64,000 bases of DNA from Bacteroidia bacterium (GCA_965216465.1 CBDCFW010000005.1:512001-576000); one strand, 5' to 3'; positions 1-64,000 are shown, counted from the first letter of the stretch. Notes: generated by a model not told the origin, from the sequence alone. Translations and numbers: made by a program.

Positions 1-189
1 GATCAAGTAGCTGGAATGGTTCAGGCTCTTTTACGCCTAGAAAGCAATCATTCTAAGCACGACGCAACAGATGCAGTAGCCATTGCAATCTGTCATCACT
101 TTATGCATAAACCGGGCATGTCTGCATCTTCAGAAAGTTATGGAAGTTGGAAAAGCTTCATCAGCAAAAATCCAAACAGAGTAAAATAA
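1..189 (+). CDS. ruvC: Holliday junction resolvase RuvC, 3' part (runs off the window start)
   Basis: Frame 1 reads DQVAGMVQALL...DATDAVAIAICHH...YGSWKSFISKNPNRVK*, matching the RuvC C-terminal DAxDAxA motif and Bacteroidota tail; not in the ORF track. Confidence 0.85.
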   Translation, partial: DQVAGMVQALLRLESNHSKHDATDAVAIAICHHFMHKPGMSASSESYGSWKSFISKNPNRVK

Positions 190-221
190 GAGGGGTCTAA
201 TAAACCGTCAACTAAACCGGA

Positions 222-611
222 TTAAATATTGCTTCGAATCGAAGCTGCAATTTCTTGCATCTCTTTATCACTAAACTTTAGTTTAGGATTTGCAAAATTC
301 ACGTCTCCTACCTGGTCAATTGGAATAAGATGAATGTGAGTGTGAGGAACTTCTAATCCAATAACGGCCACCCCAATGCGCTGACATTCGATGGCTTTCT
401 CCATAGCCTTTGCAACCTTCTTAGCAAAAAGATTTAAACCTGTAAGTGTATCATCATCTAAATCGTAGATGTAATCTACTGGTTTTTTGGGGATCACTAG
501 TGTATGTCCTCGCTTAAGCGGAAAAACATCAAGAAACGCTAAATAATTGTCGTCTTCAGCAATTTTATATGAAGGAATTTCTCCTGCGATGATTTTCTCG
601 AAGATGGTCAT
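222..611 (-). CDS. HIT family nucleotide hydrolase
   Basis: N-terminal IFEKIIAGEIP, GHTLVIPK and histidine triad HTHIHLIP. Confidence 0.95.
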   Translation of the reverse strand: MTIFEKIIAGEIPSYKIAEDDNYLAFLDVFPLKRGHTLVIPKKPVDYIYDLDDDTLTGLNLFAKKVAKAMEKAIECQRIGVAVIGLEVPHTHIHLIPIDQVGDVNFANPKLKFSDKEMQEIAASIRSNI

Positions 612-1081
612 TAGATGCCTATTTCTAAGATTTCAAATTCTATTGATCCAGCAGGGATTTCAATCGTTGCAACTTCGCCAATTTTCTTACCCATTAGTCC
701 TTTTCCAATAGGTGAAAGTGCAGAGATTTTTCCCAACTTGATATTCGCTTCCGATTCAGCAACAATCGTGTAAGTTACTTCTTTATTGAATTTCTTGTTT
801 AGCAGTTTAACCTTGCTTAAGATATTCACCTTGCTTAAGTCTAGTTCTTTTGGATCAAGTACTCTAGAATTAGCAAGTGTATTCTTCATTTTTGAGATTT
901 TGAGCTCAAGTAATCCTTGTGCTTCTTTTGCAGCATCGTACTCGGCATTCTCAGATAAATCTCCTTTATCTCTAGCCTCGGCAATTTGAGCACTTATCTT
1001 CTTTCTCTCTACTTTTTCAAGTCTTGCTATCTCTTCTTTAAGGGAGTCAAATCCTTCTTGAGTTACATAATTTACTGACAT
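611..1081 (-). CDS. greA: Transcription elongation factor GreA
   Basis: ARDKGDLSENAEYDAAKE and ISALSPIGKGL motifs. Confidence 0.97.
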   Translation of the reverse strand: MSVNYVTQEGFDSLKEEIARLEKVERKKISAQIAEARDKGDLSENAEYDAAKEAQGLLELKISKMKNTLANSRVLDPKELDLSKVNILSKVKLLNKKFNKEVTYTIVAESEANIKLGKISALSPIGKGLMGKKIGEVATIEIPAGSIEFEILEIGI

Positions 1082-1096
1082 AATGATATCGGTTTT

Positions 1097-1135
1097 AAAA
1101 CAACAATGTTGTATTCTAAAAAGAATACAACATTG
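1097..1135 (-). terminator. Intrinsic terminator-like hairpin between the PorV-family gene and greA
   Basis: 14-bp perfect stem CAATGTTGTATTCT (1104-1117) / AGAATACAACATTG (1122-1135), followed on the minus strand by TTGTTTT. Confidence 0.7.
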
Positions 1136-1138
1136 CTA

Positions 1139-1146
1139 CAAAGATA
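1139..1146 (-). promoter_or_regulatory. Bacteroidota -7 promoter element upstream of greA
   Basis: Minus strand TATCTTTG matches the TAnnTTTG consensus. Confidence 0.55.
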
Positions 1147-1157
1147 TGTTTTGAAAA

Positions 1158-2237
1158 TTATTCTCCTACATTCAGTCTAACTCCGAAAGAGTGAGAACCT
1201 CCAAATGGGTTTGAATGTCTGAATGAATAATCTAGTCCAAAAGTTGTTTTTGAATCTTTCTTAACTGGAACTTCGAATGTGAAACCAGCAGTTGCTCCTG
1301 TGAATGCGTTTCTTCTGTCATCGTAGTTGAAAATTCCTTTCTCATATGCGTATCCAGCACGCAATTGGAACATGCTTTTGTATCCATATTCAAGACCAAC
1401 AGTCCACTGGTTGCTAGCAAATGCATTATTTGTAAATGTAGCAGCTGGCGTCAATCTGTGCCAGTATGTTTCATCGTTTTTATCAAGTCTAATGTCATAA
1501 GAAGCACCGATATTCATCAAAGTAGGTAAGTTGAACTTCGCAGCTCTTTGGTTTACGGTGTAATCTACATTAGTAATAGGATCTTGTAATTTATATGAAA
1601 GACCGTCACCAGCGTATTTAGCATCCGGACCGATGTTCTTTAATGAGATTCCAAACTTTACATCATTCTCTTTATGCTTATCATCTTTTCTAAAAGTCGT
1701 GATGTACTGAATTCCTGCATCGATAGCAACGCCTTGTGCTTTAACGTTGGTAATAGACTCAGAAAACACTTTTACTCCAATTCCACCACTAATAGATTCT
1801 GTAAATCTCTTTGAATAAGCTGCAGAAATGTTAGTGAAACGTGGTTTGTATGTTCCAATTCCTCCATCAGGTTGTTCAATTGTTGTAATAGGAATATCGC
1901 CGATGTCGTAACTCATGATTCCAACACCCAATACTCCATTACCACCTAGGTTTTGAGAGAAGCCAAAAGTGTTAATGTTGATATCACTTCCCATAAGCCA
2001 TGCGGTTCTAGAGAAGATAATCTCAGTTTGGTCGGTATAAGCCAATCCACCTATATTGTTGTAGATTGATTCCAATCCTGAAACAGAGCTTACTGCAGCC
2101 CAGCCCCATCCTGAGCTTCTTCCGAACCCATTGATGTTAAGTTGAGTTGCTCCTGCTTGACCGATTCTATCAGGGTTACCTGCGAACAAGCTCGGTGCTG
2201 CTGATAAAATTGCGATTAATATTATTAATTTTCTCAT
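1158..2237 (-). CDS. PorV/PorQ-family outer-membrane beta-barrel (T9SS shuttle-like)
   Basis: Signal peptide from MRKLII (2237); QAGATQLNINGFGRSSG, SIYNNIGGLA, GVAIDAGIQY, FGISLKNIG and LRAGY patterns typical of PorV/FadL-like barrels. Confidence 0.8.
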   Translation of the reverse strand: MRKLIILIAILSAAPSLFAGNPDRIGQAGATQLNINGFGRSSGWGWAAVSSVSGLESIYNNIGGLAYTDQTEIIFSRTAWLMGSDININTFGFSQNLGGNGVLGVGIMSYDIGDIPITTIEQPDGGIGTYKPRFTNISAAYSKRFTESISGGIGVKVFSESITNVKAQGVAIDAGIQYITTFRKDDKHKENDVKFGISLKNIGPDAKYAGDGLSYKLQDPITNVDYTVNQRAAKFNLPTLMNIGASYDIRLDKNDETYWHRLTPAATFTNNAFASNQWTVGLEYGYKSMFQLRAGYAYEKGIFNYDDRRNAFTGATAGFTFEVPVKKDSKTTFGLDYSFRHSNPFGGSHSFGVRLNVGE

Positions 2238-2268
2238 TGGTTTTTTTCTATTCATTAAAGGTTCAACA

Positions 2269-5200
2269 CTAGAAAGAATCAAGATCTAACTCTCTCATTA
2301 CTCCCATCCATTTTAATACTTTCTCTCCAAGTTCACCTGCGTCGACGTGAATGATGTACAATCCACTTGCGATTGGCACAGCTGCACTGTTTTTTAAGTT
2401 CCACTTAGCCTCGGTTAACTCATCATCTTTCTTAATTCTTCTTACCAGTTGTCCATCTAAGGTGTAAATAGATATATCACACTTCTCAGGTAGGTTAGTG
2501 AATTTAATTTGGTTATCAAGCGGGCTACTTTCGTAACCAGGAGCTCCAGCAAATGCGTAGTAAGGGTTAGGAACTACGTTGATTAACTCCATTGCATCTT
2601 TACCATTCTCCTCACTAATTTCATTATAGATATCTTCAGTGCTGAACTTGTACTTTGGATTTCCATCGTTTACATCTGGAATTCTTTCATTGTACTGGTA
2701 TGGTTTTTCAACTCTTAACTTCATTCTGAAATCTGTCGGAGGCAATGGAATACCATCAGCACCTTCAACCATTTCATGGCCAGCAACTGTGTAACTTGGA
2801 ATTACCCAATCACAGTTTTGGAAGATTGCAGTAAGAGCAGCATCTTTTTGAGCTTGGCTGTTTGCATTTACCAATTCTGTCCAGTATTGATTTCCTGCAT
2901 CGTACGTGTTCATTTTAGGGTGGTACGTAGCAGCAACACCTTCATGCGATCCCATAATGTAGATATAGTGTCTTCCACCAAGTCTTGGATAGCTTCCTTT
3001 CCATGATACATCGGATGTTGGGTTCCACTTCATATCTCTACCGTTTTCTTCTCTTAAATAAGAATCTTCCGTTACGATAATATTCAATCTCTCACCTGTT
3101 TCAAGGTTGATAGCATATCCTGGGAAGATTGTCTTACCAACAGCAAGTGTTCCACCTGACCAAGTAAGTTGTCCTTGTCTTAAGTCAAACTTCTGAACAC
3201 CACCTTCTGTAAGTCCTGGATCTTCACCCGATTCTAGCATCACACACTCACTCCATTTAGATTTGTCGCTCGTAATTACTAAGTCAACGCTAGACAATTT
3301 GTCTAATCCCATAGTATTAATAAATCTATATCCGTATCCAATTCCTTGAACTAAGGTTGAAGGACGATCTGGAGTAGGATTTGCAGGAGGATTAAACGAC
3401 GCCAATCTAAATGGTGCCACTCTTCCATCCCAAATTTTCTCATATACTCCATTAGGGTCTAACGACTCTCCAGCTCTTGCATAATCATGCCAGCTTGGAT
3501 CTCCATATGCAGGACTTTCGATTCTACCTTGAGTTCCTGAACGAATCCAATCGAACATACCAAACATTCTTGCTTGCGTTGCGTCATTGTCTCTAATCGC
3601 TGTTAACCATTCAAGACTTGGATCTTCAAATTCAACTTCCCAGCCAACAAGCCCGTTAGAAGTTTGAACATCTTCACCAGGGTGTGTTACTTGAGATAAA
3701 GTAACTGCTAGTCCCCAATCAAATATTTTGTCTCCAGTTGTAGACTCAAGAATAATTTGCTCATTCTCGTATGCTAAAGTCGTATCAGCATAAACTGTAT
3801 CATTTGGAAGCTTAACTAAAATCCACTTAGTGTTCTCAGCTCTAACTCCATCTTCGTCTCTTGAAACGCTGTTCTCCAACATGGTTAATTCAAACTCACC
3901 ATTTGGAACTTTAAGCGGATCGATTACTGTTACTTTTACCGGACCATGTGCATTTTCATACACTGGGTTCTTAGAATAGTTATTTGCAACAATCTCTTCT
4001 TCTGTTTCTGGTTTAACATTTAAGAAGTTACCACCGTTTCCGAGTCCAGACAGTCGAACCAATTCAGGTCCGTCACCGTAGAACGATTGAGCATTAGATC
4101 CGCTAAATCGAGGCTCAGTTTTTCTTGGAGATGCTGAGAATTCAACAACTTTTCTTCCTTCTAAGTAAGGAGTATTTTCACTTAATCCTGCAGCATAAGA
4201 CAACACGATGTAGTAGTAAGTTTTGAAGTTAACCAAAGACTTATTAGAACCTGTTGCGAACTCATCTTCTGTAATGCTTACAGAGTGTGAAAGGCCTTCG
4301 TTTTCTCCTCTAATTTTAAGCACCGGAATATTTGCACTTACATCAGCAGAAAATTCTTGGTTAGTCAACACATCATAATCATCTTCTAAATCACATTGGA
4401 ATACCTCTCTAGCCTTAGAAACATCATCTAAATCAGATAAACTTACAGAACCATCTTTTAATTGGAATACTCTGTATCCTTGGAAACTATAGTATTCTTC
4501 TTCGTTAAGACCGTTCAATACAGTGTCTTTATAATTCTCAACTCTTTTAGAGTTTGTATTTCCTAAAGAAAGAACCAATTGCTGATCCAATTCTTGTACT
4601 TCTACTTCTGGAGCATCAGGACCATCGATAAGGTCAAAACAAGAGTTAAATAATGCTTGAGCTTTTTTACTTGCTTCTTTTAATAAGTTTAATGACCCTT
4701 CTGCACCACCAAATGATGATCTAGCCCATACAACACCAACTGTTAATCGTTGAACAGAACCTGCTTCTAGTTCGAAAGGACCTGAAGATTGAATAAATCT
4801 TCTATCCGCTGGTGTATTTCTGTTTCCTCTCCAGTCGCCTTCACTCCAGAATTCACTGTGAGTAGGATCTGAATCGAATGGGAACATCCATTGAGCGATA
4901 GTTCCATCGGTATTTGTTACACCGTCTCCACCGTATTCCATATCAGCACCATTCTTCCACTTACCTCTTAAGTAATTGTAGTAGTTTGCTGCTTGACCAA
5001 TTGGACTACCGTTAATTGGGTTATTGTTATTGTTATAATATACAAAACGAGACATTCCTAACTCTTCAATCTCACCTTGATCGTTTACAACAGTTGGTCC
5101 TTCGAAGAAGTCAACACCTACTGAAGGAGGATTAAGACCGTATCCTAAAACACCTTCATCATTGTCGTCACCATTGTAACAGAATCCTAATGACAATTCT

Positions 5201-6135
5201 ACATCGCAACCAACATAGTCATCGGCATAGTTACCCAAATCGGCATCTACCCATTGACCAAAGTATGTATTTTCAAGTTTATTAAATCCACGGTTAATAA
5301 TTCGCGTGGTATAGAATGTCATATCATTAATCTCATCGTTTGTTGCAAAAGCAAAAGCAGTTGTTTGCAACTCAACTCCAATTGGGTCTCCTTGAGATTC
5401 TGAGTGAATATTACCCTTATCGTTGTAAACCCACCATAGCATTTGGTCTGGCTGATCTGAAGCTTCGTTTTCAAGCTCTACTCCATTACAATCATTTTTC
5501 AATACTGGGTAATCACCTTTAGTCGGATCATAATAACCGTCTTGATCTGCATCGTAGAAAGGAGCAAGACTTATTTGGTCACCAGGTCTTCTTCCTGGCC
5601 ATTCGTCGATTTCAATAGCTGGATTTAAAACCGCTCCATTTGCATCGAATTCCTCAGAGTGTGCAATAATTTGACTTCCTTCTACCTTCCAGATCTTATC
5701 ATACTCGTTACAAACTGTAGAGTTTGTATTACTCGTATTAGGATCTAGTGGACCTGGCCAAAAGTCTGAACCTCTTTGACGGTAGGTCATTGCTGCAAGT
5801 CTTAGGTTTCCACTGATGTCTTCACCACCGATCCAGATCGCACCAGCAAATACACTGTGCTTTCTAACCGAGTTAAGGTCATCAATTTTAGGAACCTCAT
5901 AACGAGCAGAACTTAAGTCCCACCACATATCTCCACCGTTAAGAATCTTAGTTCTTACGTTATTTACATCTAAGTCTGCACTCTGTGTAGCAGGGTCACA
6001 ATCCGAACCGAATTTCATTTTCAGTACTTCCTGCTTAGATGTATTGTTGGTTGATCCAACATATTCTTTTGCAGATACACTTACCGCAGTTAATGCAGCA
6101 GTTATAACTAATGATATTCTAAATATTTTCTTCAT
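2269..6135 (-). CDS. Large secreted protein with T9SS-like C-terminal sorting domain
   Basis: Signal peptide; C-terminus INVVPNPYY...IKFTNLP..CDISIYTLDGQLVR...WNLKN...IASGLYIIHV. Confidence 0.8.
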   Translation of the reverse strand: MKKIFRISLVITAALTAVSVSAKEYVGSTNNTSKQEVLKMKFGSDCDPATQSADLDVNNVRTKILNGGDMWWDLSSARYEVPKIDDLNSVRKHSVFAGAIWIGGEDISGNLRLAAMTYRQRGSDFWPGPLDPNTSNTNSTVCNEYDKIWKVEGSQIIAHSEEFDANGAVLNPAIEIDEWPGRRPGDQISLAPFYDADQDGYYDPTKGDYPVLKNDCNGVELENEASDQPDQMLWWVYNDKGNIHSESQGDPIGVELQTTAFAFATNDEINDMTFYTTRIINRGFNKLENTYFGQWVDADLGNYADDYVGCDVELSLGFCYNGDDNDEGVLGYGLNPPSVGVDFFEGPTVVNDQGEIEELGMSRFVYYNNNNNPINGSPIGQAANYYNYLRGKWKNGADMEYGGDGVTNTDGTIAQWMFPFDSDPTHSEFWSEGDWRGNRNTPADRRFIQSSGPFELEAGSVQRLTVGVVWARSSFGGAEGSLNLLKEASKKAQALFNSCFDLIDGPDAPEVEVQELDQQLVLSLGNTNSKRVENYKDTVLNGLNEEEYYSFQGYRVFQLKDGSVSLSDLDDVSKAREVFQCDLEDDYDVLTNQEFSADVSANIPVLKIRGENEGLSHSVSITEDEFATGSNKSLVNFKTYYYIVLSYAAGLSENTPYLEGRKVVEFSASPRKTEPRFSGSNAQSFYGDGPELVRLSGLGNGGNFLNVKPETEEEIVANNYSKNPVYENAHGPVKVTVIDPLKVPNGEFELTMLENSVSRDEDGVRAENTKWILVKLPNDTVYADTTLAYENEQIILESTTGDKIFDWGLAVTLSQVTHPGEDVQTSNGLVGWEVEFEDPSLEWLTAIRDNDATQARMFGMFDWIRSGTQGRIESPAYGDPSWHDYARAGESLDPNGVYEKIWDGRVAPFRLASFNPPANPTPDRPSTLVQGIGYGYRFINTMGLDKLSSVDLVITSDKSKWSECVMLESGEDPGLTEGGVQKFDLRQGQLTWSGGTLAVGKTIFPGYAINLETGERLNIIVTEDSYLREENGRDMKWNPTSDVSWKGSYPRLGGRHYIYIMGSHEGVAATYHPKMNTYDAGNQYWTELVNANSQAQKDAALTAIFQNCDWVIPSYTVAGHEMVEGADGIPLPPTDFRMKLRVEKPYQYNERIPDVNDGNPKYKFSTEDIYNEISEENGKDAMELINVVPNPYYAFAGAPGYESSPLDNQIKFTNLPEKCDISIYTLDGQLVRRIKKDDELTEAKWNLKNSAAVPIASGLYIIHVDAGELGEKVLKWMGVMRELDLDSF

Positions 6136-6157
6136 TTTTCTTTGCTTTAACTTAATC

Positions 6158-9100
6158 CTAGAAATAAACTCTTACTCCTAATCTATTTAATCTAGGGGCC
6201 ATGTAATTATATGGGTTATCAACCTTAGCATTGTACAAGTCAATGTATGATTGCGTGTTCAACTCGTTTTGAGAAAGCTGAATACCTTCTGGTGAACTTA
6301 ACCATCCATCATCGTTTGGAAGTCCAGTGTAACCGTAAACTCCTCTAATGATTCTTGAGTTAAACAAGTTTTGTACCCAAAGGAATACTTGTACTTCCAT
6401 ATCTGGACGTCTGTATTCGTCTTTAGTTTGTTTCTTCTTAACTGAGAAAGTTTTGTTGAAGGTTGCATCAACTTTAAACTGCCATGGTTTTCTTGATCCG
6501 TATGGGTTACCATCAAGAGACTGTCTTTGAGCACCACCTTGAACCGTTGCAATTGGGTTTAGGTAAGCAGTGTAAGGCTCTCCTGATTTAGTCGAAATAA
6601 TCATGTTAGCACCAGCATTTTCAAAGATTCGCTTGTTGAACCATATTGGTCCTGTGTAATCTTTTCCTCTTTTGAATCTGTAATCCAAACGAGTTGTGAT
6701 TTGGTGTCTTACATCATATTGAGTTGGGTAAAGTGATCTTAAGTTCGGTAAGTTAGCTTGAATCAACGCAGCTGATGAATTTGCATTTGATCCAGTACCA
6801 TCTGAGAATAGAAGTGCATAGTTAACGGCTAGTGACGTTCTACCTTGTCCTCTTAACTCATATTCTGCTCTGAAGTTTTTAACTGTTGAGAAGTCGATGT
6901 TACTGTAGCTGATATAACTGATTGGGTAAGCTTGGTTAACTCTAACCTGACCCCAATCATCTCTACTTTCTCTATACGAAGCGATTAAGCTTAATGCAGA
7001 GTTTCGAGATAATGTTTGCTTAAATCCTAACTCGTAGTTAGTAGTTACCCTTGGTTTCAAAGAAGCGTTAGAAAGGAAACCACTTTGGTTTGCTTCTAAG
7101 AAGTAGTATTGGTTAAACGGTGCAAAGATTCCTCCTCTTGGACGCTGAGCAAGTACATCGTAGTTAGCAAAGAACTGTGCTTCAGAGTTAATTGGGAAAG
7201 AGAACCATACACGTGGTAATACTAAAATTGTTGGGTCATAATCTTCAAATGCCTCATCAATCAATCGCTCGTTTGCATCAACCAAGTAAGGTTGAATTCT
7301 ACCGCTGTTTGTTTGCTGAGCTAAAAGGTCTGGGTTAGGTAACTCAATACCGTTTTCATCGTACCAAGTTGCTCCGTCTCTATATCCTAAGATTTTGTTA
7401 GGATTTTCGATGTCGTCAACATAAACTACATAATCGTCGCCAATAGTAGTTGGAACTTCGTAGTTAAGTAAAAGTTTGTCAGCATCTCTTTTTTGCTCTC
7501 CTGCTAATCCTGCAAGCTCACCTGCAGAGTAAGTTGGGAACAACGAGTAGTCATCTTTAAGAACTGGCTGGTTAGCGTCAAAACGCTCAACCCTAACACC
7601 AAGTCTGAAGATCAAATCTTTAAACTGGAATTTATCTTGGAACCAAACCGCATTATAAATAGGTGAGAAAGAACCAAGTCTTCTTCTTAAACTATCGTTC
7701 GTAAAGTCAGTTAAAGTTCTTGCCGCTCTATCTCTTTTTCCTAAGTAGGTATATCCAGAGTAAGCAACAAATGCGTTACCATTATTCCATAAGTCATCTG
7801 CACTGAACATATCCAATGAGAAATCAGATGGAGACAAACTGTTAATGTCGATGAAAGAAGTTTCGGTATAAAGGTCACCGTTAATGTCTGTTCTACCGTC
7901 AGCAATTAACTTCTCTCTTAGTTTTTGGTCAAAGTGAGTTTGCTGATCTTTATCAACTCTAATGTTGTAATTAATGGTATCGGTGAAAGTTCCAAACTCA
8001 TCGTAAGTGTGGATACCTCCAATTACATATCCGTTTTCAGTAACCGTAGCTAAGTTAGAGATATGGCTATTAGCAAGCTGTGGCATTAAGTTCCAAAGCT
8101 GGTTAGCACCAATTGCCCAACTACTGCTAAAGTTTTGCTCGTAGGTTAATCCAAACTGTAAGTCATGCGGATTTTCTAAGTTCAATGTCGCCTCCCCTTG
8201 TGCATATGCAGTAATTCTTTCCGATTGACTCTTAGAGTAGAAATATGCAACTGTTCCCGGGTTAGACCATAATGAATAAGTACCTGATGGGTTATCACCA
8301 TTCATCAATCCTAAACCGATTCTAATTTGATCTCTTGAGAATACATTTTGACCAGCAGCTTCTGCACTTTCGAAGAAGTTTCTGGTGTAGTTAGATCTTA
8401 GCTCGTTCAAACCACTTTCTTCGAAGTCGATTTGGTAAGTGAAGTCTCCAAGATAGTTAAAGTATCCTTGACGGCTCACTGTATCTCCGTTTTGGTCAAT
8501 GTGCCAAGTTGGAGTGTTTACATAAGAGTAGAAAGGTCTTCTATAAGAAGTAAATCTTCCTAAGTATCCATAATCAAAAATGTTTTGTTCGTGAGTTGGG
8601 TTTCTTCTTTCACCCCACTGACTTTGGTAATCAACCCTAACGTTATAGAATGCATCGGTAAACAACGATTTTTTAGCATCCTTGTCAGCAGGATCTTGGT
8701 TTCCTAAACGCTGAGTGAATTTAATATAAGTTCTTAAGGTTTGAGAAGTACTGATACTGTTCTCACCATAGTTCATTAAATTTTGGCTGTAGCTGAAGTT
8801 ATTTCCTTCACTAGCACTGTAACTTCCGAAGAAAGTAAGTGTAGAGTTTTTATTTGGTTGGAATTCTAATTTACCTTGGAAGTTTCCTACGTAGCTTGCA
8901 ACATTCTTTCTTGCACGCTCTAAAACAAGGTCATCTTTGGTTAACAACGAAGATCTTGCAATACTACCTGGACCGTTAGGATTCGCAACCAATGGATTTT
9001 CTTCAATTTCTCGAAGTACATCATCCTTAACGGTGTACATTCCACCATAAGCTGGACCTGCGTCAGCTGCATACCTCACGTTAGCAGCAACTTGATATCC

Positions 9101-9919
9101 AAGAGCAACAAATTCATCTTCTCCCCCACCTTTGTTTTTAACCCAAAGTGGTCCAACAGCTGAAACCTCAAACTGGTTAAAGTGATAAGGGTCAAACGGA
9201 CTTGAAGAAATCATCTCAGCACTTCTTGCTTTATAACGAGATGGACCTTTAGTGGTAATACTAATCGCACCCCCTGTAAAGTCACCATACTGAGCTGGAA
9301 TACCTGACTGAATAATATCGATTTGACCTTGAGCAGATTGAGGAACTCCAGAAGCTCCCAATACTCTCACCCCGTCAACGAAGTAAGCGGTACCGTCTGT
9401 TCTCGAACCGATAAATGAAAGACCTGCTGATGTTTGGTTTACTGCTGATGACGTTGCTGCAATTGCATTCAAACTACGTGTAGGCAGTTTGGTCAAGTCA
9501 GAAGCACCAAATGTTTGCTGGTTCTTATCTTTTTCAATCAAAGGCTTACCAGCACGAACTGTAATTACATCAATTACAGCTGCATCGTCGGCAGACTTTT
9601 GAGTCATTTCGATGTTTAAGAATTTAGTACTGTTTGCACTAACTTCAATGTCAGTTACAATTTTGTCGCTGTAATCCAAGTATTTTACTGTAATCGAATA
9701 CGTTCCTGGATCCAATGCGTTGATGGAATATTTACCATTTTCATCCGTATAAGCTCCACCCTTTCGTATACCATCTTTCTGCAAGAGAATTGTGGCATAT
9801 GCAATCGGAGCTTTAGAATTTTTGTCGGTTACCTTTCCTTGAATCTTACCAAAATTTGATTGAGCAAATGTGGTAGAGGCAAAAAGTAAGGCAAATAGTA
9901 AGGTAAGTGCTTTCTTCAT
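6158..9919 (-). CDS. TonB-dependent-receptor-like outer-membrane protein with N-terminal carboxypeptidase-regulatory-like domain
   Basis: GKIQGKVTD...YTDENGKYSI..LDPGTY; plug-like YFVDGVRV...GIPAQYGDFTGGAISITTK; barrel strands; terminal Phe. Confidence 0.8.
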   Translation of the reverse strand: MKKALTLLFALLFASTTFAQSNFGKIQGKVTDKNSKAPIAYATILLQKDGIRKGGAYTDENGKYSINALDPGTYSITVKYLDYSDKIVTDIEVSANSTKFLNIEMTQKSADDAAVIDVITVRAGKPLIEKDKNQQTFGASDLTKLPTRSLNAIAATSSAVNQTSAGLSFIGSRTDGTAYFVDGVRVLGASGVPQSAQGQIDIIQSGIPAQYGDFTGGAISITTKGPSRYKARSAEMISSSPFDPYHFNQFEVSAVGPLWVKNKGGGEDEFVALGYQVAANVRYAADAGPAYGGMYTVKDDVLREIEENPLVANPNGPGSIARSSLLTKDDLVLERARKNVASYVGNFQGKLEFQPNKNSTLTFFGSYSASEGNNFSYSQNLMNYGENSISTSQTLRTYIKFTQRLGNQDPADKDAKKSLFTDAFYNVRVDYQSQWGERRNPTHEQNIFDYGYLGRFTSYRRPFYSYVNTPTWHIDQNGDTVSRQGYFNYLGDFTYQIDFEESGLNELRSNYTRNFFESAEAAGQNVFSRDQIRIGLGLMNGDNPSGTYSLWSNPGTVAYFYSKSQSERITAYAQGEATLNLENPHDLQFGLTYEQNFSSSWAIGANQLWNLMPQLANSHISNLATVTENGYVIGGIHTYDEFGTFTDTINYNIRVDKDQQTHFDQKLREKLIADGRTDINGDLYTETSFIDINSLSPSDFSLDMFSADDLWNNGNAFVAYSGYTYLGKRDRAARTLTDFTNDSLRRRLGSFSPIYNAVWFQDKFQFKDLIFRLGVRVERFDANQPVLKDDYSLFPTYSAGELAGLAGEQKRDADKLLLNYEVPTTIGDDYVVYVDDIENPNKILGYRDGATWYDENGIELPNPDLLAQQTNSGRIQPYLVDANERLIDEAFEDYDPTILVLPRVWFSFPINSEAQFFANYDVLAQRPRGGIFAPFNQYYFLEANQSGFLSNASLKPRVTTNYELGFKQTLSRNSALSLIASYRESRDDWGQVRVNQAYPISYISYSNIDFSTVKNFRAEYELRGQGRTSLAVNYALLFSDGTGSNANSSAALIQANLPNLRSLYPTQYDVRHQITTRLDYRFKRGKDYTGPIWFNKRIFENAGANMIISTKSGEPYTAYLNPIATVQGGAQRQSLDGNPYGSRKPWQFKVDATFNKTFSVKKKQTKDEYRRPDMEVQVFLWVQNLFNSRIIRGVYGYTGLPNDDGWLSSPEGIQLSQNELNTQSYIDLYNAKVDNPYNYMAPRLNRLGVRVYF

Positions 9920-10005
9920 AAAGTTGCTTTTACACGTTTTTTTCGGACTTCAATATTGTCTATAAAAATGCAATTATTCAAATTAATTTTAATTATGCAC
10001 GGTTT

Positions 10006-10959
10006 TCAATTTACCAATGGTTCACTCTTCAACGAAACATTTATTTTATCAGCGAGAACCTTAGCCAGTTTGAAAAATGAATTTTCTGTTAAACCACCTA
10101 TATGGGGAGTAAGTATAACTCGCTCATTATTAGTTAAATAATTGTATTCTTGTTGCTGCTCATCAGTCATGTTATGAATATCTTCATTTTCAAGAACATC
10201 CAAAGCACATGCTATTATTTTGCCATTTTCAAGTCCGTTTATCAAATCTGAAGTTTTTACAACTTTTCCTCGAGATAAATTAAGCAGGTAAAATGGCTTT
10301 TTCTGATTATCAATAAATGACCGATTCACCATAAATTTTGATGATTCATTCAGAGGTACATGCAGCGTAATTATATCCGCACGTGATTGTAGTTCTTCAA
10401 GGCTTACTTCTTCAACCCACGAGTTACCAAATCCCGACACAAATCGATCGTAAGCAAGCACCTCGCATCCAAATCCTTTTAATCTTTGAGCTAGATGAGA
10501 CCCAACGTTACCAAAGCCAATTATTCCAACAGTTTGGCTTTCAAGCTCAATTCCCGAGTTTGCCTTGCGATTCCAGATGTTTCGATCAACCTCTCTACTG
10601 CCTTTATGAATCTTACTAAGCAAACTCAGCATCATGCCAATGGTTTGCTCGGCAACCGCATTTCGGTTACCCTCTGGAGCATTCAAACACTTAATCCCAC
10701 GCTTTTCAGCATAAGCAACATCAATGTTATCAAGGCCTGACCCTAATCTGCCAATGATTTTCAGCTGAGGTGCTAAATCAATCCATTCACTTGTGAACTG
10801 TAGTTTAGTTCTTAGGATGAGTACGGTACAGTGCTTCAGTTTTTCTGGAAGTTCTTTTAGAGATATATTCGGACAATAGTCCAAGTCATGGTCACTGAGT
10901 TCATCCCGTAAAACGGGATGAACTTCGTCTATGACCACTATGCGTTCTGTTTTGTTCAA
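10006..10959 (-). CDS. D-2-hydroxyacid dehydrogenase (phosphoglycerate dehydrogenase-like)
   Basis: GRLGSGLDNID, VGIIGFGNVG, LNLSRG, ALDVLENE, LTPHIGG. Confidence 0.9.
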   Translation of the reverse strand: MNKTERIVVIDEVHPVLRDELSDHDLDYCPNISLKELPEKLKHCTVLILRTKLQFTSEWIDLAPQLKIIGRLGSGLDNIDVAYAEKRGIKCLNAPEGNRNAVAEQTIGMMLSLLSKIHKGSREVDRNIWNRKANSGIELESQTVGIIGFGNVGSHLAQRLKGFGCEVLAYDRFVSGFGNSWVEEVSLEELQSRADIITLHVPLNESSKFMVNRSFIDNQKKPFYLLNLSRGKVVKTSDLINGLENGKIIACALDVLENEDIHNMTDEQQQEYNYLTNNERVILTPHIGGLTENSFFKLAKVLADKINVSLKSEPLVN

Positions 10960-10976
10960 AAGGGTTACAAATATGC

Positions 10977-13900
10977 CTAAAATGAAGTTCTAACCGTAAA
11001 ATTAATCATTCGAGGTTGACCAAAGTTATTTGGGTTATTCTGTTTCAGGCTGTAGTAGTTAACAAACGATTGAGCGTTCAGTTCATTACTAACTTGTTGC
11101 TGCCCTTGCGGTGAAGTTAAGTAGCCGTCATCGTTTGCTAACGACGAATACTGGTATACATTGTAGATGTTTTGAATGTTTAGGATGTTCAAGGCACTTA
11201 ATTGGAAAGTTAAGATTTGTCTGTCTTTCAGTATCATAGATTTTGAGATTGAAAGTTCAAGATTTGTATTCCAAGGCATTCTTGATCCAAATGGATTTCC
11301 TTTTATTGGACTTCTTGAGGCATTTCCTAAGCTTTGAGCTTCAGCAACAGCTATTAACTTAGCTGTGTACGGCGTACCTGATTGTGTGTTAGCATATGCA
11401 CTGATCACCATGTGCTTGAAAATTCTTCTTCCTGTGAATTTCGCCAAAGAGTCTAAGCTAAATGTTGCATTAATATTAAACTTATGTCGAATGTCATACT
11501 CTAGCGGATAAAGGCTTCTTAGATTTGGTTGGTTAGCTTGAATAAGTGCTGCAGCTGAGTTTACATTTGATCCTGTACCATCGGCAAATTGCAATAGGTA
11601 ACCAGCCCTCAAATCGAGGCTAGGTAAAGGCAGTTGATACTCTGTTCTAAATGATTTTACAGTAGAGAAATCAATATTATCATAAGTTACGTAACTTCTT
11701 GGATATGCTTGCTCTACGCTAACAAGGTTAATGTCTCCTCTAATTTCAGCATAGCCAGCAGAAATGTTTAAGATGCTTTGTCTACCTAATACTTGTTTAA
11801 ATCCAAACTTGTAGTCGGTTCTTCTGGCTGGTTTTAAATCTGGATTTGGTAATACAGTGTTAGACGCATTCTCAAGGAAGTAATAATTACTTATTGGTGC
11901 AAACGACTGACCATAGTTAGGTCTTTGAGCGAACTTATCGTAGTACGCATAAAACAATGCAGTTGTGTTTATTGGAAATGAAAAAGATAAACGAGGAAGT
12001 ACTATAATTTCAGGATCAAAATCGCGGAACGACTCTAACGACAATCGCTGGTTTGGATCGTTCAAGTACGGCTGAATAACCCCATTGTTTGTTCTTATTC
12101 TTAAGTATTCTGGAGACTGTACTTCAATTCCCGATTCGTTATACCATGTGCTTCCATCACGGTAACCTACTACCACGTTTGGATTCTCCAGATCATCTAC
12201 ATAAATAGCTGCGTCTTGGCTAATATTTGAAGGATGACTAACAGCCTCCCCACCTATTTCGTCCACTTCTGCAACTGTTCTTATTGGATAAAGACTAAAT
12301 CTGTCTTTAAGCACCAATTGATTTGCATCAAAACGTTCAACACGTGCACCTACTCTTAGTTTTATTTTCTCTAGCACAAATTTATCTTGAATCCACATTG
12401 CGGTGTAGTTAGGATTATATGCCGAGATGTAACGATTTTTTTCGTCAAGTAAGAACGAATTGATTCCTTTATTCTTCGGTTGTAAGTTTCCATAAGCGTC
12501 ATATCCAGCATAGCTAACATATCCATTACCATTATTCCAAAGTTCATCGGCGGTGAACATTTCCAAGCTCAACATATCAGGGCTAACACTGTTTACATCG
12601 ATGAAATGAGCATTGCCGCTGTGATAGCCATTCTGGTCATCAACCAATGCTCTCAATTGCTGGTCAAAATTGGTTTGGTCTTGCTTATCTTCAACCCAAT
12701 TGTATGAAACTGAATCCGTGAAAACTCCATTCTGATCATAGGTCAAAATTGGATTGTTTAAATCAGGCTTTATGAATTGCTGATTTAATAATTGAGGCAT
12801 AAGCTGCCACAATGCATTGGCATTAAGCGAGTAAAAAGACTGTCTTCGTTGCTCAAACAAGAGTCCAAGTTGTACATCGTGCTGACGATTTAACTCTCGT
12901 GTAGGATTCACTCCCAATTCAATAATTGCATTCAAACTTGCTTTTTGTACATCTGACTTTGAATAATTGGTTACAATAGTTCCGGGTGCATACCACATAC
13001 TGTGAATAGCTCCTGCATTTTGCCCATTCAGCAAACCCTGCTCTTGACTTAGCTGGGTTAAATTTTGAATGTGGCTCCGTCTGAAGACTTCAGAAGTAAT
13101 AGCAGAGCGATAAGGATTTAGAGCAGATGGGGTAAACGACACCGATGTATCTTGATACCCCATCCATCTATAGTATCCTTCTTGTTTCACTGGATTGCCA
13201 TTTTGGTCTAAAACATGCAATTCGTCATCAACATACTGATAAATGTCTTGGCCGCTGGTTTCAAATTCTCCAATATGGCCATAATTGAATATGTTATCTA
13301 AGTGATAGGGGTCTTTAGTTTCTGCATTCAGTCGTTGGTAGTCTGCTATCAAAACATAACTAATCTTACTTATCCATGAGCTATCGTATATAAGCTCCCC
13401 TTTACTGTCGTAAGGACTCTTTAGTTGGTGCAATATTTGGAAATTCAAGTTTCCTGTTCGTGATATGTTCAAAGGATTATGGTCTGAATTTAACAACGAG
13501 TTAGAAAATGAAAATAGGTTTCTTCTGTTATACTGAAAAGTTGGCTCTAAGCGAAGTGTAACTCTTTCAGATGGTTTCCAATTTAGAAGTATGCCTGCAT
13601 ATCCTACACCTGTTGCGGCATTCTTTTTTGCTGAAATTTGTTCAAATTGTTCATTCGTAAATTGATTAGAAGTTGGAAGCTCTGTTCCTCCAGGTGCAGT
13701 TGTAAATGGATTCTCTAATAAGGCCAATTTATCTTCATCAGACAGCGCATACAGATTTACATAAGAAGGGTTAGGGTCTTTGTTATAATCGAAGTATAAT
13801 GAAGTAGCAATAGACATTCTCGTCTTTCCTTCAACCACCTTAAGCGGCTGATACCAATAAGTCTCTAGAGCATTTTGATGAAAAGCATTAAAAGGGCTGG

Positions 13901-14606
13901 ATGAGCGGAATAACATTTTTCTTCGTTTCACCGAATCCAGTCTTTGAAAGGTGTTGTACTCTACAGCACCTCCAATAAAATCACCATACATTGCCGGAAC
14001 CCCAGAGGTGATTGCTCTAACTTCTTCAACATCTAAACTGGTTGGAGATGTTGGCCCAATTCTGGTGGTGTTGTTTTTAATCACAGAAAGCTGTCCGAGC
14101 CTTGCTCCAGGACCTTGTAAACGACCTCCTCTTTCAAGCATATCTATACTCTTTCCAATTCCACTTATAACATCTGTTCGCGTTCCGGTTTGCAACTCGT
14201 CACCGGTTACTCCTGGTCCTCCACCGGTTCCAACATCGAGACCTTTGCTGTGATACTTTGTTACACCATCAATAATCTTCATTGTTGAAGTTAAGTTGAC
14301 GGTTTCAAACTTTGATTGGTTAGATTGTAGGTAAAAAGAGTTTTCATAGGTCGAATAGCCCTGGCATTTAACAACAAGCGTATAATTTCCGGAGGTGAGG
14401 TTATTAAAAATAAACCCTCCATTTTGATCCAGGTAGCGGCCCGCAACCTGAGACCCTTCTTTAAGAAGTTGAACATAGGCTAGGTCTTTTGAAGTAGAGT
14501 CTTCGGCAGGAAAATTGACCTTCCCTCTAAGGTCAGAAAATTGAGCAAATGCACTGCCACAGAACAGCACAGATACAAGGGTAAAAAGCAAATATTTTCT
14601 TAGCAT
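10977..14606 (-). CDS. Second TonB-dependent-receptor-like protein, paralogue of 6158-9919
   Basis: Shares long blocks with 6158-9919 (LWQLMPQL, FTADELWNNGN, RVERFDANQ, DGTGSNxNSAAALIQANxPNLRSLYP). Confidence 0.8.
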   Translation of the reverse strand: MLRKYLLFTLVSVLFCGSAFAQFSDLRGKVNFPAEDSTSKDLAYVQLLKEGSQVAGRYLDQNGGFIFNNLTSGNYTLVVKCQGYSTYENSFYLQSNQSKFETVNLTSTMKIIDGVTKYHSKGLDVGTGGGPGVTGDELQTGTRTDVISGIGKSIDMLERGGRLQGPGARLGQLSVIKNNTTRIGPTSPTSLDVEEVRAITSGVPAMYGDFIGGAVEYNTFQRLDSVKRRKMLFRSSSPFNAFHQNALETYWYQPLKVVEGKTRMSIATSLYFDYNKDPNPSYVNLYALSDEDKLALLENPFTTAPGGTELPTSNQFTNEQFEQISAKKNAATGVGYAGILLNWKPSERVTLRLEPTFQYNRRNLFSFSNSLLNSDHNPLNISRTGNLNFQILHQLKSPYDSKGELIYDSSWISKISYVLIADYQRLNAETKDPYHLDNIFNYGHIGEFETSGQDIYQYVDDELHVLDQNGNPVKQEGYYRWMGYQDTSVSFTPSALNPYRSAITSEVFRRSHIQNLTQLSQEQGLLNGQNAGAIHSMWYAPGTIVTNYSKSDVQKASLNAIIELGVNPTRELNRQHDVQLGLLFEQRRQSFYSLNANALWQLMPQLLNQQFIKPDLNNPILTYDQNGVFTDSVSYNWVEDKQDQTNFDQQLRALVDDQNGYHSGNAHFIDVNSVSPDMLSLEMFTADELWNNGNGYVSYAGYDAYGNLQPKNKGINSFLLDEKNRYISAYNPNYTAMWIQDKFVLEKIKLRVGARVERFDANQLVLKDRFSLYPIRTVAEVDEIGGEAVSHPSNISQDAAIYVDDLENPNVVVGYRDGSTWYNESGIEVQSPEYLRIRTNNGVIQPYLNDPNQRLSLESFRDFDPEIIVLPRLSFSFPINTTALFYAYYDKFAQRPNYGQSFAPISNYYFLENASNTVLPNPDLKPARRTDYKFGFKQVLGRQSILNISAGYAEIRGDINLVSVEQAYPRSYVTYDNIDFSTVKSFRTEYQLPLPSLDLRAGYLLQFADGTGSNVNSAAALIQANQPNLRSLYPLEYDIRHKFNINATFSLDSLAKFTGRRIFKHMVISAYANTQSGTPYTAKLIAVAEAQSLGNASRSPIKGNPFGSRMPWNTNLELSISKSMILKDRQILTFQLSALNILNIQNIYNVYQYSSLANDDGYLTSPQGQQQVSNELNAQSFVNYYSLKQNNPNNFGQPRMINFTVRTSF

Positions 14607-14695
14607 AATTGTGAGTTTTCACACTAAGTTCGGAAATGCTTTTTGTCAAAATAAGGTGCTTTTACAAACGGATGACATTAGCCAACCAACACCAA

Positions 14696-15493
14696 TTATA
14701 AATTGAGGAGTGTTTTTTCGAAATTCACAGATTCGCCTAAGAACAAGGCCGCCTCTTGAATAAACTCATCTGTAATATCTGAAAGGTGAAATTCGTCTTT
14801 CTTTTTAGTTTCATCTTTATTAAGAAGTTGAAATTCTTCCAGCCTTTTTTGTACAGTTTCGGCAACGATCTTTGGGGTATGAAGCACTTTTAGACTGTTA
14901 TTGAAGTACTTTTCAATTTCTTTATAGATAATTGGGTAATGGGTACATGCAGGAATCATCAGGTCGCACTCATGAAAGTCTTTGAAATACTTATCAAACA
15001 CAGGAAATAGTACTTCCTCACCGATAAATCCTTCTTCTATTACAGGAACGAGTAATGGAGTAGCCTTAGCTGTGATTTTTAGATTTGGATTGCGTTCGGC
15101 CAAGGTCTTATTAAACATACCTGACCCTATAGTCTTACGTGTACCAATAATACCAATGTTGTGAAATTTACTTTGGGTCGAAATCAGGTCGATGATTGGA
15201 CTGATTACTTCAACTACCGCCGATCTTTGAAATGGCAGCGTTGCTTTGCTAATAACTGTAGTCGCACTGTTGCAGGCCACTACAATCATTTTACAAGATT
15301 TATCTTTTAAAAATTGAGCGATAGACTCGACATAAGAGATCAGCGCATCTTCACTCTTATCTCCATAAGGCAAATGAGCAGTATCACCATAATAGATGAA
15401 CTGCTCATTTGGCAATGTTTTTTTCAGGGCTTTTAGAACGGTTAAACCGCCAAGTCCTGAGTCAAAAACGCCTATAGGTTGAGACGCTTTGAT
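14696..15493 (-). CDS. murI: Glutamate racemase (start extended upstream of the ORF call; apparent non-AUG start)
   Basis: In-frame upstream IKASQPIGVFDSGLGGLTVLKAL, then YYGDTAHLPYG, VACNSAT and ACTHYP. Confidence 0.92.
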   Translation of the reverse strand: MKASQPIGVFDSGLGGLTVLKALKKTLPNEQFIYYGDTAHLPYGDKSEDALISYVESIAQFLKDKSCKMIVVACNSATTVISKATLPFQRSAVVEVISPIIDLISTQSKFHNIGIIGTRKTIGSGMFNKTLAERNPNLKITAKATPLLVPVIEEGFIGEEVLFPVFDKYFKDFHECDLMIPACTHYPIIYKEIEKYFNNSLKVLHTPKIVAETVQKRLEEFQLLNKDETKKKDEFHLSDITDEFIQEAALFLGESVNFEKTLLNL

Positions 15494-15500
15494 GGTCTTT

Positions 15501-16004
15501 TTAATTAATGTTTAATTTAGCTTTTACAAGCGGAAGTAAGTCGTGACTTTCTGAGCTGTAAATAATGCCGCCACCTTCAGAAGAGTCTACAACATAGTCG
15601 TAACCTTTTTCTTTAGCTACAGCAGAGATGGCTTCATCCATCATCTGAAAAACTGGTGCAAGCTTTTCATTTTCGCTGTTTTGAAGTGCTTGACTTGCTC
15701 TTTGTTGAAGCTCTTGTAAAGAATTTTGAAGATCTTCAAGTTCCTTCGTTCTAACTTGAAGCTGCTCTTCAGTCAGTATATCCATTTCCTTTTGAAGTTT
15801 TTCATACTTCTCTTTAAGTTCAGTTTCTTTACTTCCATACATCGCCTGCCACATGCTAGTTTCATTTGCTAGTTCTTGTTTTATGGTATCCACCTGAGGC
15901 ATCATCTGAAATAATTCTGTTCTGTTTACGTGACCAATCTTGGTTTGTGCTTGTGCTGCAAACGTGCAGGTAATGATTGCTAAAATTGCTAATACTTTTT
16001 TCAT
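15501..16004 (-). CDS. OmpH/Skp periplasmic chaperone
   Basis: Signal peptide, KIGHVN, coiled-coil body, VAKEKGYDYVVD. Confidence 0.9.
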   Translation of the reverse strand: MKKVLAILAIITCTFAAQAQTKIGHVNRTELFQMMPQVDTIKQELANETSMWQAMYGSKETELKEKYEKLQKEMDILTEEQLQVRTKELEDLQNSLQELQQRASQALQNSENEKLAPVFQMMDEAISAVAKEKGYDYVVDSSEGGGIIYSSESHDLLPLVKAKLNIN

Positions 16005-16037
16005 TTCTATTGTTGTGTATCTATATTCTAAGTTAAA

Positions 16038-16631
16038 TTATCTTGGAGGTAAATCGTCGTCTGAACCGCCACTCGGAGGCAAGTCTCCTCCAGAACCACC
16101 ACCTTTAAGTGGAACTACGCCTAGTTCTTCAAGTACCTCATCACTTCGATCGTATTTTGGATTTGAAACCAACATGAGCATATCGCCACTCTTATCGAAG
16201 ATAAAATCGAGTCCGTTGTTTTTGGCTACTTTATTTATCGCCTCATAAACCTTGTCTTGAATAGGTTTAATGAGCTCTTGTCTCTTCTTAAAAAGTTCTC
16301 CATCGTATCCAAACTTTTCGTTTTGAAGTCTTTTGGCTTCACGCTCTTTTTCAATGATTTCATTCTCACGTTTTGCCTGCATGTCAGCTGTAAGTAGAAC
16401 TTTTTCAGCCTGATAAGCTTTGTACATTTTATCGATTTCCTCGAATTTAGCATCTATTTCTTCTTGCCATTCTTTGCTTAACTCATCGAGTTGAGTTTGG
16501 GCTGATTTATAGCTGGGCATTTGTGAAAGAATATACTCTGAGTCTACATAAGCAAACCTTTGAGCAGATGCGTTCATACCAAATAAAAGGAAAAGAGATA
16601 AGATAGATATGGTTTTAAAAATCGATTTCAT
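16038..16631 (-). CDS. OmpH/Skp periplasmic chaperone
   Basis: Probable start MKSIFK at 16631; QRFAYVDSEYIL, KRQELIKPIQDKVY, DFIFDKS. Confidence 0.9.
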   Translation of the reverse strand: MKSIFKTISILSLFLLFGMNASAQRFAYVDSEYILSQMPSYKSAQTQLDELSKEWQEEIDAKFEEIDKMYKAYQAEKVLLTADMQAKRENEIIEKEREAKRLQNEKFGYDGELFKKRQELIKPIQDKVYEAINKVAKNNGLDFIFDKSGDMLMLVSNPKYDRSDEVLEELGVVPLKGGGSGGDLPPSGGSDDDLPPR

Positions 16632-16765
16632 TGATGTTTTTTCTGTTACAAATACACAAAGCGTGCTAAACTTCTCAATGTGGTGCAAACATATAAAAAT
16701 TTGGGGCTATCGCTTGATTTATAGCGTTTTTTTAACCGCATATATTTCGTACATTTTTAAGTACA

Positions 16766-17302
16766 CTAATGTACCAATTGAAGGCTCTGTGTGGTGATTG
16801 AATTACTGATGTTAAGTTCTCTGTCTATTAGTTTAATTTCGAATTGCACCTCATCTGGGTAGATGTCGAATGGATTTGTTGTAAGTGTTACTTTTATTGT
16901 TCCTGATATTGCCTTGCTTGCATTTTCTGCAGTTAAATGTGGAATTCGCTCATGCTGATTCCCGTACAATTCTTGATTATCTGGGTTTTTCACCTCTTCA
17001 AAAACTCCATTGTTTTTAACCATATACTTAATGGGTAGGTTATGATAAAACATTCCGCCGTAATTGAAGGGAGGAGCTGTGTCAGTTTCTGACAAGCCTA
17101 TGTTTCCATCTCCATCTTCGTAGTTTATAATAATCTCAATCAAACTGTCATTACCCGATATACTTTTCAATGTTGTTAAAGACTTTAAAGAAATAACCGG
17201 TGTGGTACTGTAGCTTACAGACTCTGTTTTACATGAAGCCAATAGCATCAATATTGCGAGAGTTGCTAACTTTGACGTTGATATAATGAATTTGCCTGAC
17301 AT
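16766..17302 (-). CDS. Hypothetical lipoprotein
   Basis: Lipobox LLASC; INYEDGDGNIG and IDRELNISNSITT motifs; probable start 17302. Confidence 0.7.
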   Translation of the reverse strand: MSGKFIISTSKLATLAILMLLASCKTESVSYSTTPVISLKSLTTLKSISGNDSLIEIIINYEDGDGNIGLSETDTAPPFNYGGMFYHNLPIKYMVKNNGVFEEVKNPDNQELYGNQHERIPHLTAENASKAISGTIKVTLTTNPFDIYPDEVQFEIKLIDRELNISNSITTQSLQLVH

Positions 17303-18251
17303 CAATACTATTTTGAATTTGAATGAGCACAATTTTAACGCGATTGCTCTCCAGTTATTTCAATTTCAGGCTAAAAATAATGCTGTTTATAGTGAATACA
17401 TACAATTAATTGACAAACAACCCGATAAAGTTGAGCATTTCACTGATATTCCCTTCCTTCCTATATCTTTTTTTAAGACGCATAAAGTCGTTTCTAGCAC
17501 ATTTGAAGCTGAAACCATTTTTGAGTCAAGTAGTACAACTGGAACAGGCACGAGCAAGCATTTAGTTCGTCACCTGTCTGACTATCATGCTACGGCAAAG
17601 AAGATAATTGAATCTTTAGTGGGCCAGCTAAACAAGTATGAGATATTAGGTCTTTTACCGAACTATTTAGAAAGAGGAAACTCTTCGCTAGTAAACATGG
17701 TAAAGGCTTTTATGGATATGAATAGTCAAGATGATTCATTTTATCTATATGAGCATGATGCCTTGAATACAAAACTTCTTGCCTCAGGTAACAAGATTCT
17801 GTTTGGAGTGAGCTTCGCTTTGCTTGATTTTGCCGAAAAATACAAGGTCAATTCGAAAGATCTAACCATCATCGAAACTGGCGGAATGAAAGGACGTAAA
17901 AAAGAACTCACGAAGTCTGAAGTGTATAGTGCCCTAAGAGCATCATTTCCTGAAGCACAAATCATATCGGAATATGGTATGACTGAACTAACAAGTCAGG
18001 CATACTCTAACGAGGAAGGCATATATACTTGTCCAAGTTGGATGAAAATTTTACCACGAACCGATAACGACCCACTCAAATTACAGGAATATGGAAAGAC
18101 TGCAGCACTGAATATTATCGACCTAGCAAATATTCATTCATGTGCCTTCATTGCTACTGATGATTTAGGAAAGGTATATAATGATGGCCGTTTCGAGGTG
18201 GTTGGGCGATTAGACCACGCTGATTTACGTGGATGCAGTTTGATGGTATGA
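17286..18251 (+). CDS. LuxE/PaaK-like acyl-protein synthetase
   Basis: IPFLPISFFK, FESSSTTG, IETGGMKGR, SEYGMTEL, FIATDDLG, RGCSLM. Confidence 0.85.
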   Translation: MNLPDINTILNLNEHNFNAIALQLFQFQAKNNAVYSEYIQLIDKQPDKVEHFTDIPFLPISFFKTHKVVSSTFEAETIFESSSTTGTGTSKHLVRHLSDYHATAKKIIESLVGQLNKYEILGLLPNYLERGNSSLVNMVKAFMDMNSQDDSFYLYEHDALNTKLLASGNKILFGVSFALLDFAEKYKVNSKDLTIIETGGMKGRKKELTKSEVYSALRASFPEAQIISEYGMTELTSQAYSNEEGIYTCPSWMKILPRTDNDPLKLQEYGKTAALNIIDLANIHSCAFIATDDLGKVYNDGRFEVVGRLDHADLRGCSLMV

Positions 18252-18961
18252 CAACGACAGAATTACTCGAAAATATCGCACATAGACCTTTTGCTCTTCC
18301 CGAAGGCAAATGGAAGTTCTATCAAGAATGGAATCACGTCGTTTTTCTGCATTGGAAAGTTGATCCGCAAAAATTAAAAGACCACCTTCCCTCCTCTTTA
18401 GAAATTGATTTACATGATGGAGATGCATGGGTGAGTATTGTGGCATTTAGAATGGAAAAAGTACGTCCGAGAGGACTTCCTGAAGTTGAATTCATTTCCA
18501 ATTTTGATGAAATAAACATTAGAACCTATGTAAAATACAAAGGAAAGCCTGCAGTTCACTTCTTAAATATTGAAGCAGGGAAATGGCTTTCAACTATTCT
18601 TGCAGGTTCAATATCAGGACTTCCCTACACCAAATCTAAAATTCACTCAACATCATCAACCTATAAATCAACCAATGGTTTTGACTCTCTAGACTTATCC
18701 ATTATTCGAAGCGGTAACACCTTCGAAGCAGACAATCTTGATTTATGGTTGACCGAACGCTATGCTTTGGCCCAAGGTAAAGGCTCTCAAGTTACTTCAT
18801 ACGATATCCACCATGTTCAATGGCCATTAGAAGAAGTACAATTGGATCAATTTAGTTGTAACTATCCTAAATATAATGCGTTATTAAAAGGGAGGCCTCT
18901 TCGCACACACTATTCTTCGGGAGTTCAAGTATTGGCATGGCCCAAAATAAAAGTTAAGTAA
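18248..18961 (+). CDS. YqjF/DUF2071 family protein
   Basis: QEWNHVVFLHW, FDEINIRTYV, WLTERY, IHHVQWPL; ATG at 18248 overlaps the upstream TGA. Confidence 0.85.
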   Translation: MTTTELLENIAHRPFALPEGKWKFYQEWNHVVFLHWKVDPQKLKDHLPSSLEIDLHDGDAWVSIVAFRMEKVRPRGLPEVEFISNFDEINIRTYVKYKGKPAVHFLNIEAGKWLSTILAGSISGLPYTKSKIHSTSSTYKSTNGFDSLDLSIIRSGNTFEADNLDLWLTERYALAQGKGSQVTSYDIHHVQWPLEEVQLDQFSCNYPKYNALLKGRPLRTHYSSGVQVLAWPKIKVK

Positions 18962-19935
18962 TGATAGCAGTACATCGCACTCAGTATTGAGGACCTGAAG
19001 TTCTCAGTTTGAAAGAAAAAGAAATTCCAATCCCCGCTAAAAATGAGCTGTTGATTCGCATTCATGCTACGACAGTAAATCGAACTGATTGTGGTATTCT
19101 TTGGGCGAATCCTCCTTTGATCAGATTGTTCACCGGCTTGTTCAAACCGAAACATCAAACCCCTGGGACGGACTTCAGTGGGGTTGTGGAGCAAGTAGGA
19201 AGCGAGGTTGCAGATTTTAAACCGGGTGACCGAGTTTGGGGGCTATTCGATGAAGGTCTGCAATCTCAAGCAGAGTACATGACCATCTCTACAAAGAGAG
19301 CCATAGCAAGAATTCCGGATCATATTTCTTTTGAGTTGGCAGCAGCTTCTGGCGAAGGAGCTCACTATGCCTACAATATGATCATTAAAGCAGACCTCAA
19401 CAAGGTAAAAAGAGCATTGGTTTATGGAGCAACCGGGGCAATAGGATCTGCGGCCGTTCAGTTGCTACGGCACTTTAATATTCCTGTTACTGCCGTTGGA
19501 AATGAAAGGAATAGAGACATGGTAAATGGTCTTGGTGCTGAGAAGGTTTATGCCTACGACACAGAAGACTTCACACAAGATGAGCATCAATACGATTTAA
19601 TCTTGGATGCGGTTGGTAAGTCATCTTTTGACGTATGCAAACCGCTCTTAACCCCGACAGGCATATACATGTCGTCAGAACTTGGGCCAGGAGCTGAGAA
19701 CTTATACCTTCCATTAACCACGAAACTAAAAGGAAAAAAACGTGTAATCTTTCCTGTACCTAGCAATTGCAATCGAAGTGTTAAGCTCATTACTGAACTT
19801 TTAAATAATAATGAATTTAGGCCGGTAATAGACAAGATCTATTCTGCACAGCAAATCAAAGAGGCGTATGAATATGTGAATAGCGGACAGAAAACCGGAA
19901 ATGTGATTGTAAACTTTGCCGAAAAAACCAGTTAG
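18961..19935 (+). CDS. MDR-family NAD(P)-dependent alcohol dehydrogenase / quinone oxidoreductase, with in-frame TGA at codon 10 (possible pseudogene)
   Basis: ATG 18961 gives MIAVHRTQY*GPEVL; downstream PGTDFSGVVE, LVYGATGAIG, GQKTGNV. Confidence 0.8.
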
Positions 19936-21302
19936 GTTTCAACTTTGCTTACAGAAATAAGCTCGTAAGATCTTGGAATTGGATTAGCCAAGAAACCATT
20001 CATTATTCGCTTGATGTCGTTGTTGTTTTTATAAGGTTGTATGCAATCAATCATATCCTCAATTGAGAAATTCTGATCGCTGTCGATAAATCCAAATCCC
20101 TTGTAATCGCCCTGGTCGATATAGACTATTGATTTTTCTTGCTTCGTTCTACCCTGACCTACGATCAATAAACTTTCTTTAGCTTCCATCTCATCGCGAA
20201 CAGCAATAACTCGTGCATTATAATCTTCTATCGATTCTTCTTTATTACAAAGCTTACATTCATCTCCAAGGTAACAATTCGATTTGGTACGCTCAAGGCC
20301 AGTATGCTTAGGACATAGTTCGTTTTTCTCCACCAATTTGTACAAGAAATCTTTGGCCATAACCATCGAACTGAAGCTCATAATGCTATTGTTAGCGTAT
20401 TTTTTTAGAAATACATCTATACGAAGAACACCATCTTGGCCCTCATAATAACACACATGATAGTTTTGATGCTTAAATTTTTGTGCCTTGTTATACGGGG
20501 GAAAGTGTTTCTTAATCTCATCAGACTCTAATAAGAGCGCCACCAGTTCATTCCCCGTTTCAGTGCAGCTAACATGATGTATCCTTCGAAGAAGTTCAGA
20601 TTTTTTCCTTGACTTCTCGTTAAAGTGTGTGGTCATCCGTTGCTTAACATTCTTTGCCTTTCCAACATATAGCACTTCCATATTGGGGCCAAGCATGTAA
20701 TAAACACCCGGTTTTTCAGACAATTCTTCATACTCCTTTTTATCAAGATTAGGTGGAATAGTGGCTTCTCTATTCAGTTGATTAAGCGAGTATTCAACAA
20801 AGTTGTCTTTATCTCTTTGGTTAAGGATATGAAAAAGTTCAACGGTGGCCAATGCATCTCCCATGGCCCGATGTCTATTGGAGTTCGTTATGCCCAGATC
20901 TGCACTAATTTTTCCCAATGAGTAAGAATTGTGGCCAGGAATTATTCCTTTTGCTAAGCGCACAGTGCACAATTTCTTTTTATTAAACGCTACTCCAATA
21001 TCTTCAAAGTGGTTCTTTATTATTCCATAGTCGAAGCTAACATTATGAGCTACAAATACAGTATCATTAAGCTGTTGAGATATTTCATCTGCGACCTCTT
21101 CAAATCGAGGTGCATCTTCTACCATGCTGTTGGTTATTCCAGTAAGCAGTGTTATTGATTTTGGAATGAAAACCTCAGGATTAATCAAGGTCTCGTATTT
21201 GCTTAATATCTGCTCACCATCTGTTTTTACAATGGCAATTTCTGTAATTCTATTTCCATGAGAGCCTCCAGTGGTTTCAATATCTACAATAGAATAATTC
21301 AT
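19932..21302 (-). CDS. DEDDh exonuclease (DNA Pol III epsilon-like) fused to GIY-YIG domain
   Basis: IVDIETTG, FVAHNVSFD, HRAMGDA; PGVYYM...LYVGKAKNVKQR. Confidence 0.9.
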   Translation of the reverse strand: MNYSIVDIETTGGSHGNRITEIAIVKTDGEQILSKYETLINPEVFIPKSITLLTGITNSMVEDAPRFEEVADEISQQLNDTVFVAHNVSFDYGIIKNHFEDIGVAFNKKKLCTVRLAKGIIPGHNSYSLGKISADLGITNSNRHRAMGDALATVELFHILNQRDKDNFVEYSLNQLNREATIPPNLDKKEYEELSEKPGVYYMLGPNMEVLYVGKAKNVKQRMTTHFNEKSRKKSELLRRIHHVSCTETGNELVALLLESDEIKKHFPPYNKAQKFKHQNYHVCYYEGQDGVLRIDVFLKKYANNSIMSFSSMVMAKDFLYKLVEKNELCPKHTGLERTKSNCYLGDECKLCNKEESIEDYNARVIAVRDEMEAKESLLIVGQGRTKQEKSIVYIDQGDYKGFGFIDSDQNFSIEDMIDCIQPYKNNNDIKRIMNGFLANPIPRSYELISVSKVET

Positions 21303-21341
21303 TTAGGCTCAGAGGGGGGGTTAGGGTTGAGTTGGCATAGA

Positions 21342-22307
21342 TTAAAAAAGTTTTTCAATTATTGAATCAGAAGAAACACCTTCTGCTTCAGCTTTGTAGT
21401 TGCGAACTACACGATGACGCAATACCATCTTAGCAACAGCTTGTACATCTTCAATATCTGGAGAGTACTTTCCATTAATTAATGCATTCGCTTTAGCTCC
21501 AATTATCAAGTATTGTGAAGCTCTTGGTCCTGCACCGTAATCGATGTATTGGTTTACGTGGTCGGTTGCAAGAGCTCTTCCTGCTCTTGTTTTACCTACC
21601 AAGTTTACTGCATATTCATACACATTATCTGCAACAGGTACCTTTTTAACTAGGTTCTGGAAGCCAACAATCTCTTCTTGAGTTAACACCTTGTTTACCG
21701 AAGCCATCTTGTTCGAAGTAGTTGCTTTTACAATGCTTATTTCTTCTTCTGTTGAAGGATAGTCTAACACCATATTGAACATAAATCTATCCAATTGTGC
21801 TTCTGGTAAAGGGTAGGTACCTTCTTGTTCAATTGGATTTTGAGTGGCAAGCACAAAGAAGGGTTGAGGCAGCTCATATTTTTCGCCTGAAACCGTAACT
21901 GTTTTTTCTTGCATTGCCTCAAGTAATGCCGCTTGAGTTTTGGGAGGCGTTCTGTTAATCTCGTCTGCAAGAACAATATTGGCAAAAACAGGACCTTTGT
22001 TAAATTTAAAGCTTCTGTTCTCGTCGAGTATTTCAGCACCGATAATATCGCTCGGCATTAAATCTGGAGTAAACTGAATTCGGTTGAAACTCATATCTAG
22101 AGCTTCGGAAATTGTTTTGATTAACAACGTTTTAGCCAAGCCTGGCACCCCTATAAGTAAGGCATGACCATTACTTATAATACTGGTAATTACGCCATTA
22201 ATTACATCGTGTTGGCCAATAATTACTTTACCAATTTCCTTTTTAAGTTCCTCAACTTTTAAACTTAATGCATCTGCAGCCTTCTTATCGTCGCTAAAAT
22301 CTATCAT
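21342..22307 (-). CDS. MoxR-family AAA+ ATPase
   Basis: GVPGLAKT, RIQFTPDLMPSD, LADEINR, ATQNPIEQEGTYPLPEAQLDRF. Confidence 0.95.
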   Translation of the reverse strand: MIDFSDDKKAADALSLKVEELKKEIGKVIIGQHDVINGVITSIISNGHALLIGVPGLAKTLLIKTISEALDMSFNRIQFTPDLMPSDIIGAEILDENRSFKFNKGPVFANIVLADEINRTPPKTQAALLEAMQEKTVTVSGEKYELPQPFFVLATQNPIEQEGTYPLPEAQLDRFMFNMVLDYPSTEEEISIVKATTSNKMASVNKVLTQEEIVGFQNLVKKVPVADNVYEYAVNLVGKTRAGRALATDHVNQYIDYGAGPRASQYLIIGAKANALINGKYSPDIEDVQAVAKMVLRHRVVRNYKAEAEGVSSDSIIEKLF

Positions 22308-22308
22308 G

Positions 22309-23658
22309 TCAATTACTCAATCCTTTCCAAGCTTTTAATTCGTTACAATTCTTGTATTTATCATCTATCCAGACATAAACACCCGATTTATAAGATTCAA
22401 CCCATTCATTTATGGTTTCTTCTTGCTTTTGTTCTAACGCCAATTTTTGAATTTTCTGATAATCATCTTTCAAATTAGCTTTATGAGCTGGGTTTGAGTC
22501 TTTGTAATAAAAGAATCGATATGCAACAGAACCATCATAATTGATAAATTGTTCAGGCTTTGAGTATTGGCCAAGCGATAAGCTTGCTAATCGTTGAGCA
22601 ATTAATGGTTGCAGGTTTGTTACAGGCACTTGCTGTGAACCTGTTACTGGATCAGTGTAGTACCCACAGTTATCTTTTGTATAGGGGTCAGTACTGTAGG
22701 TCGATGCAACATGACATAAATTAATGCTATCTGACTCTAACCCATCAATAAGATCATTCATTTGGTTGATAAGCTTTAAATAGTCATTCTTAACGATTAG
22801 TGGTTTAATCAGAATGTGTCGAACATTCACCTTCTCCCCTTTTCTATCGATAAGCTGAAGAATGTGGTAACCAAATTCGGTCTCAATAATCTCTGAAATT
22901 GAATCTTTCTTCAATTTAAACGCCATTCTTTCGAATGCACTAACCATCTGACCACGAGAGAAATAACCAGTTTCCCCTCCATTAATAGCCGACCCTTTAT
23001 CGTCGCTTTGTGTTTTGGCTGCAAAATCAAACTTGTACAATCCTGAAACAATTTCTTCTCTAATTTTCTCAAGCTTCTCACGAGCATAATCTTTCGCATA
23101 CTGATTTGGTTTCGGAGACATCGTAACCTGTGCCAATTCTACTTCTTGTCCGAAGGTAGGCAGGCTATCTGTTGGCATATTATTAAAGAACTGACGTACT
23201 TCGGTTGGAGATACTTTAACACTAGTAATTAACCCTTGTTGGACCTGCTGAATAATCATTTGATCCTCAATCTTAGGCTTCATTAAGTCTTTGTACTCAG
23301 CAATTGATTTTCCGAGGTATTTCTCAAGTTTTTCTTCTCCACCAATTTGAGAGGCGTAGTGTTGTATTCTTCTATCAACTTCGGCATTAACACGATCTGC
23401 CGCAGCATAGGTACTGTCGAGATCACCTTTGTGCAGATACAATTTTTGAATAATTAATTGATTCAATATTTCGCACTTTAGGTCTCCATCGTAAAAGTCC
23501 ATTTCTGATTTAGCTTGTAGGTATTCTACTTCCAACTCAGATCTCATAATGATATTGTCTCCCACTACGGCTACAATTTCATCCAGAACTTTTCCATCGC
23601 TTTGTGCAATGGCCTGCATTCCTGCAAATAGGAATATGGCTAGTATAATCTTTTTCAA
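22309..23658 (-). CDS. surA: SurA-like peptidyl-prolyl isomerase/chaperone
   Basis: LDEIVAVVG N-domain; parvulin motifs SDDKGSAINGG, FERMAF, ETEFGYHI, RHIL. Confidence 0.8.
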   Translation of the reverse strand: MKKIILAIFLFAGMQAIAQSDGKVLDEIVAVVGDNIIMRSELEVEYLQAKSEMDFYDGDLKCEILNQLIIQKLYLHKGDLDSTYAAADRVNAEVDRRIQHYASQIGGEEKLEKYLGKSIAEYKDLMKPKIEDQMIIQQVQQGLITSVKVSPTEVRQFFNNMPTDSLPTFGQEVELAQVTMSPKPNQYAKDYAREKLEKIREEIVSGLYKFDFAAKTQSDDKGSAINGGETGYFSRGQMVSAFERMAFKLKKDSISEIIETEFGYHILQLIDRKGEKVNVRHILIKPLIVKNDYLKLINQMNDLIDGLESDSINLCHVASTYSTDPYTKDNCGYYTDPVTGSQQVPVTNLQPLIAQRLASLSLGQYSKPEQFINYDGSVAYRFFYYKDSNPAHKANLKDDYQKIQKLALEQKQEETINEWVESYKSGVYVWIDDKYKNCNELKAWKGLSN

Positions 23659-24491
23659 TGTACTCTTATTTTGTTATTGCTATACGCTTTTGTTATCAAT
23701 TTTGTTTCAATTGATTTGATAAGTGCTTGCTGACGTTTCATTAATAGAATCTTTCTAATGTTGTCTTTCTCTAACGAAAAAGGAGACGTATTGCTTCTTA
23801 TTTTGAAATCAATAATCTTAACAAAGTAAAGAAAGTCACCATCTTTTAGTTGAATAAACTTATTATTATTCAAATAATGTTCTTGATTGTAGGTGTTGAT
23901 TGGAACTTCTTTTAAAATATCATCGAAGAACACCCACGAGTTTTTATCGGTATAATAGTTCCCTCCTTCTTTTGACAACTCAATCAATTTTGCATTTACT
24001 GATTCGTCTCCAGCCTTAAAATTAGACCACAGCAGATCAATATCTTCGGAAGCCTCAGGAATTTTAAAGAAGTTAATCTTCAAAATATTTTGTGAAAGTT
24101 CAAATTCGCTGATATGTTGGTTATAGTATTCTTCAAGTTCGATGTTCGTAAAGCTCGTATCCATTTGTTGCATCGAGAGTTTGTTCAGAACATCATAAAT
24201 AAGCAAGTCGTTTTTGTATTCTTCAAGTTGTGCAGATTTGTCCTTTTCTTTCTCAGTAAGAACAGTGCTAGCCTCGTGTAAGAGCACCTGTTTTGCCAAC
24301 CAAACGTTTATGTATTCTTTCACTAAAAAAACGCTATCCTCAAAACTAATTCCTTCTCGGGTAATGTTTTCTAGTTCTTTATCGTACAGTTTCTCGCCAT
24401 AAGCTTCAGCCAGCACTTTGCCAGGATCTTCTTGTTTGCATGAAGAAACAAGAATTAGAATTGCTGATATAATGGGAAGAATCTTGAACAA
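23655..24491 (-). CDS. PPIase-cluster lipoprotein
   Basis: Lipobox LVSSC; lies between two PPIase genes. Confidence 0.65.
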   Translation of the reverse strand: MFKILPIISAILILVSSCKQEDPGKVLAEAYGEKLYDKELENITREGISFEDSVFLVKEYINVWLAKQVLLHEASTVLTEKEKDKSAQLEEYKNDLLIYDVLNKLSMQQMDTSFTNIELEEYYNQHISEFELSQNILKINFFKIPEASEDIDLLWSNFKAGDESVNAKLIELSKEGGNYYTDKNSWVFFDDILKEVPINTYNQEHYLNNNKFIQLKDGDFLYFVKIIDFKIRSNTSPFSLEKDNIRKILLMKRQQALIKSIETKLITKAYSNNKIRVH

Positions 24492-26450
24492 TTAGTATAG
24501 TCTCTTAACGTTGTCTTGGTAGATTTTAACAGGGAACTTAGTTCTTAACTCTTCAAGCCATAGTGCTTCCAAGTGATTTTGGTAATCTGATGTTGCTTGA
24601 CCCAGATTTTCTTCCATAGGTTTTAATGATGGAGCCAAAATTTCATTGATCTGAACAAATTTCACTCGGTCATTTTCACCAGAAAGGCTGTAAATTCCCT
24701 TCGCCCAATCAATATCAGCTAGCAGTTTATTAGAACCGCGCTCGTACTTTTTAGTTTCTGTACTCACTGCGAGTGCGTCTTTTTCGTTGCACTTTTTAAC
24801 AATTTCATAGGATGGCATTCCTTTCTTAGCAAGCTTCATTGCCTTCTTAGCGGTTTTTTCGTCTTTACAACTAAAGATAACAGCGTCTGCACGCTCTGCC
24901 CATAGGTAATTGGCTTGATTGTCAATATAAAATTGTGCAAGACCTGCACTATCATTTACTGCTTTGCTCCAAACTTCTTGATCAGTAAGTTCAAAGAGAA
25001 GTATACCGTCTTTGTACTCTTTCATGATGTGTTTGAAGTCTTGATATTTCAATTCAAGTATACTTTCTTCATAAGCCAAGTTCGAAACGTTGGTGTACTG
25101 CGTGTAGAATCCTTGCACTACTGCTTTGAGGTCTTGATTAATCATGCCCTGCTTACTTTCAAGATAATCATAGAAGTCGGCATCGGTATAGTCTTTGTCA
25201 CCAATGCGGAATAAAACAACTCCAGTTTCTTTAGGTCTTTCAAAGTTATTCTTCAATAAGCCTTCTGAAATCTTATTGATAACTGAATCTACACCGTGCA
25301 CTTCTGTATATCCATTTTCTTTTTTCACGCGCTTTACAACAACTTCTTTGTTAAGTTCGCTTCGGCTGTCGCGTTCAACTTTTCTTCGTAATCGATCTTT
25401 CGATTCTTCAAAAGTTGGGACAGGTTTAACTGACATGCGCTTGATGATGTGCCATCCAAACTTTGTTCTAAATGGTGTTGAATAGTCTCCGTCGTTTGCT
25501 AAGCTGAAAGCAATGTCTTTAAACTCCGGTGGTACATTATTAGTCGTTCGATTAAACCAATTGAGTTCTCCACCTCTGCTATTGGTGTTAAAATCTTCAG
25601 AAAACTCTTCAACCAATACATCCCACTGTTCACCTTCAACTAGTTTTTGGTAAACCGCATCAATTCTTCTTTTGGTGCTATCTACCTCTCCTTCGTTGTA
25701 AAATTTAATCATCAAGTGAGCTACCTTAACGTCGCCTAACGAGTTTCTTTTGTCTTTTAGGTAAATGATATGGTAGCCAAACTCAGTTCGAATAGGCATG
25801 CTTACATCACCAATCTTCATATTAAATGCAGCATTTTCAAAAGGGTAAATCATTTGAAACGCTGTGAAGTATCCAAGATTACCGTTGTTTACTCGAGCTG
25901 ATTGGTCGTCGGAAAATGAAGTAGCTAAATCTTCAAAGTCTTCGCCGTTTTCAAGAACACGCGTACGGTATCCCATCAATTTGTTATAAGCGATTAGTGT
26001 GTCGGTAGGAGATGCATCTGGGGCACATGCCGCCATAATGTGGCTTGCGTTTACTTCTATAATACTTCTGTCGTAGGCTTCTTTCACCAATCTATCCGTA
26101 ACACTTTTATCAGTTAAATATGGTTGTGCTAATTGATTTCTATAACCTGCAAGCTCACGAATAAAAGATGGAATTGTATCCATTTTGCGACTATAAGCTT
26201 CAGCAACTTTCAGTTTAAATTTCACATAGAGATCTAAATATTCTTCAATCTCTTCTTGGGTTGGAGCTGCGTCGTCGCGCTTATTCTTATTAAAGACACG
26301 CATGAACTCATCGCTGTTTACAGTTTGATCTCCGTAAGAAAATATTTTATATATTTCATCAGGAGATTCATTTACTTGAGTGTTTTGTGCAAATGCAGAA
26401 ACAACCAGAAAAAGAATACCTATCAAACCAAAAGCTCTAATTTTAATCAT
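24492..26450 (-). CDS. Parvulin-type peptidyl-prolyl isomerase (two rotamase domains)
   Basis: ASHIM...GNLGYF...FENAAF...RTEFGYHI and VAHLM...GGELNWF...RTKFGWHI. Confidence 0.9.
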   Translation of the reverse strand: MIKIRAFGLIGILFLVVSAFAQNTQVNESPDEIYKIFSYGDQTVNSDEFMRVFNKNKRDDAAPTQEEIEEYLDLYVKFKLKVAEAYSRKMDTIPSFIRELAGYRNQLAQPYLTDKSVTDRLVKEAYDRSIIEVNASHIMAACAPDASPTDTLIAYNKLMGYRTRVLENGEDFEDLATSFSDDQSARVNNGNLGYFTAFQMIYPFENAAFNMKIGDVSMPIRTEFGYHIIYLKDKRNSLGDVKVAHLMIKFYNEGEVDSTKRRIDAVYQKLVEGEQWDVLVEEFSEDFNTNSRGGELNWFNRTTNNVPPEFKDIAFSLANDGDYSTPFRTKFGWHIIKRMSVKPVPTFEESKDRLRRKVERDSRSELNKEVVVKRVKKENGYTEVHGVDSVINKISEGLLKNNFERPKETGVVLFRIGDKDYTDADFYDYLESKQGMINQDLKAVVQGFYTQYTNVSNLAYEESILELKYQDFKHIMKEYKDGILLFELTDQEVWSKAVNDSAGLAQFYIDNQANYLWAERADAVIFSCKDEKTAKKAMKLAKKGMPSYEIVKKCNEKDALAVSTETKKYERGSNKLLADIDWAKGIYSLSGENDRVKFVQINEILAPSLKPMEENLGQATSDYQNHLEALWLEELRTKFPVKIYQDNVKRLY

Positions 26451-26597
26451 AGTTTATTATTTCAAAATAAGTCGCGAATTTAATGATTTCTAGGCGACAG
26501 TTTTTATGCAAGACCTTATTTTAAACTGATTAATTGCCAAACTATTACATCCCTGATAGAAAGATTAATACATTTGATGGAAATTTAAACCCTTAAC

Positions 26598-27608
26598 ATG
26601 ACATTTAGAGGATCATACCTTCCTGATTTTCACGACCAAGCATTTGTAGAAGAAGTTATAAGCAAATGGAATACCGGAGCCAAATCGTTTACGTTAAAAA
26701 CTTCGGGTTCTACCGGTCCTCCGCGTGACATAGAGCTCGATCGTAAGTTATTGGTTTGGAGTTCAGAGCAAACCAAAAAGCGCCTCAAGCTTAATGAAGA
26801 ACATGTTTTTTGTTGCTTACCCGTTCAAAAAACAGGAGGATTTATGCAAGTGATTCGTGCCCTTTATTTTGGTTGGGACATTGCATTTGCACCTCCAAGC
26901 TTGAATCCGTTACAAGATGTCGATCCGAGTCTTTATACTGTTATATCCCTCACTCCTACTCAGCTTCAACACATCCTTGAAGAATGTCCAGACAAGCTAA
27001 TCGGGTTTCGTAATGTAATACTGGGTGGGGCTCATGTATTTAACGACTTGATTGAATTGATAGATGGGTTTAATGCAAAACATCCTAAAGTTACTATTTG
27101 GGAGTCTTATGGAATGACCGAAACGGCTAGTCATGTTGCACTAAAAAACCTAAGCACAAAAGAGTTATACTTTACACCTAACGATGATGTAGAAATCACC
27201 TCAATCAAAGGCCAGCTTGGAATTCGAATTCAGCCTTTTGATTTTTACTATGAAACAACCGACTTAGCAGTAATCACGAACAACAAATTTAAAATTTTAG
27301 GTCGGATGGATGACGTTATTAATAGTGCAGGAGTTAAGATTCATCCTACAGAAATTGAACCAAAAATTAGAGATATCCTCGCTGGATTAAGAATATTTCG
27401 CAAGCTATATTTAACGAAACGCAACGACCACGAATTGGGTGAAAAAGCGGTATTAGTGCTCGAAGGAGAGCCAATTCAGGACCATGAATTTATTTTAGAA
27501 CTGCTTAAACGTGAATTGCCGCCATACCAATCTCCAAAGGAGTTGCACTTCGTAGAAAATATCGTTTATACCAACACCGGAAAAGTGATGCGTAAAGCCG
27601 TAGATTAA
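26598..27608 (+). CDS. AMP-binding enzyme, MenE-like acyl-CoA ligase
   Basis: TSGSTGPP, SYGMTETASH, TTDL, GRMDDVINSAGVK, TGKV. Confidence 0.8.
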   Translation: MTFRGSYLPDFHDQAFVEEVISKWNTGAKSFTLKTSGSTGPPRDIELDRKLLVWSSEQTKKRLKLNEEHVFCCLPVQKTGGFMQVIRALYFGWDIAFAPPSLNPLQDVDPSLYTVISLTPTQLQHILEECPDKLIGFRNVILGGAHVFNDLIELIDGFNAKHPKVTIWESYGMTETASHVALKNLSTKELYFTPNDDVEITSIKGQLGIRIQPFDFYYETTDLAVITNNKFKILGRMDDVINSAGVKIHPTEIEPKIRDILAGLRIFRKLYLTKRNDHELGEKAVLVLEGEPIQDHEFILELLKRELPPYQSPKELHFVENIVYTNTGKVMRKAVD

Positions 27609-27623
27609 TCTACTTTTGCAGCC

Positions 27624-28265
27624 GTGGGAAAGAAAGGAAAGCTTCAAAAATTTGCTGAAGTAACAGCGTTTGAAAATTGCTTTGAATATGCCAAAGAAAT
27701 GAAAGGCAAATGGAAAAGCGATTATTTCAAAAACGACAATCCAATTACTGTAGAATTGGCTTGCGGCAAAGGCGAATACACTGTTGGTTTAGCTGAGAGA
27801 TTTCCAGATCGAAACTTTATTGGAATTGATGTTAAAGGAAATAGGATTTGGAAAGGAGCAAAATATGCTCTTGAAAAAGGTTTAAAAAATGTAGGCTTTC
27901 ATCGCTTGATGATAGGCAACATAGAAGAATACTTTGCAGTGGGCGAAATCGACGAATTCTGGATTACTTTTCCTGACCCGCAACACGCAAAAGAAAGAAA
28001 ACGTCTAACTAATGCAATGTTTCTAGATCGGTATCGCAACATTTCTAAACCCGGTGCTGTGATGAATTTGAAATCAGATTCAACCCGGTTCTACGATTAC
28101 ACTAAGGAAGTAATTGAAGACCAAAAATTGGAAGTTCTGGCTGACTCAAACGACATTTATAATTGGGATGATATTCCTGAGCATTTAGCTAATATTCAGA
28201 CATTTTACGAAAAGATGTGGCTGAGTGACGGCAAAAAGATCAAATACCTACGTTACGTCCTTTAG
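27624..28265 (+). CDS. trmB: tRNA (guanine-N7)-methyltransferase
   Basis: VELACGKGEY, NFIGIDVKG, WITFPDP, LKSDS; TACTTTTG -7 element at 27611-27618. Confidence 0.93.
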   Translation: MGKKGKLQKFAEVTAFENCFEYAKEMKGKWKSDYFKNDNPITVELACGKGEYTVGLAERFPDRNFIGIDVKGNRIWKGAKYALEKGLKNVGFHRLMIGNIEEYFAVGEIDEFWITFPDPQHAKERKRLTNAMFLDRYRNISKPGAVMNLKSDSTRFYDYTKEVIEDQKLEVLADSNDIYNWDDIPEHLANIQTFYEKMWLSDGKKIKYLRYVL

Positions 28266-30166
28266 AATATCTCTGAGAAACCGTATTGATACGGGTTCCC
28301 TATTCTTCTTCTTACGGTAAAGTCTTTAAATTCTAAGGAATCTTTGTCTTTGTTCCAAACGAAGGTTTTAAACTCGGCATTTTTATTTTGCCAATTAATA
28401 TCTGATAATTTGATGGAATGATGTACCCATTGATAATCTAAAGAATCTCGATTTACTAGTCGTCCAAAATCCATCTCACTCCAATGGATATTGCCTTCTT
28501 CTCCTTCGATTACTGCAACAAGTGAATATCTGCTCTGGTTGTCCAATTTCACTTGTACTGAAATATCAATAAAACTGTTGTCACCCAAATACATAGAATC
28601 TAATTTTCTGCTAAAAGAAGGTGACCATTCTGATAAAGAATCTAGCGTGCAATATCTTCTTGACGGAGCATAAGCTTCAGAAACCATAGACTTATTCGGA
28701 ACACTCCAACCCGACCTATCATCTGATTTCGGAAAATGTGTGATTACATACTCTGATCTGTAGTTGTAATTGCTAAATAGCTGTGTACATCCTCCCACAT
28801 AATTATTCTGCCACTTCTTATTCGGATAAAATTCTTGAATTACGGGTATAAAATTGGGATTAGTGTTTGACCAAGCTCCCACATAAACAGCGTGAAACGA
28901 GTCCTTCCTAATCTCTAAAAATTCTCTCAGCTCTAGTTCACTCTTGAATTCATCTAACCAATAAAATGGCGTGTTGTGTTCGAACTTGTTTTTATAATAT
29001 GCTGAAATCTTGCGATGCGAATCAACCAAATACAGCACATCACCATAAACCTTGGCTGAATCCATATCGGTTAAAATGTGTTTATAGTGTGGTGTGGTAA
29101 CCAGTTGGTAATGTTTTCGTGCACCCGTTAAACTTGTAATGCTAAAAAAGAGTATGATAGCTACCATGATCAAATTAAACATTGGTTTTTGCTGCTTGAG
29201 CACTCCAAACAAAGCGATTAACGCAAATGGAAAACCGAAGATCAGCACAGAATACTGCAACACCGAATTGACACGTATTGAGTAGATATAACCAATCAAT
29301 GCAGGGAGAATAGAAATAGCCAGAAAGAATGTCCATTTTTTCCATTGCCATTTTGGTTTACCGCTGGTAGCAATTCCAAGTCCAACTAGAGCTCCTACAA
29401 TTAAGATCAGCGTAAAAGAACCGTGAAATAGATATTGAACGAAGTTTTTAAAGAACTCTTGTGTTGGTTTCGCCAGCCAGCCTTCTACTCCGCCACCACT
29501 GAGCTGATGAAAAAATATGGATAGATGCGGAATATATAAAACCGCCATTCCAAGTGATGCAAGTAAATATTTCAGCCTTAGATGTTTCGGCACAAGCAGC
29601 GTTCCAAACACAACAACCAATCCTGCGAAGAGCAAGCTAAAATGATGGTTGTATGCACACAAGGCCCCGAATAGAACGAAGCCAATCCAATGTATAATTG
29701 GTCGGTTGGAAGTTTCTTTAACAAGTCTTGTAAAGCAATATACCATCATCAACCCGAAGTACATTCCGCTGATATACGGACGGGCGGTAATGCTATACAT
29801 GATAGGGTATTGCAACCCAGCTATCAAGGTAGAAGCGAGTAAGCCTGTAGTTTCATTGAACCAAGCTTTTCCAATTTTAAAGGTTAGCCAGATAGATGCA
29901 ATTCCGGCAAGTGTAAAAGGCAGCTTAATTGCCCATTCGTTCATCCCCACTAATTGTACCCAATAATAAAGAAATACTTGAATTCCAGCCGGGTGACCAT
30001 CAGGCATAACGCCATATTGAATCAGCTCCGAAAACGAAGAAAACTGGGTTCGAAATAGAGCACTAAATTCGTCGTGAGCAAATGGAATTTCAGCGTAGCG
30101 ATAGAAACGCAAGAGCGTTCCGGCTACGAGTATAAATGCCAATATAATCTTGTTGGATAGCTTCAC
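28262..30166 (-). CDS. GT-C / family 39-like membrane glycosyltransferase
   Basis: LRFY...HDEFS, DGHP, ARPY and many transmembrane helices. Confidence 0.8.
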   Translation of the reverse strand: MKLSNKIILAFILVAGTLLRFYRYAEIPFAHDEFSALFRTQFSSFSELIQYGVMPDGHPAGIQVFLYYWVQLVGMNEWAIKLPFTLAGIASIWLTFKIGKAWFNETTGLLASTLIAGLQYPIMYSITARPYISGMYFGLMMVYCFTRLVKETSNRPIIHWIGFVLFGALCAYNHHFSLLFAGLVVVFGTLLVPKHLRLKYLLASLGMAVLYIPHLSIFFHQLSGGGVEGWLAKPTQEFFKNFVQYLFHGSFTLILIVGALVGLGIATSGKPKWQWKKWTFFLAISILPALIGYIYSIRVNSVLQYSVLIFGFPFALIALFGVLKQQKPMFNLIMVAIILFFSITSLTGARKHYQLVTTPHYKHILTDMDSAKVYGDVLYLVDSHRKISAYYKNKFEHNTPFYWLDEFKSELELREFLEIRKDSFHAVYVGAWSNTNPNFIPVIQEFYPNKKWQNNYVGGCTQLFSNYNYRSEYVITHFPKSDDRSGWSVPNKSMVSEAYAPSRRYCTLDSLSEWSPSFSRKLDSMYLGDNSFIDISVQVKLDNQSRYSLVAVIEGEEGNIHWSEMDFGRLVNRDSLDYQWVHHSIKLSDINWQNKNAEFKTFVWNKDKDSLEFKDFTVRRRIGNPYQYGFSEIF

Positions 30167-30204
30167 AAACGTGAACCAAAATTAACAAAATCGGCCACAA
30201 TGGC

Positions 30205-30768
30205 TTACAGGTTGTTTTCGATGTAATCGATTAAAGAATGAATTACCTTAATATGTATTTCTTGGGCGCGGTCTGCATAATTGCTTTTCGGTGCACGTAT
30301 TTCAACGTCGCACAGTCCTGCCATTTTTCCACCGTCTTTTCCGGTTAACCCAATAACCTTCATGCCTTTTGCTTTAGCAGCTTCGATTGCTCGGATAACA
30401 TTGGCACTGTTTCCACTTGTGCTAATTCCTAAGAGTACATCGCCTTTACGACCAACGCCTTCCACATAACGTGAAAAAACATATTCGTAACCGTAATCAT
30501 TGCCTACACATGCCATGTGCGAAGCATCTGCAATGGCGATTGCTCCAATGGCTGGACGATTATCGCGGTACCTGCCTGTTAACTCTTCTGCGAAGTGCAT
30601 GGCATCGCACAGGCTACCACCATTTCCGCACGAAAGAATTTTACCTTCGTTTTTGAGACTATCAACCATTAAAGCACCAGCGGCTTCAATGTTTTTGAAG
30701 TTTTGCTCGTCTGATAAAAATTGGGTTAATACCTCTTGTGCTTCTGTAAAGTGTGCCTTAATGCTCAT
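30205..30768 (-). CDS. gmhA: D-sedoheptulose 7-phosphate isomerase
   Basis: [35 protein letters not shown]. Confidence 0.96.
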
Positions 30769-32879
30769 CTATTGTTGTACTTATCAAACCCTTCATCCAA
30801 AAACTTTATGAACTTGGTTTCGTCAGGATCATAACCTCCACCAATGCTCAATATAGTTCCTTCCTCATCCACAATATAATAATAAGGTTGGCCTTGACTA
30901 TTGAACGTATTCAATTGTAAGTCTTTGTTGCGATCAGCAAGAGTTTCAATTTTATCTCCATCTTTATTGGTATACTGCTCATCTTTAGGCAATTTTTTTC
31001 GCTCATCAGTATAAAGACTAGCTATAACAAAGTTGTTTTGCAATCTCTTAAGCACTTCCGGTTTTACCCAAACATATTCTTCCATCTTACGGCAATTTGC
31101 ACACGTATGACCGGTGAAATCAACAAAAACAGGTTTGCCTATTTCTTTTGATTTTGCAAGTGCATCCTCATAAACAAAAATTCCAGTTAGGCCATGTGGT
31201 AAATGAAGAATATCAGAATATCTAATTTCTGAATCATGAGTATCCGTAGAAGCCTGTGCAGCTCCTCCTTGAAGAACTACATAGTCTTGTGTTGTCATTG
31301 GTGGCAACAACCCAGAAAGAGGTTTTAGTGGTGCTCCCCATAATCCTGGGATAAGGTATATTCCAAAGCTAAAAGCAGCAACAGCCATCAAAAATCTAGG
31401 AACAGGAATTCGATCCATATCGCTATCATGCGGAAACTTTATCTTTCCTAAAAAGTATGCTCCTAAAGCTATTGAAAGAACAATCCAAATGCTCAAGAAC
31501 ACATCTCTATCTAGAATCCCCCAGTGATAAGCAAGATCAGCTTGAGATAAGAATTTGAACGCTAATGCAAGCTCTGCAAATCCTAAGAAAACTTTAACTG
31601 AATTCAACCAACCTCCAGATTGAGGCAAAGACTTCATCCATTGCGGGAAGAAGGCAAATAAAGTAAATGGTATTGCAAACATGAGAGAGAAGCCAAGCAT
31701 TGCTGCCAGTGGCTTCATAATTTCTCCAGAAGCTGCCAAAATCGAAACGGAACCAACAATTGGGGCGGTGCAAGAGAATGACACAAGAACCAAAGTAAAT
31801 GCAATGAAGAAAACGCCAAGGTAACCTCCTCTATCTCCTTTAGCATCCATCTTGTTTACAAATCCACTCGGAAGTGTAAGTTCAAACATTCCTAAGAATG
31901 ACAGAGCGAAGAATATGAAGATTAAGAAGAATAATACATTAGGTAACCAGTGGGTACTTAAGGCGTGAGCAAACGTTGCACCAAACAACATTGCGAGCAA
32001 CATTCCAAGAATGATGTAAATTCCAACAATAGAAAATCCATAAAACAATGCCATTTTTTTACCTTTAGCTTTGTCTTCTTGCTTAGTAAAGAAGGCAACT
32101 GTCATCGGAATCATTGGGAAAACACAAGGTGTAAATAGTGCAAGTAAACCTCCACCCATTCCAAGTAAAAATAAGGTCCAGAGTGACTGTTTAGTAACAT
32201 CATCTTCAGGGGCAGCATTTACCACCTCTGTTTCTTCATTTTCATCTGAAGTATTTGCCTCTTCACCATTCTCAGTTGTTTCTTCTCCTTCATCTCCTTC
32301 TGCTCCTTCATCGGTAGGTTCTTCTCCTCCTTCGTCGGGATTATCAGAAGATGTTGGTTTGGTCTCATCAGGAGTATCTTGAGATGCTTCTGTTACATTC
32401 AATCCTGTTAATGAAAAATCATGTGTAAAGTCTAAGCAACTACCGTCATTACAAATTTGGTAGCTTAATGTTCCTGACAGTTTAGGATTCATTCCAGTCA
32501 CCTTAACCTTTTGAACCATTTTAGCTTCGTGCTTAAAGATTCGAATATCACCAGATCCGCAAACCAATTCCCAGATCTCATCGACATAGTCGATCGCTCC
32601 CACTGGAGTTGGTCCATTGACTAAAGTCAAGTCACTTTTCTCAAATTTTATTTTTGTTTTTTGAGGTCCACAATCACCAAGATCATAATCATTCGAATAA
32701 ATGTAGTGGTGATCTTCAATTGGAGCAGAGAAAACTACATCAACAATATCACCAACTTGAGCTTGATTTGTAGAAAACTTCTGAGACCAAGTTGTAGGTT
32801 CAATATTGGCTTGTCCGTTTGCTGTAAAAAATAATCCGCTGCTAACAAACGTTAGAATCAGTAAAAGAAATTTTTTCAT
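30765..32879 (-). CDS. dsbD: DsbD-family thiol:disulfide interchange protein
   Basis: [36 protein letters not shown], thioredoxin [10 protein letters not shown]. Confidence 0.9.
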
Positions 32880-33011
32880 TAAGTGATTAAATATAACTTC
32901 AAATAAAACGCTTTTAGATACATTTCATTACAAAAGATGTAGATAAGTGCATAAATGTTGCTTCAGCTGAGTTTCGCCTAAACTACTTTTGACCATTGCT
33001 TTAGAATTTTC

Positions 33012-34421
33012 ATGAGACCACTATTAGCCATATTTGTTGTTGCAATTGCAACTGGAGTTTTTGCCGAGAAGCAAACCCCTCAACAATATATTGAAAAGTA
33101 TAAGGATTTAGCTGTTATTGAAATGCATCGCAGCGGAGTTCCAGCCAGTATTACGCTTTCGCAAGGAATCCTCGAAAGTAACTCAGGAAACAGCAGGTTG
33201 GCGAAGTACGCAAACAACCATTTTGGCATCAAGTGTAAAGGCAGCTGGACAGGCAATGTAATCTATGCCGATGATGATGCACCAGATGAATGTTTTAGAG
33301 CTTACGATGATGTCTTGTCATCTTATCGCGACCATTCGAATTTCCTTAGAGAAAATTGGAGATATCACCCACTTTTCGAACTCGAACTTACCGACTACAA
33401 AGGATGGTGCCGTGGTCTGAGGAAGGCGGGATATGCTACAAATCCGCAGTACGGAAATATTTTAATCAATTTGATCGAACGCTATGAACTGCAAAAGTTT
33501 GACCGATTACCGCTTCCAGGAACTGGTTTACCTGCCCTTGAATTAGGAACTTCGGTAAATGGAGTGCCAGTTAAAACAGTTGAAGAAGGCGAAACTATAA
33601 ACTCCATCGCTTCTCAAAATTATGTGAAGGATAAGCACATCCGTAAATGGAATGACTTACCGAAGGATGCCGAAATTTCTGCTGGAGATATGGTTTACTT
33701 GAAACCAAAAAGACGTCGTGGCTCAGAAGCAGAACACAAGGTTGTTGAAGGAGAAAGCATGCACGACATTTCTCAGAAATATGGCATCAAAATGAAGCAG
33801 CTATACAAGAAGAACCGCATGGATTTTGGATCCCAGCCTAAAGCAGGTGAAACCTTATACATGCAGAAAAAACGAAGCTCAGAAGATGCTGTTCAATTGG
33901 CCGACCCAAAACCTCAGTGGGAAGAAAAGAAAGAAGAGAAATTTGTAAACCCTCACTCCAATGTAAATACTGAAGACATTGACTTTTCAAGTCCAGGAGC
34001 TCTGAACAAAAAAGACATTGATGTTCCTGATTTTCACACTGTTGAGAAAGGAGATAACATTTACCGAATCGCTGAAAAGTATCGCGTGTTTGAAGAAGAT
34101 CTGTTAGCGTGGAATGCTGATTTAAACCCAACTGCGATGAAAATCGGACAAAAGATTTACCTCTCGAAAGAAGCAGCGGAAGCAAACAATGCGACCACAG
34201 AAACAGCTCCCGAAGAGAAATCTCCAACTTCCGAAGAAGAAATAGAAAACATCAAAAAAGACATTACTGTTGACGGACCTATCACACATATTGTGGTTAA
34301 AGGTGACACTGTATATAATATTTGCAAACGTTACAACATCACTGAAGCCCAGCTTAAAGAGTGGAATAACTTAGAAACGATAACCATAAAGCTCGGAAGC
34401 AAACTTCAAGTATCTGAATAA
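33012..34421 (+). CDS. GH73 glucosaminidase with multiple LysM domains
   Basis: PASITLSQGILES, NNHFGIKC, GYATNPQY; four LysM-like repeats (e.g. HTVEKGDNIYRIA). Confidence 0.92.
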   Translation: MRPLLAIFVVAIATGVFAEKQTPQQYIEKYKDLAVIEMHRSGVPASITLSQGILESNSGNSRLAKYANNHFGIKCKGSWTGNVIYADDDAPDECFRAYDDVLSSYRDHSNFLRENWRYHPLFELELTDYKGWCRGLRKAGYATNPQYGNILINLIERYELQKFDRLPLPGTGLPALELGTSVNGVPVKTVEEGETINSIASQNYVKDKHIRKWNDLPKDAEISAGDMVYLKPKRRRGSEAEHKVVEGESMHDISQKYGIKMKQLYKKNRMDFGSQPKAGETLYMQKKRSSEDAVQLADPKPQWEEKKEEKFVNPHSNVNTEDIDFSSPGALNKKDIDVPDFHTVEKGDNIYRIAEKYRVFEEDLLAWNADLNPTAMKIGQKIYLSKEAAEANNATTETAPEEKSPTSEEEIENIKKDITVDGPITHIVVKGDTVYNICKRYNITEAQLKEWNNLETITIKLGSKLQVSE

Positions 34422-35863
34422 TGACGCCAAGTCAAACACTGCTCATACTCGTTGCCTATTTTGGATTGCTAATCCTCATATCGTGGCTAACTTCGAGAAA
34501 TTCAGATAGCACTTCATTTTACACTGGAAACAGAAAGTCGCCCTGGTATTTGGTTGCTTTTGGAATGATAGGGGCATCACTATCAGGTGTTACCTTTCTT
34601 TCGGTTCCAGGTTGGGTGAGCACTACACACTTTGGTTACATGCAAACTGTGATGGGTTACATGGTGGGCTATCTCATCATTGCTTTAGTGCTTCTTCCCC
34701 TCTACTACCGCTTAAAACTAACTTCGATATACACCTATCTTGAAACGAGATTTGGATTTTACTCCTACAAGACGGGGGCAGCTTATTTCTTGCTTTCGCG
34801 TGTTATTGGTGCTTCGTTTCGTTTGTTTCTGGTTGCCAGTGTTTTGCACATGGCCATATTTGAACCTTTTGGATTTCCGTACTGGTCTACAGTAGCGATC
34901 ACCATTATCTTAATTTTTACCTACACGGCTAAAAGTGGAATAAAAACAGTGGTTTACACCGATGCTTTGCAGACCTTCTTTTTGCTTGCCGCAGTAGTAC
35001 TGACCATTTATTTCATCATGGGTTCCTTAGATTGGAGTTTAATGGACACCATTTCTCATCTTCGTCAAGATCCCAATACGCAGATATTCCATTTTGAAGG
35101 AAATGGCAACAATGTATTTTGGAAACAATTTCTTGGTGGTGCCTTTATTGCTCTGGCCATGACAGGTTTGGATCAAGACATGATGCAGAAGAATTTGAGT
35201 ATTAGTAATATAAAATCAGCACAAAAGAACATCTACATCCAAATGGCTTTGTTCTTGGTGGTGAACATTGTTTTTCTAAGCTTAGGAGCATTGTTGTACC
35301 ACTACGTTGAGGTAAATCAAATTACGGGAATAGCTAAATCAGACCAGTTATTTACAACTGTAGCCTTACAAGCGAGTCCAATTGTTGGGGTATTCTTTGT
35401 GATAGGATTGGTCGCTGCTGCATATTCAAGTGCAGATAGTGCCTTAACCGCCTTAACAACGAGTTTTTGTGTAGACTTTCTTGGCTTTGAACGGACGAAA
35501 CCAACCGATGTAAAAGTGAGAAGAGCTGTTCATATTGCATTCGCAGTGATTTTGTTTTTTGTAATTTTACTTTTCAATCAAATTAACAACGCAGCGGTTA
35601 TAAAAGAGCTGTTCACTGCAGCCGGATTCACCTATGGCCCCCTGCTCGGACTCTTTGCTTTTGGAATACTTACAAACAACAAAATAAACGATAAACACGT
35701 TATACCTATTACACTCATCTCTATTGGAGCTACTGCTTTCTATTATTGGGGACTTCCAGAACTTATTTCAGGCTTTAAGGCCGGATTTGAATTGATCATT
35801 ATTAATGGTCTGGTAACCTTTCTGCTTTTATTGGGAGATAGTGCATTAACAAACAAAGAATAA
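34421..35863 (+). CDS. Sodium:solute symporter
   Basis: GASLSGVTFLSVPG, GLDQDMMQK, AAAYSSADS. Confidence 0.92.
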   Translation: MTPSQTLLILVAYFGLLILISWLTSRNSDSTSFYTGNRKSPWYLVAFGMIGASLSGVTFLSVPGWVSTTHFGYMQTVMGYMVGYLIIALVLLPLYYRLKLTSIYTYLETRFGFYSYKTGAAYFLLSRVIGASFRLFLVASVLHMAIFEPFGFPYWSTVAITIILIFTYTAKSGIKTVVYTDALQTFFLLAAVVLTIYFIMGSLDWSLMDTISHLRQDPNTQIFHFEGNGNNVFWKQFLGGAFIALAMTGLDQDMMQKNLSISNIKSAQKNIYIQMALFLVVNIVFLSLGALLYHYVEVNQITGIAKSDQLFTTVALQASPIVGVFFVIGLVAAAYSSADSALTALTTSFCVDFLGFERTKPTDVKVRRAVHIAFAVILFFVILLFNQINNAAVIKELFTAAGFTYGPLLGLFAFGILTNNKINDKHVIPITLISIGATAFYYWGLPELISGFKAGFELIIINGLVTFLLLLGDSALTNKE

Positions 35864-35866
35864 CAT

Positions 35867-36580
35867 ATGACAGAGAAAAATCAAGAAAGAATAAGAAAGG
35901 CCTTTGCTAATCAAGACTGGCCAGAGATTAAGAGCTCATACAGCTGGAATATTTTTAAGGTGATGGCTGAATTTGTAGAAGGCTATGATACTTTAGCTAA
36001 GATTGGCCCGTGCGTATCTGTATTTGGGTCAGCTCGTACACAACCAGGAACTCCATACTATGAAATGGCTGTTGAAATTGGTCAAAAATTAGCCGCTCAA
36101 GGATTAGGAGTAATTACAGGAGGAGGTCCAGGTATTATGGAAGCCGGAAACAAAGGTGCTAGTACAGAAAAAGGAGCTTCGGTTGGATTAAACATTGAAC
36201 TTCCATTTGAACAAACTGCGAACCCATACATCGACCGTGATAAAGAAATTAACTTCAACTTCTTCTTTGTAAGAAAAGTGATGTTTATGAAATATGCTCA
36301 AGGGTTTATTGTGTTACCAGGCGGATTCGGAACACTTGACGAGTTGTTCGAGGCATTAACGCTTGTACAAACACAGAAAACAGCGAAGTTCCCAATCATC
36401 TTGGTTGGTTCTGAGTTCTGGGGAGGATTGATGGATTGGATAAAAGATGTACTGCTCGCAAAAGAAAAGAATATCAGTCCTGAAGACATGTATTTATTCA
36501 AGCTGGTTGATACAGCCGATGAAGCTGTAAATGAAATATTTGATTTCTACAGCAAATACAGCATGAGTCTGAATTTCTAA
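35867..36580 (+). CDS. LOG-family (TIGR00730-type) Rossmann-fold protein
   Basis: VFGSAR, ITGGGPGIMEA, FFVRK, PGGFGTLDE. Confidence 0.93.
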   Translation: MTEKNQERIRKAFANQDWPEIKSSYSWNIFKVMAEFVEGYDTLAKIGPCVSVFGSARTQPGTPYYEMAVEIGQKLAAQGLGVITGGGPGIMEAGNKGASTEKGASVGLNIELPFEQTANPYIDRDKEINFNFFFVRKVMFMKYAQGFIVLPGGFGTLDELFEALTLVQTQKTAKFPIILVGSEFWGGLMDWIKDVLLAKEKNISPEDMYLFKLVDTADEAVNEIFDFYSKYSMSLNF

Positions 36581-36606
36581 CTATCTTTGAAATCAATTTT
36601 ATTGTT

Positions 36607-37134
36607 ATGAAAAAATTACTTTTTGTGGCGTTTATCGCCTTTAGTCTTGCTTCGTGTAAAGAAGCAACAACAACCCCTGATGGCAGTAATGATGGGAACA
36701 ACGCCGTTACTATAGAAGGCGTTTGGAACTTTGATAAGATCGAACAAATTAACGGAACTATGAAGCTTAATGGAGCGGCGTTAGGTACGTTTTCAGCTTC
36801 AAGCAGCAATGAATCAGGAACTGCAGAGTTTAAATCTGACGGTACAATGACAAGCACAGTTGCTTATACGCAGACTACAATTATGCAACTTACCGGTTTA
36901 CCAGAACAAGAAATTGTTAATGAAGTTCCGCAAACAACTACAACTGGAGAGTATGTTTACGATGAGGATAACAGCACAATTACCTTAACGGCAAATGGAC
37001 AAACTCAAGAAGCAGAAGTTGTTGAATTGACAGCAAGTAAATTCGTTTACAAAATCGATTTTGTTACCTCACAAACGGAAAACGGTGTAACAACGACTTC
37101 TGAATCAGAAATCGTTACTACTTTCTCTCGTTAA
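36607..37134 (+). CDS. Lipocalin-like lipoprotein
   Basis: Lipobox LASC; IEGVW motif; beta-rich; TATCTTTG -7 element at 36582-36589. Confidence 0.65.
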   Translation: MKKLLFVAFIAFSLASCKEATTTPDGSNDGNNAVTIEGVWNFDKIEQINGTMKLNGAALGTFSASSSNESGTAEFKSDGTMTSTVAYTQTTIMQLTGLPEQEIVNEVPQTTTTGEYVYDEDNSTITLTANGQTQEAEVVELTASKFVYKIDFVTSQTENGVTTTSESEIVTTFSR

Positions 37135-37142
37135 AAGAAACT

Positions 37143-38489
37143 TTGGATAAATTTTCAGAAACCATAGCAGCTCCTGCTACTCCGTCTGGTATATCAGCAC
37201 TTGCAGTAGTTCGGGTTTCTGGGAATGATGCCATTTCCATCTTAAATAAATGTTTTACTAAGGACGTTGCTGACGCGAGTCCTTATACCATTCATTACGG
37301 TCATATCGTTGATGGCGAAACTAAGATTGATGAGGTATTGGTAAGCATTTTTAGAAATCCTCAATCGTATACTGGTGAAGATTCAGTTGAAATTTCTGGA
37401 CACGGTTCGCCGTACATTACCAAACGAATTCTTGAAACTTTAGTGAAATACGGAGCTCGAATTGCCGAGCCTGGTGAGTTCACTTTGCGTGCTTTTTTGA
37501 ATAAGAAGATTGATCTTGCACAAGCTGAAGCTGTGGCGGACATGATCTCGAGCAACAGCGAAGCAAGCTTGCAAATGGCTTTAAGTCAGATGCGTGGTGG
37601 CTTTAGTAATGATATTGCCTTCTTACGCCAAGAACTGATCGATTTTGCTGCTTTAATTGAGCTGGAAAATGACTTTGGTGAAGAGGATGTTGAATTCGCA
37701 GACCGCGATCGGTTGAAATCTCTGATTGACAAGCTGCTTACTCAAATTGAAAAGCTTCGCTCCTCCTTTGCAGCAGGGAATGTGTTAAAACATGGAATCA
37801 GTACGGTGATTGCCGGAAAGCCCAATGCCGGAAAAAGCACCTTGTTGAATGCATTGCTGAATGAAGAAAGGGCAATTGTATCTGATATTGAAGGAACCAC
37901 CAGAGACACGATTGAAGAAGTTTTTGTGTTGAATGGAATTCAATTCCGATTGATTGACACTGCTGGATTACGTGAAAGCTCAGACCATATTGAAAAGATT
38001 GGTGTAGGCAAAACCAAGGAGCATATGGAGAAGGCTGAGTTGATTGTCTATCTCTTCGATTTAAAAAGCACAACTCCCGAATCGTTGCAAGAAGAGATCA
38101 AAGATCTGCCTGATTCAAACGAATTGGTATTGGTCGCCAACAAAATTGACGGAGTAGAATACAAGACCAAAGATTGGCCAAAGAATACTGTCTTCATTTC
38201 TGCAAAACAGAAAGATATATCTCCACTAATTACAAAGCTTGAAACTATTGCCAACCAATATGAGTTTGGCAACGAGACGATTGTAAACAATGCTCGTCAT
38301 GCCGATGCTCTCACCAAGTCGTCTATCGCTTTAAATCAGGTCATTTCCGGCTTAGATTCAGGAATGACCAGCGACATGGTAGCTTTAGATATTCGAAACG
38401 CCTTGTATCAACTAGGATTAATCACCGGTGAGGTGACAAATGACGAGGTGTTGGATTCGATTTTTACGCGGTTTTGTATTGGTAAATGA
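37143..38489 (+). CDS. mnmE: tRNA modification GTPase MnmE (TrmE)
   Basis: TIAAPAT, SYTGEDSVE, GKPNAGKS, GTTRD, DTAG, C-terminal FCIGK. Confidence 0.98.
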   Translation: MDKFSETIAAPATPSGISALAVVRVSGNDAISILNKCFTKDVADASPYTIHYGHIVDGETKIDEVLVSIFRNPQSYTGEDSVEISGHGSPYITKRILETLVKYGARIAEPGEFTLRAFLNKKIDLAQAEAVADMISSNSEASLQMALSQMRGGFSNDIAFLRQELIDFAALIELENDFGEEDVEFADRDRLKSLIDKLLTQIEKLRSSFAAGNVLKHGISTVIAGKPNAGKSTLLNALLNEERAIVSDIEGTTRDTIEEVFVLNGIQFRLIDTAGLRESSDHIEKIGVGKTKEHMEKAELIVYLFDLKSTTPESLQEEIKDLPDSNELVLVANKIDGVEYKTKDWPKNTVFISAKQKDISPLITKLETIANQYEFGNETIVNNARHADALTKSSIALNQVISGLDSGMTSDMVALDIRNALYQLGLITGEVTNDEVLDSIFTRFCIGK

Positions 38490-38670
38490 GATATCCCTGA
38501 TTACACCTGCAAATACCATCACAATCCACTCCCACCAACAATTCTTAAAATTCTCGATTAGTTTACTCAAGTTTCTTCTGGTATCCACTGGTTAAGAGGA
38601 TGTTACAAAAATGTATCTCAGGATTCGTACCGAGATAAAAACCGTTACATTGGCAGTAAAAAGGTGAAAT

Positions 38671-38730
38671 GATGACATCTCCAGACAGCTTGTGACATCT
38701 CGAGATAGTTCAGGACATCCTTAGACATTA
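38671..38730 (+). repeat. Three imperfect 20-bp tandem repeats (GACA/GATA every 10 bp) upstream of the xis-like gene
   Basis: GACATC at 38674, 38694, 38714; GACA/GATA at 38684, 38704, 38724. Confidence 0.8.
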
Positions 38731-39089
38731 TGAGTTCAAACATGAGATTGAATAAGGTCTGTATTGAATGTGGTAACAACTACATCGCACAGACCACGGT
38801 AACTAAATACTGTTCGCACAAATGTGCGAGCAAATCATACAAAAGAAGAGTTCGAGATCAGAAGCTAAAAGAGTTCAATGAGAAGGAATTAACTATCCGA
38901 ACTCAGCTTATCAAACACCCTGAATTATCTGAAAGACCCGTCTTATCAATTGACGAGACCTGTACACTCATTGGGATAAGTAAACCTACATTCTTTAGAA
39001 TGAGTAGAGCAGGTCAGATCGAGACTACCAAGATTGGTAGAAGGGTCTTCGTATCACGTAAAGAAATCAAAAGAATATTTAAGTTATGA
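38730..39089 (+). CDS. Excisionase-like HTH protein with N-terminal Cys4 zinc-finger-like motif
   Basis: CIECG...YCSHKC; C-terminal LSIDETCTLIGISKPT...KIGRRVFV. Confidence 0.85.
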   Translation: MSSNMRLNKVCIECGNNYIAQTTVTKYCSHKCASKSYKRRVRDQKLKEFNEKELTIRTQLIKHPELSERPVLSIDETCTLIGISKPTFFRMSRAGQIETTKIGRRVFVSRKEIKRIFKL

Positions 39090-40204
39090 ATCACAAAGTA
39101 CACTTGCGTAAAACGCTAAACAGAACAGGAGAGAAATTCTGGTGGAAGTTAGACTTCGCACCTAAACTCAGAGATCCAGAAACAGGTAAACTAACTCGCT
39201 TCAAGGCATTAGGCATATTTACTTATGCCAAGGTCAGAACTCCATTTGAACGGCACCACAATCAGGAAATGAAGGTCCTTTTAGACAATACACTCCTGCA
39301 AGTCAAGATTAAGCTAGTAAATGACGAATTGGACTTCATCAAGGTAGACAACGGACAAAAGGACTTCCTTGAGTATTTTCTAGAACTAGCTGAAAAGAGA
39401 CGCACCAGTAAGTCCAATCACTCTAAGTGGATAATAGTACATAAATACCTTAAAGAGTTTGCTGGGTCAGTCCGTTTTAATGAAATAGACAGAGTTTTCG
39501 CTCAACGCTTTGGCGAGTACCTAAAGAACAAGCCTCACAGCAAAATCAAAGGCAAGACAATCTCAGCTAACTCAGCAGCATCCTATTTCTCCAAGTTCAT
39601 CTTTGCTTTGAAGCAAGGCTACAAGGATGGTTTTCTACCTAAGAATGTAGCTGCCGAGATTGACAGGATAAAGACTACTGAAACGAAACGCATCTTTCTA
39701 ACTCACGAAGAGGTATCTCTACTAATTGAAACTGAATGCTACGACACTATTCTAAAACGATGCTGCATCTTCATGACCTACACTGGAATGCGTGTTAGCG
39801 ATGCTGAAAGACTCAAATGGGGAGATATCGAATACAGTAAAGACGTCGGTTACTTTATACGATTCAGACATCAGAAGACTAAATCTGAGCAAACCCTACC
39901 GATTACAACTGAAGCTTACGAGCTTCTAGGGGATAGAGGTGAAGATGATGAACCTGTGTTCAAAAAATTTAAAAGACGATACCCGGAACTTAAACGATGG
40001 GTAGCTGCAGCCGGAATAAAAAAGAATGTGGGACTGCATACTTTTAGGCACACAGCGGCCACCCTCCTACTTAATGCAGGAGTGGCCATCTACACGGTAT
40101 CCAGGATCTTAAACCACAAAGACTTGAAAACTACAGCAGTTTATGCTAACTTACTAGACAAAACCAAGGCAGAGGCCGTAAGTAAGATTAGTTTTAAAAT
40201 ATGA
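39086..40204 (+). CDS. Tyrosine recombinase / site-specific integrase
   Basis: YTGMRVSD (R), QKTK (K), HTFRH (HxxR), LNH..LKTTAVY (H, Y). Confidence 0.95.
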   Translation: MNHKVHLRKTLNRTGEKFWWKLDFAPKLRDPETGKLTRFKALGIFTYAKVRTPFERHHNQEMKVLLDNTLLQVKIKLVNDELDFIKVDNGQKDFLEYFLELAEKRRTSKSNHSKWIIVHKYLKEFAGSVRFNEIDRVFAQRFGEYLKNKPHSKIKGKTISANSAASYFSKFIFALKQGYKDGFLPKNVAAEIDRIKTTETKRIFLTHEEVSLLIETECYDTILKRCCIFMTYTGMRVSDAERLKWGDIEYSKDVGYFIRFRHQKTKSEQTLPITTEAYELLGDRGEDDEPVFKKFKRRYPELKRWVAAAGIKKNVGLHTFRHTAATLLLNAGVAIYTVSRILNHKDLKTTAVYANLLDKTKAEAVSKISFKI

Positions 40205-40905
40205 CACCAACTGAGAGAGCCAAATTTGTTTTTGACGAGATTTTCCTAAAGTCCGATGGACAGTACCTTTTTCCAATATCTACATCTGAGCAGATGAGAT
40301 TAGAGATAAACAGATACTTGAAGGAAATAAAGACGAAATTGAATAGGACGATCTTCTTAGCAGAGCTTCTAAATCTTCTTGATCGGCAATACCTTGAAAG
40401 AATTCGGTTACAAGAGAGGGATATGTATGGTGTGATTCTTTCAAATCATGAAACAATACTAGCCCTAGAAGCCTGGTTAATTGACCTAATTGATACAACA
40501 CGACGAGAACAAAGCAGGAAGAAGACAAGAAAAGTCACAATCACTAAGGACGCTCAAATAAACCAGCCTGCATTTATTGATTTTCTTGAACATTACATAT
40601 TTGATTATGCAAAACGGGAAGATCTTCTGTTATTCTTCTCCTATCCGTACAAGAGGCCAAAAAATCAACTAAAACTTGCTGTTTCGATTCCTGCATTTGC
40701 ATATCTTATAGATCGTCTTGGAAAAACTGCAACAAGAGACTCGAAATGGCACGACTTAACTCAAGACAAAGTCCTAACCAGTACAACAGGAAAGCCTATA
40801 AACCGTGGTCACTTAGCTAATGCCAATAGTACTGGTAAAAAAAAGACAGAAATCTATTCGATTATTGATGAAAAAATGAAACTCATCAAGAAAAAACACT
40901 CATAA
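40201..40905 (+). CDS. Hypothetical protein coupled to the integrase
   Basis: 234-aa ORF whose ATG overlaps the integrase stop; no motif recognised. Confidence 0.6.
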   Translation: MTPTERAKFVFDEIFLKSDGQYLFPISTSEQMRLEINRYLKEIKTKLNRTIFLAELLNLLDRQYLERIRLQERDMYGVILSNHETILALEAWLIDLIDTTRREQSRKKTRKVTITKDAQINQPAFIDFLEHYIFDYAKREDLLLFFSYPYKRPKNQLKLAVSIPAFAYLIDRLGKTATRDSKWHDLTQDKVLTSTTGKPINRGHLANANSTGKKKTEIYSIIDEKMKLIKKKHS

Positions 40906-40967
40906 TTCAATCTGCTCTTAGTGTTCCAAATTTTATCTCTCATTCTCTGCCGTATTTCGAATGAAAT

Positions 40968-41306
40968 ATGTCAGAGATCACTGTCATACAACTCAGTCAA
41001 GAAGAACTAAGAGCTATTATTCGCAACGAAGTTTCAGCTATTCTCAAAGAGGAACTAAAGAACCTATCTGCATCATCAGGCACTAATGTTTTCTTGACTA
41101 TTGAACAGGCTGCTGAGTACATCTGCTTCTCCCCTGACCACCTACGAAAGATGTGTCAGCAGAGAAAGATTGTAGCTCACAAAGTTTCAAATAAGTGGCT
41201 ATTCAAAAAGTCAGATCTTGATGAGTTTGTATCTCAGGGCAGAATTTTCACTGATGTACAGATCTCCAACGCATCAGAAAGAATCATAAATAAGATTTTA
41301 CAATGA
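40968..41306 (+). CDS. Excisionase-family (HTH_17-like) DNA-binding protein
   Basis: FLTIEQAAEYI...HKVSNKWLFKKSDLDEFV. Confidence 0.88.
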   Translation: MSEITVIQLSQEELRAIIRNEVSAILKEELKNLSASSGTNVFLTIEQAAEYICFSPDHLRKMCQQRKIVAHKVSNKWLFKKSDLDEFVSQGRIFTDVQISNASERIINKILQ

Positions 41307-43159
41307 ACAGAAGAAAAATAGAGTTTAGTGCCAACAATCCAGGTATTAAACGCAATGAGATTGACACTACAGAAACGTTAGAGAATGTTGTTTCATACGT
41401 GAAAGGTAATGCATTTGCAGAGATTACGAAGCTGTATAGAAATGGAAAGGCAGGCAAAGATGAGCTGTTCCCTTACGCTATGTTCTCTGGTCTATTCTCC
41501 GAAAGAAAGGACGAAGCGCTAATTGAGCACTCAGGGCTTATTGCTATTGACATAGACAAGCTAGAAGATGTAGAAGAAGTATTTGATCAGATCTCAAAGG
41601 ATCCGCATACAGTATTCATGTATCGCACCCCTAGTTGGAATGGTTTAAAGGTTATCATCGCAATTGACATTAAAAAGAATACACATCAGGAATACTTCTC
41701 TGCACTTGAGAACTACTTTAAGATACAATTCGACATAGATATAGACAAAAGCTGTAAGAATGTGTCCAGAGCTGCATATCTGTGTTATGACCCTATTTGT
41801 TACGTCAACTATAATGCAGATGTCTTTAGAATTATAAAAAAGAAACCTCTTAAAGTAACTCCTCTATTCAGTCAACAAACCTACCTTGATGTAGAGCAGT
41901 GTATTATCAGTATTGAAGAACTCGAAATTGATCTGACCAGCACCTATGATCGTTGGTTCAAGATTGGTGCGGCGTTGGCCAATACATTTGGAGAAGAAGG
42001 ACGTGAGTTTTTCCAAAGGGTGTCTGCTTTTCATCCAGAATACGATCTCAAGAAATGTGATCAAAAATTCAGCGAGTGCCTAAAGTCCGATAACAGAACG
42101 GTAGGCATAGGTACTTTCTTTCATTACTGCAAAGTCGCTGACGTTCGATATAAAAAGAAGGAGAAGCAACTAGAATCCTTTGAACAACCTGTATTAGGCA
42201 AAGTCATCACGGCCAATCAACGCATTAAGAATGCTAAGTCAATGCCGCCGCTAACGGCCCTATTTGGACCATTCTGGCTCACAAGTCAGATCTGCATCTT
42301 GTTTGGCGATACTGGTTTGGGTAAGAGTAGTCTGATGGTACAGATCGCAGATAACATTAGTAAAGGAAAACGCTCTCTTGTCTTTCTATCTGACCAAGTT
42401 GAAAAGCAGAAAGTCCTGTTCGTTGATTTTGAGCTTTCAGATGCGCAGTTTGCAAGAAGGTATACGGATAGGAAAAACGCCTATGAGTTCAGTGACAACT
42501 TTCTCTTCTTGAACATCGATCTAACAGAGTACTATACTCAATCACACGACAAGTCTGATATTAGCTTTGTTGATTGGCTTTTCAGTTCAATAAAATCTGC
42601 TATCCAAGAAGAGGATGTTAAAGTTCTTATCATCGATAACATTACTTACCTTCATACACACTCAGCACAGGACACACAAGTAGCATTGGATCTTATGCGA
42701 TTGTTGAAGGAAGTAAAGGATGAACTGCAGATATCCATAGCAGTACTTGCTCACCCTCCAAAGCTTAAGCCAAACGAGTCTCTTACACTCAGTCATTTAG
42801 GAGGAAGCAAACACCTATCCAATTTCGCTGACTCAGTGTTTGTCCTTGGCAACAGCAACAATGGGACTAATATCAGGTACCTAAAACACCTTAAATCACG
42901 CGATGCTGAGATGTATTTCGACGCCAGCAATGTGATGACATTAGCACTATCAATGGTAGGCAATATGCTCAAGTTTGAAGTAGAAGGCTTTGCTGAAGAA
43001 TCGGATCACATTTCAGGGACGAAGGCTAAGGAGGACCAAAAGGAAAAGGTACTGGAACTGAAAAAGCAGGGGCTCTCATTGCGTAAGATTGCACAAGAGC
43101 TTGGCATCAGCCATATGAAAGTAAAACGCATCGTTGATCTTGATAAATACAGCAGGTAA
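41303..43159 (+). CDS. Primase-helicase: BT4734/VirE-N-like domain, PriCT-2-like domain, RepA/AAA_25-like ATPase, C-terminal HTH
   Basis: HSGLIAIDID, TPSWNGLKV, DKSCKNVSR; YDRWFKIGAAL; GDTGLGKS, LIIDNIT; GLSLRKIAQELGIS. Confidence 0.85.
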   Translation: MNRRKIEFSANNPGIKRNEIDTTETLENVVSYVKGNAFAEITKLYRNGKAGKDELFPYAMFSGLFSERKDEALIEHSGLIAIDIDKLEDVEEVFDQISKDPHTVFMYRTPSWNGLKVIIAIDIKKNTHQEYFSALENYFKIQFDIDIDKSCKNVSRAAYLCYDPICYVNYNADVFRIIKKKPLKVTPLFSQQTYLDVEQCIISIEELEIDLTSTYDRWFKIGAALANTFGEEGREFFQRVSAFHPEYDLKKCDQKFSECLKSDNRTVGIGTFFHYCKVADVRYKKKEKQLESFEQPVLGKVITANQRIKNAKSMPPLTALFGPFWLTSQICILFGDTGLGKSSLMVQIADNISKGKRSLVFLSDQVEKQKVLFVDFELSDAQFARRYTDRKNAYEFSDNFLFLNIDLTEYYTQSHDKSDISFVDWLFSSIKSAIQEEDVKVLIIDNITYLHTHSAQDTQVALDLMRLLKEVKDELQISIAVLAHPPKLKPNESLTLSHLGGSKHLSNFADSVFVLGNSNNGTNIRYLKHLKSRDAEMYFDASNVMTLALSMVGNMLKFEVEGFAEESDHISGTKAKEDQKEKVLELKKQGLSLRKIAQELGISHMKVKRIVDLDKYSR

Positions 43160-43161
43160 AC

Positions 43162-43390
43162 TGTAACAGCTGTAACAAAATCCAATAATGTTACAGTTTA
43201 ACTCTCACTCAAAAGCTAACTCATTGATTATATTCAATTTAGCTACTTGTGCGAAGTGTAACAAAAACTGTAACAAACGTTGTAACACAGGCTGTAACAC
43301 ACCGAGTTGTTACAAAATTGGAGCATCAAAAGAAGTGGCACAGGTGGCACAAAAGACTATAGAAATTAGGTGGAAGTGGTGGAAGCTGCA
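43162..43390. repeat. Iteron-like cluster, probable replication origin of the element
   Basis: TGTAACA at 43162, 43171, 43257, 43269, 43281, 43293; inverted TGTTACA at 43189 and 43308; GTGGCACA x2 and GGTGGAAG x2 downstream. Confidence 0.75.
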
Positions 43391-43503
43391 CTACGCCCGT
43401 TTGTTCATACTTCAATCTCAAATTCACAATAAAGAGTAGATTTGTAGTACTTCCAGCTACTTTGGAAATTCAAAGTAAATGGAAGAGTAAAATATTGAAG
43501 CGT

Positions 43504-43656
43504 TAGCTTGATCTCTTGTTATCGAAAACTGGTAACTTTCATTAAATCCACAAGAGTGATAGACAGACGCTCACGCTATGGCGTGGGCTGTGTTTATTTG
43601 TGGATTTGGGTATACCAGTACCTCGATAACGGTAAGCTACAGTTCCACGCTTTTTT
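43504..43656 (+). ncRNA. Candidate structured cis-regulatory RNA / leader
   Basis: Five nested complementary segments plus an alternative pairing followed by T6. Confidence 0.55.
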
Positions 43657-43700
43657 GTGTTGACTTTTTTCCTCAGAGGGACTGATGAGGGTAAAACAAC

Positions 43701-44741
43701 ATGAACTCAAAACTCAAATCCTCTATCCTATTAGTCGCACTATTAGTTTCTTCCTGCTCCATTGATTCGACCACTGAATCATCAAGCCCATATTCCGATT
43801 ACCTTCAATACTCAGAGAATCTGGCAAAGAATCTCTCATCTGAAAGAATTGAAACTCGTAACAATCTGATTAACTCACTGGATTCCAATAACACATTTAA
43901 GATGCTATTGTCAGAAGAAAAGGCGGACATCAATAACCTGATTCTAATCGATGCCATTGCCAAAGGAATAAAAACAATCAGCGACCAAGGCTTTACCATT
44001 CCATCAGAGACTCATAACAACATCGCTGCACTTGACGATGGGAAGGGTAAAATTCAATTCGTAGTAAAGGCAATTGGGCTAACACAAGAGGTTCAAGGAG
44101 GTCTAACTCCAGAACTTGTATCTATCTTTGAAAGATACCGAAAGGCATTCGGATACTACGGCGGACCAACCACGCAATACGATGCCAATAAGAACCTGAT
44201 TGGAGAGATAAAGGAGTCATATGATCTGACACCCATTTTTGGTGTCATCGATGGTAAGAACCCAAAAGTAATTGATGCAATAACTCAGGCCAAGATTGAT
44301 GGAATATCTAGCTGGAGTAACGAAGAGGATGCAATCTACTCATACCTATCGGATAGAAAGGCATACAATCAATACTTAGCCGATAATTACCCGAAAAGCA
44401 AGCATTACATTCAATACGACATTGAAATCTCAGCTAAGGAACTCTACGACGCTTACCAAGCTAACGAGGTAGCTGCAGACGAGCGATTCAAGAACAAACG
44501 AGTGCTTGTCTATGGTAAGATATCAGATATTGGTAAAGACATCCTCAATGATCCATATTTATCCCTAGGAGTTGGCTATCTTGAAAGTGTTACCTGCTAT
44601 TTTGATAAGGAGAGCAATTCTCATATTGCGTCTGTAAGTAAAGGACTGAAAATTGAGATAATTGGCACTATCAAAGGATCAGGGATGCTTGGTACTGGGG
44701 TAATTCTGAACAAATGTTCAATTTGGAGCATTAACCACTAG
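43701..44741 (+). CDS. Lipoprotein with C-terminal tRNA_anti-like OB-fold
   Basis: Lipobox LVSSC; ISAKELYDAYQANEVAADERFKNKRVLVYGKISDI. Confidence 0.8.
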   Translation: MNSKLKSSILLVALLVSSCSIDSTTESSSPYSDYLQYSENLAKNLSSERIETRNNLINSLDSNNTFKMLLSEEKADINNLILIDAIAKGIKTISDQGFTIPSETHNNIAALDDGKGKIQFVVKAIGLTQEVQGGLTPELVSIFERYRKAFGYYGGPTTQYDANKNLIGEIKESYDLTPIFGVIDGKNPKVIDAITQAKIDGISSWSNEEDAIYSYLSDRKAYNQYLADNYPKSKHYIQYDIEISAKELYDAYQANEVAADERFKNKRVLVYGKISDIGKDILNDPYLSLGVGYLESVTCYFDKESNSHIASVSKGLKIEIIGTIKGSGMLGTGVILNKCSIWSINH

Positions 44742-44762
44742 CTGCAATAAAAACATTCCTTT

Positions 44763-46139
44763 TCAATTAAACACTTTAGCAAGTTCTGCCGGATAAAAGT
44801 CCTTTACATCTTTCTGCGACATTCTTTTGAAATTAGATTCTCCATTTTCATTTATGCTTGCCTGAAATATAACAAAATCACTGTTGTAGCAGAGCATTGG
44901 ACTGTGAGTTGTAAAAATTATTTGACTAAGAGGATGTTCATCTGGCATTATCATTTTTTCAAGTAGATGCCTCAAGAGTTTGTATTGGTACTTAGGCGAT
45001 AAATTTAATTCCAACTCCTCAATTATTAGCACCTTTGGCCTCGATAATGAAACACGGAAAAGTAAGTAAAACAATTGTTGTATTCCTGTACCGTAAGATT
45101 CAATCGGTAGAATTTTTGAACCTGACACACTATTTTCAAACAGAATATTTATTTCATCTCTGATTTCACCAAATATCATTTCCATGCCCTTAGAAAATGG
45201 TGAATTCTGCTCTGATCGAACCTCAGCAGCATCTCCACCTGGATTAAATGATGACATTTCCTTGATAATACTTTGTAATCTATCGCGAGAAAATGGGTCA
45301 AGTGAAAATCGATGGACCCAACTCTTGAAATTCTTTGGACCAATTGATTCTGAAACATATACATTCTCATACGACTCACTTGTGAAGTACCTGTCGTTAT
45401 CAAGAAATAATACAGAATCATTTAGGAATGAAAGTATACCAGAAAAGACTTGAAACTTGTTCTCATGAATGAAAGGAGTAGTTGCAGTTGCGTCAACAAA
45501 ATATTCCTCACCATCAAATATCAGATGATTATACACTCCTACTTCCGTTAGTTTCATTGTAGCATCAAATTCTCCTAAACTGGTGATTTGTCCTTTAAAC
45601 CTAAACTGAACAGAATCCTTTTCCCCTGATTTGTTTGCATTTGAAATGGATCGATAAAATTCAGACTGCACTTCTGCTTCTTCTGACCCTTGACCGGCAG
45701 CCTTTGCTTCAACATTTAGTTGGTCGGATTGTGCTTTAGCAGCGGCAACTTGCTCATCATTGAAATACAAGCCCTTCATTTCGAGAATGAGTTTTTCATC
45801 AATCTCAACTAGTGTCTTAATTGGAATATCAACCCAAACCTCAAATTCAATTGGTGTTTCACGCTTCATATTGCGAAAAATAAAAGGCGCTCTATCTATT
45901 ATTCCATCCCACCAATCTGTATTGGGAAACTTTTCATTATCATCTTCAAAATCAAACTCTGTTGAGTGAGCTAATTTCTGTTTTTCAAGTTTCCTACTAA
46001 ACAACATCTCAATGAATTTCAACATATTAGATTTCCCACTGTTGTTAAACCCATATAACATGTTGACATTTGAAATCCATTTAATGTCTTGTTCTTTGAT
46101 ACTCTTAAAATTTTTAATTTTGATCCTTCTTATTTTCAT
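44763..46139 (-). CDS. ABC-type (AAA_15/AAA_21-like) ATPase with no fused nuclease
   Basis: IKNFKSI, Walker A GFNNSGKS, signature YGTGIQQ, Walker B LIIEELE, H-loop FTTHSP. Confidence 0.88.
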   Translation of the reverse strand: MKIRRIKIKNFKSIKEQDIKWISNVNMLYGFNNSGKSNMLKFIEMLFSRKLEKQKLAHSTEFDFEDDNEKFPNTDWWDGIIDRAPFIFRNMKRETPIEFEVWVDIPIKTLVEIDEKLILEMKGLYFNDEQVAAAKAQSDQLNVEAKAAGQGSEEAEVQSEFYRSISNANKSGEKDSVQFRFKGQITSLGEFDATMKLTEVGVYNHLIFDGEEYFVDATATTPFIHENKFQVFSGILSFLNDSVLFLDNDRYFTSESYENVYVSESIGPKNFKSWVHRFSLDPFSRDRLQSIIKEMSSFNPGGDAAEVRSEQNSPFSKGMEMIFGEIRDEINILFENSVSGSKILPIESYGTGIQQLFYLLFRVSLSRPKVLIIEELELNLSPKYQYKLLRHLLEKMIMPDEHPLSQIIFTTHSPMLCYNSDFVIFQASINENGESNFKRMSQKDVKDFYPAELAKVFN

Positions 46140-47809
46140 TATATATAGTCTTTATATTGTTCTAAAACATTTCTTGATAAAACCTCAAACTGACTCCGAT
46201 CGATTGTATCATCGGTAAAATGTTTGAGCAAGAATAAATGTAATCTAATAAACACGTCTGTGTGCTTTACTTTCTTGAATAGCGGATAGTTACTGTTAAT
46301 TAATAAATCCCCGTCTACAAGTTTACAGGCAGGATATAGTTCTTGATCATCATCAAAATCCCAATCATCTTTTAAGACCCTATACGATGTTCCATCATGT
46401 TCAATAGTCTTCTCTACATAATGTTTTGATGACTTCTCTAGTGGTTCTTGCCTATTTTTTTTCGTCACATCCTTTTCTTCCTTATCAATCGCATCTGGAC
46501 CAAAATCAAATTCAAAAACTTCTTGTTCAATCTTACGCTCAAGCTCTGCAAGGCGATTCTGTCTTTCCTCTGAACTTGGTGTTTCATCGACAGGTTTAAT
46601 AAAACCTAAATTACTAATTCTTTCTGTCGACAAGTTGCGTTTGTAATCAGCTTCAGCTTCTAATTGATTTGAATGCTTGTTCAAGATGTCAACCATATAC
46701 TCTACCACTTTCTCATAATCTTCGTGATAGACAAAATCATCTCTTGAAACATTTATTAAATCATTTACACCTTCAATAAAGTGAATCTCTCCAGTCAACT
46801 GATGTAACCTCGATCTAGCTCCTCCCCTTTGTATTCCAAGTCCAAATCTTTCCCTTCGCCCTACTCCTGCATTTATGTTTCTTCTTTTTAAATATCTAGC
46901 TTCGTATGGTCGAACCGACTTCTTATCTGTGAGAATAAAATATTGAAACTTGACTCTACCAATTGTTACAATGTCATCTGCGCTAATTACCGGATCTTGA
47001 TGATGATATTGATTCTCTTCGAACCTCCGCTCAACGCCATTAACTTCAAGCAACGTTTTGCCATGTGTTTTCCTTTTGAGCTCCTTCCCGTTCAAAACAA
47101 CTTTGAATGGAAGATTTGGAGAATATTTCTTAACAAGAGAGTCAAATCGTTCATCCTCATATTTTATAGGAAGATCTTCGGTCAATCCCCAAATGAGCTT
47201 GTCCATCCCATCTTCACTGTGAATTGAATATTTTCTCTTCCCAATAGATTTGGATGGACTAAAAAAAGCACTGGTTAATTCTGTAAAACCTTTTAATGTA
47301 ATCCTCGTATAATGTTTGGATTTCAGGCTCACATCCCTGTACGTACCCCCACGGATATCAATCTTATCAATATCAATTGAACGTTCTTCATTGAAATACT
47401 CGTAACATGGAACAGAGGCCTTTACAACCTCTTCCGATCCTCCACATGTGGTTTCGATACTGTAGTTATCAAAAAATGGAAAACTTGACAAGAATCCTAC
47501 ACCGAACTGCCCAATAACAAGTCTTCCAGATCTTGTTTTTGCTCCCTTTTCTCTCGTCTTTCCAGCTATTTTTACAAGAAAATCAAATTCCGCCTCTGTC
47601 ATCCCTTTCCCATTGTCCTCAATCACAACCTCTTGACTATCTAGATTAACGTCTATCGTCACAGACGATGCGTCTGCGTCATATGAATTTGTAATAATCT
47701 CTTTTAGGGCACTGGGAAAATTCTCATATGTAGATTGACTCAAAATCTTTACGATTCTTTTATCAACCGAAATTTGCTTTGGCCAAATATTTTTCTTCAC
47801 CTTACTCAT
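46139..47809 (-). CDS. GHKL (MORC/HATPase_c_3-like) ATPase
   Basis: ALKEIITNSYDADA, IEDNGKGM, GQFGVGFLS, YTRITL; downstream LTGEIHF...SRDDF. Confidence 0.88.
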   Translation of the reverse strand: MSKVKKNIWPKQISVDKRIVKILSQSTYENFPSALKEIITNSYDADASSVTIDVNLDSQEVVIEDNGKGMTEAEFDFLVKIAGKTREKGAKTRSGRLVIGQFGVGFLSSFPFFDNYSIETTCGGSEEVVKASVPCYEYFNEERSIDIDKIDIRGGTYRDVSLKSKHYTRITLKGFTELTSAFFSPSKSIGKRKYSIHSEDGMDKLIWGLTEDLPIKYEDERFDSLVKKYSPNLPFKVVLNGKELKRKTHGKTLLEVNGVERRFEENQYHHQDPVISADDIVTIGRVKFQYFILTDKKSVRPYEARYLKRRNINAGVGRRERFGLGIQRGGARSRLHQLTGEIHFIEGVNDLINVSRDDFVYHEDYEKVVEYMVDILNKHSNQLEAEADYKRNLSTERISNLGFIKPVDETPSSEERQNRLAELERKIEQEVFEFDFGPDAIDKEEKDVTKKNRQEPLEKSSKHYVEKTIEHDGTSYRVLKDDWDFDDDQELYPACKLVDGDLLINSNYPLFKKVKHTDVFIRLHLFLLKHFTDDTIDRSQFEVLSRNVLEQYKDYI

Positions 47810-48900
47810 TGAGCTATTATTAGTACTTCTCTATTCTCTCTGGCATTTCCATTTTGCTTATTAAGCGCATACTTGTAGTGCATACTTTTTACTTGGATAC
47901 TTGTTTTATACTTAGACAACAGTTCAAGTATTTCTTCAATAGATGGAATCCCATTCTTCTTATACGAAATCACAATGGTGCTTTTTTGATAAATGTCGAA
48001 TAGCTTATTAAAGCTATCAAGTACATTCCTTTTCTTAAATGCCGTACTATGGAGTTCCTTTTTGTATCGGAGGTTTTTTGAAGTAAAATCAATCATATCA
48101 CCCCACTGATTGTAATCCATTAATCCTTCCAAAAAGTGATAACAATAAAGATAATCTATGGTATCATGATCACCGTTTATATCCACATATGGAGGATCTA
48201 AATAAACTAAATCATACTCTCCTGAGATAGATAAAGCATCTTGGTTTAATGCCACGCATCTTTCACTGTTATCAAAAACACATCTATTGGCTTCCTCAAT
48301 AAATTTCCTTACTTGATCTTCAAATGTTCTCTCCCAAGTGACTTTGTTGCCAAAATTGCGTTTCACATCGTTCAACCGCATGTAAAGATTTTTTCTATGA
48401 AACAAATTGTATGGCCTTTTCGTCAAACATGCTTGAAACAATCCAAATAAAGCAAGATCAATCTTTACACTACTTTGGGGATCACCTTTAAACACCGACT
48501 GCAGATTATACATAAACTTATCCAACCAAACATTTTCCTCATCTGTGAAGTAGATGTTGTTAAAGTTATCGGCTATAAAGCTGTTCTCCAACTCTATTTC
48601 ATCCAAATTGAGTAAGAGGTCAATCTCTGACGATGACAATTTGACTGAACTATTTTCAATTAGAGCCTTGCCAATGGTTGTATTGAACTTCAATGAATCA
48701 TTGTAAGTCACACTTTTTCCTTTTGTCTTGAATAAGTAACTTACAGCTCCAGTACCCCCAAAAGCATCTAGTACAGTTTGGTAGTCTAGGCCATCAAGCT
48801 GTTCTTCAATCCAATCTAGTATTTTCCTCTTGCTACCTTGATATCGGGTAGAAGGAAAGTACTGAGATGTTATTTTCTTTTCAATTACTTTCATTATCAA
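47806..48900 (-). CDS. N6-adenine DNA methyltransferase (D12/Dam-like)
   Basis: RYQGSKRK, motif I VLDAFGGTGAVS, motif IV DLVYLDPPY. Confidence 0.92.
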   Translation of the reverse strand: MIMKVIEKKITSQYFPSTRYQGSKRKILDWIEEQLDGLDYQTVLDAFGGTGAVSYLFKTKGKSVTYNDSLKFNTTIGKALIENSSVKLSSSEIDLLLNLDEIELENSFIADNFNNIYFTDEENVWLDKFMYNLQSVFKGDPQSSVKIDLALFGLFQACLTKRPYNLFHRKNLYMRLNDVKRNFGNKVTWERTFEDQVRKFIEEANRCVFDNSERCVALNQDALSISGEYDLVYLDPPYVDINGDHDTIDYLYCYHFLEGLMDYNQWGDMIDFTSKNLRYKKELHSTAFKKRNVLDSFNKLFDIYQKSTIVISYKKNGIPSIEEILELLSKYKTSIQVKSMHYKYALNKQNGNARENREVLIIAQ

Positions 48901-49078
48901 CTAGTAGATCTTTGACACTAACTTTTAGCACCTCGGCGATAGCATATAGAACTTCCAATCTAGGTTGAGATTTGTTGTTGCAATAGTTGTTTACAATCAC
49001 CGTGCTTTTGTTAATCTGTTCTGACAACCACGTTTGAGTTCTACCCTGAGCTTTAAGTACTTTCTTAATGCGATTCAT
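48881..49078 (-). CDS. Cro/C1-type HTH regulator (controller-like)
   Basis: 65 aa; NRIKKVL..QGRTQTWLSEQI...QPRLEVLYAIAEVLKV; overlaps the MTase start. Confidence 0.88.
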   Translation of the reverse strand: MNRIKKVLKAQGRTQTWLSEQINKSTVIVNNYCNNKSQPRLEVLYAIAEVLKVSVKDLLVDNESN

Positions 49079-49104
49079 TAATTTATCTTAAACTTATGCT
49101 TTAA

Positions 49105-49129
49105 CAAAAGTAATTGTATTTTATTACTT
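49105..49129 (-). promoter_or_regulatory. -7 promoter element overlapped by an inverted repeat (candidate operator)
   Basis: Minus-strand TACTTTTG at 49105-49112; AAGTAAT-N8-ATTACTT at 49108-49129. Confidence 0.55.
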
Positions 49130-49189
49130 ATTGAACATCTTTTTAACCAAACTGGTAATCTATTCTTCACCTAATTCATTTTACGAATC

Positions 49190-49939
49190 CTAAATATCCT
49201 TCCTACCATACTTATACAATGCGCTGTTGACAAACAAGGCTGGAACCTTTGCACTTTCTGAGACCTTCACAATATGAGTGTGCACCATAGAGCAAGTAGC
49301 ATAGTTATCTAACAACGACCCAGAGTGTTCGTTTAACCAATCTGGATCAAAATCTTCCATAAATTTGTATCCTTCTTTTTTTAACCTTAGAATTCCTTTG
49401 TTAACTTCAAAGCCCGTTGCTAGAACAATGGAATCAATTCCATCAACTTCCCAAAGTCTTTTCTGATCTTCTAGGATAATCTTAAATGGCCCAAGAAATA
49501 AAAAAGGTCCAATACCATTTACAGCCTTTTCTTCTCGGTATTTGTTCAGTTTACTTAAAAGTCTTTGTTGCAATTTATTTATGTCATGAACTGAACAGGT
49601 TCTAAAGTCAGGCATTAGATCTTTTACCCTTCTGTAGAATGACCTATAGCCAATAAGAGCCTCATCTAACTCGTCAGGACCAAATCGTTTGCAGAATCTC
49701 TTTGCCATTGAAGCATCTTTTGCGATTGATCCATCAATAAATCTTGAGGCATATTCAAAAAACTCAAATTCAAATTTCGAGTGTAAAGTCCATCCCAAAG
49801 AAATAGCAGCAGCTATTGGGTAGTAATCACTTTGAATCTCATTAAAGAATGGTCTATTCCTTTCGTAAATTTCTTCGCTAAATAATCTACCATGTTCTGC
49901 AAGGTATGTGGCTATACTAATATCATTTTTATGCTTCAC
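49190..49939 (-). CDS. Hypothetical protein, possible HhH-type DNA glycosylase fold
   Basis: VNGIGP helix-hairpin-helix-like motif; C-terminal VNSALYKYG. Confidence 0.5.
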   Translation of the reverse strand: MKHKNDISIATYLAEHGRLFSEEIYERNRPFFNEIQSDYYPIAAAISLGWTLHSKFEFEFFEYASRFIDGSIAKDASMAKRFCKRFGPDELDEALIGYRSFYRRVKDLMPDFRTCSVHDINKLQQRLLSKLNKYREEKAVNGIGPFLFLGPFKIILEDQKRLWEVDGIDSIVLATGFEVNKGILRLKKEGYKFMEDFDPDWLNEHSGSLLDNYATCSMVHTHIVKVSESAKVPALFVNSALYKYGRKDI

Positions 49940-50229
49940 TATGAAAGCGAAGTTAAGTGAGTGTGCTATCAGAATGCAAGTTCTATTGCTTAGAAAGCAG
50001 TGGAATCACTTCGAAATGAACTGCAATTGATTCTCAGAATAAGGCTTCAACCTTAAAATGATTGGTTTTCAATACGATACTATCACGTGTGACTTTCTAG
50101 GTAATGAAAGTAGAAGCAGTCGTTTAAACCACACATAGGATAAATTGACCAATTACCTAACTTTGAAAGAATATGTGTTTCAGGACCAAAAAGAACAACA
50201 TTTCAACAACGCAAACACCGCCAATTAAG

Positions 50230-50715
50230 ATGCAAAAAAGCGACACAAAAAAACTTGTTAATCTCGGAATAACGTTGCTCAATGAACGACAAGAAACAAT
50301 GGGTTATCTATACTCCAGCGTCAGAAATGCGGTAACAATATCAGACCCTACAGAACGAACAAGAATTCAACAGAATCTAAGTAACTCTGTGGCATTTATT
50401 GGTATTGCCCATATAATGACCATTGTAGAGAAGTCTTTTAATGAAAAATATTGGTCATCCGTTTTAAGCAAAGATGATTGTATGCGTTTGAAAGCGTACA
50501 AACATATAAGGGCCTGTACAATCAATGGTCTTACTGGGGATAGAGTCCTAGAGTGCAAAATGGATTTCACTTCAGTAATGAAATCTCCCAACCCAATTAA
50601 AGGCATACGTAGATGGAGTTCTAACAAGATAGAGATTGAAGAAAGTCTCCTAACTGATTCCATTCAAGATATCCGCCAAATTATCGACAAAGCCATAGTC
50701 TCAATTAATAAGTAA
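50230..50715 (+). CDS. Hypothetical protein, possible degenerate HEPN
   Basis: Helical protein with HIRACTING where Rx4H would fall; start 50173 or 50230; TAACTTTG at 50158-50165. Confidence 0.5.
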   Translation: MQKSDTKKLVNLGITLLNERQETMGYLYSSVRNAVTISDPTERTRIQQNLSNSVAFIGIAHIMTIVEKSFNEKYWSSVLSKDDCMRLKAYKHIRACTINGLTGDRVLECKMDFTSVMKSPNPIKGIRRWSSNKIEIEESLLTDSIQDIRQIIDKAIVSINK

Positions 50716-50718
50716 GAA

Positions 50719-51690
50719 ATGAGTAGTAGCAACAAGACGTTTCTTGGTTTCTGGCCTACTAGGGAAAACTTTGGTGAAATTAGCCTTATAAACATTAACA
50801 ACGTAGGGATTCCAGATAAGAAATCAAGGGATCAACTAAAAGAAACAATTTACTTGAAACCAAGTGCGAAATGGGAAATAATTGTTGCTGTTGACTACAT
50901 GGTCCTATTACACCTGAGGGATCTTGAACACGAATTGCATATAGAACGAAATCAAAACAAAGACAAAATCAACTTCAGTATGAGAGGAACGATGGCAGCG
51001 TGGCCTGTATATCTCGAATCGCTAAATGCAATATACTTTTTACTTTTTGCTGCAATGTATACCGGCAGAAACTTAAGCTATCTTCATGATTTCTCTGAAA
51101 TAACCCTATGGGACTGCTCAAGATTAATTTATAATCAACATAACAAACCGTTAAGACATGCCCACTTCGGACGAAAGTCAGAACATTATCTCAGGAGATT
51201 CGGTGAGTGCATTTATAGTGCTCCAATCACCTTGTCACAGATAGACAAGCGGGTATTTGATGACATGGCACATTATTGGTCTACTATTTACAACCTTAAA
51301 CTAATTAAATTTACATCAGTAGGTACTAAAATTCTTTATGAGCACAGAATAAAGAACTTCAATGCCTCGGTTACAACAGCTTGGTTCGAGATTGAAAATT
51401 GGATTACTGAGTACGCTCATGTGATTGGAGTTCCTCTAACAGACAAAGACAATAATTCCCTTGAAATCAAGCGTCTTATTAACAAATTCCCTTTAGGAAC
51501 AATGGTTTCAAACTTAAGTTCTGATTTACATGCCGTAAGAATTGCTCGAAACAATATTGCTCATTCCAATTCTGCAGCGTCATTTAATGATTCACAACTT
51601 GCGATAACATGCTTTATGAAAATTTTCAACCTAAAAACTGGACTGCCTTTGAACATAGACTTCAATGCGCCTCCTATCTTCGGTCTATAG
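50719..51690 (+). CDS. Protein with C-terminal HEPN-like RNase motif
   Basis: AWFEIE...RIARNNIAHSN (Rx4H). Confidence 0.65.
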   Translation: MSSSNKTFLGFWPTRENFGEISLININNVGIPDKKSRDQLKETIYLKPSAKWEIIVAVDYMVLLHLRDLEHELHIERNQNKDKINFSMRGTMAAWPVYLESLNAIYFLLFAAMYTGRNLSYLHDFSEITLWDCSRLIYNQHNKPLRHAHFGRKSEHYLRRFGECIYSAPITLSQIDKRVFDDMAHYWSTIYNLKLIKFTSVGTKILYEHRIKNFNASVTTAWFEIENWITEYAHVIGVPLTDKDNNSLEIKRLINKFPLGTMVSNLSSDLHAVRIARNNIAHSNSAASFNDSQLAITCFMKIFNLKTGLPLNIDFNAPPIFGL

Positions 51691-51780
51691 AGAAAATAAG
51701 ACATGTTTCAATTCTGATATCAACCATGAAAAGATGAGTCTATCATATTGATTACCTTATGATTTCATCAATACCTTAAA

Positions 51781-51870
51781 TTCTGTATTGTAGTCTGATT
51801 ATCTGCCTGTTACAAAACTCAGTTGGTAATATCTCCCGTAATCTCCCCTCCTACCTACATGCTTAAATAA
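51781..51870 (+). repeat. Degenerate copy of the mnmE-end / left-junction sequence (att-like)
   Basis: TTCTGTATTG, then CTGATTA..CCTG and AATCTCCCCTCCTACCTACATGCTTAAA, resembling 38472-38550 (CTGATTACACCTG; AATCCACTCCCACCAACAATTCTTAAA). Confidence 0.6.
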
Positions 51871-52063
51871 GCCACAGAATCTCCTGATCCAGAGAGCATT
51901 AGATCTCAGCGCAATGCAATCCTTTTGGCACCCAAAGAAGAGATAACAGCGAAATGATTTTGAAAATCCGTTGGTTAGAGATTGGGTTTACTTTCCAGAG
52001 TAGAAAGTGACATTCAAAACCTCAACTCATACTCAAAACCACTAGAGATAAGGTTGCTCAGCA

Positions 52064-55000
52064 CTACTGAGCAACCTTAACCAAATATCTGTAATATACA
52101 GTTCCTCCAATCTCAAATCGTACATTATACAACCCAGCACTTAGCGCACTTAAGTCTAAATGAGTAATATTCTCTGCAGCCACGTTAGTCTCTGTAACCA
52201 AGCTAACTCCGTAGTTATTTGCTACTACAATAGTCCCTGTTTGGCCGGCATGCCACCCTTTTGCTACCTCATCCAACTCAACACTCAACATTGCTTGCGT
52301 TGGGTTCGGCGCTAATAGTAAATGAGGAGATTCTTGAATCTCAACTGTATAGAGCTGCTCGTCTAAATCATCAAATTCACCATTAGTATTGTCTATTGAT
52401 ACCGACCCTGCACCAACTACATTATTTGAAGCATCTCGTTGCTCAATTCCTAATTCATAATACTCGTCATCAATATTGTCCCAGCCATTAGCGGGATCAA
52501 ACATCGGGGCAAAGAAATAAACGTCATTATCTGGAAGACTTAAATTATTAATACAATAGTTCCCAATTTGAGCAAAAGCAAAGATATCACCTCCCATATG
52601 GACAATATGTGAGTTCTGAGGCAAACAAGCAATCATTGGACTTATGAGTCTTTCCTCGACACGAATTGCAAAATCCCAATTGCTGAAGAAATTTGAATCC
52701 ATATCTTCAATACAAATTGAGACCAATCCTCCATTTACTGAACTTAGTCTACCGAAACCGATCCAAGAACCACCCATATAATCGATTTCTCCGTCATTGT
52801 CATTATCAACGAGATTACTTGTGTCTGAATCTACTACCCAGATGTTCTTTGTCGCTATGTTATTATTCCCAATAGCATTGTACTTAGCGTGCACTCCAAA
52901 TGCTTCATTCCTACTCATTCTGTGCGGGTAATCTTCACAATGTTCTAATCTCGCCAAAATACACACACTCAATCTATCAAAATCTCCAGCTTTATTTCCA
53001 TTTGCATCCTTTGGATAGTAATGAGCAGGATTGGGCGGATACCAATCATAGAATATGTTTAAACTATCTCCAGGAGCAATTGGAGGAACCATAATAGCGG
53101 CGGAGTTTATTCTACTTCCCATAGGGAAACTATCACTCAATGGGTCATTCCAAAATTGATTACCAATGGTGTCTAACCACCTTAAATCCCATTCTTCATT
53201 ATTTATCTGTCCAAGCGTCCAATAAAGATATAGAGGGGTCCTAACTGTCGGAACTGAAGCTCTGTTTCTAACTTTTATACCTAATTGATTTGGACTTAAA
53301 TTCTTAAACTCACATTGTTGATGAACAAGACCATTGTCAGAATTAACTCTATTCCAAATATCAGGAGATCGAACAATATCATAATGACTTGAATCTGGAT
53401 TAGGCTCTGTTCCATTGTCTTTCCAGCTATCCCTAATCCAAATATCTCCTTGAATATTAGTAAATAATAAGGCCTTCCTAGAATACACCGTTCCGCAACT
53501 TGTTGTAACCTTGAACCTAAATGTATCTGTAAGATTATAGCTTGAGGACTTATTAGATGTGTAGGTATAGGTCATGCCATTAACCGTTCCCAGTTCTGTG
53601 AAATCTGGATCTCCAGATGCCCTAAATTCTGCCTTAATTACTGCCTGTGTAGAAGTCAGGTTTCTTAGCTCAAGATCAAATTGTATTTGATCACTCGAAG
53701 GATCACAAAGAAGTACATCTTCTGGTTGCTTTGTAATATAAATGCCCGGCTTAATCTCCAATACATTGGAGTAGGTCACACAGGTAAAATAAGGAATATC
53801 TAACTTTCTTCTATAAAAAGAAATTGTGTCTTGATGCAAGATTGTATCGTAGAAGGTGTGATTCGTATATCCGGTTCCGCTACTACCAGTTTTCATAATA
53901 CTCCAACTAGCATTATCAGATGAAGACTCCCACACATAGGTCAAAGAATTATTGCCAATGTTAGAGTAGAGAGAATTACCCTTTAGGTGAATGCTATCAC
54001 CTCCTGTGCAAAACTCTATTTCATCTGTCCAAATTGTGTTGCTTTCAAATACACGTGCAACATTAACACTGTTACTATACGATTCACAATCCCCAGACTT
54101 CACAAGTCTTCTATAATAAGTTGAAAACGAAGGACTTAAATAAAAATCCCTATTTGTAGCACCAGAAACAATACTATAATCGGTACCATTTGACGACGAA
54201 TACCACTGGTAAGAATAATTACCTGTTCCTCCTGAAGGGTCTGAACCGTGAATCACCGAATTTGAATCAACTTGACAAAAAATTGTTGAATCAACAGAAA
54301 TTGTATTTTGAATTGGAGTATGCACAGTAACTTGAATTACAGAAGTATCTGAGCACCCAAAACTTGAAGTACTAATCAACTCTATTGATCCATTTGTCGT
54401 AAACTCTGTTAGAATACTGGTGTCCGTAAGTATTCTAACAAGTGTTCCATTCGAAACACTCCAATTAAAGGATTCACCCAACCTTATTGGAGTTGCAGAG
54501 TAGGTGTATTGCTCGTTTGTGTAGCAAATTTGTCGATCTCCTAAAATATTCGGAGCAGGAAGTGGTTCTAAAGAGAGTTGCTTCGATACCGTATCCCCAT
54601 CAACAATTAAACTCACAGTATAAATCCCTTGACTATTATAAGAATGGCTCGGATCTTCTAAAAGGGATGTATCTCCATCACCAAACAACCACTTCTTTGA
54701 AAGATTACAGTATTCCTCTGTATTAAATTGCACTTGAGTACAATTGGTTACGCTAAAATCAAAGTCAAGCTGAGAATCAATCTTCTTTTTTACATCAAGT
54801 GAAATTGTATCGACACAACCTGTCACAGAATCAGTAATAATACACTGAATCTGACCATTTCTTGACCAGACTGCATATGCAATATTAACTGAGTCAATTA
54901 GTGATGAATTGCCAATAGCACTCCACTGGTAGGCAAAACCACTATTATAAGGTAAGCTATACTGAAATGATGTGCTGTCATCACAGTTTACTGTTACACC

Positions 55001-58000
55001 AGTCATAACTTTATCTGCTGCACCAATACCAATAGTAACAGTTTTTGTAACAGTGTCTTTACCCACTATGAGTTTGACTGTATATGACCCGTCACTAGCA
55101 TACGTGTGAAATGGATCTTGACGATATGAATCTGTTCCATCGCCAAACATCCAGTAATGTCCAGAATCGCAATAATTAAAGGTCTCAAACTGAATATCAG
55201 AACAGTTAATCGCAGTATAACTGAAATCAACATCAATACTATCTGACCAATAAACATATTTTGTGACAGAGTCAATACATCCAGATTGTAAGTTTGTCAC
55301 CACTGCCTTTATATAACTAGCGGTATCTGACCAAAACACATGAACTTTCTTGTTCTGATAATACTCATCTCCTCCATCAACTATCCAAATGACGCTATCT
55401 TCCTTGTTTTTATCAAAGTCAGTGTAGTACTCATACTCAATGGAGTTATCGCACAACACTTCCCTTCCATATATTTTTAATTCACCTATAAATCCAATTT
55501 CGACTTCTTGACTAATTGGATCTCCATCAACTATTAACACGACCGTGTATATACCTTCATCAGCATAAGTGTGACTGGGATTTTGAAGTTCAGAACTATC
55601 ACCATCACCAAAGAACCATTTAAACGAGTTCGCACAACAAGTCTTAGCTCTGAACTTGACTTCAAAGCAAGAAATTCTCTCAACAATAAAACCTTCATTG
55701 GTTAATAGGGGAGGATCTGCATCTATGAAGTTTGGTAAACCAACCTTACATATCCCTCCATCATTCCCGACATTTAATACTGGTCCAACAGCTTGAAATT
55801 CACATTCGTTGGTATTGGTAACACGCTCATTAGGTTTATTTACTACGGCTACATATGACTGATTATATGCTGTAACATATATCTTACCATCTGGGGCCAC
55901 CTGTAAAGCTCTGAAGTAACTTCCAATATCTTGCTCCTCAAACTCAGCTACAGCTCTCCTTGAACCGAAAACATCTTGACTCTGTAAATCATATTGATAC
56001 AGATAGTGATAGAAATTGGAGTCTATAATATTGCTTCCGCTTCCCTTATACTTTGCCCCGCTGATATACATCAGCTTACTATTTGGACTAAATGTTACTC
56101 CATACAGTCTATCACTGTTTTGAAGAGAGTCATTGAACTTTAATGTTAATGAGCCATCTGCACGACAGAATTCATACAAACTGTTCAATACCCAAACATA
56201 TAATCCGTCGGGCGAAAACTTGATAAATCCTGTATGAGAGCTATTTTGATTGGTATAAATGCTCTGTCGGTGCGAAAATCTTACCCCTGTGTCGCTGACC
56301 ACATAGAACTCAACATAATTAGTACCTCCAGAACCAGCAGGATTAGTCGTTAGTAGCCAGAAGGTACTGTCATCACATCGCTTGATAGCCGAAATTGCCT
56401 CACTAGGCCCAGCAAGATTACCTAAAGTATCTCGAATTGTGTCGTTTCGTAATGTAACCGATCCGTATTGAGTTCTTACTGGATTATAGACAATCAAGTC
56501 TATTAAATTTCTGTTAAATACACTCTGTAAGTTTCCAACAGAACCAACAAATGCACGTGTAAACAAATGCAATTTGCTGGTATCTGAATTATAAGGAATT
56601 ACGATCATACTCTGTGCACTGCTACTGCTTCCGTCGATTTCAGAATTTGTCATTGCCCTAAATCTGTGTCCATACACATCTAAACCATTAACCTCAGCAC
56701 TTGATACTGATTGACCTCCTGCATATGCCTTCAAATTCCCTGAACTATCACTATATGATGTGCTTCCTTCATAGGATTGAATGTTTGGAGCATTTGATCT
56801 TGGACCAGTAGAGCGTGTCACCTTGTTATCGTAGAAATGAAGACCAGCATGGTCTCCAAAAAGCCAATTTGCCTTAGTACTTTCCATTGGACTGCACTCA
56901 ATAACCTGAACGTTATAAGGGTAGACATAAGTTTTATTGCTTGAACCCACACTTATTGTAAGTTTTATGTCGTAAGTTCCTGTATCAATATTTGCTACTG
57001 TATATTGATATAAGCCAGAACCAATAGTTGAGCTATAACTTGTTTGCCATTTCTTTTTGTACTCCCATTTATAGGTCACCCCAGTTCCAAGATTATATGC
57101 TTCAAACCAAGCATCATCTCCGTAGCATACTAAGTTAGATCCAACAAACCTTGCAACCCAAAAACAACTGTCGCTATCTACGGTATTTACACTTCTAGGA
57201 TCTGCCAATTGACTTCGATAGGTGTGTAGTGTTGAGAGCATCACACTCAATTGGTCATTGGTGAATTGCTTGCGACAAGCATCTGAGGTGTAACTCATCA
57301 AATTGTATACTGCATCATAATCAGAACTATCTGGACAAGAGTTGAGCGTAGGGTTACAATTAGTTATTTCACCTTTACTTTGAGCTACATCACAGCATAG
57401 ATCCCCACTATCTTTACAGTTAGGATATGTACTGCCAGAACATTCTTGCTCCCATGGATGGAACAGACCTAAATAATGACCGACCTCATGAGCTAAAAGA
57501 TCTCCTTCATTTCCGTTCCGTATTGGAGTTCCGTAATTGTAATGTCCAAATACGTCATACTCCATTACTGTACCTTGAGCAATACTCCCTATCGTAAAAG
57601 GATAACTTGAATATCCATCTACGGGTGTAGTACCTCCTGTTTTACTCAACACCTTATTAATCACATAAATATTCAGATACTTACTTTCATCGATATTGTA
57701 TTCTTGCCGAATTAAATCAAAACTGTCCTGATGAAGACTCATTTGATAAAATCGAGATGATGAATGCCGATATATTGTATCCAAAAAGAATTGTATTCCT
57801 GTATTTATACTGTTAATGTCATCGGCAAACACATTGTTCAATTGATTGATCTGGTTTACTATTTGAGAACTATTGATATTCTCATTTGATCCAATGTTAT
57901 TATTAGGGTGATGTACTACGTGAACGATTACAGGAATAATATAATTAGTTTCTACACATCCATTACCTGTGCCACCTGTTAAGCTAAATATACCTGAGGG

Positions 58001-58186
58001 TATATTATGTGGCCCAAGGTTTGTTGATCTCCAATGATTAACACTTGCACTATGAGCAGATTTCACAGAGGGCTCAACTTTGTTATTCTCAATCAAAAGA
58101 TCAAGCTGCTCATCGCTAGCACATGGATTTTGAGAAAAAACAGAAAAACAGATTAAAAGAAAAAGAATGGATAATAGTGATTTCAT
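52064..58186 (-). CDS. 2040-aa T9SS-secreted M43 (pappalysin-like) zinc metalloprotease with beta-propeller and PKD domains
   Basis: IPVIVHVVH, HEVGHYLGLFH, NLMSY Met-turn; repeated WxFGDG...PSHTY; C-terminal LAPNPT...LSAGLY. Confidence 0.88.
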   Translation of the reverse strand: MKSLLSILFLLICFSVFSQNPCASDEQLDLLIENNKVEPSVKSAHSASVNHWRSTNLGPHNIPSGIFSLTGGTGNGCVETNYIIPVIVHVVHHPNNNIGSNENINSSQIVNQINQLNNVFADDINSINTGIQFFLDTIYRHSSSRFYQMSLHQDSFDLIRQEYNIDESKYLNIYVINKVLSKTGGTTPVDGYSSYPFTIGSIAQGTVMEYDVFGHYNYGTPIRNGNEGDLLAHEVGHYLGLFHPWEQECSGSTYPNCKDSGDLCCDVAQSKGEITNCNPTLNSCPDSSDYDAVYNLMSYTSDACRKQFTNDQLSVMLSTLHTYRSQLADPRSVNTVDSDSCFWVARFVGSNLVCYGDDAWFEAYNLGTGVTYKWEYKKKWQTSYSSTIGSGLYQYTVANIDTGTYDIKLTISVGSSNKTYVYPYNVQVIECSPMESTKANWLFGDHAGLHFYDNKVTRSTGPRSNAPNIQSYEGSTSYSDSSGNLKAYAGGQSVSSAEVNGLDVYGHRFRAMTNSEIDGSSSSAQSMIVIPYNSDTSKLHLFTRAFVGSVGNLQSVFNRNLIDLIVYNPVRTQYGSVTLRNDTIRDTLGNLAGPSEAISAIKRCDDSTFWLLTTNPAGSGGTNYVEFYVVSDTGVRFSHRQSIYTNQNSSHTGFIKFSPDGLYVWVLNSLYEFCRADGSLTLKFNDSLQNSDRLYGVTFSPNSKLMYISGAKYKGSGSNIIDSNFYHYLYQYDLQSQDVFGSRRAVAEFEEQDIGSYFRALQVAPDGKIYVTAYNQSYVAVVNKPNERVTNTNECEFQAVGPVLNVGNDGGICKVGLPNFIDADPPLLTNEGFIVERISCFEVKFRAKTCCANSFKWFFGDGDSSELQNPSHTYADEGIYTVVLIVDGDPISQEVEIGFIGELKIYGREVLCDNSIEYEYYTDFDKNKEDSVIWIVDGGDEYYQNKKVHVFWSDTASYIKAVVTNLQSGCIDSVTKYVYWSDSIDVDFSYTAINCSDIQFETFNYCDSGHYWMFGDGTDSYRQDPFHTYASDGSYTVKLIVGKDTVTKTVTIGIGAADKVMTGVTVNCDDSTSFQYSLPYNSGFAYQWSAIGNSSLIDSVNIAYAVWSRNGQIQCIITDSVTGCVDTISLDVKKKIDSQLDFDFSVTNCTQVQFNTEEYCNLSKKWLFGDGDTSLLEDPSHSYNSQGIYTVSLIVDGDTVSKQLSLEPLPAPNILGDRQICYTNEQYTYSATPIRLGESFNWSVSNGTLVRILTDTSILTEFTTNGSIELISTSSFGCSDTSVIQVTVHTPIQNTISVDSTIFCQVDSNSVIHGSDPSGGTGNYSYQWYSSSNGTDYSIVSGATNRDFYLSPSFSTYYRRLVKSGDCESYSNSVNVARVFESNTIWTDEIEFCTGGDSIHLKGNSLYSNIGNNSLTYVWESSSDNASWSIMKTGSSGTGYTNHTFYDTILHQDTISFYRRKLDIPYFTCVTYSNVLEIKPGIYITKQPEDVLLCDPSSDQIQFDLELRNLTSTQAVIKAEFRASGDPDFTELGTVNGMTYTYTSNKSSSYNLTDTFRFKVTTSCGTVYSRKALLFTNIQGDIWIRDSWKDNGTEPNPDSSHYDIVRSPDIWNRVNSDNGLVHQQCEFKNLSPNQLGIKVRNRASVPTVRTPLYLYWTLGQINNEEWDLRWLDTIGNQFWNDPLSDSFPMGSRINSAAIMVPPIAPGDSLNIFYDWYPPNPAHYYPKDANGNKAGDFDRLSVCILARLEHCEDYPHRMSRNEAFGVHAKYNAIGNNNIATKNIWVVDSDTSNLVDNDNDGEIDYMGGSWIGFGRLSSVNGGLVSICIEDMDSNFFSNWDFAIRVEERLISPMIACLPQNSHIVHMGGDIFAFAQIGNYCINNLSLPDNDVYFFAPMFDPANGWDNIDDEYYELGIEQRDASNNVVGAGSVSIDNTNGEFDDLDEQLYTVEIQESPHLLLAPNPTQAMLSVELDEVAKGWHAGQTGTIVVANNYGVSLVTETNVAAENITHLDLSALSAGLYNVRFEIGGTVYYRYLVKVAQ

Positions 58187-58349
58187 ACGGTAAGGAATTT
58201 TAGGTTTTCAATCTTGAGTTTTCAATTCAAAGACTGTGTCACGAATCTAACATGAATTATTCACCTCTCCAAACCTAGGTCTGTTTGCTTTATTTTTGAA
58301 GTAAATTTTGAAAGCATCTATTCTACACCTTCGATGGTCTATTGAAAAT

Positions 58350-60470
58350 ATGAAAGTTCTGCAAATGATACTTGTGGTTTTTATCTCTATTGGTAACGTA
58401 AAGTCTCAATGTCCAGAAACCAACCCTCAATGCAATGCTGCGAATCATTGGGTTTTTGGAACCAATATTCACCTCGAGTTTGAAGGTGACAGTGTCCTTC
58501 AACATCGAATTTCCGGCGTCGATTGGTTGGAAGGGACAACGAGTTTCACTAAAGACAGTTCGCTATGGTTCAGTTTTGAACAAAGAGCTATCGTAAACAA
58601 TAATACAAATGCACAAATGATACCTTACGAGTATTATGGCTCTGAATCATCAACTCAAGGCATTTTGTTTCTTCACCATCCAGAAGATTCTGTTTATTTC
58701 TCTTTTTTATCTGAAGGGTCTAGTGGCGGAGGATTCACAAGTAAAACACTATTCACTGCAGTTGGCTTGATCGATAGTTTTATAAGATTGCCATTCCATG
58801 GAGGTCAAAAACAACATGCTGTAAACCATCAAAACTCCAGAGACATTTGGTACGCAAATCATGCAACAACAGGTGATAGTACTTTCTTTTTTCTCATCAA
58901 AAAAGATGGAATGTTAGAGTGTCCTGTAGTTACTCACTCAGACAATGATTATTGGACATGGGCTGCAACTCAAGGACAAATGAAATTTAGTCCTGACGGA
59001 AGGTATTTAGCAGAAGCTGCAAATAATAATCCCTTTTCATTTGCAGTCTATAAAACTAATTTAGAATATCCTAGGTTAGATAGTGTTTATGTGTTTTCTA
59101 AAGGTTTTGGGCCTGATTATAGTAAAAACTGGCCTTTTGGGTTAGAATTTAGCCCTAGTGGGAAAAAGGTTTATCTACTTGCAGGAAGACAAGATCCTGA
59201 TTTTCCTCCAGTGCTATATCAAATTGAAATAGACAGTCTTCAAAATGACACACCAGGAATTGGCAACACTTGGCATTCGCTTGATAGTTTTTTTAATGTT
59301 TATGAGGGTTGTTTACAACTCGCTCCAAATGGCAAAATTTATCACTCTATCCCTTATAAGAACTATTTAGGAGTAATTAACCGCCCTGACTCTTCAGGGC
59401 TAAAATGCAACTACATTCGTCAAGGTCTTCCTCTTGATAGTGGAGGTCAAGGGCAGTTTGGTGTTCCGACATTCAATCAAAGCTATTTTTATACTCCAGC
59501 GATAGACTTTGCTTATGAAGAGAACTGCCAGACTAATGAATATGAGTTTTGGGGAAGAGACACGTTTGGAGCTACCAATCACTTATGGCTTTTTGAAAAG
59601 GGGCCAATTACAGATACGATGAGAAACAAATCAGGATTGTATTTATTTAAAGAGACCGGAGTTTACAAGGTGACCTACTTTGCATCAAAAGGAAGTAGGT
59701 CAGATACAATTACTAAAAGTCTTACTGTTCGACCAAAACTTAGCCCTAACTTTCTTGGGCCAGATACTTTTTATTGTAAAGGAGAAAGCTTTACATACAC
59801 CTTATCTGCTCCGAAAGATCTTCACTGCATCCATTGGAACGGTGAAGAACCGTACAGCAATCTATTTGGAGACACTATGATTGGTTATGACAATTTCTAT
59901 GGGCATATACAAAAAAATAGATCATATGTAATAGATACAGCTGGAACGTACACAGCACGGATTACTAACAAAACATTTTGCAGAGCTTGGGACACTGTAA
60001 AGGTTATTGAACATCCATTGCCTCAAACACCTGTAGTTACTCGTAGTGGGAATTGGATTGAAACTAAAACAAACGCAAACCAATACAGGTGGTATTTTAA
60101 TGGTCAATTGTTAGAAGGGGAAAGCAACAAAACCATCAATCCAGACACCAATGGTTATTATCAAGTTCAGTTGATAACTGAATATGGTTGTGAAAGTGTT
60201 TTAAGTGATAGTTTTTTGGTAGACTTTGCTAGGATTGATCGCATAGACTTAAATACTGACTTTAGAATTTATCCAAATCCAAGCGTAGGCACTTTTTACG
60301 TTGAAGGAATTGTAAACGACTTCAAGATTGAAATCTTCGATATGCATGGTAGATTAGTGTTGCAACAGCAAAACAACCCAAGATTCAGATTGAATGTTGC
60401 AGGAAGCTACACTGTTCGAATAGTTACCTCTGAAGGCGCGCACTCATCAATAGTGGCTGTTATTGATTAG
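58350..60470 (+). CDS. T9SS type A-sorted beta-propeller/PKD protein
   Basis: Probable start 58350; NHWVFG, MKFSPDG, LQLAPNGKIY, GVPTF; C-terminal IYPNPS...IFDMHGRLV. Confidence 0.8.
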   Translation: MKVLQMILVVFISIGNVKSQCPETNPQCNAANHWVFGTNIHLEFEGDSVLQHRISGVDWLEGTTSFTKDSSLWFSFEQRAIVNNNTNAQMIPYEYYGSESSTQGILFLHHPEDSVYFSFLSEGSSGGGFTSKTLFTAVGLIDSFIRLPFHGGQKQHAVNHQNSRDIWYANHATTGDSTFFFLIKKDGMLECPVVTHSDNDYWTWAATQGQMKFSPDGRYLAEAANNNPFSFAVYKTNLEYPRLDSVYVFSKGFGPDYSKNWPFGLEFSPSGKKVYLLAGRQDPDFPPVLYQIEIDSLQNDTPGIGNTWHSLDSFFNVYEGCLQLAPNGKIYHSIPYKNYLGVINRPDSSGLKCNYIRQGLPLDSGGQGQFGVPTFNQSYFYTPAIDFAYEENCQTNEYEFWGRDTFGATNHLWLFEKGPITDTMRNKSGLYLFKETGVYKVTYFASKGSRSDTITKSLTVRPKLSPNFLGPDTFYCKGESFTYTLSAPKDLHCIHWNGEEPYSNLFGDTMIGYDNFYGHIQKNRSYVIDTAGTYTARITNKTFCRAWDTVKVIEHPLPQTPVVTRSGNWIETKTNANQYRWYFNGQLLEGESNKTINPDTNGYYQVQLITEYGCESVLSDSFLVDFARIDRIDLNTDFRIYPNPSVGTFYVEGIVNDFKIEIFDMHGRLVLQQQNNPRFRLNVAGSYTVRIVTSEGAHSSIVAVID

Positions 60471-60626
60471 CTGTGTAGAGATTTCTCTTTTGCTACAAAC
60501 CATAGTCAACGTTACTCGTCATGCAGATGCTTTAAGAGCCAAATTCCGTGTACCTTCAGTGTACATCAGGCGAACACACACAAGTGCATCTTTCTGATTA
60601 TCCGATGCTTGCGAGATTTTGTTACT

Positions 60627-60644
60627 TTCTGTATTGGGAAGTGA
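60627..60644 (+). repeat. 18-bp copy of an mnmE 3' end (att-like)
   Basis: TTCTGTATTGGGAAGTGA encodes FCIGK*, versus TTTTGTATTGGTAAATGA at 38472-38489. Confidence 0.8.
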
Positions 60645-61000
60645 TCTGCCTGGGATCTACTGGAGATATCACGACGAAATGATTCTAAAAATCTGATGGT
60701 TTGAAGTTCGATTTACTTTCTGTGATAGAAAGCCGCAATAAAATACTTAATTACCTTGCCCCAAAAAACTAACTCATGTTTGAGGAGTAAAAGCCCTAAA
60801 CATTTGGGTATTAACATATACAGCTTAAGGGATAACAGCTTTGGGGAAACATATCCTTTTAACATTCTACAAAGCTTTATTTCTCATTTTGTCTATCTTA
60901 GATGCGGCAGAACCTGATTCGCCGGCCCTAAATGTTGTGAAGATTTCTCATCTTCGATGTTTGGTCTTGCCAGGTGCTAGACACCACTTAAAATCTAAGC

Positions 61001-62385
61001 ATGAAAAAACTAATAATTTATTTTATAGCGATTGTCCTTATATCTTGCAAAGGACAGACTTCAGAAAATATACCAGCAGACTTGCTGATTAAAAACATTA
61101 CCTTGATTGATGGAACCGGAAGCAGCGCACGCTATAATCAAAACATCTACATAAGGGAAGGCCGAATTGTACAAATCGATACACTTACCAATTACTCAGC
61201 TGCGGATGCAGTTGTGGATGGTACAGGAAAGTATTTGATTCCAGGTCTTTTTGACAATCATTATCATCTGCATCGCGACTCTGCCGATCATCCTAGAATG
61301 CTTAAGCAACTTATTCACTTTGGAGTGACAAATGTGTTTATACCGGGAGGCTCACAGGTTCCTTACCCTACCCTGCTTCGAATCGATTCTCTTGAAACCA
61401 ATAATCTAGTAACTTCTCCTAAAATTTGGTATACCAGTCCCTATGTTACCCTAGAAGGTGCACACCCTATGAAGACTGCACCACATATAAAATGGCGGAA
61501 TGGAATTAACGTCTATATTTTGAAGGATAGTTCAACCATACCTAAAATAATAAGTGATGCCAAAGCAAATGGAGCCATTGGAATAAAAATAGAGATCGAA
61601 GACGGTCCTTTTCCGCCATTTGTTGAACGCATGGATACCGCATTGATTCGCAAAATATCTGAACAAGCTCATGCTAACAACCTTTTACTAGCTTCACATA
61701 TCAGTGATATGGAAGAAGTTAGATTAAGTGTAGAGCATGGTGTTGATGCCATAATGCACTTTGTGGATGCACCGATTGACTGGGAAAATGATCTAGACCT
61801 ATTTATGGAAATCAAAGAAAAGAATATCTCATGGGTAACTACTTTGAATATAGGCAATTTCCTTTACTATCCATTTCATCCGGAGTGGTTAGATACCAAA
61901 GAATGGGAGGTGTTTGACATTGAGAGAGAGGAGTTACGGGCAAATCAAGAGCAAACAAAGCAATTGGCTATTAATATCATAACAGGATATTTAAATATGG
62001 ATCTTGAAGAATGGGAAAACCATGTTTCGCCAAGGTTTAATGACGTACACAAACTAGATTCTCTTGGTAAAACATTGTACTTGGGACCGATCCGGGTTCT
62101 GTCACAGCGTATAATATAACGGGGCTCAATGTCCATGAAGAAATGCAGCACTATCAAAAAGGAGGGATGAACCCATTACGAATAATAAAATGTGCCACAC
62201 TTAATGCAGCAATCATGTTAGGCGTTCAGGAAGATTATGGAACCATAGAAGTAGGAAAGCATGGCAATATGGTTGTTCTACACGAAAATCCTTTAGAAGA
62301 CATTTCCAACACTTTATCTATAGATGTTGTAATAAAGAATGGAGAAGTACAAGAAAGAATTACAAATGCTAATGCTACTAATTAA
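61001..62385 (+). pseudogene. Amidohydrolase-family lipoprotein split by a frameshift near 62070
   Basis: IPGLFDNHYH in ORF 61001-62119; the alternative frame continues NIVLGTDPG...VHEEMQ...ATLNAA...GTIEVGK to 62385. Confidence 0.8.
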
Positions 62386-62569
62386 TAGTGGTTAAGGAGA
62401 CAAATCAAAAATCCGTGCAAAGCTGGAAGAACCTTGAGAAAAATGCCATACTTTTCATATACGATCCGTTTGGGTTCTGTTGGATCTGTTAACTCTTCCT
62501 ATCACTAAAAAAAATTAGACCACACCAATAATACTGACGGTTTTTCATTTTTGCGATTAGTTTTGCCGA

Positions 62570-63271
62570 ATGCCTAGACTACTTCTTCTCTTCGTCTTTC
62601 CATTCTTCATAGGTTGTGCCTCTCAACGTGGTTTTAAACCCGCAGACTCTTACAGATGTACGGTTTATAGTTACACCCATTTCTTTCGTGAGTTGCCTGA
62701 AAATGAGCGCTATATAGACAAAACAATGGATTATCAGAATGGTCACCTAATCAGCGAACAAGCCTTCGGGTTCGATGGTGACACAGGAGATCTAAAGGTT
62801 TACCACTACGATTCAAGGGGACTATTAGACTCGGTTATATGGCACCGGCCAGATGTAATCATCCGTATGGAATATTACTATAAGGAAAGTGAGCTTCACG
62901 AAGCATTCAATGTATATTTTGGCAAACGGGATCTAACAGAACGCCATATCAGAACAGACTCTTCTCACGAAGTGATGCACTACTTGGGAGGTCTTTTTGC
63001 AAACCGTGCTTTTCACTACTATAATGAAGAAGGTCAGAAAATACGGACACAGTTTATCAGTCCTGAAGGCAATGACTATGGCTATAAACTTTACCGTTAT
63101 AATGAACAAGGAAAATTATCTGAGATAATAGACTACAATAGCAAAGGGGATCTGAGTGAGACTTACACTTATTCTTATGACAAACGTCAAAATCTTCTTT
63201 GGGAAATCATCACGGATGGTAAAGGGAAACTAATCACAAAAAAGAAATTCGAATACAGTAATTCCAAGTAA
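62570..63271 (+). CDS. YD/RHS-like repeat lipoprotein
   Basis: Lipobox FIGC; YHYDSRG, YYNEEG, YRYNEQG, YSYDKRQN repeats; TAGTTTTG at 62558-62565. Confidence 0.65.
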   Translation: MPRLLLLFVFPFFIGCASQRGFKPADSYRCTVYSYTHFFRELPENERYIDKTMDYQNGHLISEQAFGFDGDTGDLKVYHYDSRGLLDSVIWHRPDVIIRMEYYYKESELHEAFNVYFGKRDLTERHIRTDSSHEVMHYLGGLFANRAFHYYNEEGQKIRTQFISPEGNDYGYKLYRYNEQGKLSEIIDYNSKGDLSETYTYSYDKRQNLLWEIITDGKGKLITKKKFEYSNSK

Positions 63272-63272
63272 G

Positions 63273-63373
63273 ATGGAAGCTATAGACATTCGAATCGCCT
63301 TGTACAGTTAGGGTTAATCCCCGTGAAGTGACTAAAGATGAGGTCATGGATTCTATCTTTACTCGGTTTTGTA
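63273..63373 (+). pseudogene. Diverged fragment of an mnmE 3' end (att-associated)
   Basis: Aligns to 38376-38478 with 17 substitutions and two 1-nt deletions by manual count. Confidence 0.9.
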
Positions 63374-63396
63374 CCGAATATTAGCTACTGCAACGT

Positions 63397-63783
63397 TTAT
63401 TTTATTTGGTCCTGGTTGTATTCGCCTTTATAAAGCCTCTCCTCTTCGTAAATCTGGTTTTCACAAATATCAAATCTTAATTTCAATCCATCTCTAAATC
63501 GAAATACGATGTTACATGAATCTTCTTTGCTTCCGTTACCAATAATAAATTTATCGTCCTTGAATAAGTAGAAAGGGTAGTAGTAACCCCCCGCCACGCC
63601 TAAACATTCATACTCTTGTATCTTATAATTATCGATTTTCCATTCCTTATCTGTTTCTTCACATTCTGCAGAAAACGATTCGGTAAATATATCAAATACA
63701 TAATTCGTAGCAACAGCAAAAATCGCAGCTACTGCAATGAGTGAAAGCAACGAGATTAAAGTTATTTTTAACGCTTTATTCAT
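63397..63783 (-). CDS. Hypothetical membrane-anchored protein
   Basis: Probable start MNKALKI at 63783, N-terminal TM helix, four Cys. Confidence 0.55.
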   Translation of the reverse strand: MNKALKITLISLLSLIAVAAIFAVATNYVFDIFTESFSAECEETDKEWKIDNYKIQEYECLGVAGGYYYPFYLFKDDKFIIGNGSKEDSCNIVFRFRDGLKLRFDICENQIYEEERLYKGEYNQDQIK

Positions 63784-64000
63784 TTCTTTGGTCCAGTCGC
63801 TTCTAAGATAGCTAATTGCCTTTGAATATCTGTATCGCTTGAACATTAAGGTAGTTTTAGAATGCGAATCTAAAGAGATCGTAACTTGCAAGAGTTAGTG
63901 CAATAGCACCTAAATTTGTGACATCTCAACAAGGCGGGGGTGTAAAAACAACAAGATGAAGGTACTTAAGAATAGAACAATAGAAGGAAGTATGAAAGCA

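Follow-up and report, generated by a model that had tools for sequence, protein, structure and literature searches.

Tandem integrase-bearing and integrase-less modules at the 3′ end of mnmE in a marine Bacteroidia bacterium, a probable product of serial integration

Tandem accretion of elements, including decayed members devoid of an integrase, is textbook knowledge for the ICEs of Firmicutes and the ssrA islands of Dehalococcoides, and SGI1 uses the last 18 bp of trmE/mnmE as its target. In the accretion/CIME scheme, as described in PMC5704250, elements accumulate in tandem at the 3′ end of a single gene, the older ones being deprived of integration genes and keeping their att sites, and composite excision is possible, as for ICESt1 and ICESt3 of Streptococcus thermophilus. 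According to PMC3146451, the ssrA islands of Dehalococcoides are also found in tandem, bounded by the target gene's end or by a direct repeat of ~20 bp with a conserved motif just upstream of each repeat, and an integration module is located beside attL in only 16 of 31 islands. In Gammaproteobacteria, SGI1 and MGIVchHai6 integrate at the 3′ end of trmE (PMC8409611), where tandem islands are “not a rare occurrence”, as PMC7449626 puts it.

The window analysed here is the whole of a 64,000-nt stretch of DNA, and its host is an uncultured marine Bacteroidia bacterium. As an earlier note on this DNA had proposed, modules are arrayed in it in tandem, with repeats of the mnmE end at their boundaries. 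The array resembles ICESt1/ICESt3 in its pile-up at a gene 3′ end and in having integrase-less members with att sites, although the phylum is another one, the target is mnmE, the integrase is of the Bacteroidota SAM_5 type, neither conjugation nor relaxase genes were detected in its first module and cis-mobilisation would, in this case, be a prediction. Its junctions, in which ACT precedes the core and a P-arm motif is conserved, show a feature of the same kind as the motif of the Dehalococcoides arrays, whereas those arrays depend on a serine recombinase and a tmRNA target, instead of a tyrosine integrase and the end of a protein-coding gene. Finally, it is integrated at the 3′ end of trmE/mnmE as SGI1 and MGIVchHai6 are, but the host phylum differs, the IncC-linked mobilisation genes are absent and the likeness concerns the target site; the window is not placed in that family. 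The mechanism is a known one, and the novelty lies in the setting, namely the mnmE end as an apparent attachment site in Bacteroidota.

Architecture of the array

The gene and the module that directly follows it comprise these features:

37143..38489, plus strand: mnmE (tRNA modification GTPase), intact, 448 aa, C-terminus FCIGK-stop
38472..38489, plus strand: attL core, formed by the final 18 nt of mnmE, TTTTGTATTGGTAAATGA
38490-51780: module 1, 13.3 kb
38490..38729, plus strand: P′ arm of module 1, ending just before the HTH gene
38730..39089, plus strand: excisionase-family HTH protein, 119 aa, Cys-rich N-terminal part
39086..40204, plus strand: tyrosine integrase, 372 aa, gene start 597 nt past the mnmE stop
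40968-41306, plus strand: second excisionase-family HTH gene
41303-43159, plus strand: PrimPol/PriCT-2/AAA_25 primase-helicase
43701..51690: restriction/defence-like cargo, comprising a lipoprotein (tRNA_anti-like OB fold, Sie-like PHROG); three minus-strand genes, for an AriA/OLD/GajA-like AAA_15/21 ATPase, a GHKL ATPase whose N-terminus is BbrUII/HgiDII-like and a D12 N6-adenine methyltransferase; and three ORFs of no assigned function (49190-51690)

MnmE contains the Pfam domains TrmE_N (6.9e-42), MnmE_helical (4.1e-51) and MMR_HSR1 (7e-26). It was compared with those of 80 mnmE loci from other Bacteroidota (labelled Lnnn), of which the nearest, L001-L037, show 72-83% protein identity; this is above strain level, and the comparison is one between species. 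On the two strands of the window, just two places, 38472 and 60627, match the consensus 18-mer TTYTGTATHGGNAARTRA without mismatches. The earlier note had reported that the mnmE end recurs at 51781, 60627 and 63373, and the sequence that it described was present at each of these positions. An intact mnmE is, in this way, followed by direct repeats of its own end, as in integrative elements located at the 3′ end of a gene.

The P′ arm of module 1 contains GGTGAAATGAT at 38663-38673 and, directly before the HTH gene, three direct repeats of GACATCYNNAGAYA (at 38674, 38694 and 38714); the same layout, in which a GGYGAAATNAT motif is followed by 3-4 short direct repeats and then by the HTH start, is common to the integrase-bearing relatives. 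The 119-aa protein matches HTH_17 (Pfam, 9.1e-9), TIGR01764 excise (8.8e-7) and PHROG 66 (excisionase/regulator), and the integrase, whose gene adjoins one of the att sites, matches Phage_integrase (PF00589, 9.4e-24) and Phage_int_SAM_5 (PF13102, 7.4e-17). It is an ordinary Bacteroidota-type arm-binding tyrosine integrase; those of the relatives combine Arm-DNA-bind_5, SAM_5 and Phage_integrase domains and have only generic names. The second HTH gene and the primase-helicase (40968..43159) are the replication module of the element. Among the modules of the array, recombination and replication genes are confined to module 1 (Pfam, NCBIfam, PHROGs). The same collections revealed no relaxase or mobilisation families among the ORFs of this module, five of which have no assignment, and searches with Pfam and NCBIfam found no transfer-related families in it.

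The remainder of the array consists of the following features:

51777..52020, plus strand: junction J2, a degenerate core and a P′-arm-like relic
51781-60626: module 2, 8.8 kb, cargo at 52064..60470
52064-58186, minus strand: 2040-aa M43 metallopeptidase/PKD/T9SS-tail protein
58308-60470, plus strand: 720-aa T9SS-tail protein
60497..60644, plus strand: junction J3, an mnmE-like fragment, a P arm and a perfect 18-mer
60627-63373: module 3, 2.7 kb, cargo at 61001..63271
60645..60745, plus strand: shortened P′-arm relic of module 3, TCTGCCTG and the second copy of a ~70-nt block
61001-62119 and 62143-62385, plus strand: amidohydrolase, split by a frameshift
62570-63271, plus strand: 233-aa lipoprotein
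63253..63373, plus strand: junction J4, a frameshifted 121-nt pseudo-copy of the mnmE 3′ end

At 51781 the sequence runs TTCTGTATTG, then TAGTCTGA and then ATCTGCCTG. The J2 core, TTCTGTATTGTAGTCTGA (51781-51798), has 10 contiguous core nucleotides and is followed by ~240 nt of arm-like sequence that ends in the ~70-nt block. It matches the 18-mer at 14 of 18 positions (4 mismatches), which is background level by itself, and this core is validated solely by its flanks, homologous both to the junction at 60627 and to L028 (E 2e-17). The block that J2 and J3 had been said to have in common is real: it spans 51950-52020, starting with AGCGAAATGATT, and 60675-60745, and a 27-nt degenerate pattern derived from it matches those two places only, with 0 expected. 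It opens with a motif of the GGYGAAATNAT type, like the one preceding the HTH gene in integrase-bearing elements, and no consensus fold was found in it. By nhmmer, J2 was also linked to 60639-60742 (E 1e-10) and to two further copies in L028. Apart from the short GGYGAAATGAT motif, there is no detectable likeness between the arm of module 1 and those of J2 and J3.

In J3, ACT precedes the core, which is the perfect 18-mer TTCTGTATTGGGAAGTGA at 60627-60644 (18/18) and is followed by TCTGCCTG, and the P arm carries CGTGTACCTTCAGTGTACATCA ~77 nt ahead of the core. This arm is homologous to L028 18368-18480 and L016 18603-18714 (58-63.5% identity vs a shuffle maximum of 53%); nhmmer detected the three arms again, with a model trained on these same three. 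The motif GTACCTTCAnTGTAC, ~77 nt before the core, is common to them and is similar to the TTTGTACCT repeats that occur in the arms of L020, L021, L023, L038, L041, L065 and L080. The J4 fragment ending in TTTTGTA was also found as described earlier, except that it is 121 rather than 101 nt long. It aligns to mnmE 38356-38478 at ~80%, with two 1-nt gaps that are deletions in J4, and the homology ends exactly at TTTTGTA, the remainder of the 18-mer being missing; it shares 76.3% identity with the mnmE tail of this window and at most 72.8% with the tails of 34 relatives. Positions 60497-60543 are likewise mnmE-like (TIVNxxRHADA).

As regards the cargo, the genes of module 2 are divergently oriented, and the family of the 720-aa protein is common in marine Bacteroidia, its best foreign match being 75% identical and most others ~50%. 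The two amidohydrolase ORFs lie in different reading frames, and their N-terminal and C-terminal pieces cover profile positions 3-89 and 335-397 of 398, respectively. The claim that only the first module encodes an integrase held, as neither an integrase domain nor a relic was found in 51700-64000 (Pfam; tblastn best E 0.3), and no HTH relic survives in modules 2 and 3.

The mnmE locus in other Bacteroidota

Apart from a small number of differing bases, 75 loci keep the 18-mer TTYTGYATHGGNAARTRA at the end of mnmE (76 are listed, and the sequence of L060 is cut within the 18-mer). In 18 of the 80 loci, which include Chitinophagales, Cytophagales, Saprospiraceae, Rikenellaceae and Alistipes, homologues of the HTH protein and/or the integrase directly follow mnmE, 200-300 nt on; homologues of the 119-aa protein adjoin mnmE in 14 of the 80, and the integrases found after mnmE are 34-40% identical to that of the window. 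Furthermore, a second 18-mer (at most 1 mismatch) is present in 8 of the 75 loci (9 copies), always downstream, on the mnmE strand and at 1.9-7.4 kb, while there were no copies on the opposite strand or in 671 kb of upstream sequence on either strand. Altogether, the mnmE end is supported as what would be a genuine, recurrent attachment site in Bacteroidota.

Seven of the eight segments bounded by 18-mers enclose cargo without an integrase domain. One of these seven, L016, has only an N-terminal relic of the integrase (residues 4-52, E 5e-9) right after mnmE, and the eighth, L065, has a split integrase; both are direct signs of integrase loss. The segments of L026, L027 and L061 contain a single gene.

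Both ends of module 2 are found again, with their order unchanged, in L028, where J2 is 70.6% identical over 204 nt (17194-17394) and J3 is 73% identical over 93 nt, and the cargo between them is wholly different (8.8 kb in the window vs ~1.3 kb in L028). As the four-fold degenerate sites of three genes shared by the window and L028 are only 23-36% identical, that is, saturated, these ends must be either constrained or recently transferred. Ends of the J2/J3 type were seen in only two genomes among the 81 sequences searched, and, at the thresholds applied, none of the 80 loci had a protein of module 2 or 3 behind mnmE. The right-hand flank conserved in the relatives lies at a distance of 1.2-8 kb from mnmE, and no ORF of at least 90 aa in the window is homologous to it, which makes the region downstream of mnmE a variable hot spot. 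As the chromosomal right flank falls outside the window, the end of the array is undefined.

Origin of the array

We consider it likely that the tandem array results from serial site-specific integration at mnmE followed by integrase loss, and that modules 2 and 3 are CIME-like remnants. In this model, the last 18 nt of mnmE (FCIGK-stop) would serve a family of integrative elements of Bacteroidota as their attachment site on the chromosome, and beside attL these elements have genes for an excisionase-like HTH protein and for a tyrosine integrase of the arm-binding type. An incoming element would recombine with the mnmE-proximal site, bringing a new gene end and leaving a P-core-P′ junction. 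Module 1 would be the youngest element, still intact, and modules 2 and 3 would be older ones that were pushed away from mnmE, lost their recombination genes and kept only arm/core relics and cargo. The anatomy of J2 and J3 fits such att arms. Moreover, module 2 lies between the J2 and J3 att sites without an integrase, and module 3 between J3 and the truncated J4. Concerning decay, the window keeps only P′-arm-like sequence, and it is the relatives L016 and L065 that retain degraded integrases. Since no integrase or HTH relic was found in modules 2 and 3, it is arm-like sequence by itself that points to their origin as full elements. The order of the integration events is something that we infer; the decay gradient is not monotonic, as the perfect 18-mer of J3 is distal to the degenerate J2. 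The integrase and the HTH protein may still excise module 1, and the former could perhaps use J2 or J3 as alternative right ends, which would co-mobilise modules 2 and 3 in cis. Nevertheless, as the P′ arm of module 1 is unlike those of J2 and J3, the resident integrase may not recognise these older junctions.

The array had also been described as integron-like in logic, and it does resemble integrons in having gene-carrying units arrayed at one site beside one tyrosine recombinase. As stated, this part of the proposal was not supported. The integrase is of the ordinary type and not IntI (73.6 bits with TIGR02249 vs a cut-off of 265, and 43.9 with NF011946 vs 435), and each junction repeats the mnmE end directly and has remnants of P and P′ arms rather than attC hairpins; a repeat scan found no inverted repeats there. 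In addition, the units are multi-gene and of mixed orientation, with the divergent genes of module 2, and integrases are decaying in the relatives.

A related explanation, which we regard as unlikely, is that the integrase-less modules belong to a dedicated family of non-autonomous, horizontally mobile cassettes with conserved ends (a degenerate mnmE core with ~240 nt of P′-like sequence on the left, and ~100 nt of P arm with the 18-mer on the right), which mnmE-specific integrases would insert, stack and excise in trans or in cis. The recurrence in L028 of the module 2 ends around wholly different cargo, despite saturated synonymous sites, is what such cassettes would leave, as are the single-gene segments and the fact that each of the four copies of the ~70-nt block breaks off at the position expected for the start of the HTH gene. 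However, these data also fit CIMEs carried along in composite excisions, and the scarcity of these ends among the sequences searched, the integrases decaying in place in L016 and L065, the mixed cargo orientation and the lack of IntI-type integrase and attC-like repeats just described all count against cassettes. It is rather improbable, in turn, that only module 1 is element DNA and that modules 2 and 3 are resident chromosomal genes, with J3 and J4 as scars of old, imprecisely lost elements or local duplications of the mnmE end. Their content (T9SS proteins, amidohydrolase, lipoprotein) is housekeeping-like and typical for the lineage, the 720-aa protein has many relatives at 45-52% identity in marine Bacteroidia, the mnmE tail most similar to J4 is the one in the window, and the composition of modules 2 and 3 is like that of the core; by composition, none of the modules is marked as foreign. 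Against this, because the target is the mnmE end, a P-arm-plus-core junction located 13-25 kb away implies that the intervening DNA came by integration. Besides, the J2/J3 arm sequence is of element type and common to other genomes, the relatives' conserved flank is absent from the window and their loci have no module 2-3 protein after mnmE. Lastly, that the internal repeats are chance matches within one 25-kb island is scarcely credible. Although short AT-rich cores are common, and the window has 10 occurrences of an 11-mer (up to 1 mismatch) vs 4.3 expected, no position in the 64 kb, on either strand, gives an 18/18 match besides 60627 and the mnmE end itself; the 121-nt mnmE relic, the 27-nt pattern, the homology with L028 and the absence of second 18-mers from the controls refute this reading.

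The mnmE end as a target

It appears that the FCIGK-stop end of mnmE, which is invariant, is in wide use as an attachment site among Bacteroidota, putatively served by a Xis-Int family, and its users comprise marine Bacteroidia, Chitinophagales, Cytophagales, Saprospiraceae, Rikenellaceae and Alistipes. No description of this site and its Xis-Int element family in Bacteroidota was found in the literature searched. As the SGI1-type islands of Gammaproteobacteria share the target, convergence of unrelated hosts, and perhaps of unrelated integrases, on the same ultra-conserved 18 nt is suggested. If the modules were cassettes, Bacteroidota would have in the mnmE 3′ end a platform for gene capture throughout the phylum, onto which defence genes, efflux pumps and T9SS-secreted proteins are loaded; it would be convergent with integrons but mechanistically unlike them. 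The site is a predictable hot spot that accumulates defence genes, T9SS cargo and efflux pumps. It would also be a practical anchor for island finding in fragmented MAGs, as 21 of 76 contigs end less than 1.5 kb after mnmE.

Repeats of the mnmE end and the modules behind them

The last 18 nt of mnmE (38472-38489), proposed as the attachment site and referred to here as the core, recur behind the gene in the window, where three modules are stacked.

Repeats of the mnmE end (window coordinates)
37143-38489: mnmE, ending in TTTTGTATTGGTAAATGA, which codes for FCIGK-stop
51781: J2, junction of modules 1 and 2; core region TTCTGTATTG, then TAGTCTGA, then ATCTGCCTG
60627: J3, junction of modules 2 and 3; complete 18-mer TTCTGTATTGGGAAGTGA, then TCTGCCTG
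63253-63373: J4, relic of the mnmE 3′ end; copy of mnmE 38356-38478 (about 80% identity, two 1-nt gaps)

All three repeats that the earlier note had placed at 51781, 60627 and 63373 are found in the sequence, and the block of about 70 nt that it described as common to the first two is real, a 27-nt pattern taken from it matching only at 51950 and 60675 with 0 matches expected. In the whole window, perfect matches to the 18-mer consensus occur only at 38472 and 60627; the core at 51781 has four mismatches, which by itself is background level, and it is the flanks that validate it. An additional mnmE-like piece is present at 60497-60543. At J4, the homology to mnmE ends exactly at TTTTGTA, and identity is higher to the window's own mnmE tail (76.3%) than to the tails of 34 relatives (72.8% at most); J4 is probably the oldest displaced mnmE end. 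The junctions were compared by pairwise local alignment, a joint MAFFT alignment of all four being uninformative. About 540 nt past J4 and near the window end, the 12-mer TTGTGACATCTC (63915-63926) is identical to the repeat unit of the module 1 P′ arm (38690-38701), one of the arms flanking the core; this may be a chance match, or the array may go on past 64000.

Gene content of the modules
Module 1 (38490-51780): excisionase-family HTH protein
Module 1: tyrosine integrase (Phage_int_SAM_5 and Phage_integrase)
Module 1: second excisionase-family HTH protein
Module 1: PrimPol/PriCT-2/AAA_25 primase-helicase
Module 1: lipoprotein with an OB fold
Module 1, 44763-48900, minus strand: trio of a D12 adenine methyltransferase, a GHKL ATPase with a BbrUII/HgiDII-like N-terminus and an AAA_15/21 ATPase (AriA/OLD/GajA-like)
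Module 1, 49190-51690: three ORFs without family assignment
Module 2 (51781-60626): 2040-aa M43/PKD protein and 720-aa protein, both with T9SS tails
Module 3 (60627-63373): amidohydrolase broken by a frameshift, and a lipoprotein

As the earlier note had stated, only the first module encodes an integrase, and 51700-64000 contains no recognizable remnant of an integrase or HTH gene (best tblastn E value, 0.3). When compared by tblastn with phage and plasmid collections, this integrase matched only generic integrases (29-38% identity) of no context value. Integrase homologues of 46-58% identity were found as well. In its make-up, the minus-strand trio of module 1 resembles a restriction or defence system, and as a whole it matches no single named PADLOC system. 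The amidohydrolase of module 3 (Xaa-Pro dipeptidase-like, 61001-62385) is a pseudogene, with ORFs of 372 and 80 aa in different frames. The 720-aa cargo protein belongs to a family widespread in the lineage, and no near-identical homologue, as expected after a recent transfer, was seen elsewhere. Neither GC content nor tetranucleotide composition discriminates the modules from the 38-kb core part of the window, an Rfam scan of 36-64 kb (E up to 1) gave no match, and no tRNA or tmRNA was found by scanning.

The mnmE site in other Bacteroidota

A MnmE search using one genome per species yielded 80 loci (L001-L080), among which L001-L037 and L040 have 67-83% MnmE identity and upstream synteny conserved with the window, the remaining loci being from more distant Bacteroidota. 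In 18 of the 80, a homologue of the HTH protein, of the integrase or of both follows mnmE at a distance of 200-300 nt, counting hits with E values of 1e-5 or lower and query coverage above 30%; Chitinophagales, Cytophagales, Saprospiraceae, Rikenellaceae and Alistipes are among these 18. Apart from a few variant bases, the 18-mer is conserved at the mnmE ends present in the loci. Additionally, a second 18-mer (one mismatch at most) was found in 8 of 75 loci, as nine copies, all downstream, on the same strand and 1.9-9.5 kb off; neither the opposite strand nor 671 kb of upstream sequence, used as controls, contained any. In seven of these eight loci, the cargo between the 18-mers includes no integrase domain.

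Segments bounded by the 18-mer (coordinates of each locus)
L016, 11347-20864: RND efflux operon (7.4 kb) in the first and Fic-domain gene (2.1 kb) in the second of two successive integrase-less segments
L026, L027 and L061: a single large T9SS protein each
L028: regulators and hydrolases
L002 and L080: small cargo
L065: split integrase

Directly after mnmE, L016 keeps only residues 4-52 of the integrase (11545-11691, E 5e-9). Each of its two downstream cores is followed by about 28 nt of similar sequence (GCCGAAGWATTGGCATAGTG). In several such segments from different species (L026, L027, L061 and the window, 52064-60470), large T9SS-secreted proteins make up all or most of the cargo.

At the thresholds used for the HTH and integrase homologues, none of the proteins of modules 2 and 3 occurs after mnmE in any of the 80 loci. 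Relatives share a conserved flank whose distance varies (+1.2 to +6.7 kb for one gene, +4.7 to +8.0 kb for a second), and this flank has no homologue among the window ORFs of 90 aa or more; consequently, the region is a hot spot, and the array may extend beyond the window end. Of 76 contigs, 21 stop less than 1.5 kb downstream of mnmE, whereas on the upstream side 12 of 80 do so over the same distance; in four more, the break falls within mnmE itself. This excess is only suggestive of assemblies breaking at strain-variable islands. The 5′ side of mnmE is slightly variable too, as a small lipoprotein gene between the conserved upstream gene and mnmE (36607-37134) is found in some relatives only, at 35-46% identity.

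Junction arms

Integrase-bearing relatives have a common P′ arm layout, in which paired TTTGTACCT-type or TTGTTGCYAA-type repeats, about 130-170 nt after the core, are followed by GGYGAAATNAT and then by three to four short direct repeats immediately before the HTH start. The P′ arm of module 1 contains GGTGAAATGAT and three GACATCYNNAGAYA repeats, and beyond 38674-38727 GACATCYNNAGAYA occurs at chance level. The blocks of J2 and J3 start with a GGYGAAATNAT-type motif and stop where an HTH gene would begin; they resemble P′ arms that have lost their genes. RNAalifold found no consensus structure in the four block copies, and the block more probably acts as a site in the DNA than as an RNA. The motif GGYGAAATNATG is conserved in the window (38663-38729) and in the P′ arms of L020, L021 and L023, and a short ORF ahead of the HTH gene may begin there; with such an ORF in J2, J3 and L028, the block would open with MIL(K/E)I.

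On the other side of the core, the P arm of J3 has CGTGTACCTTCAGTGTACATCA about 77 nt before the core, as do L016 and L028. In L065 and L080, GTACC occurs as paired repeats at about -55, and most downstream copies have ACT before the core. Over the 100 nt ahead of the core, identity among the window, L016 and L028 is 58-63.5%, compared with a mean of 46.6% and a maximum of 53.2% in 200 shuffles. Between the module 1 P′ arm and the DNA preceding J2, J3 and J4, shared arm-type words are no more frequent than in shuffles.

Proposed accretion and possible mobility of the modules

The best fit for the array is a published three-step scheme, as outlined in PMC5704250, where an element integrates, decays to a cis-mobilizable element (CIME, which has lost its integration genes and kept its att sites), and a new element integrates at the gene-proximal site. 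In the window, an element would have integrated at mnmE and decayed to a CIME, with a newer element then entering at the gene-proximal site. An order of arrival of the modules and activity of the Int and HTH proteins are presumed here, and the resident integrase might also use J2 or J3, whose arms those of module 1 do not detectably resemble. Such an accretion mechanism is ordinary and already known. For instance, tandem islands at trmE are reported for Vibrio and Proteus in PMC7449626, and the window array mirrors the Dehalococcoides ssrA arrays, for which PMC3146451 describes 16 of 31 islands as keeping an integration module adjoining attL. By contrast, the integron-like logic suggested in the earlier note fails on integrase type, nature of the sites and cassette structure, as the window sites are direct repeats of the gene end, with no inverted repeat seen at the junctions. 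Our searches of the open-access literature turned up no report of mnmE serving as attachment site in Bacteroidota, and one may exist in print elsewhere; the site and its element family are apparently both undescribed and spread over the whole phylum.

The integrase-less modules may still be mobile, in cis or in trans. The strongest point for such mobility is the parallel in L028, whose MnmE is 71% identical to that of the window. This locus contains a J2-like sequence at 17194-17394 (70.6% over 204 nt, E 2e-17), with the core degenerate in the same form, and a J3-like P arm and core (73% over 93 nt), in the same order as in the window, as well as two more block copies; the spacing from J2 to J3 is 8.8 kb in the window versus about 1.3 kb in L028. 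Since the four-fold degenerate sites of three shared genes are saturated (23-36% identical) and the junction ends are still alike, these non-coding ends are either constrained or far younger than the genomes. The parallel fits equally well CIMEs taken along in composite excisions.

After mnmE, L028 has at least five core or arm relics within 11318-19546 (11429, about 12461-12646, 17198, 18464 and 19363). The core at 18464 is followed by a fourfold 11-nt tandem repeat (AGTCAAGCCCT), and the last block adjoins a gene with homologues also downstream of mnmE in L011 and L022.
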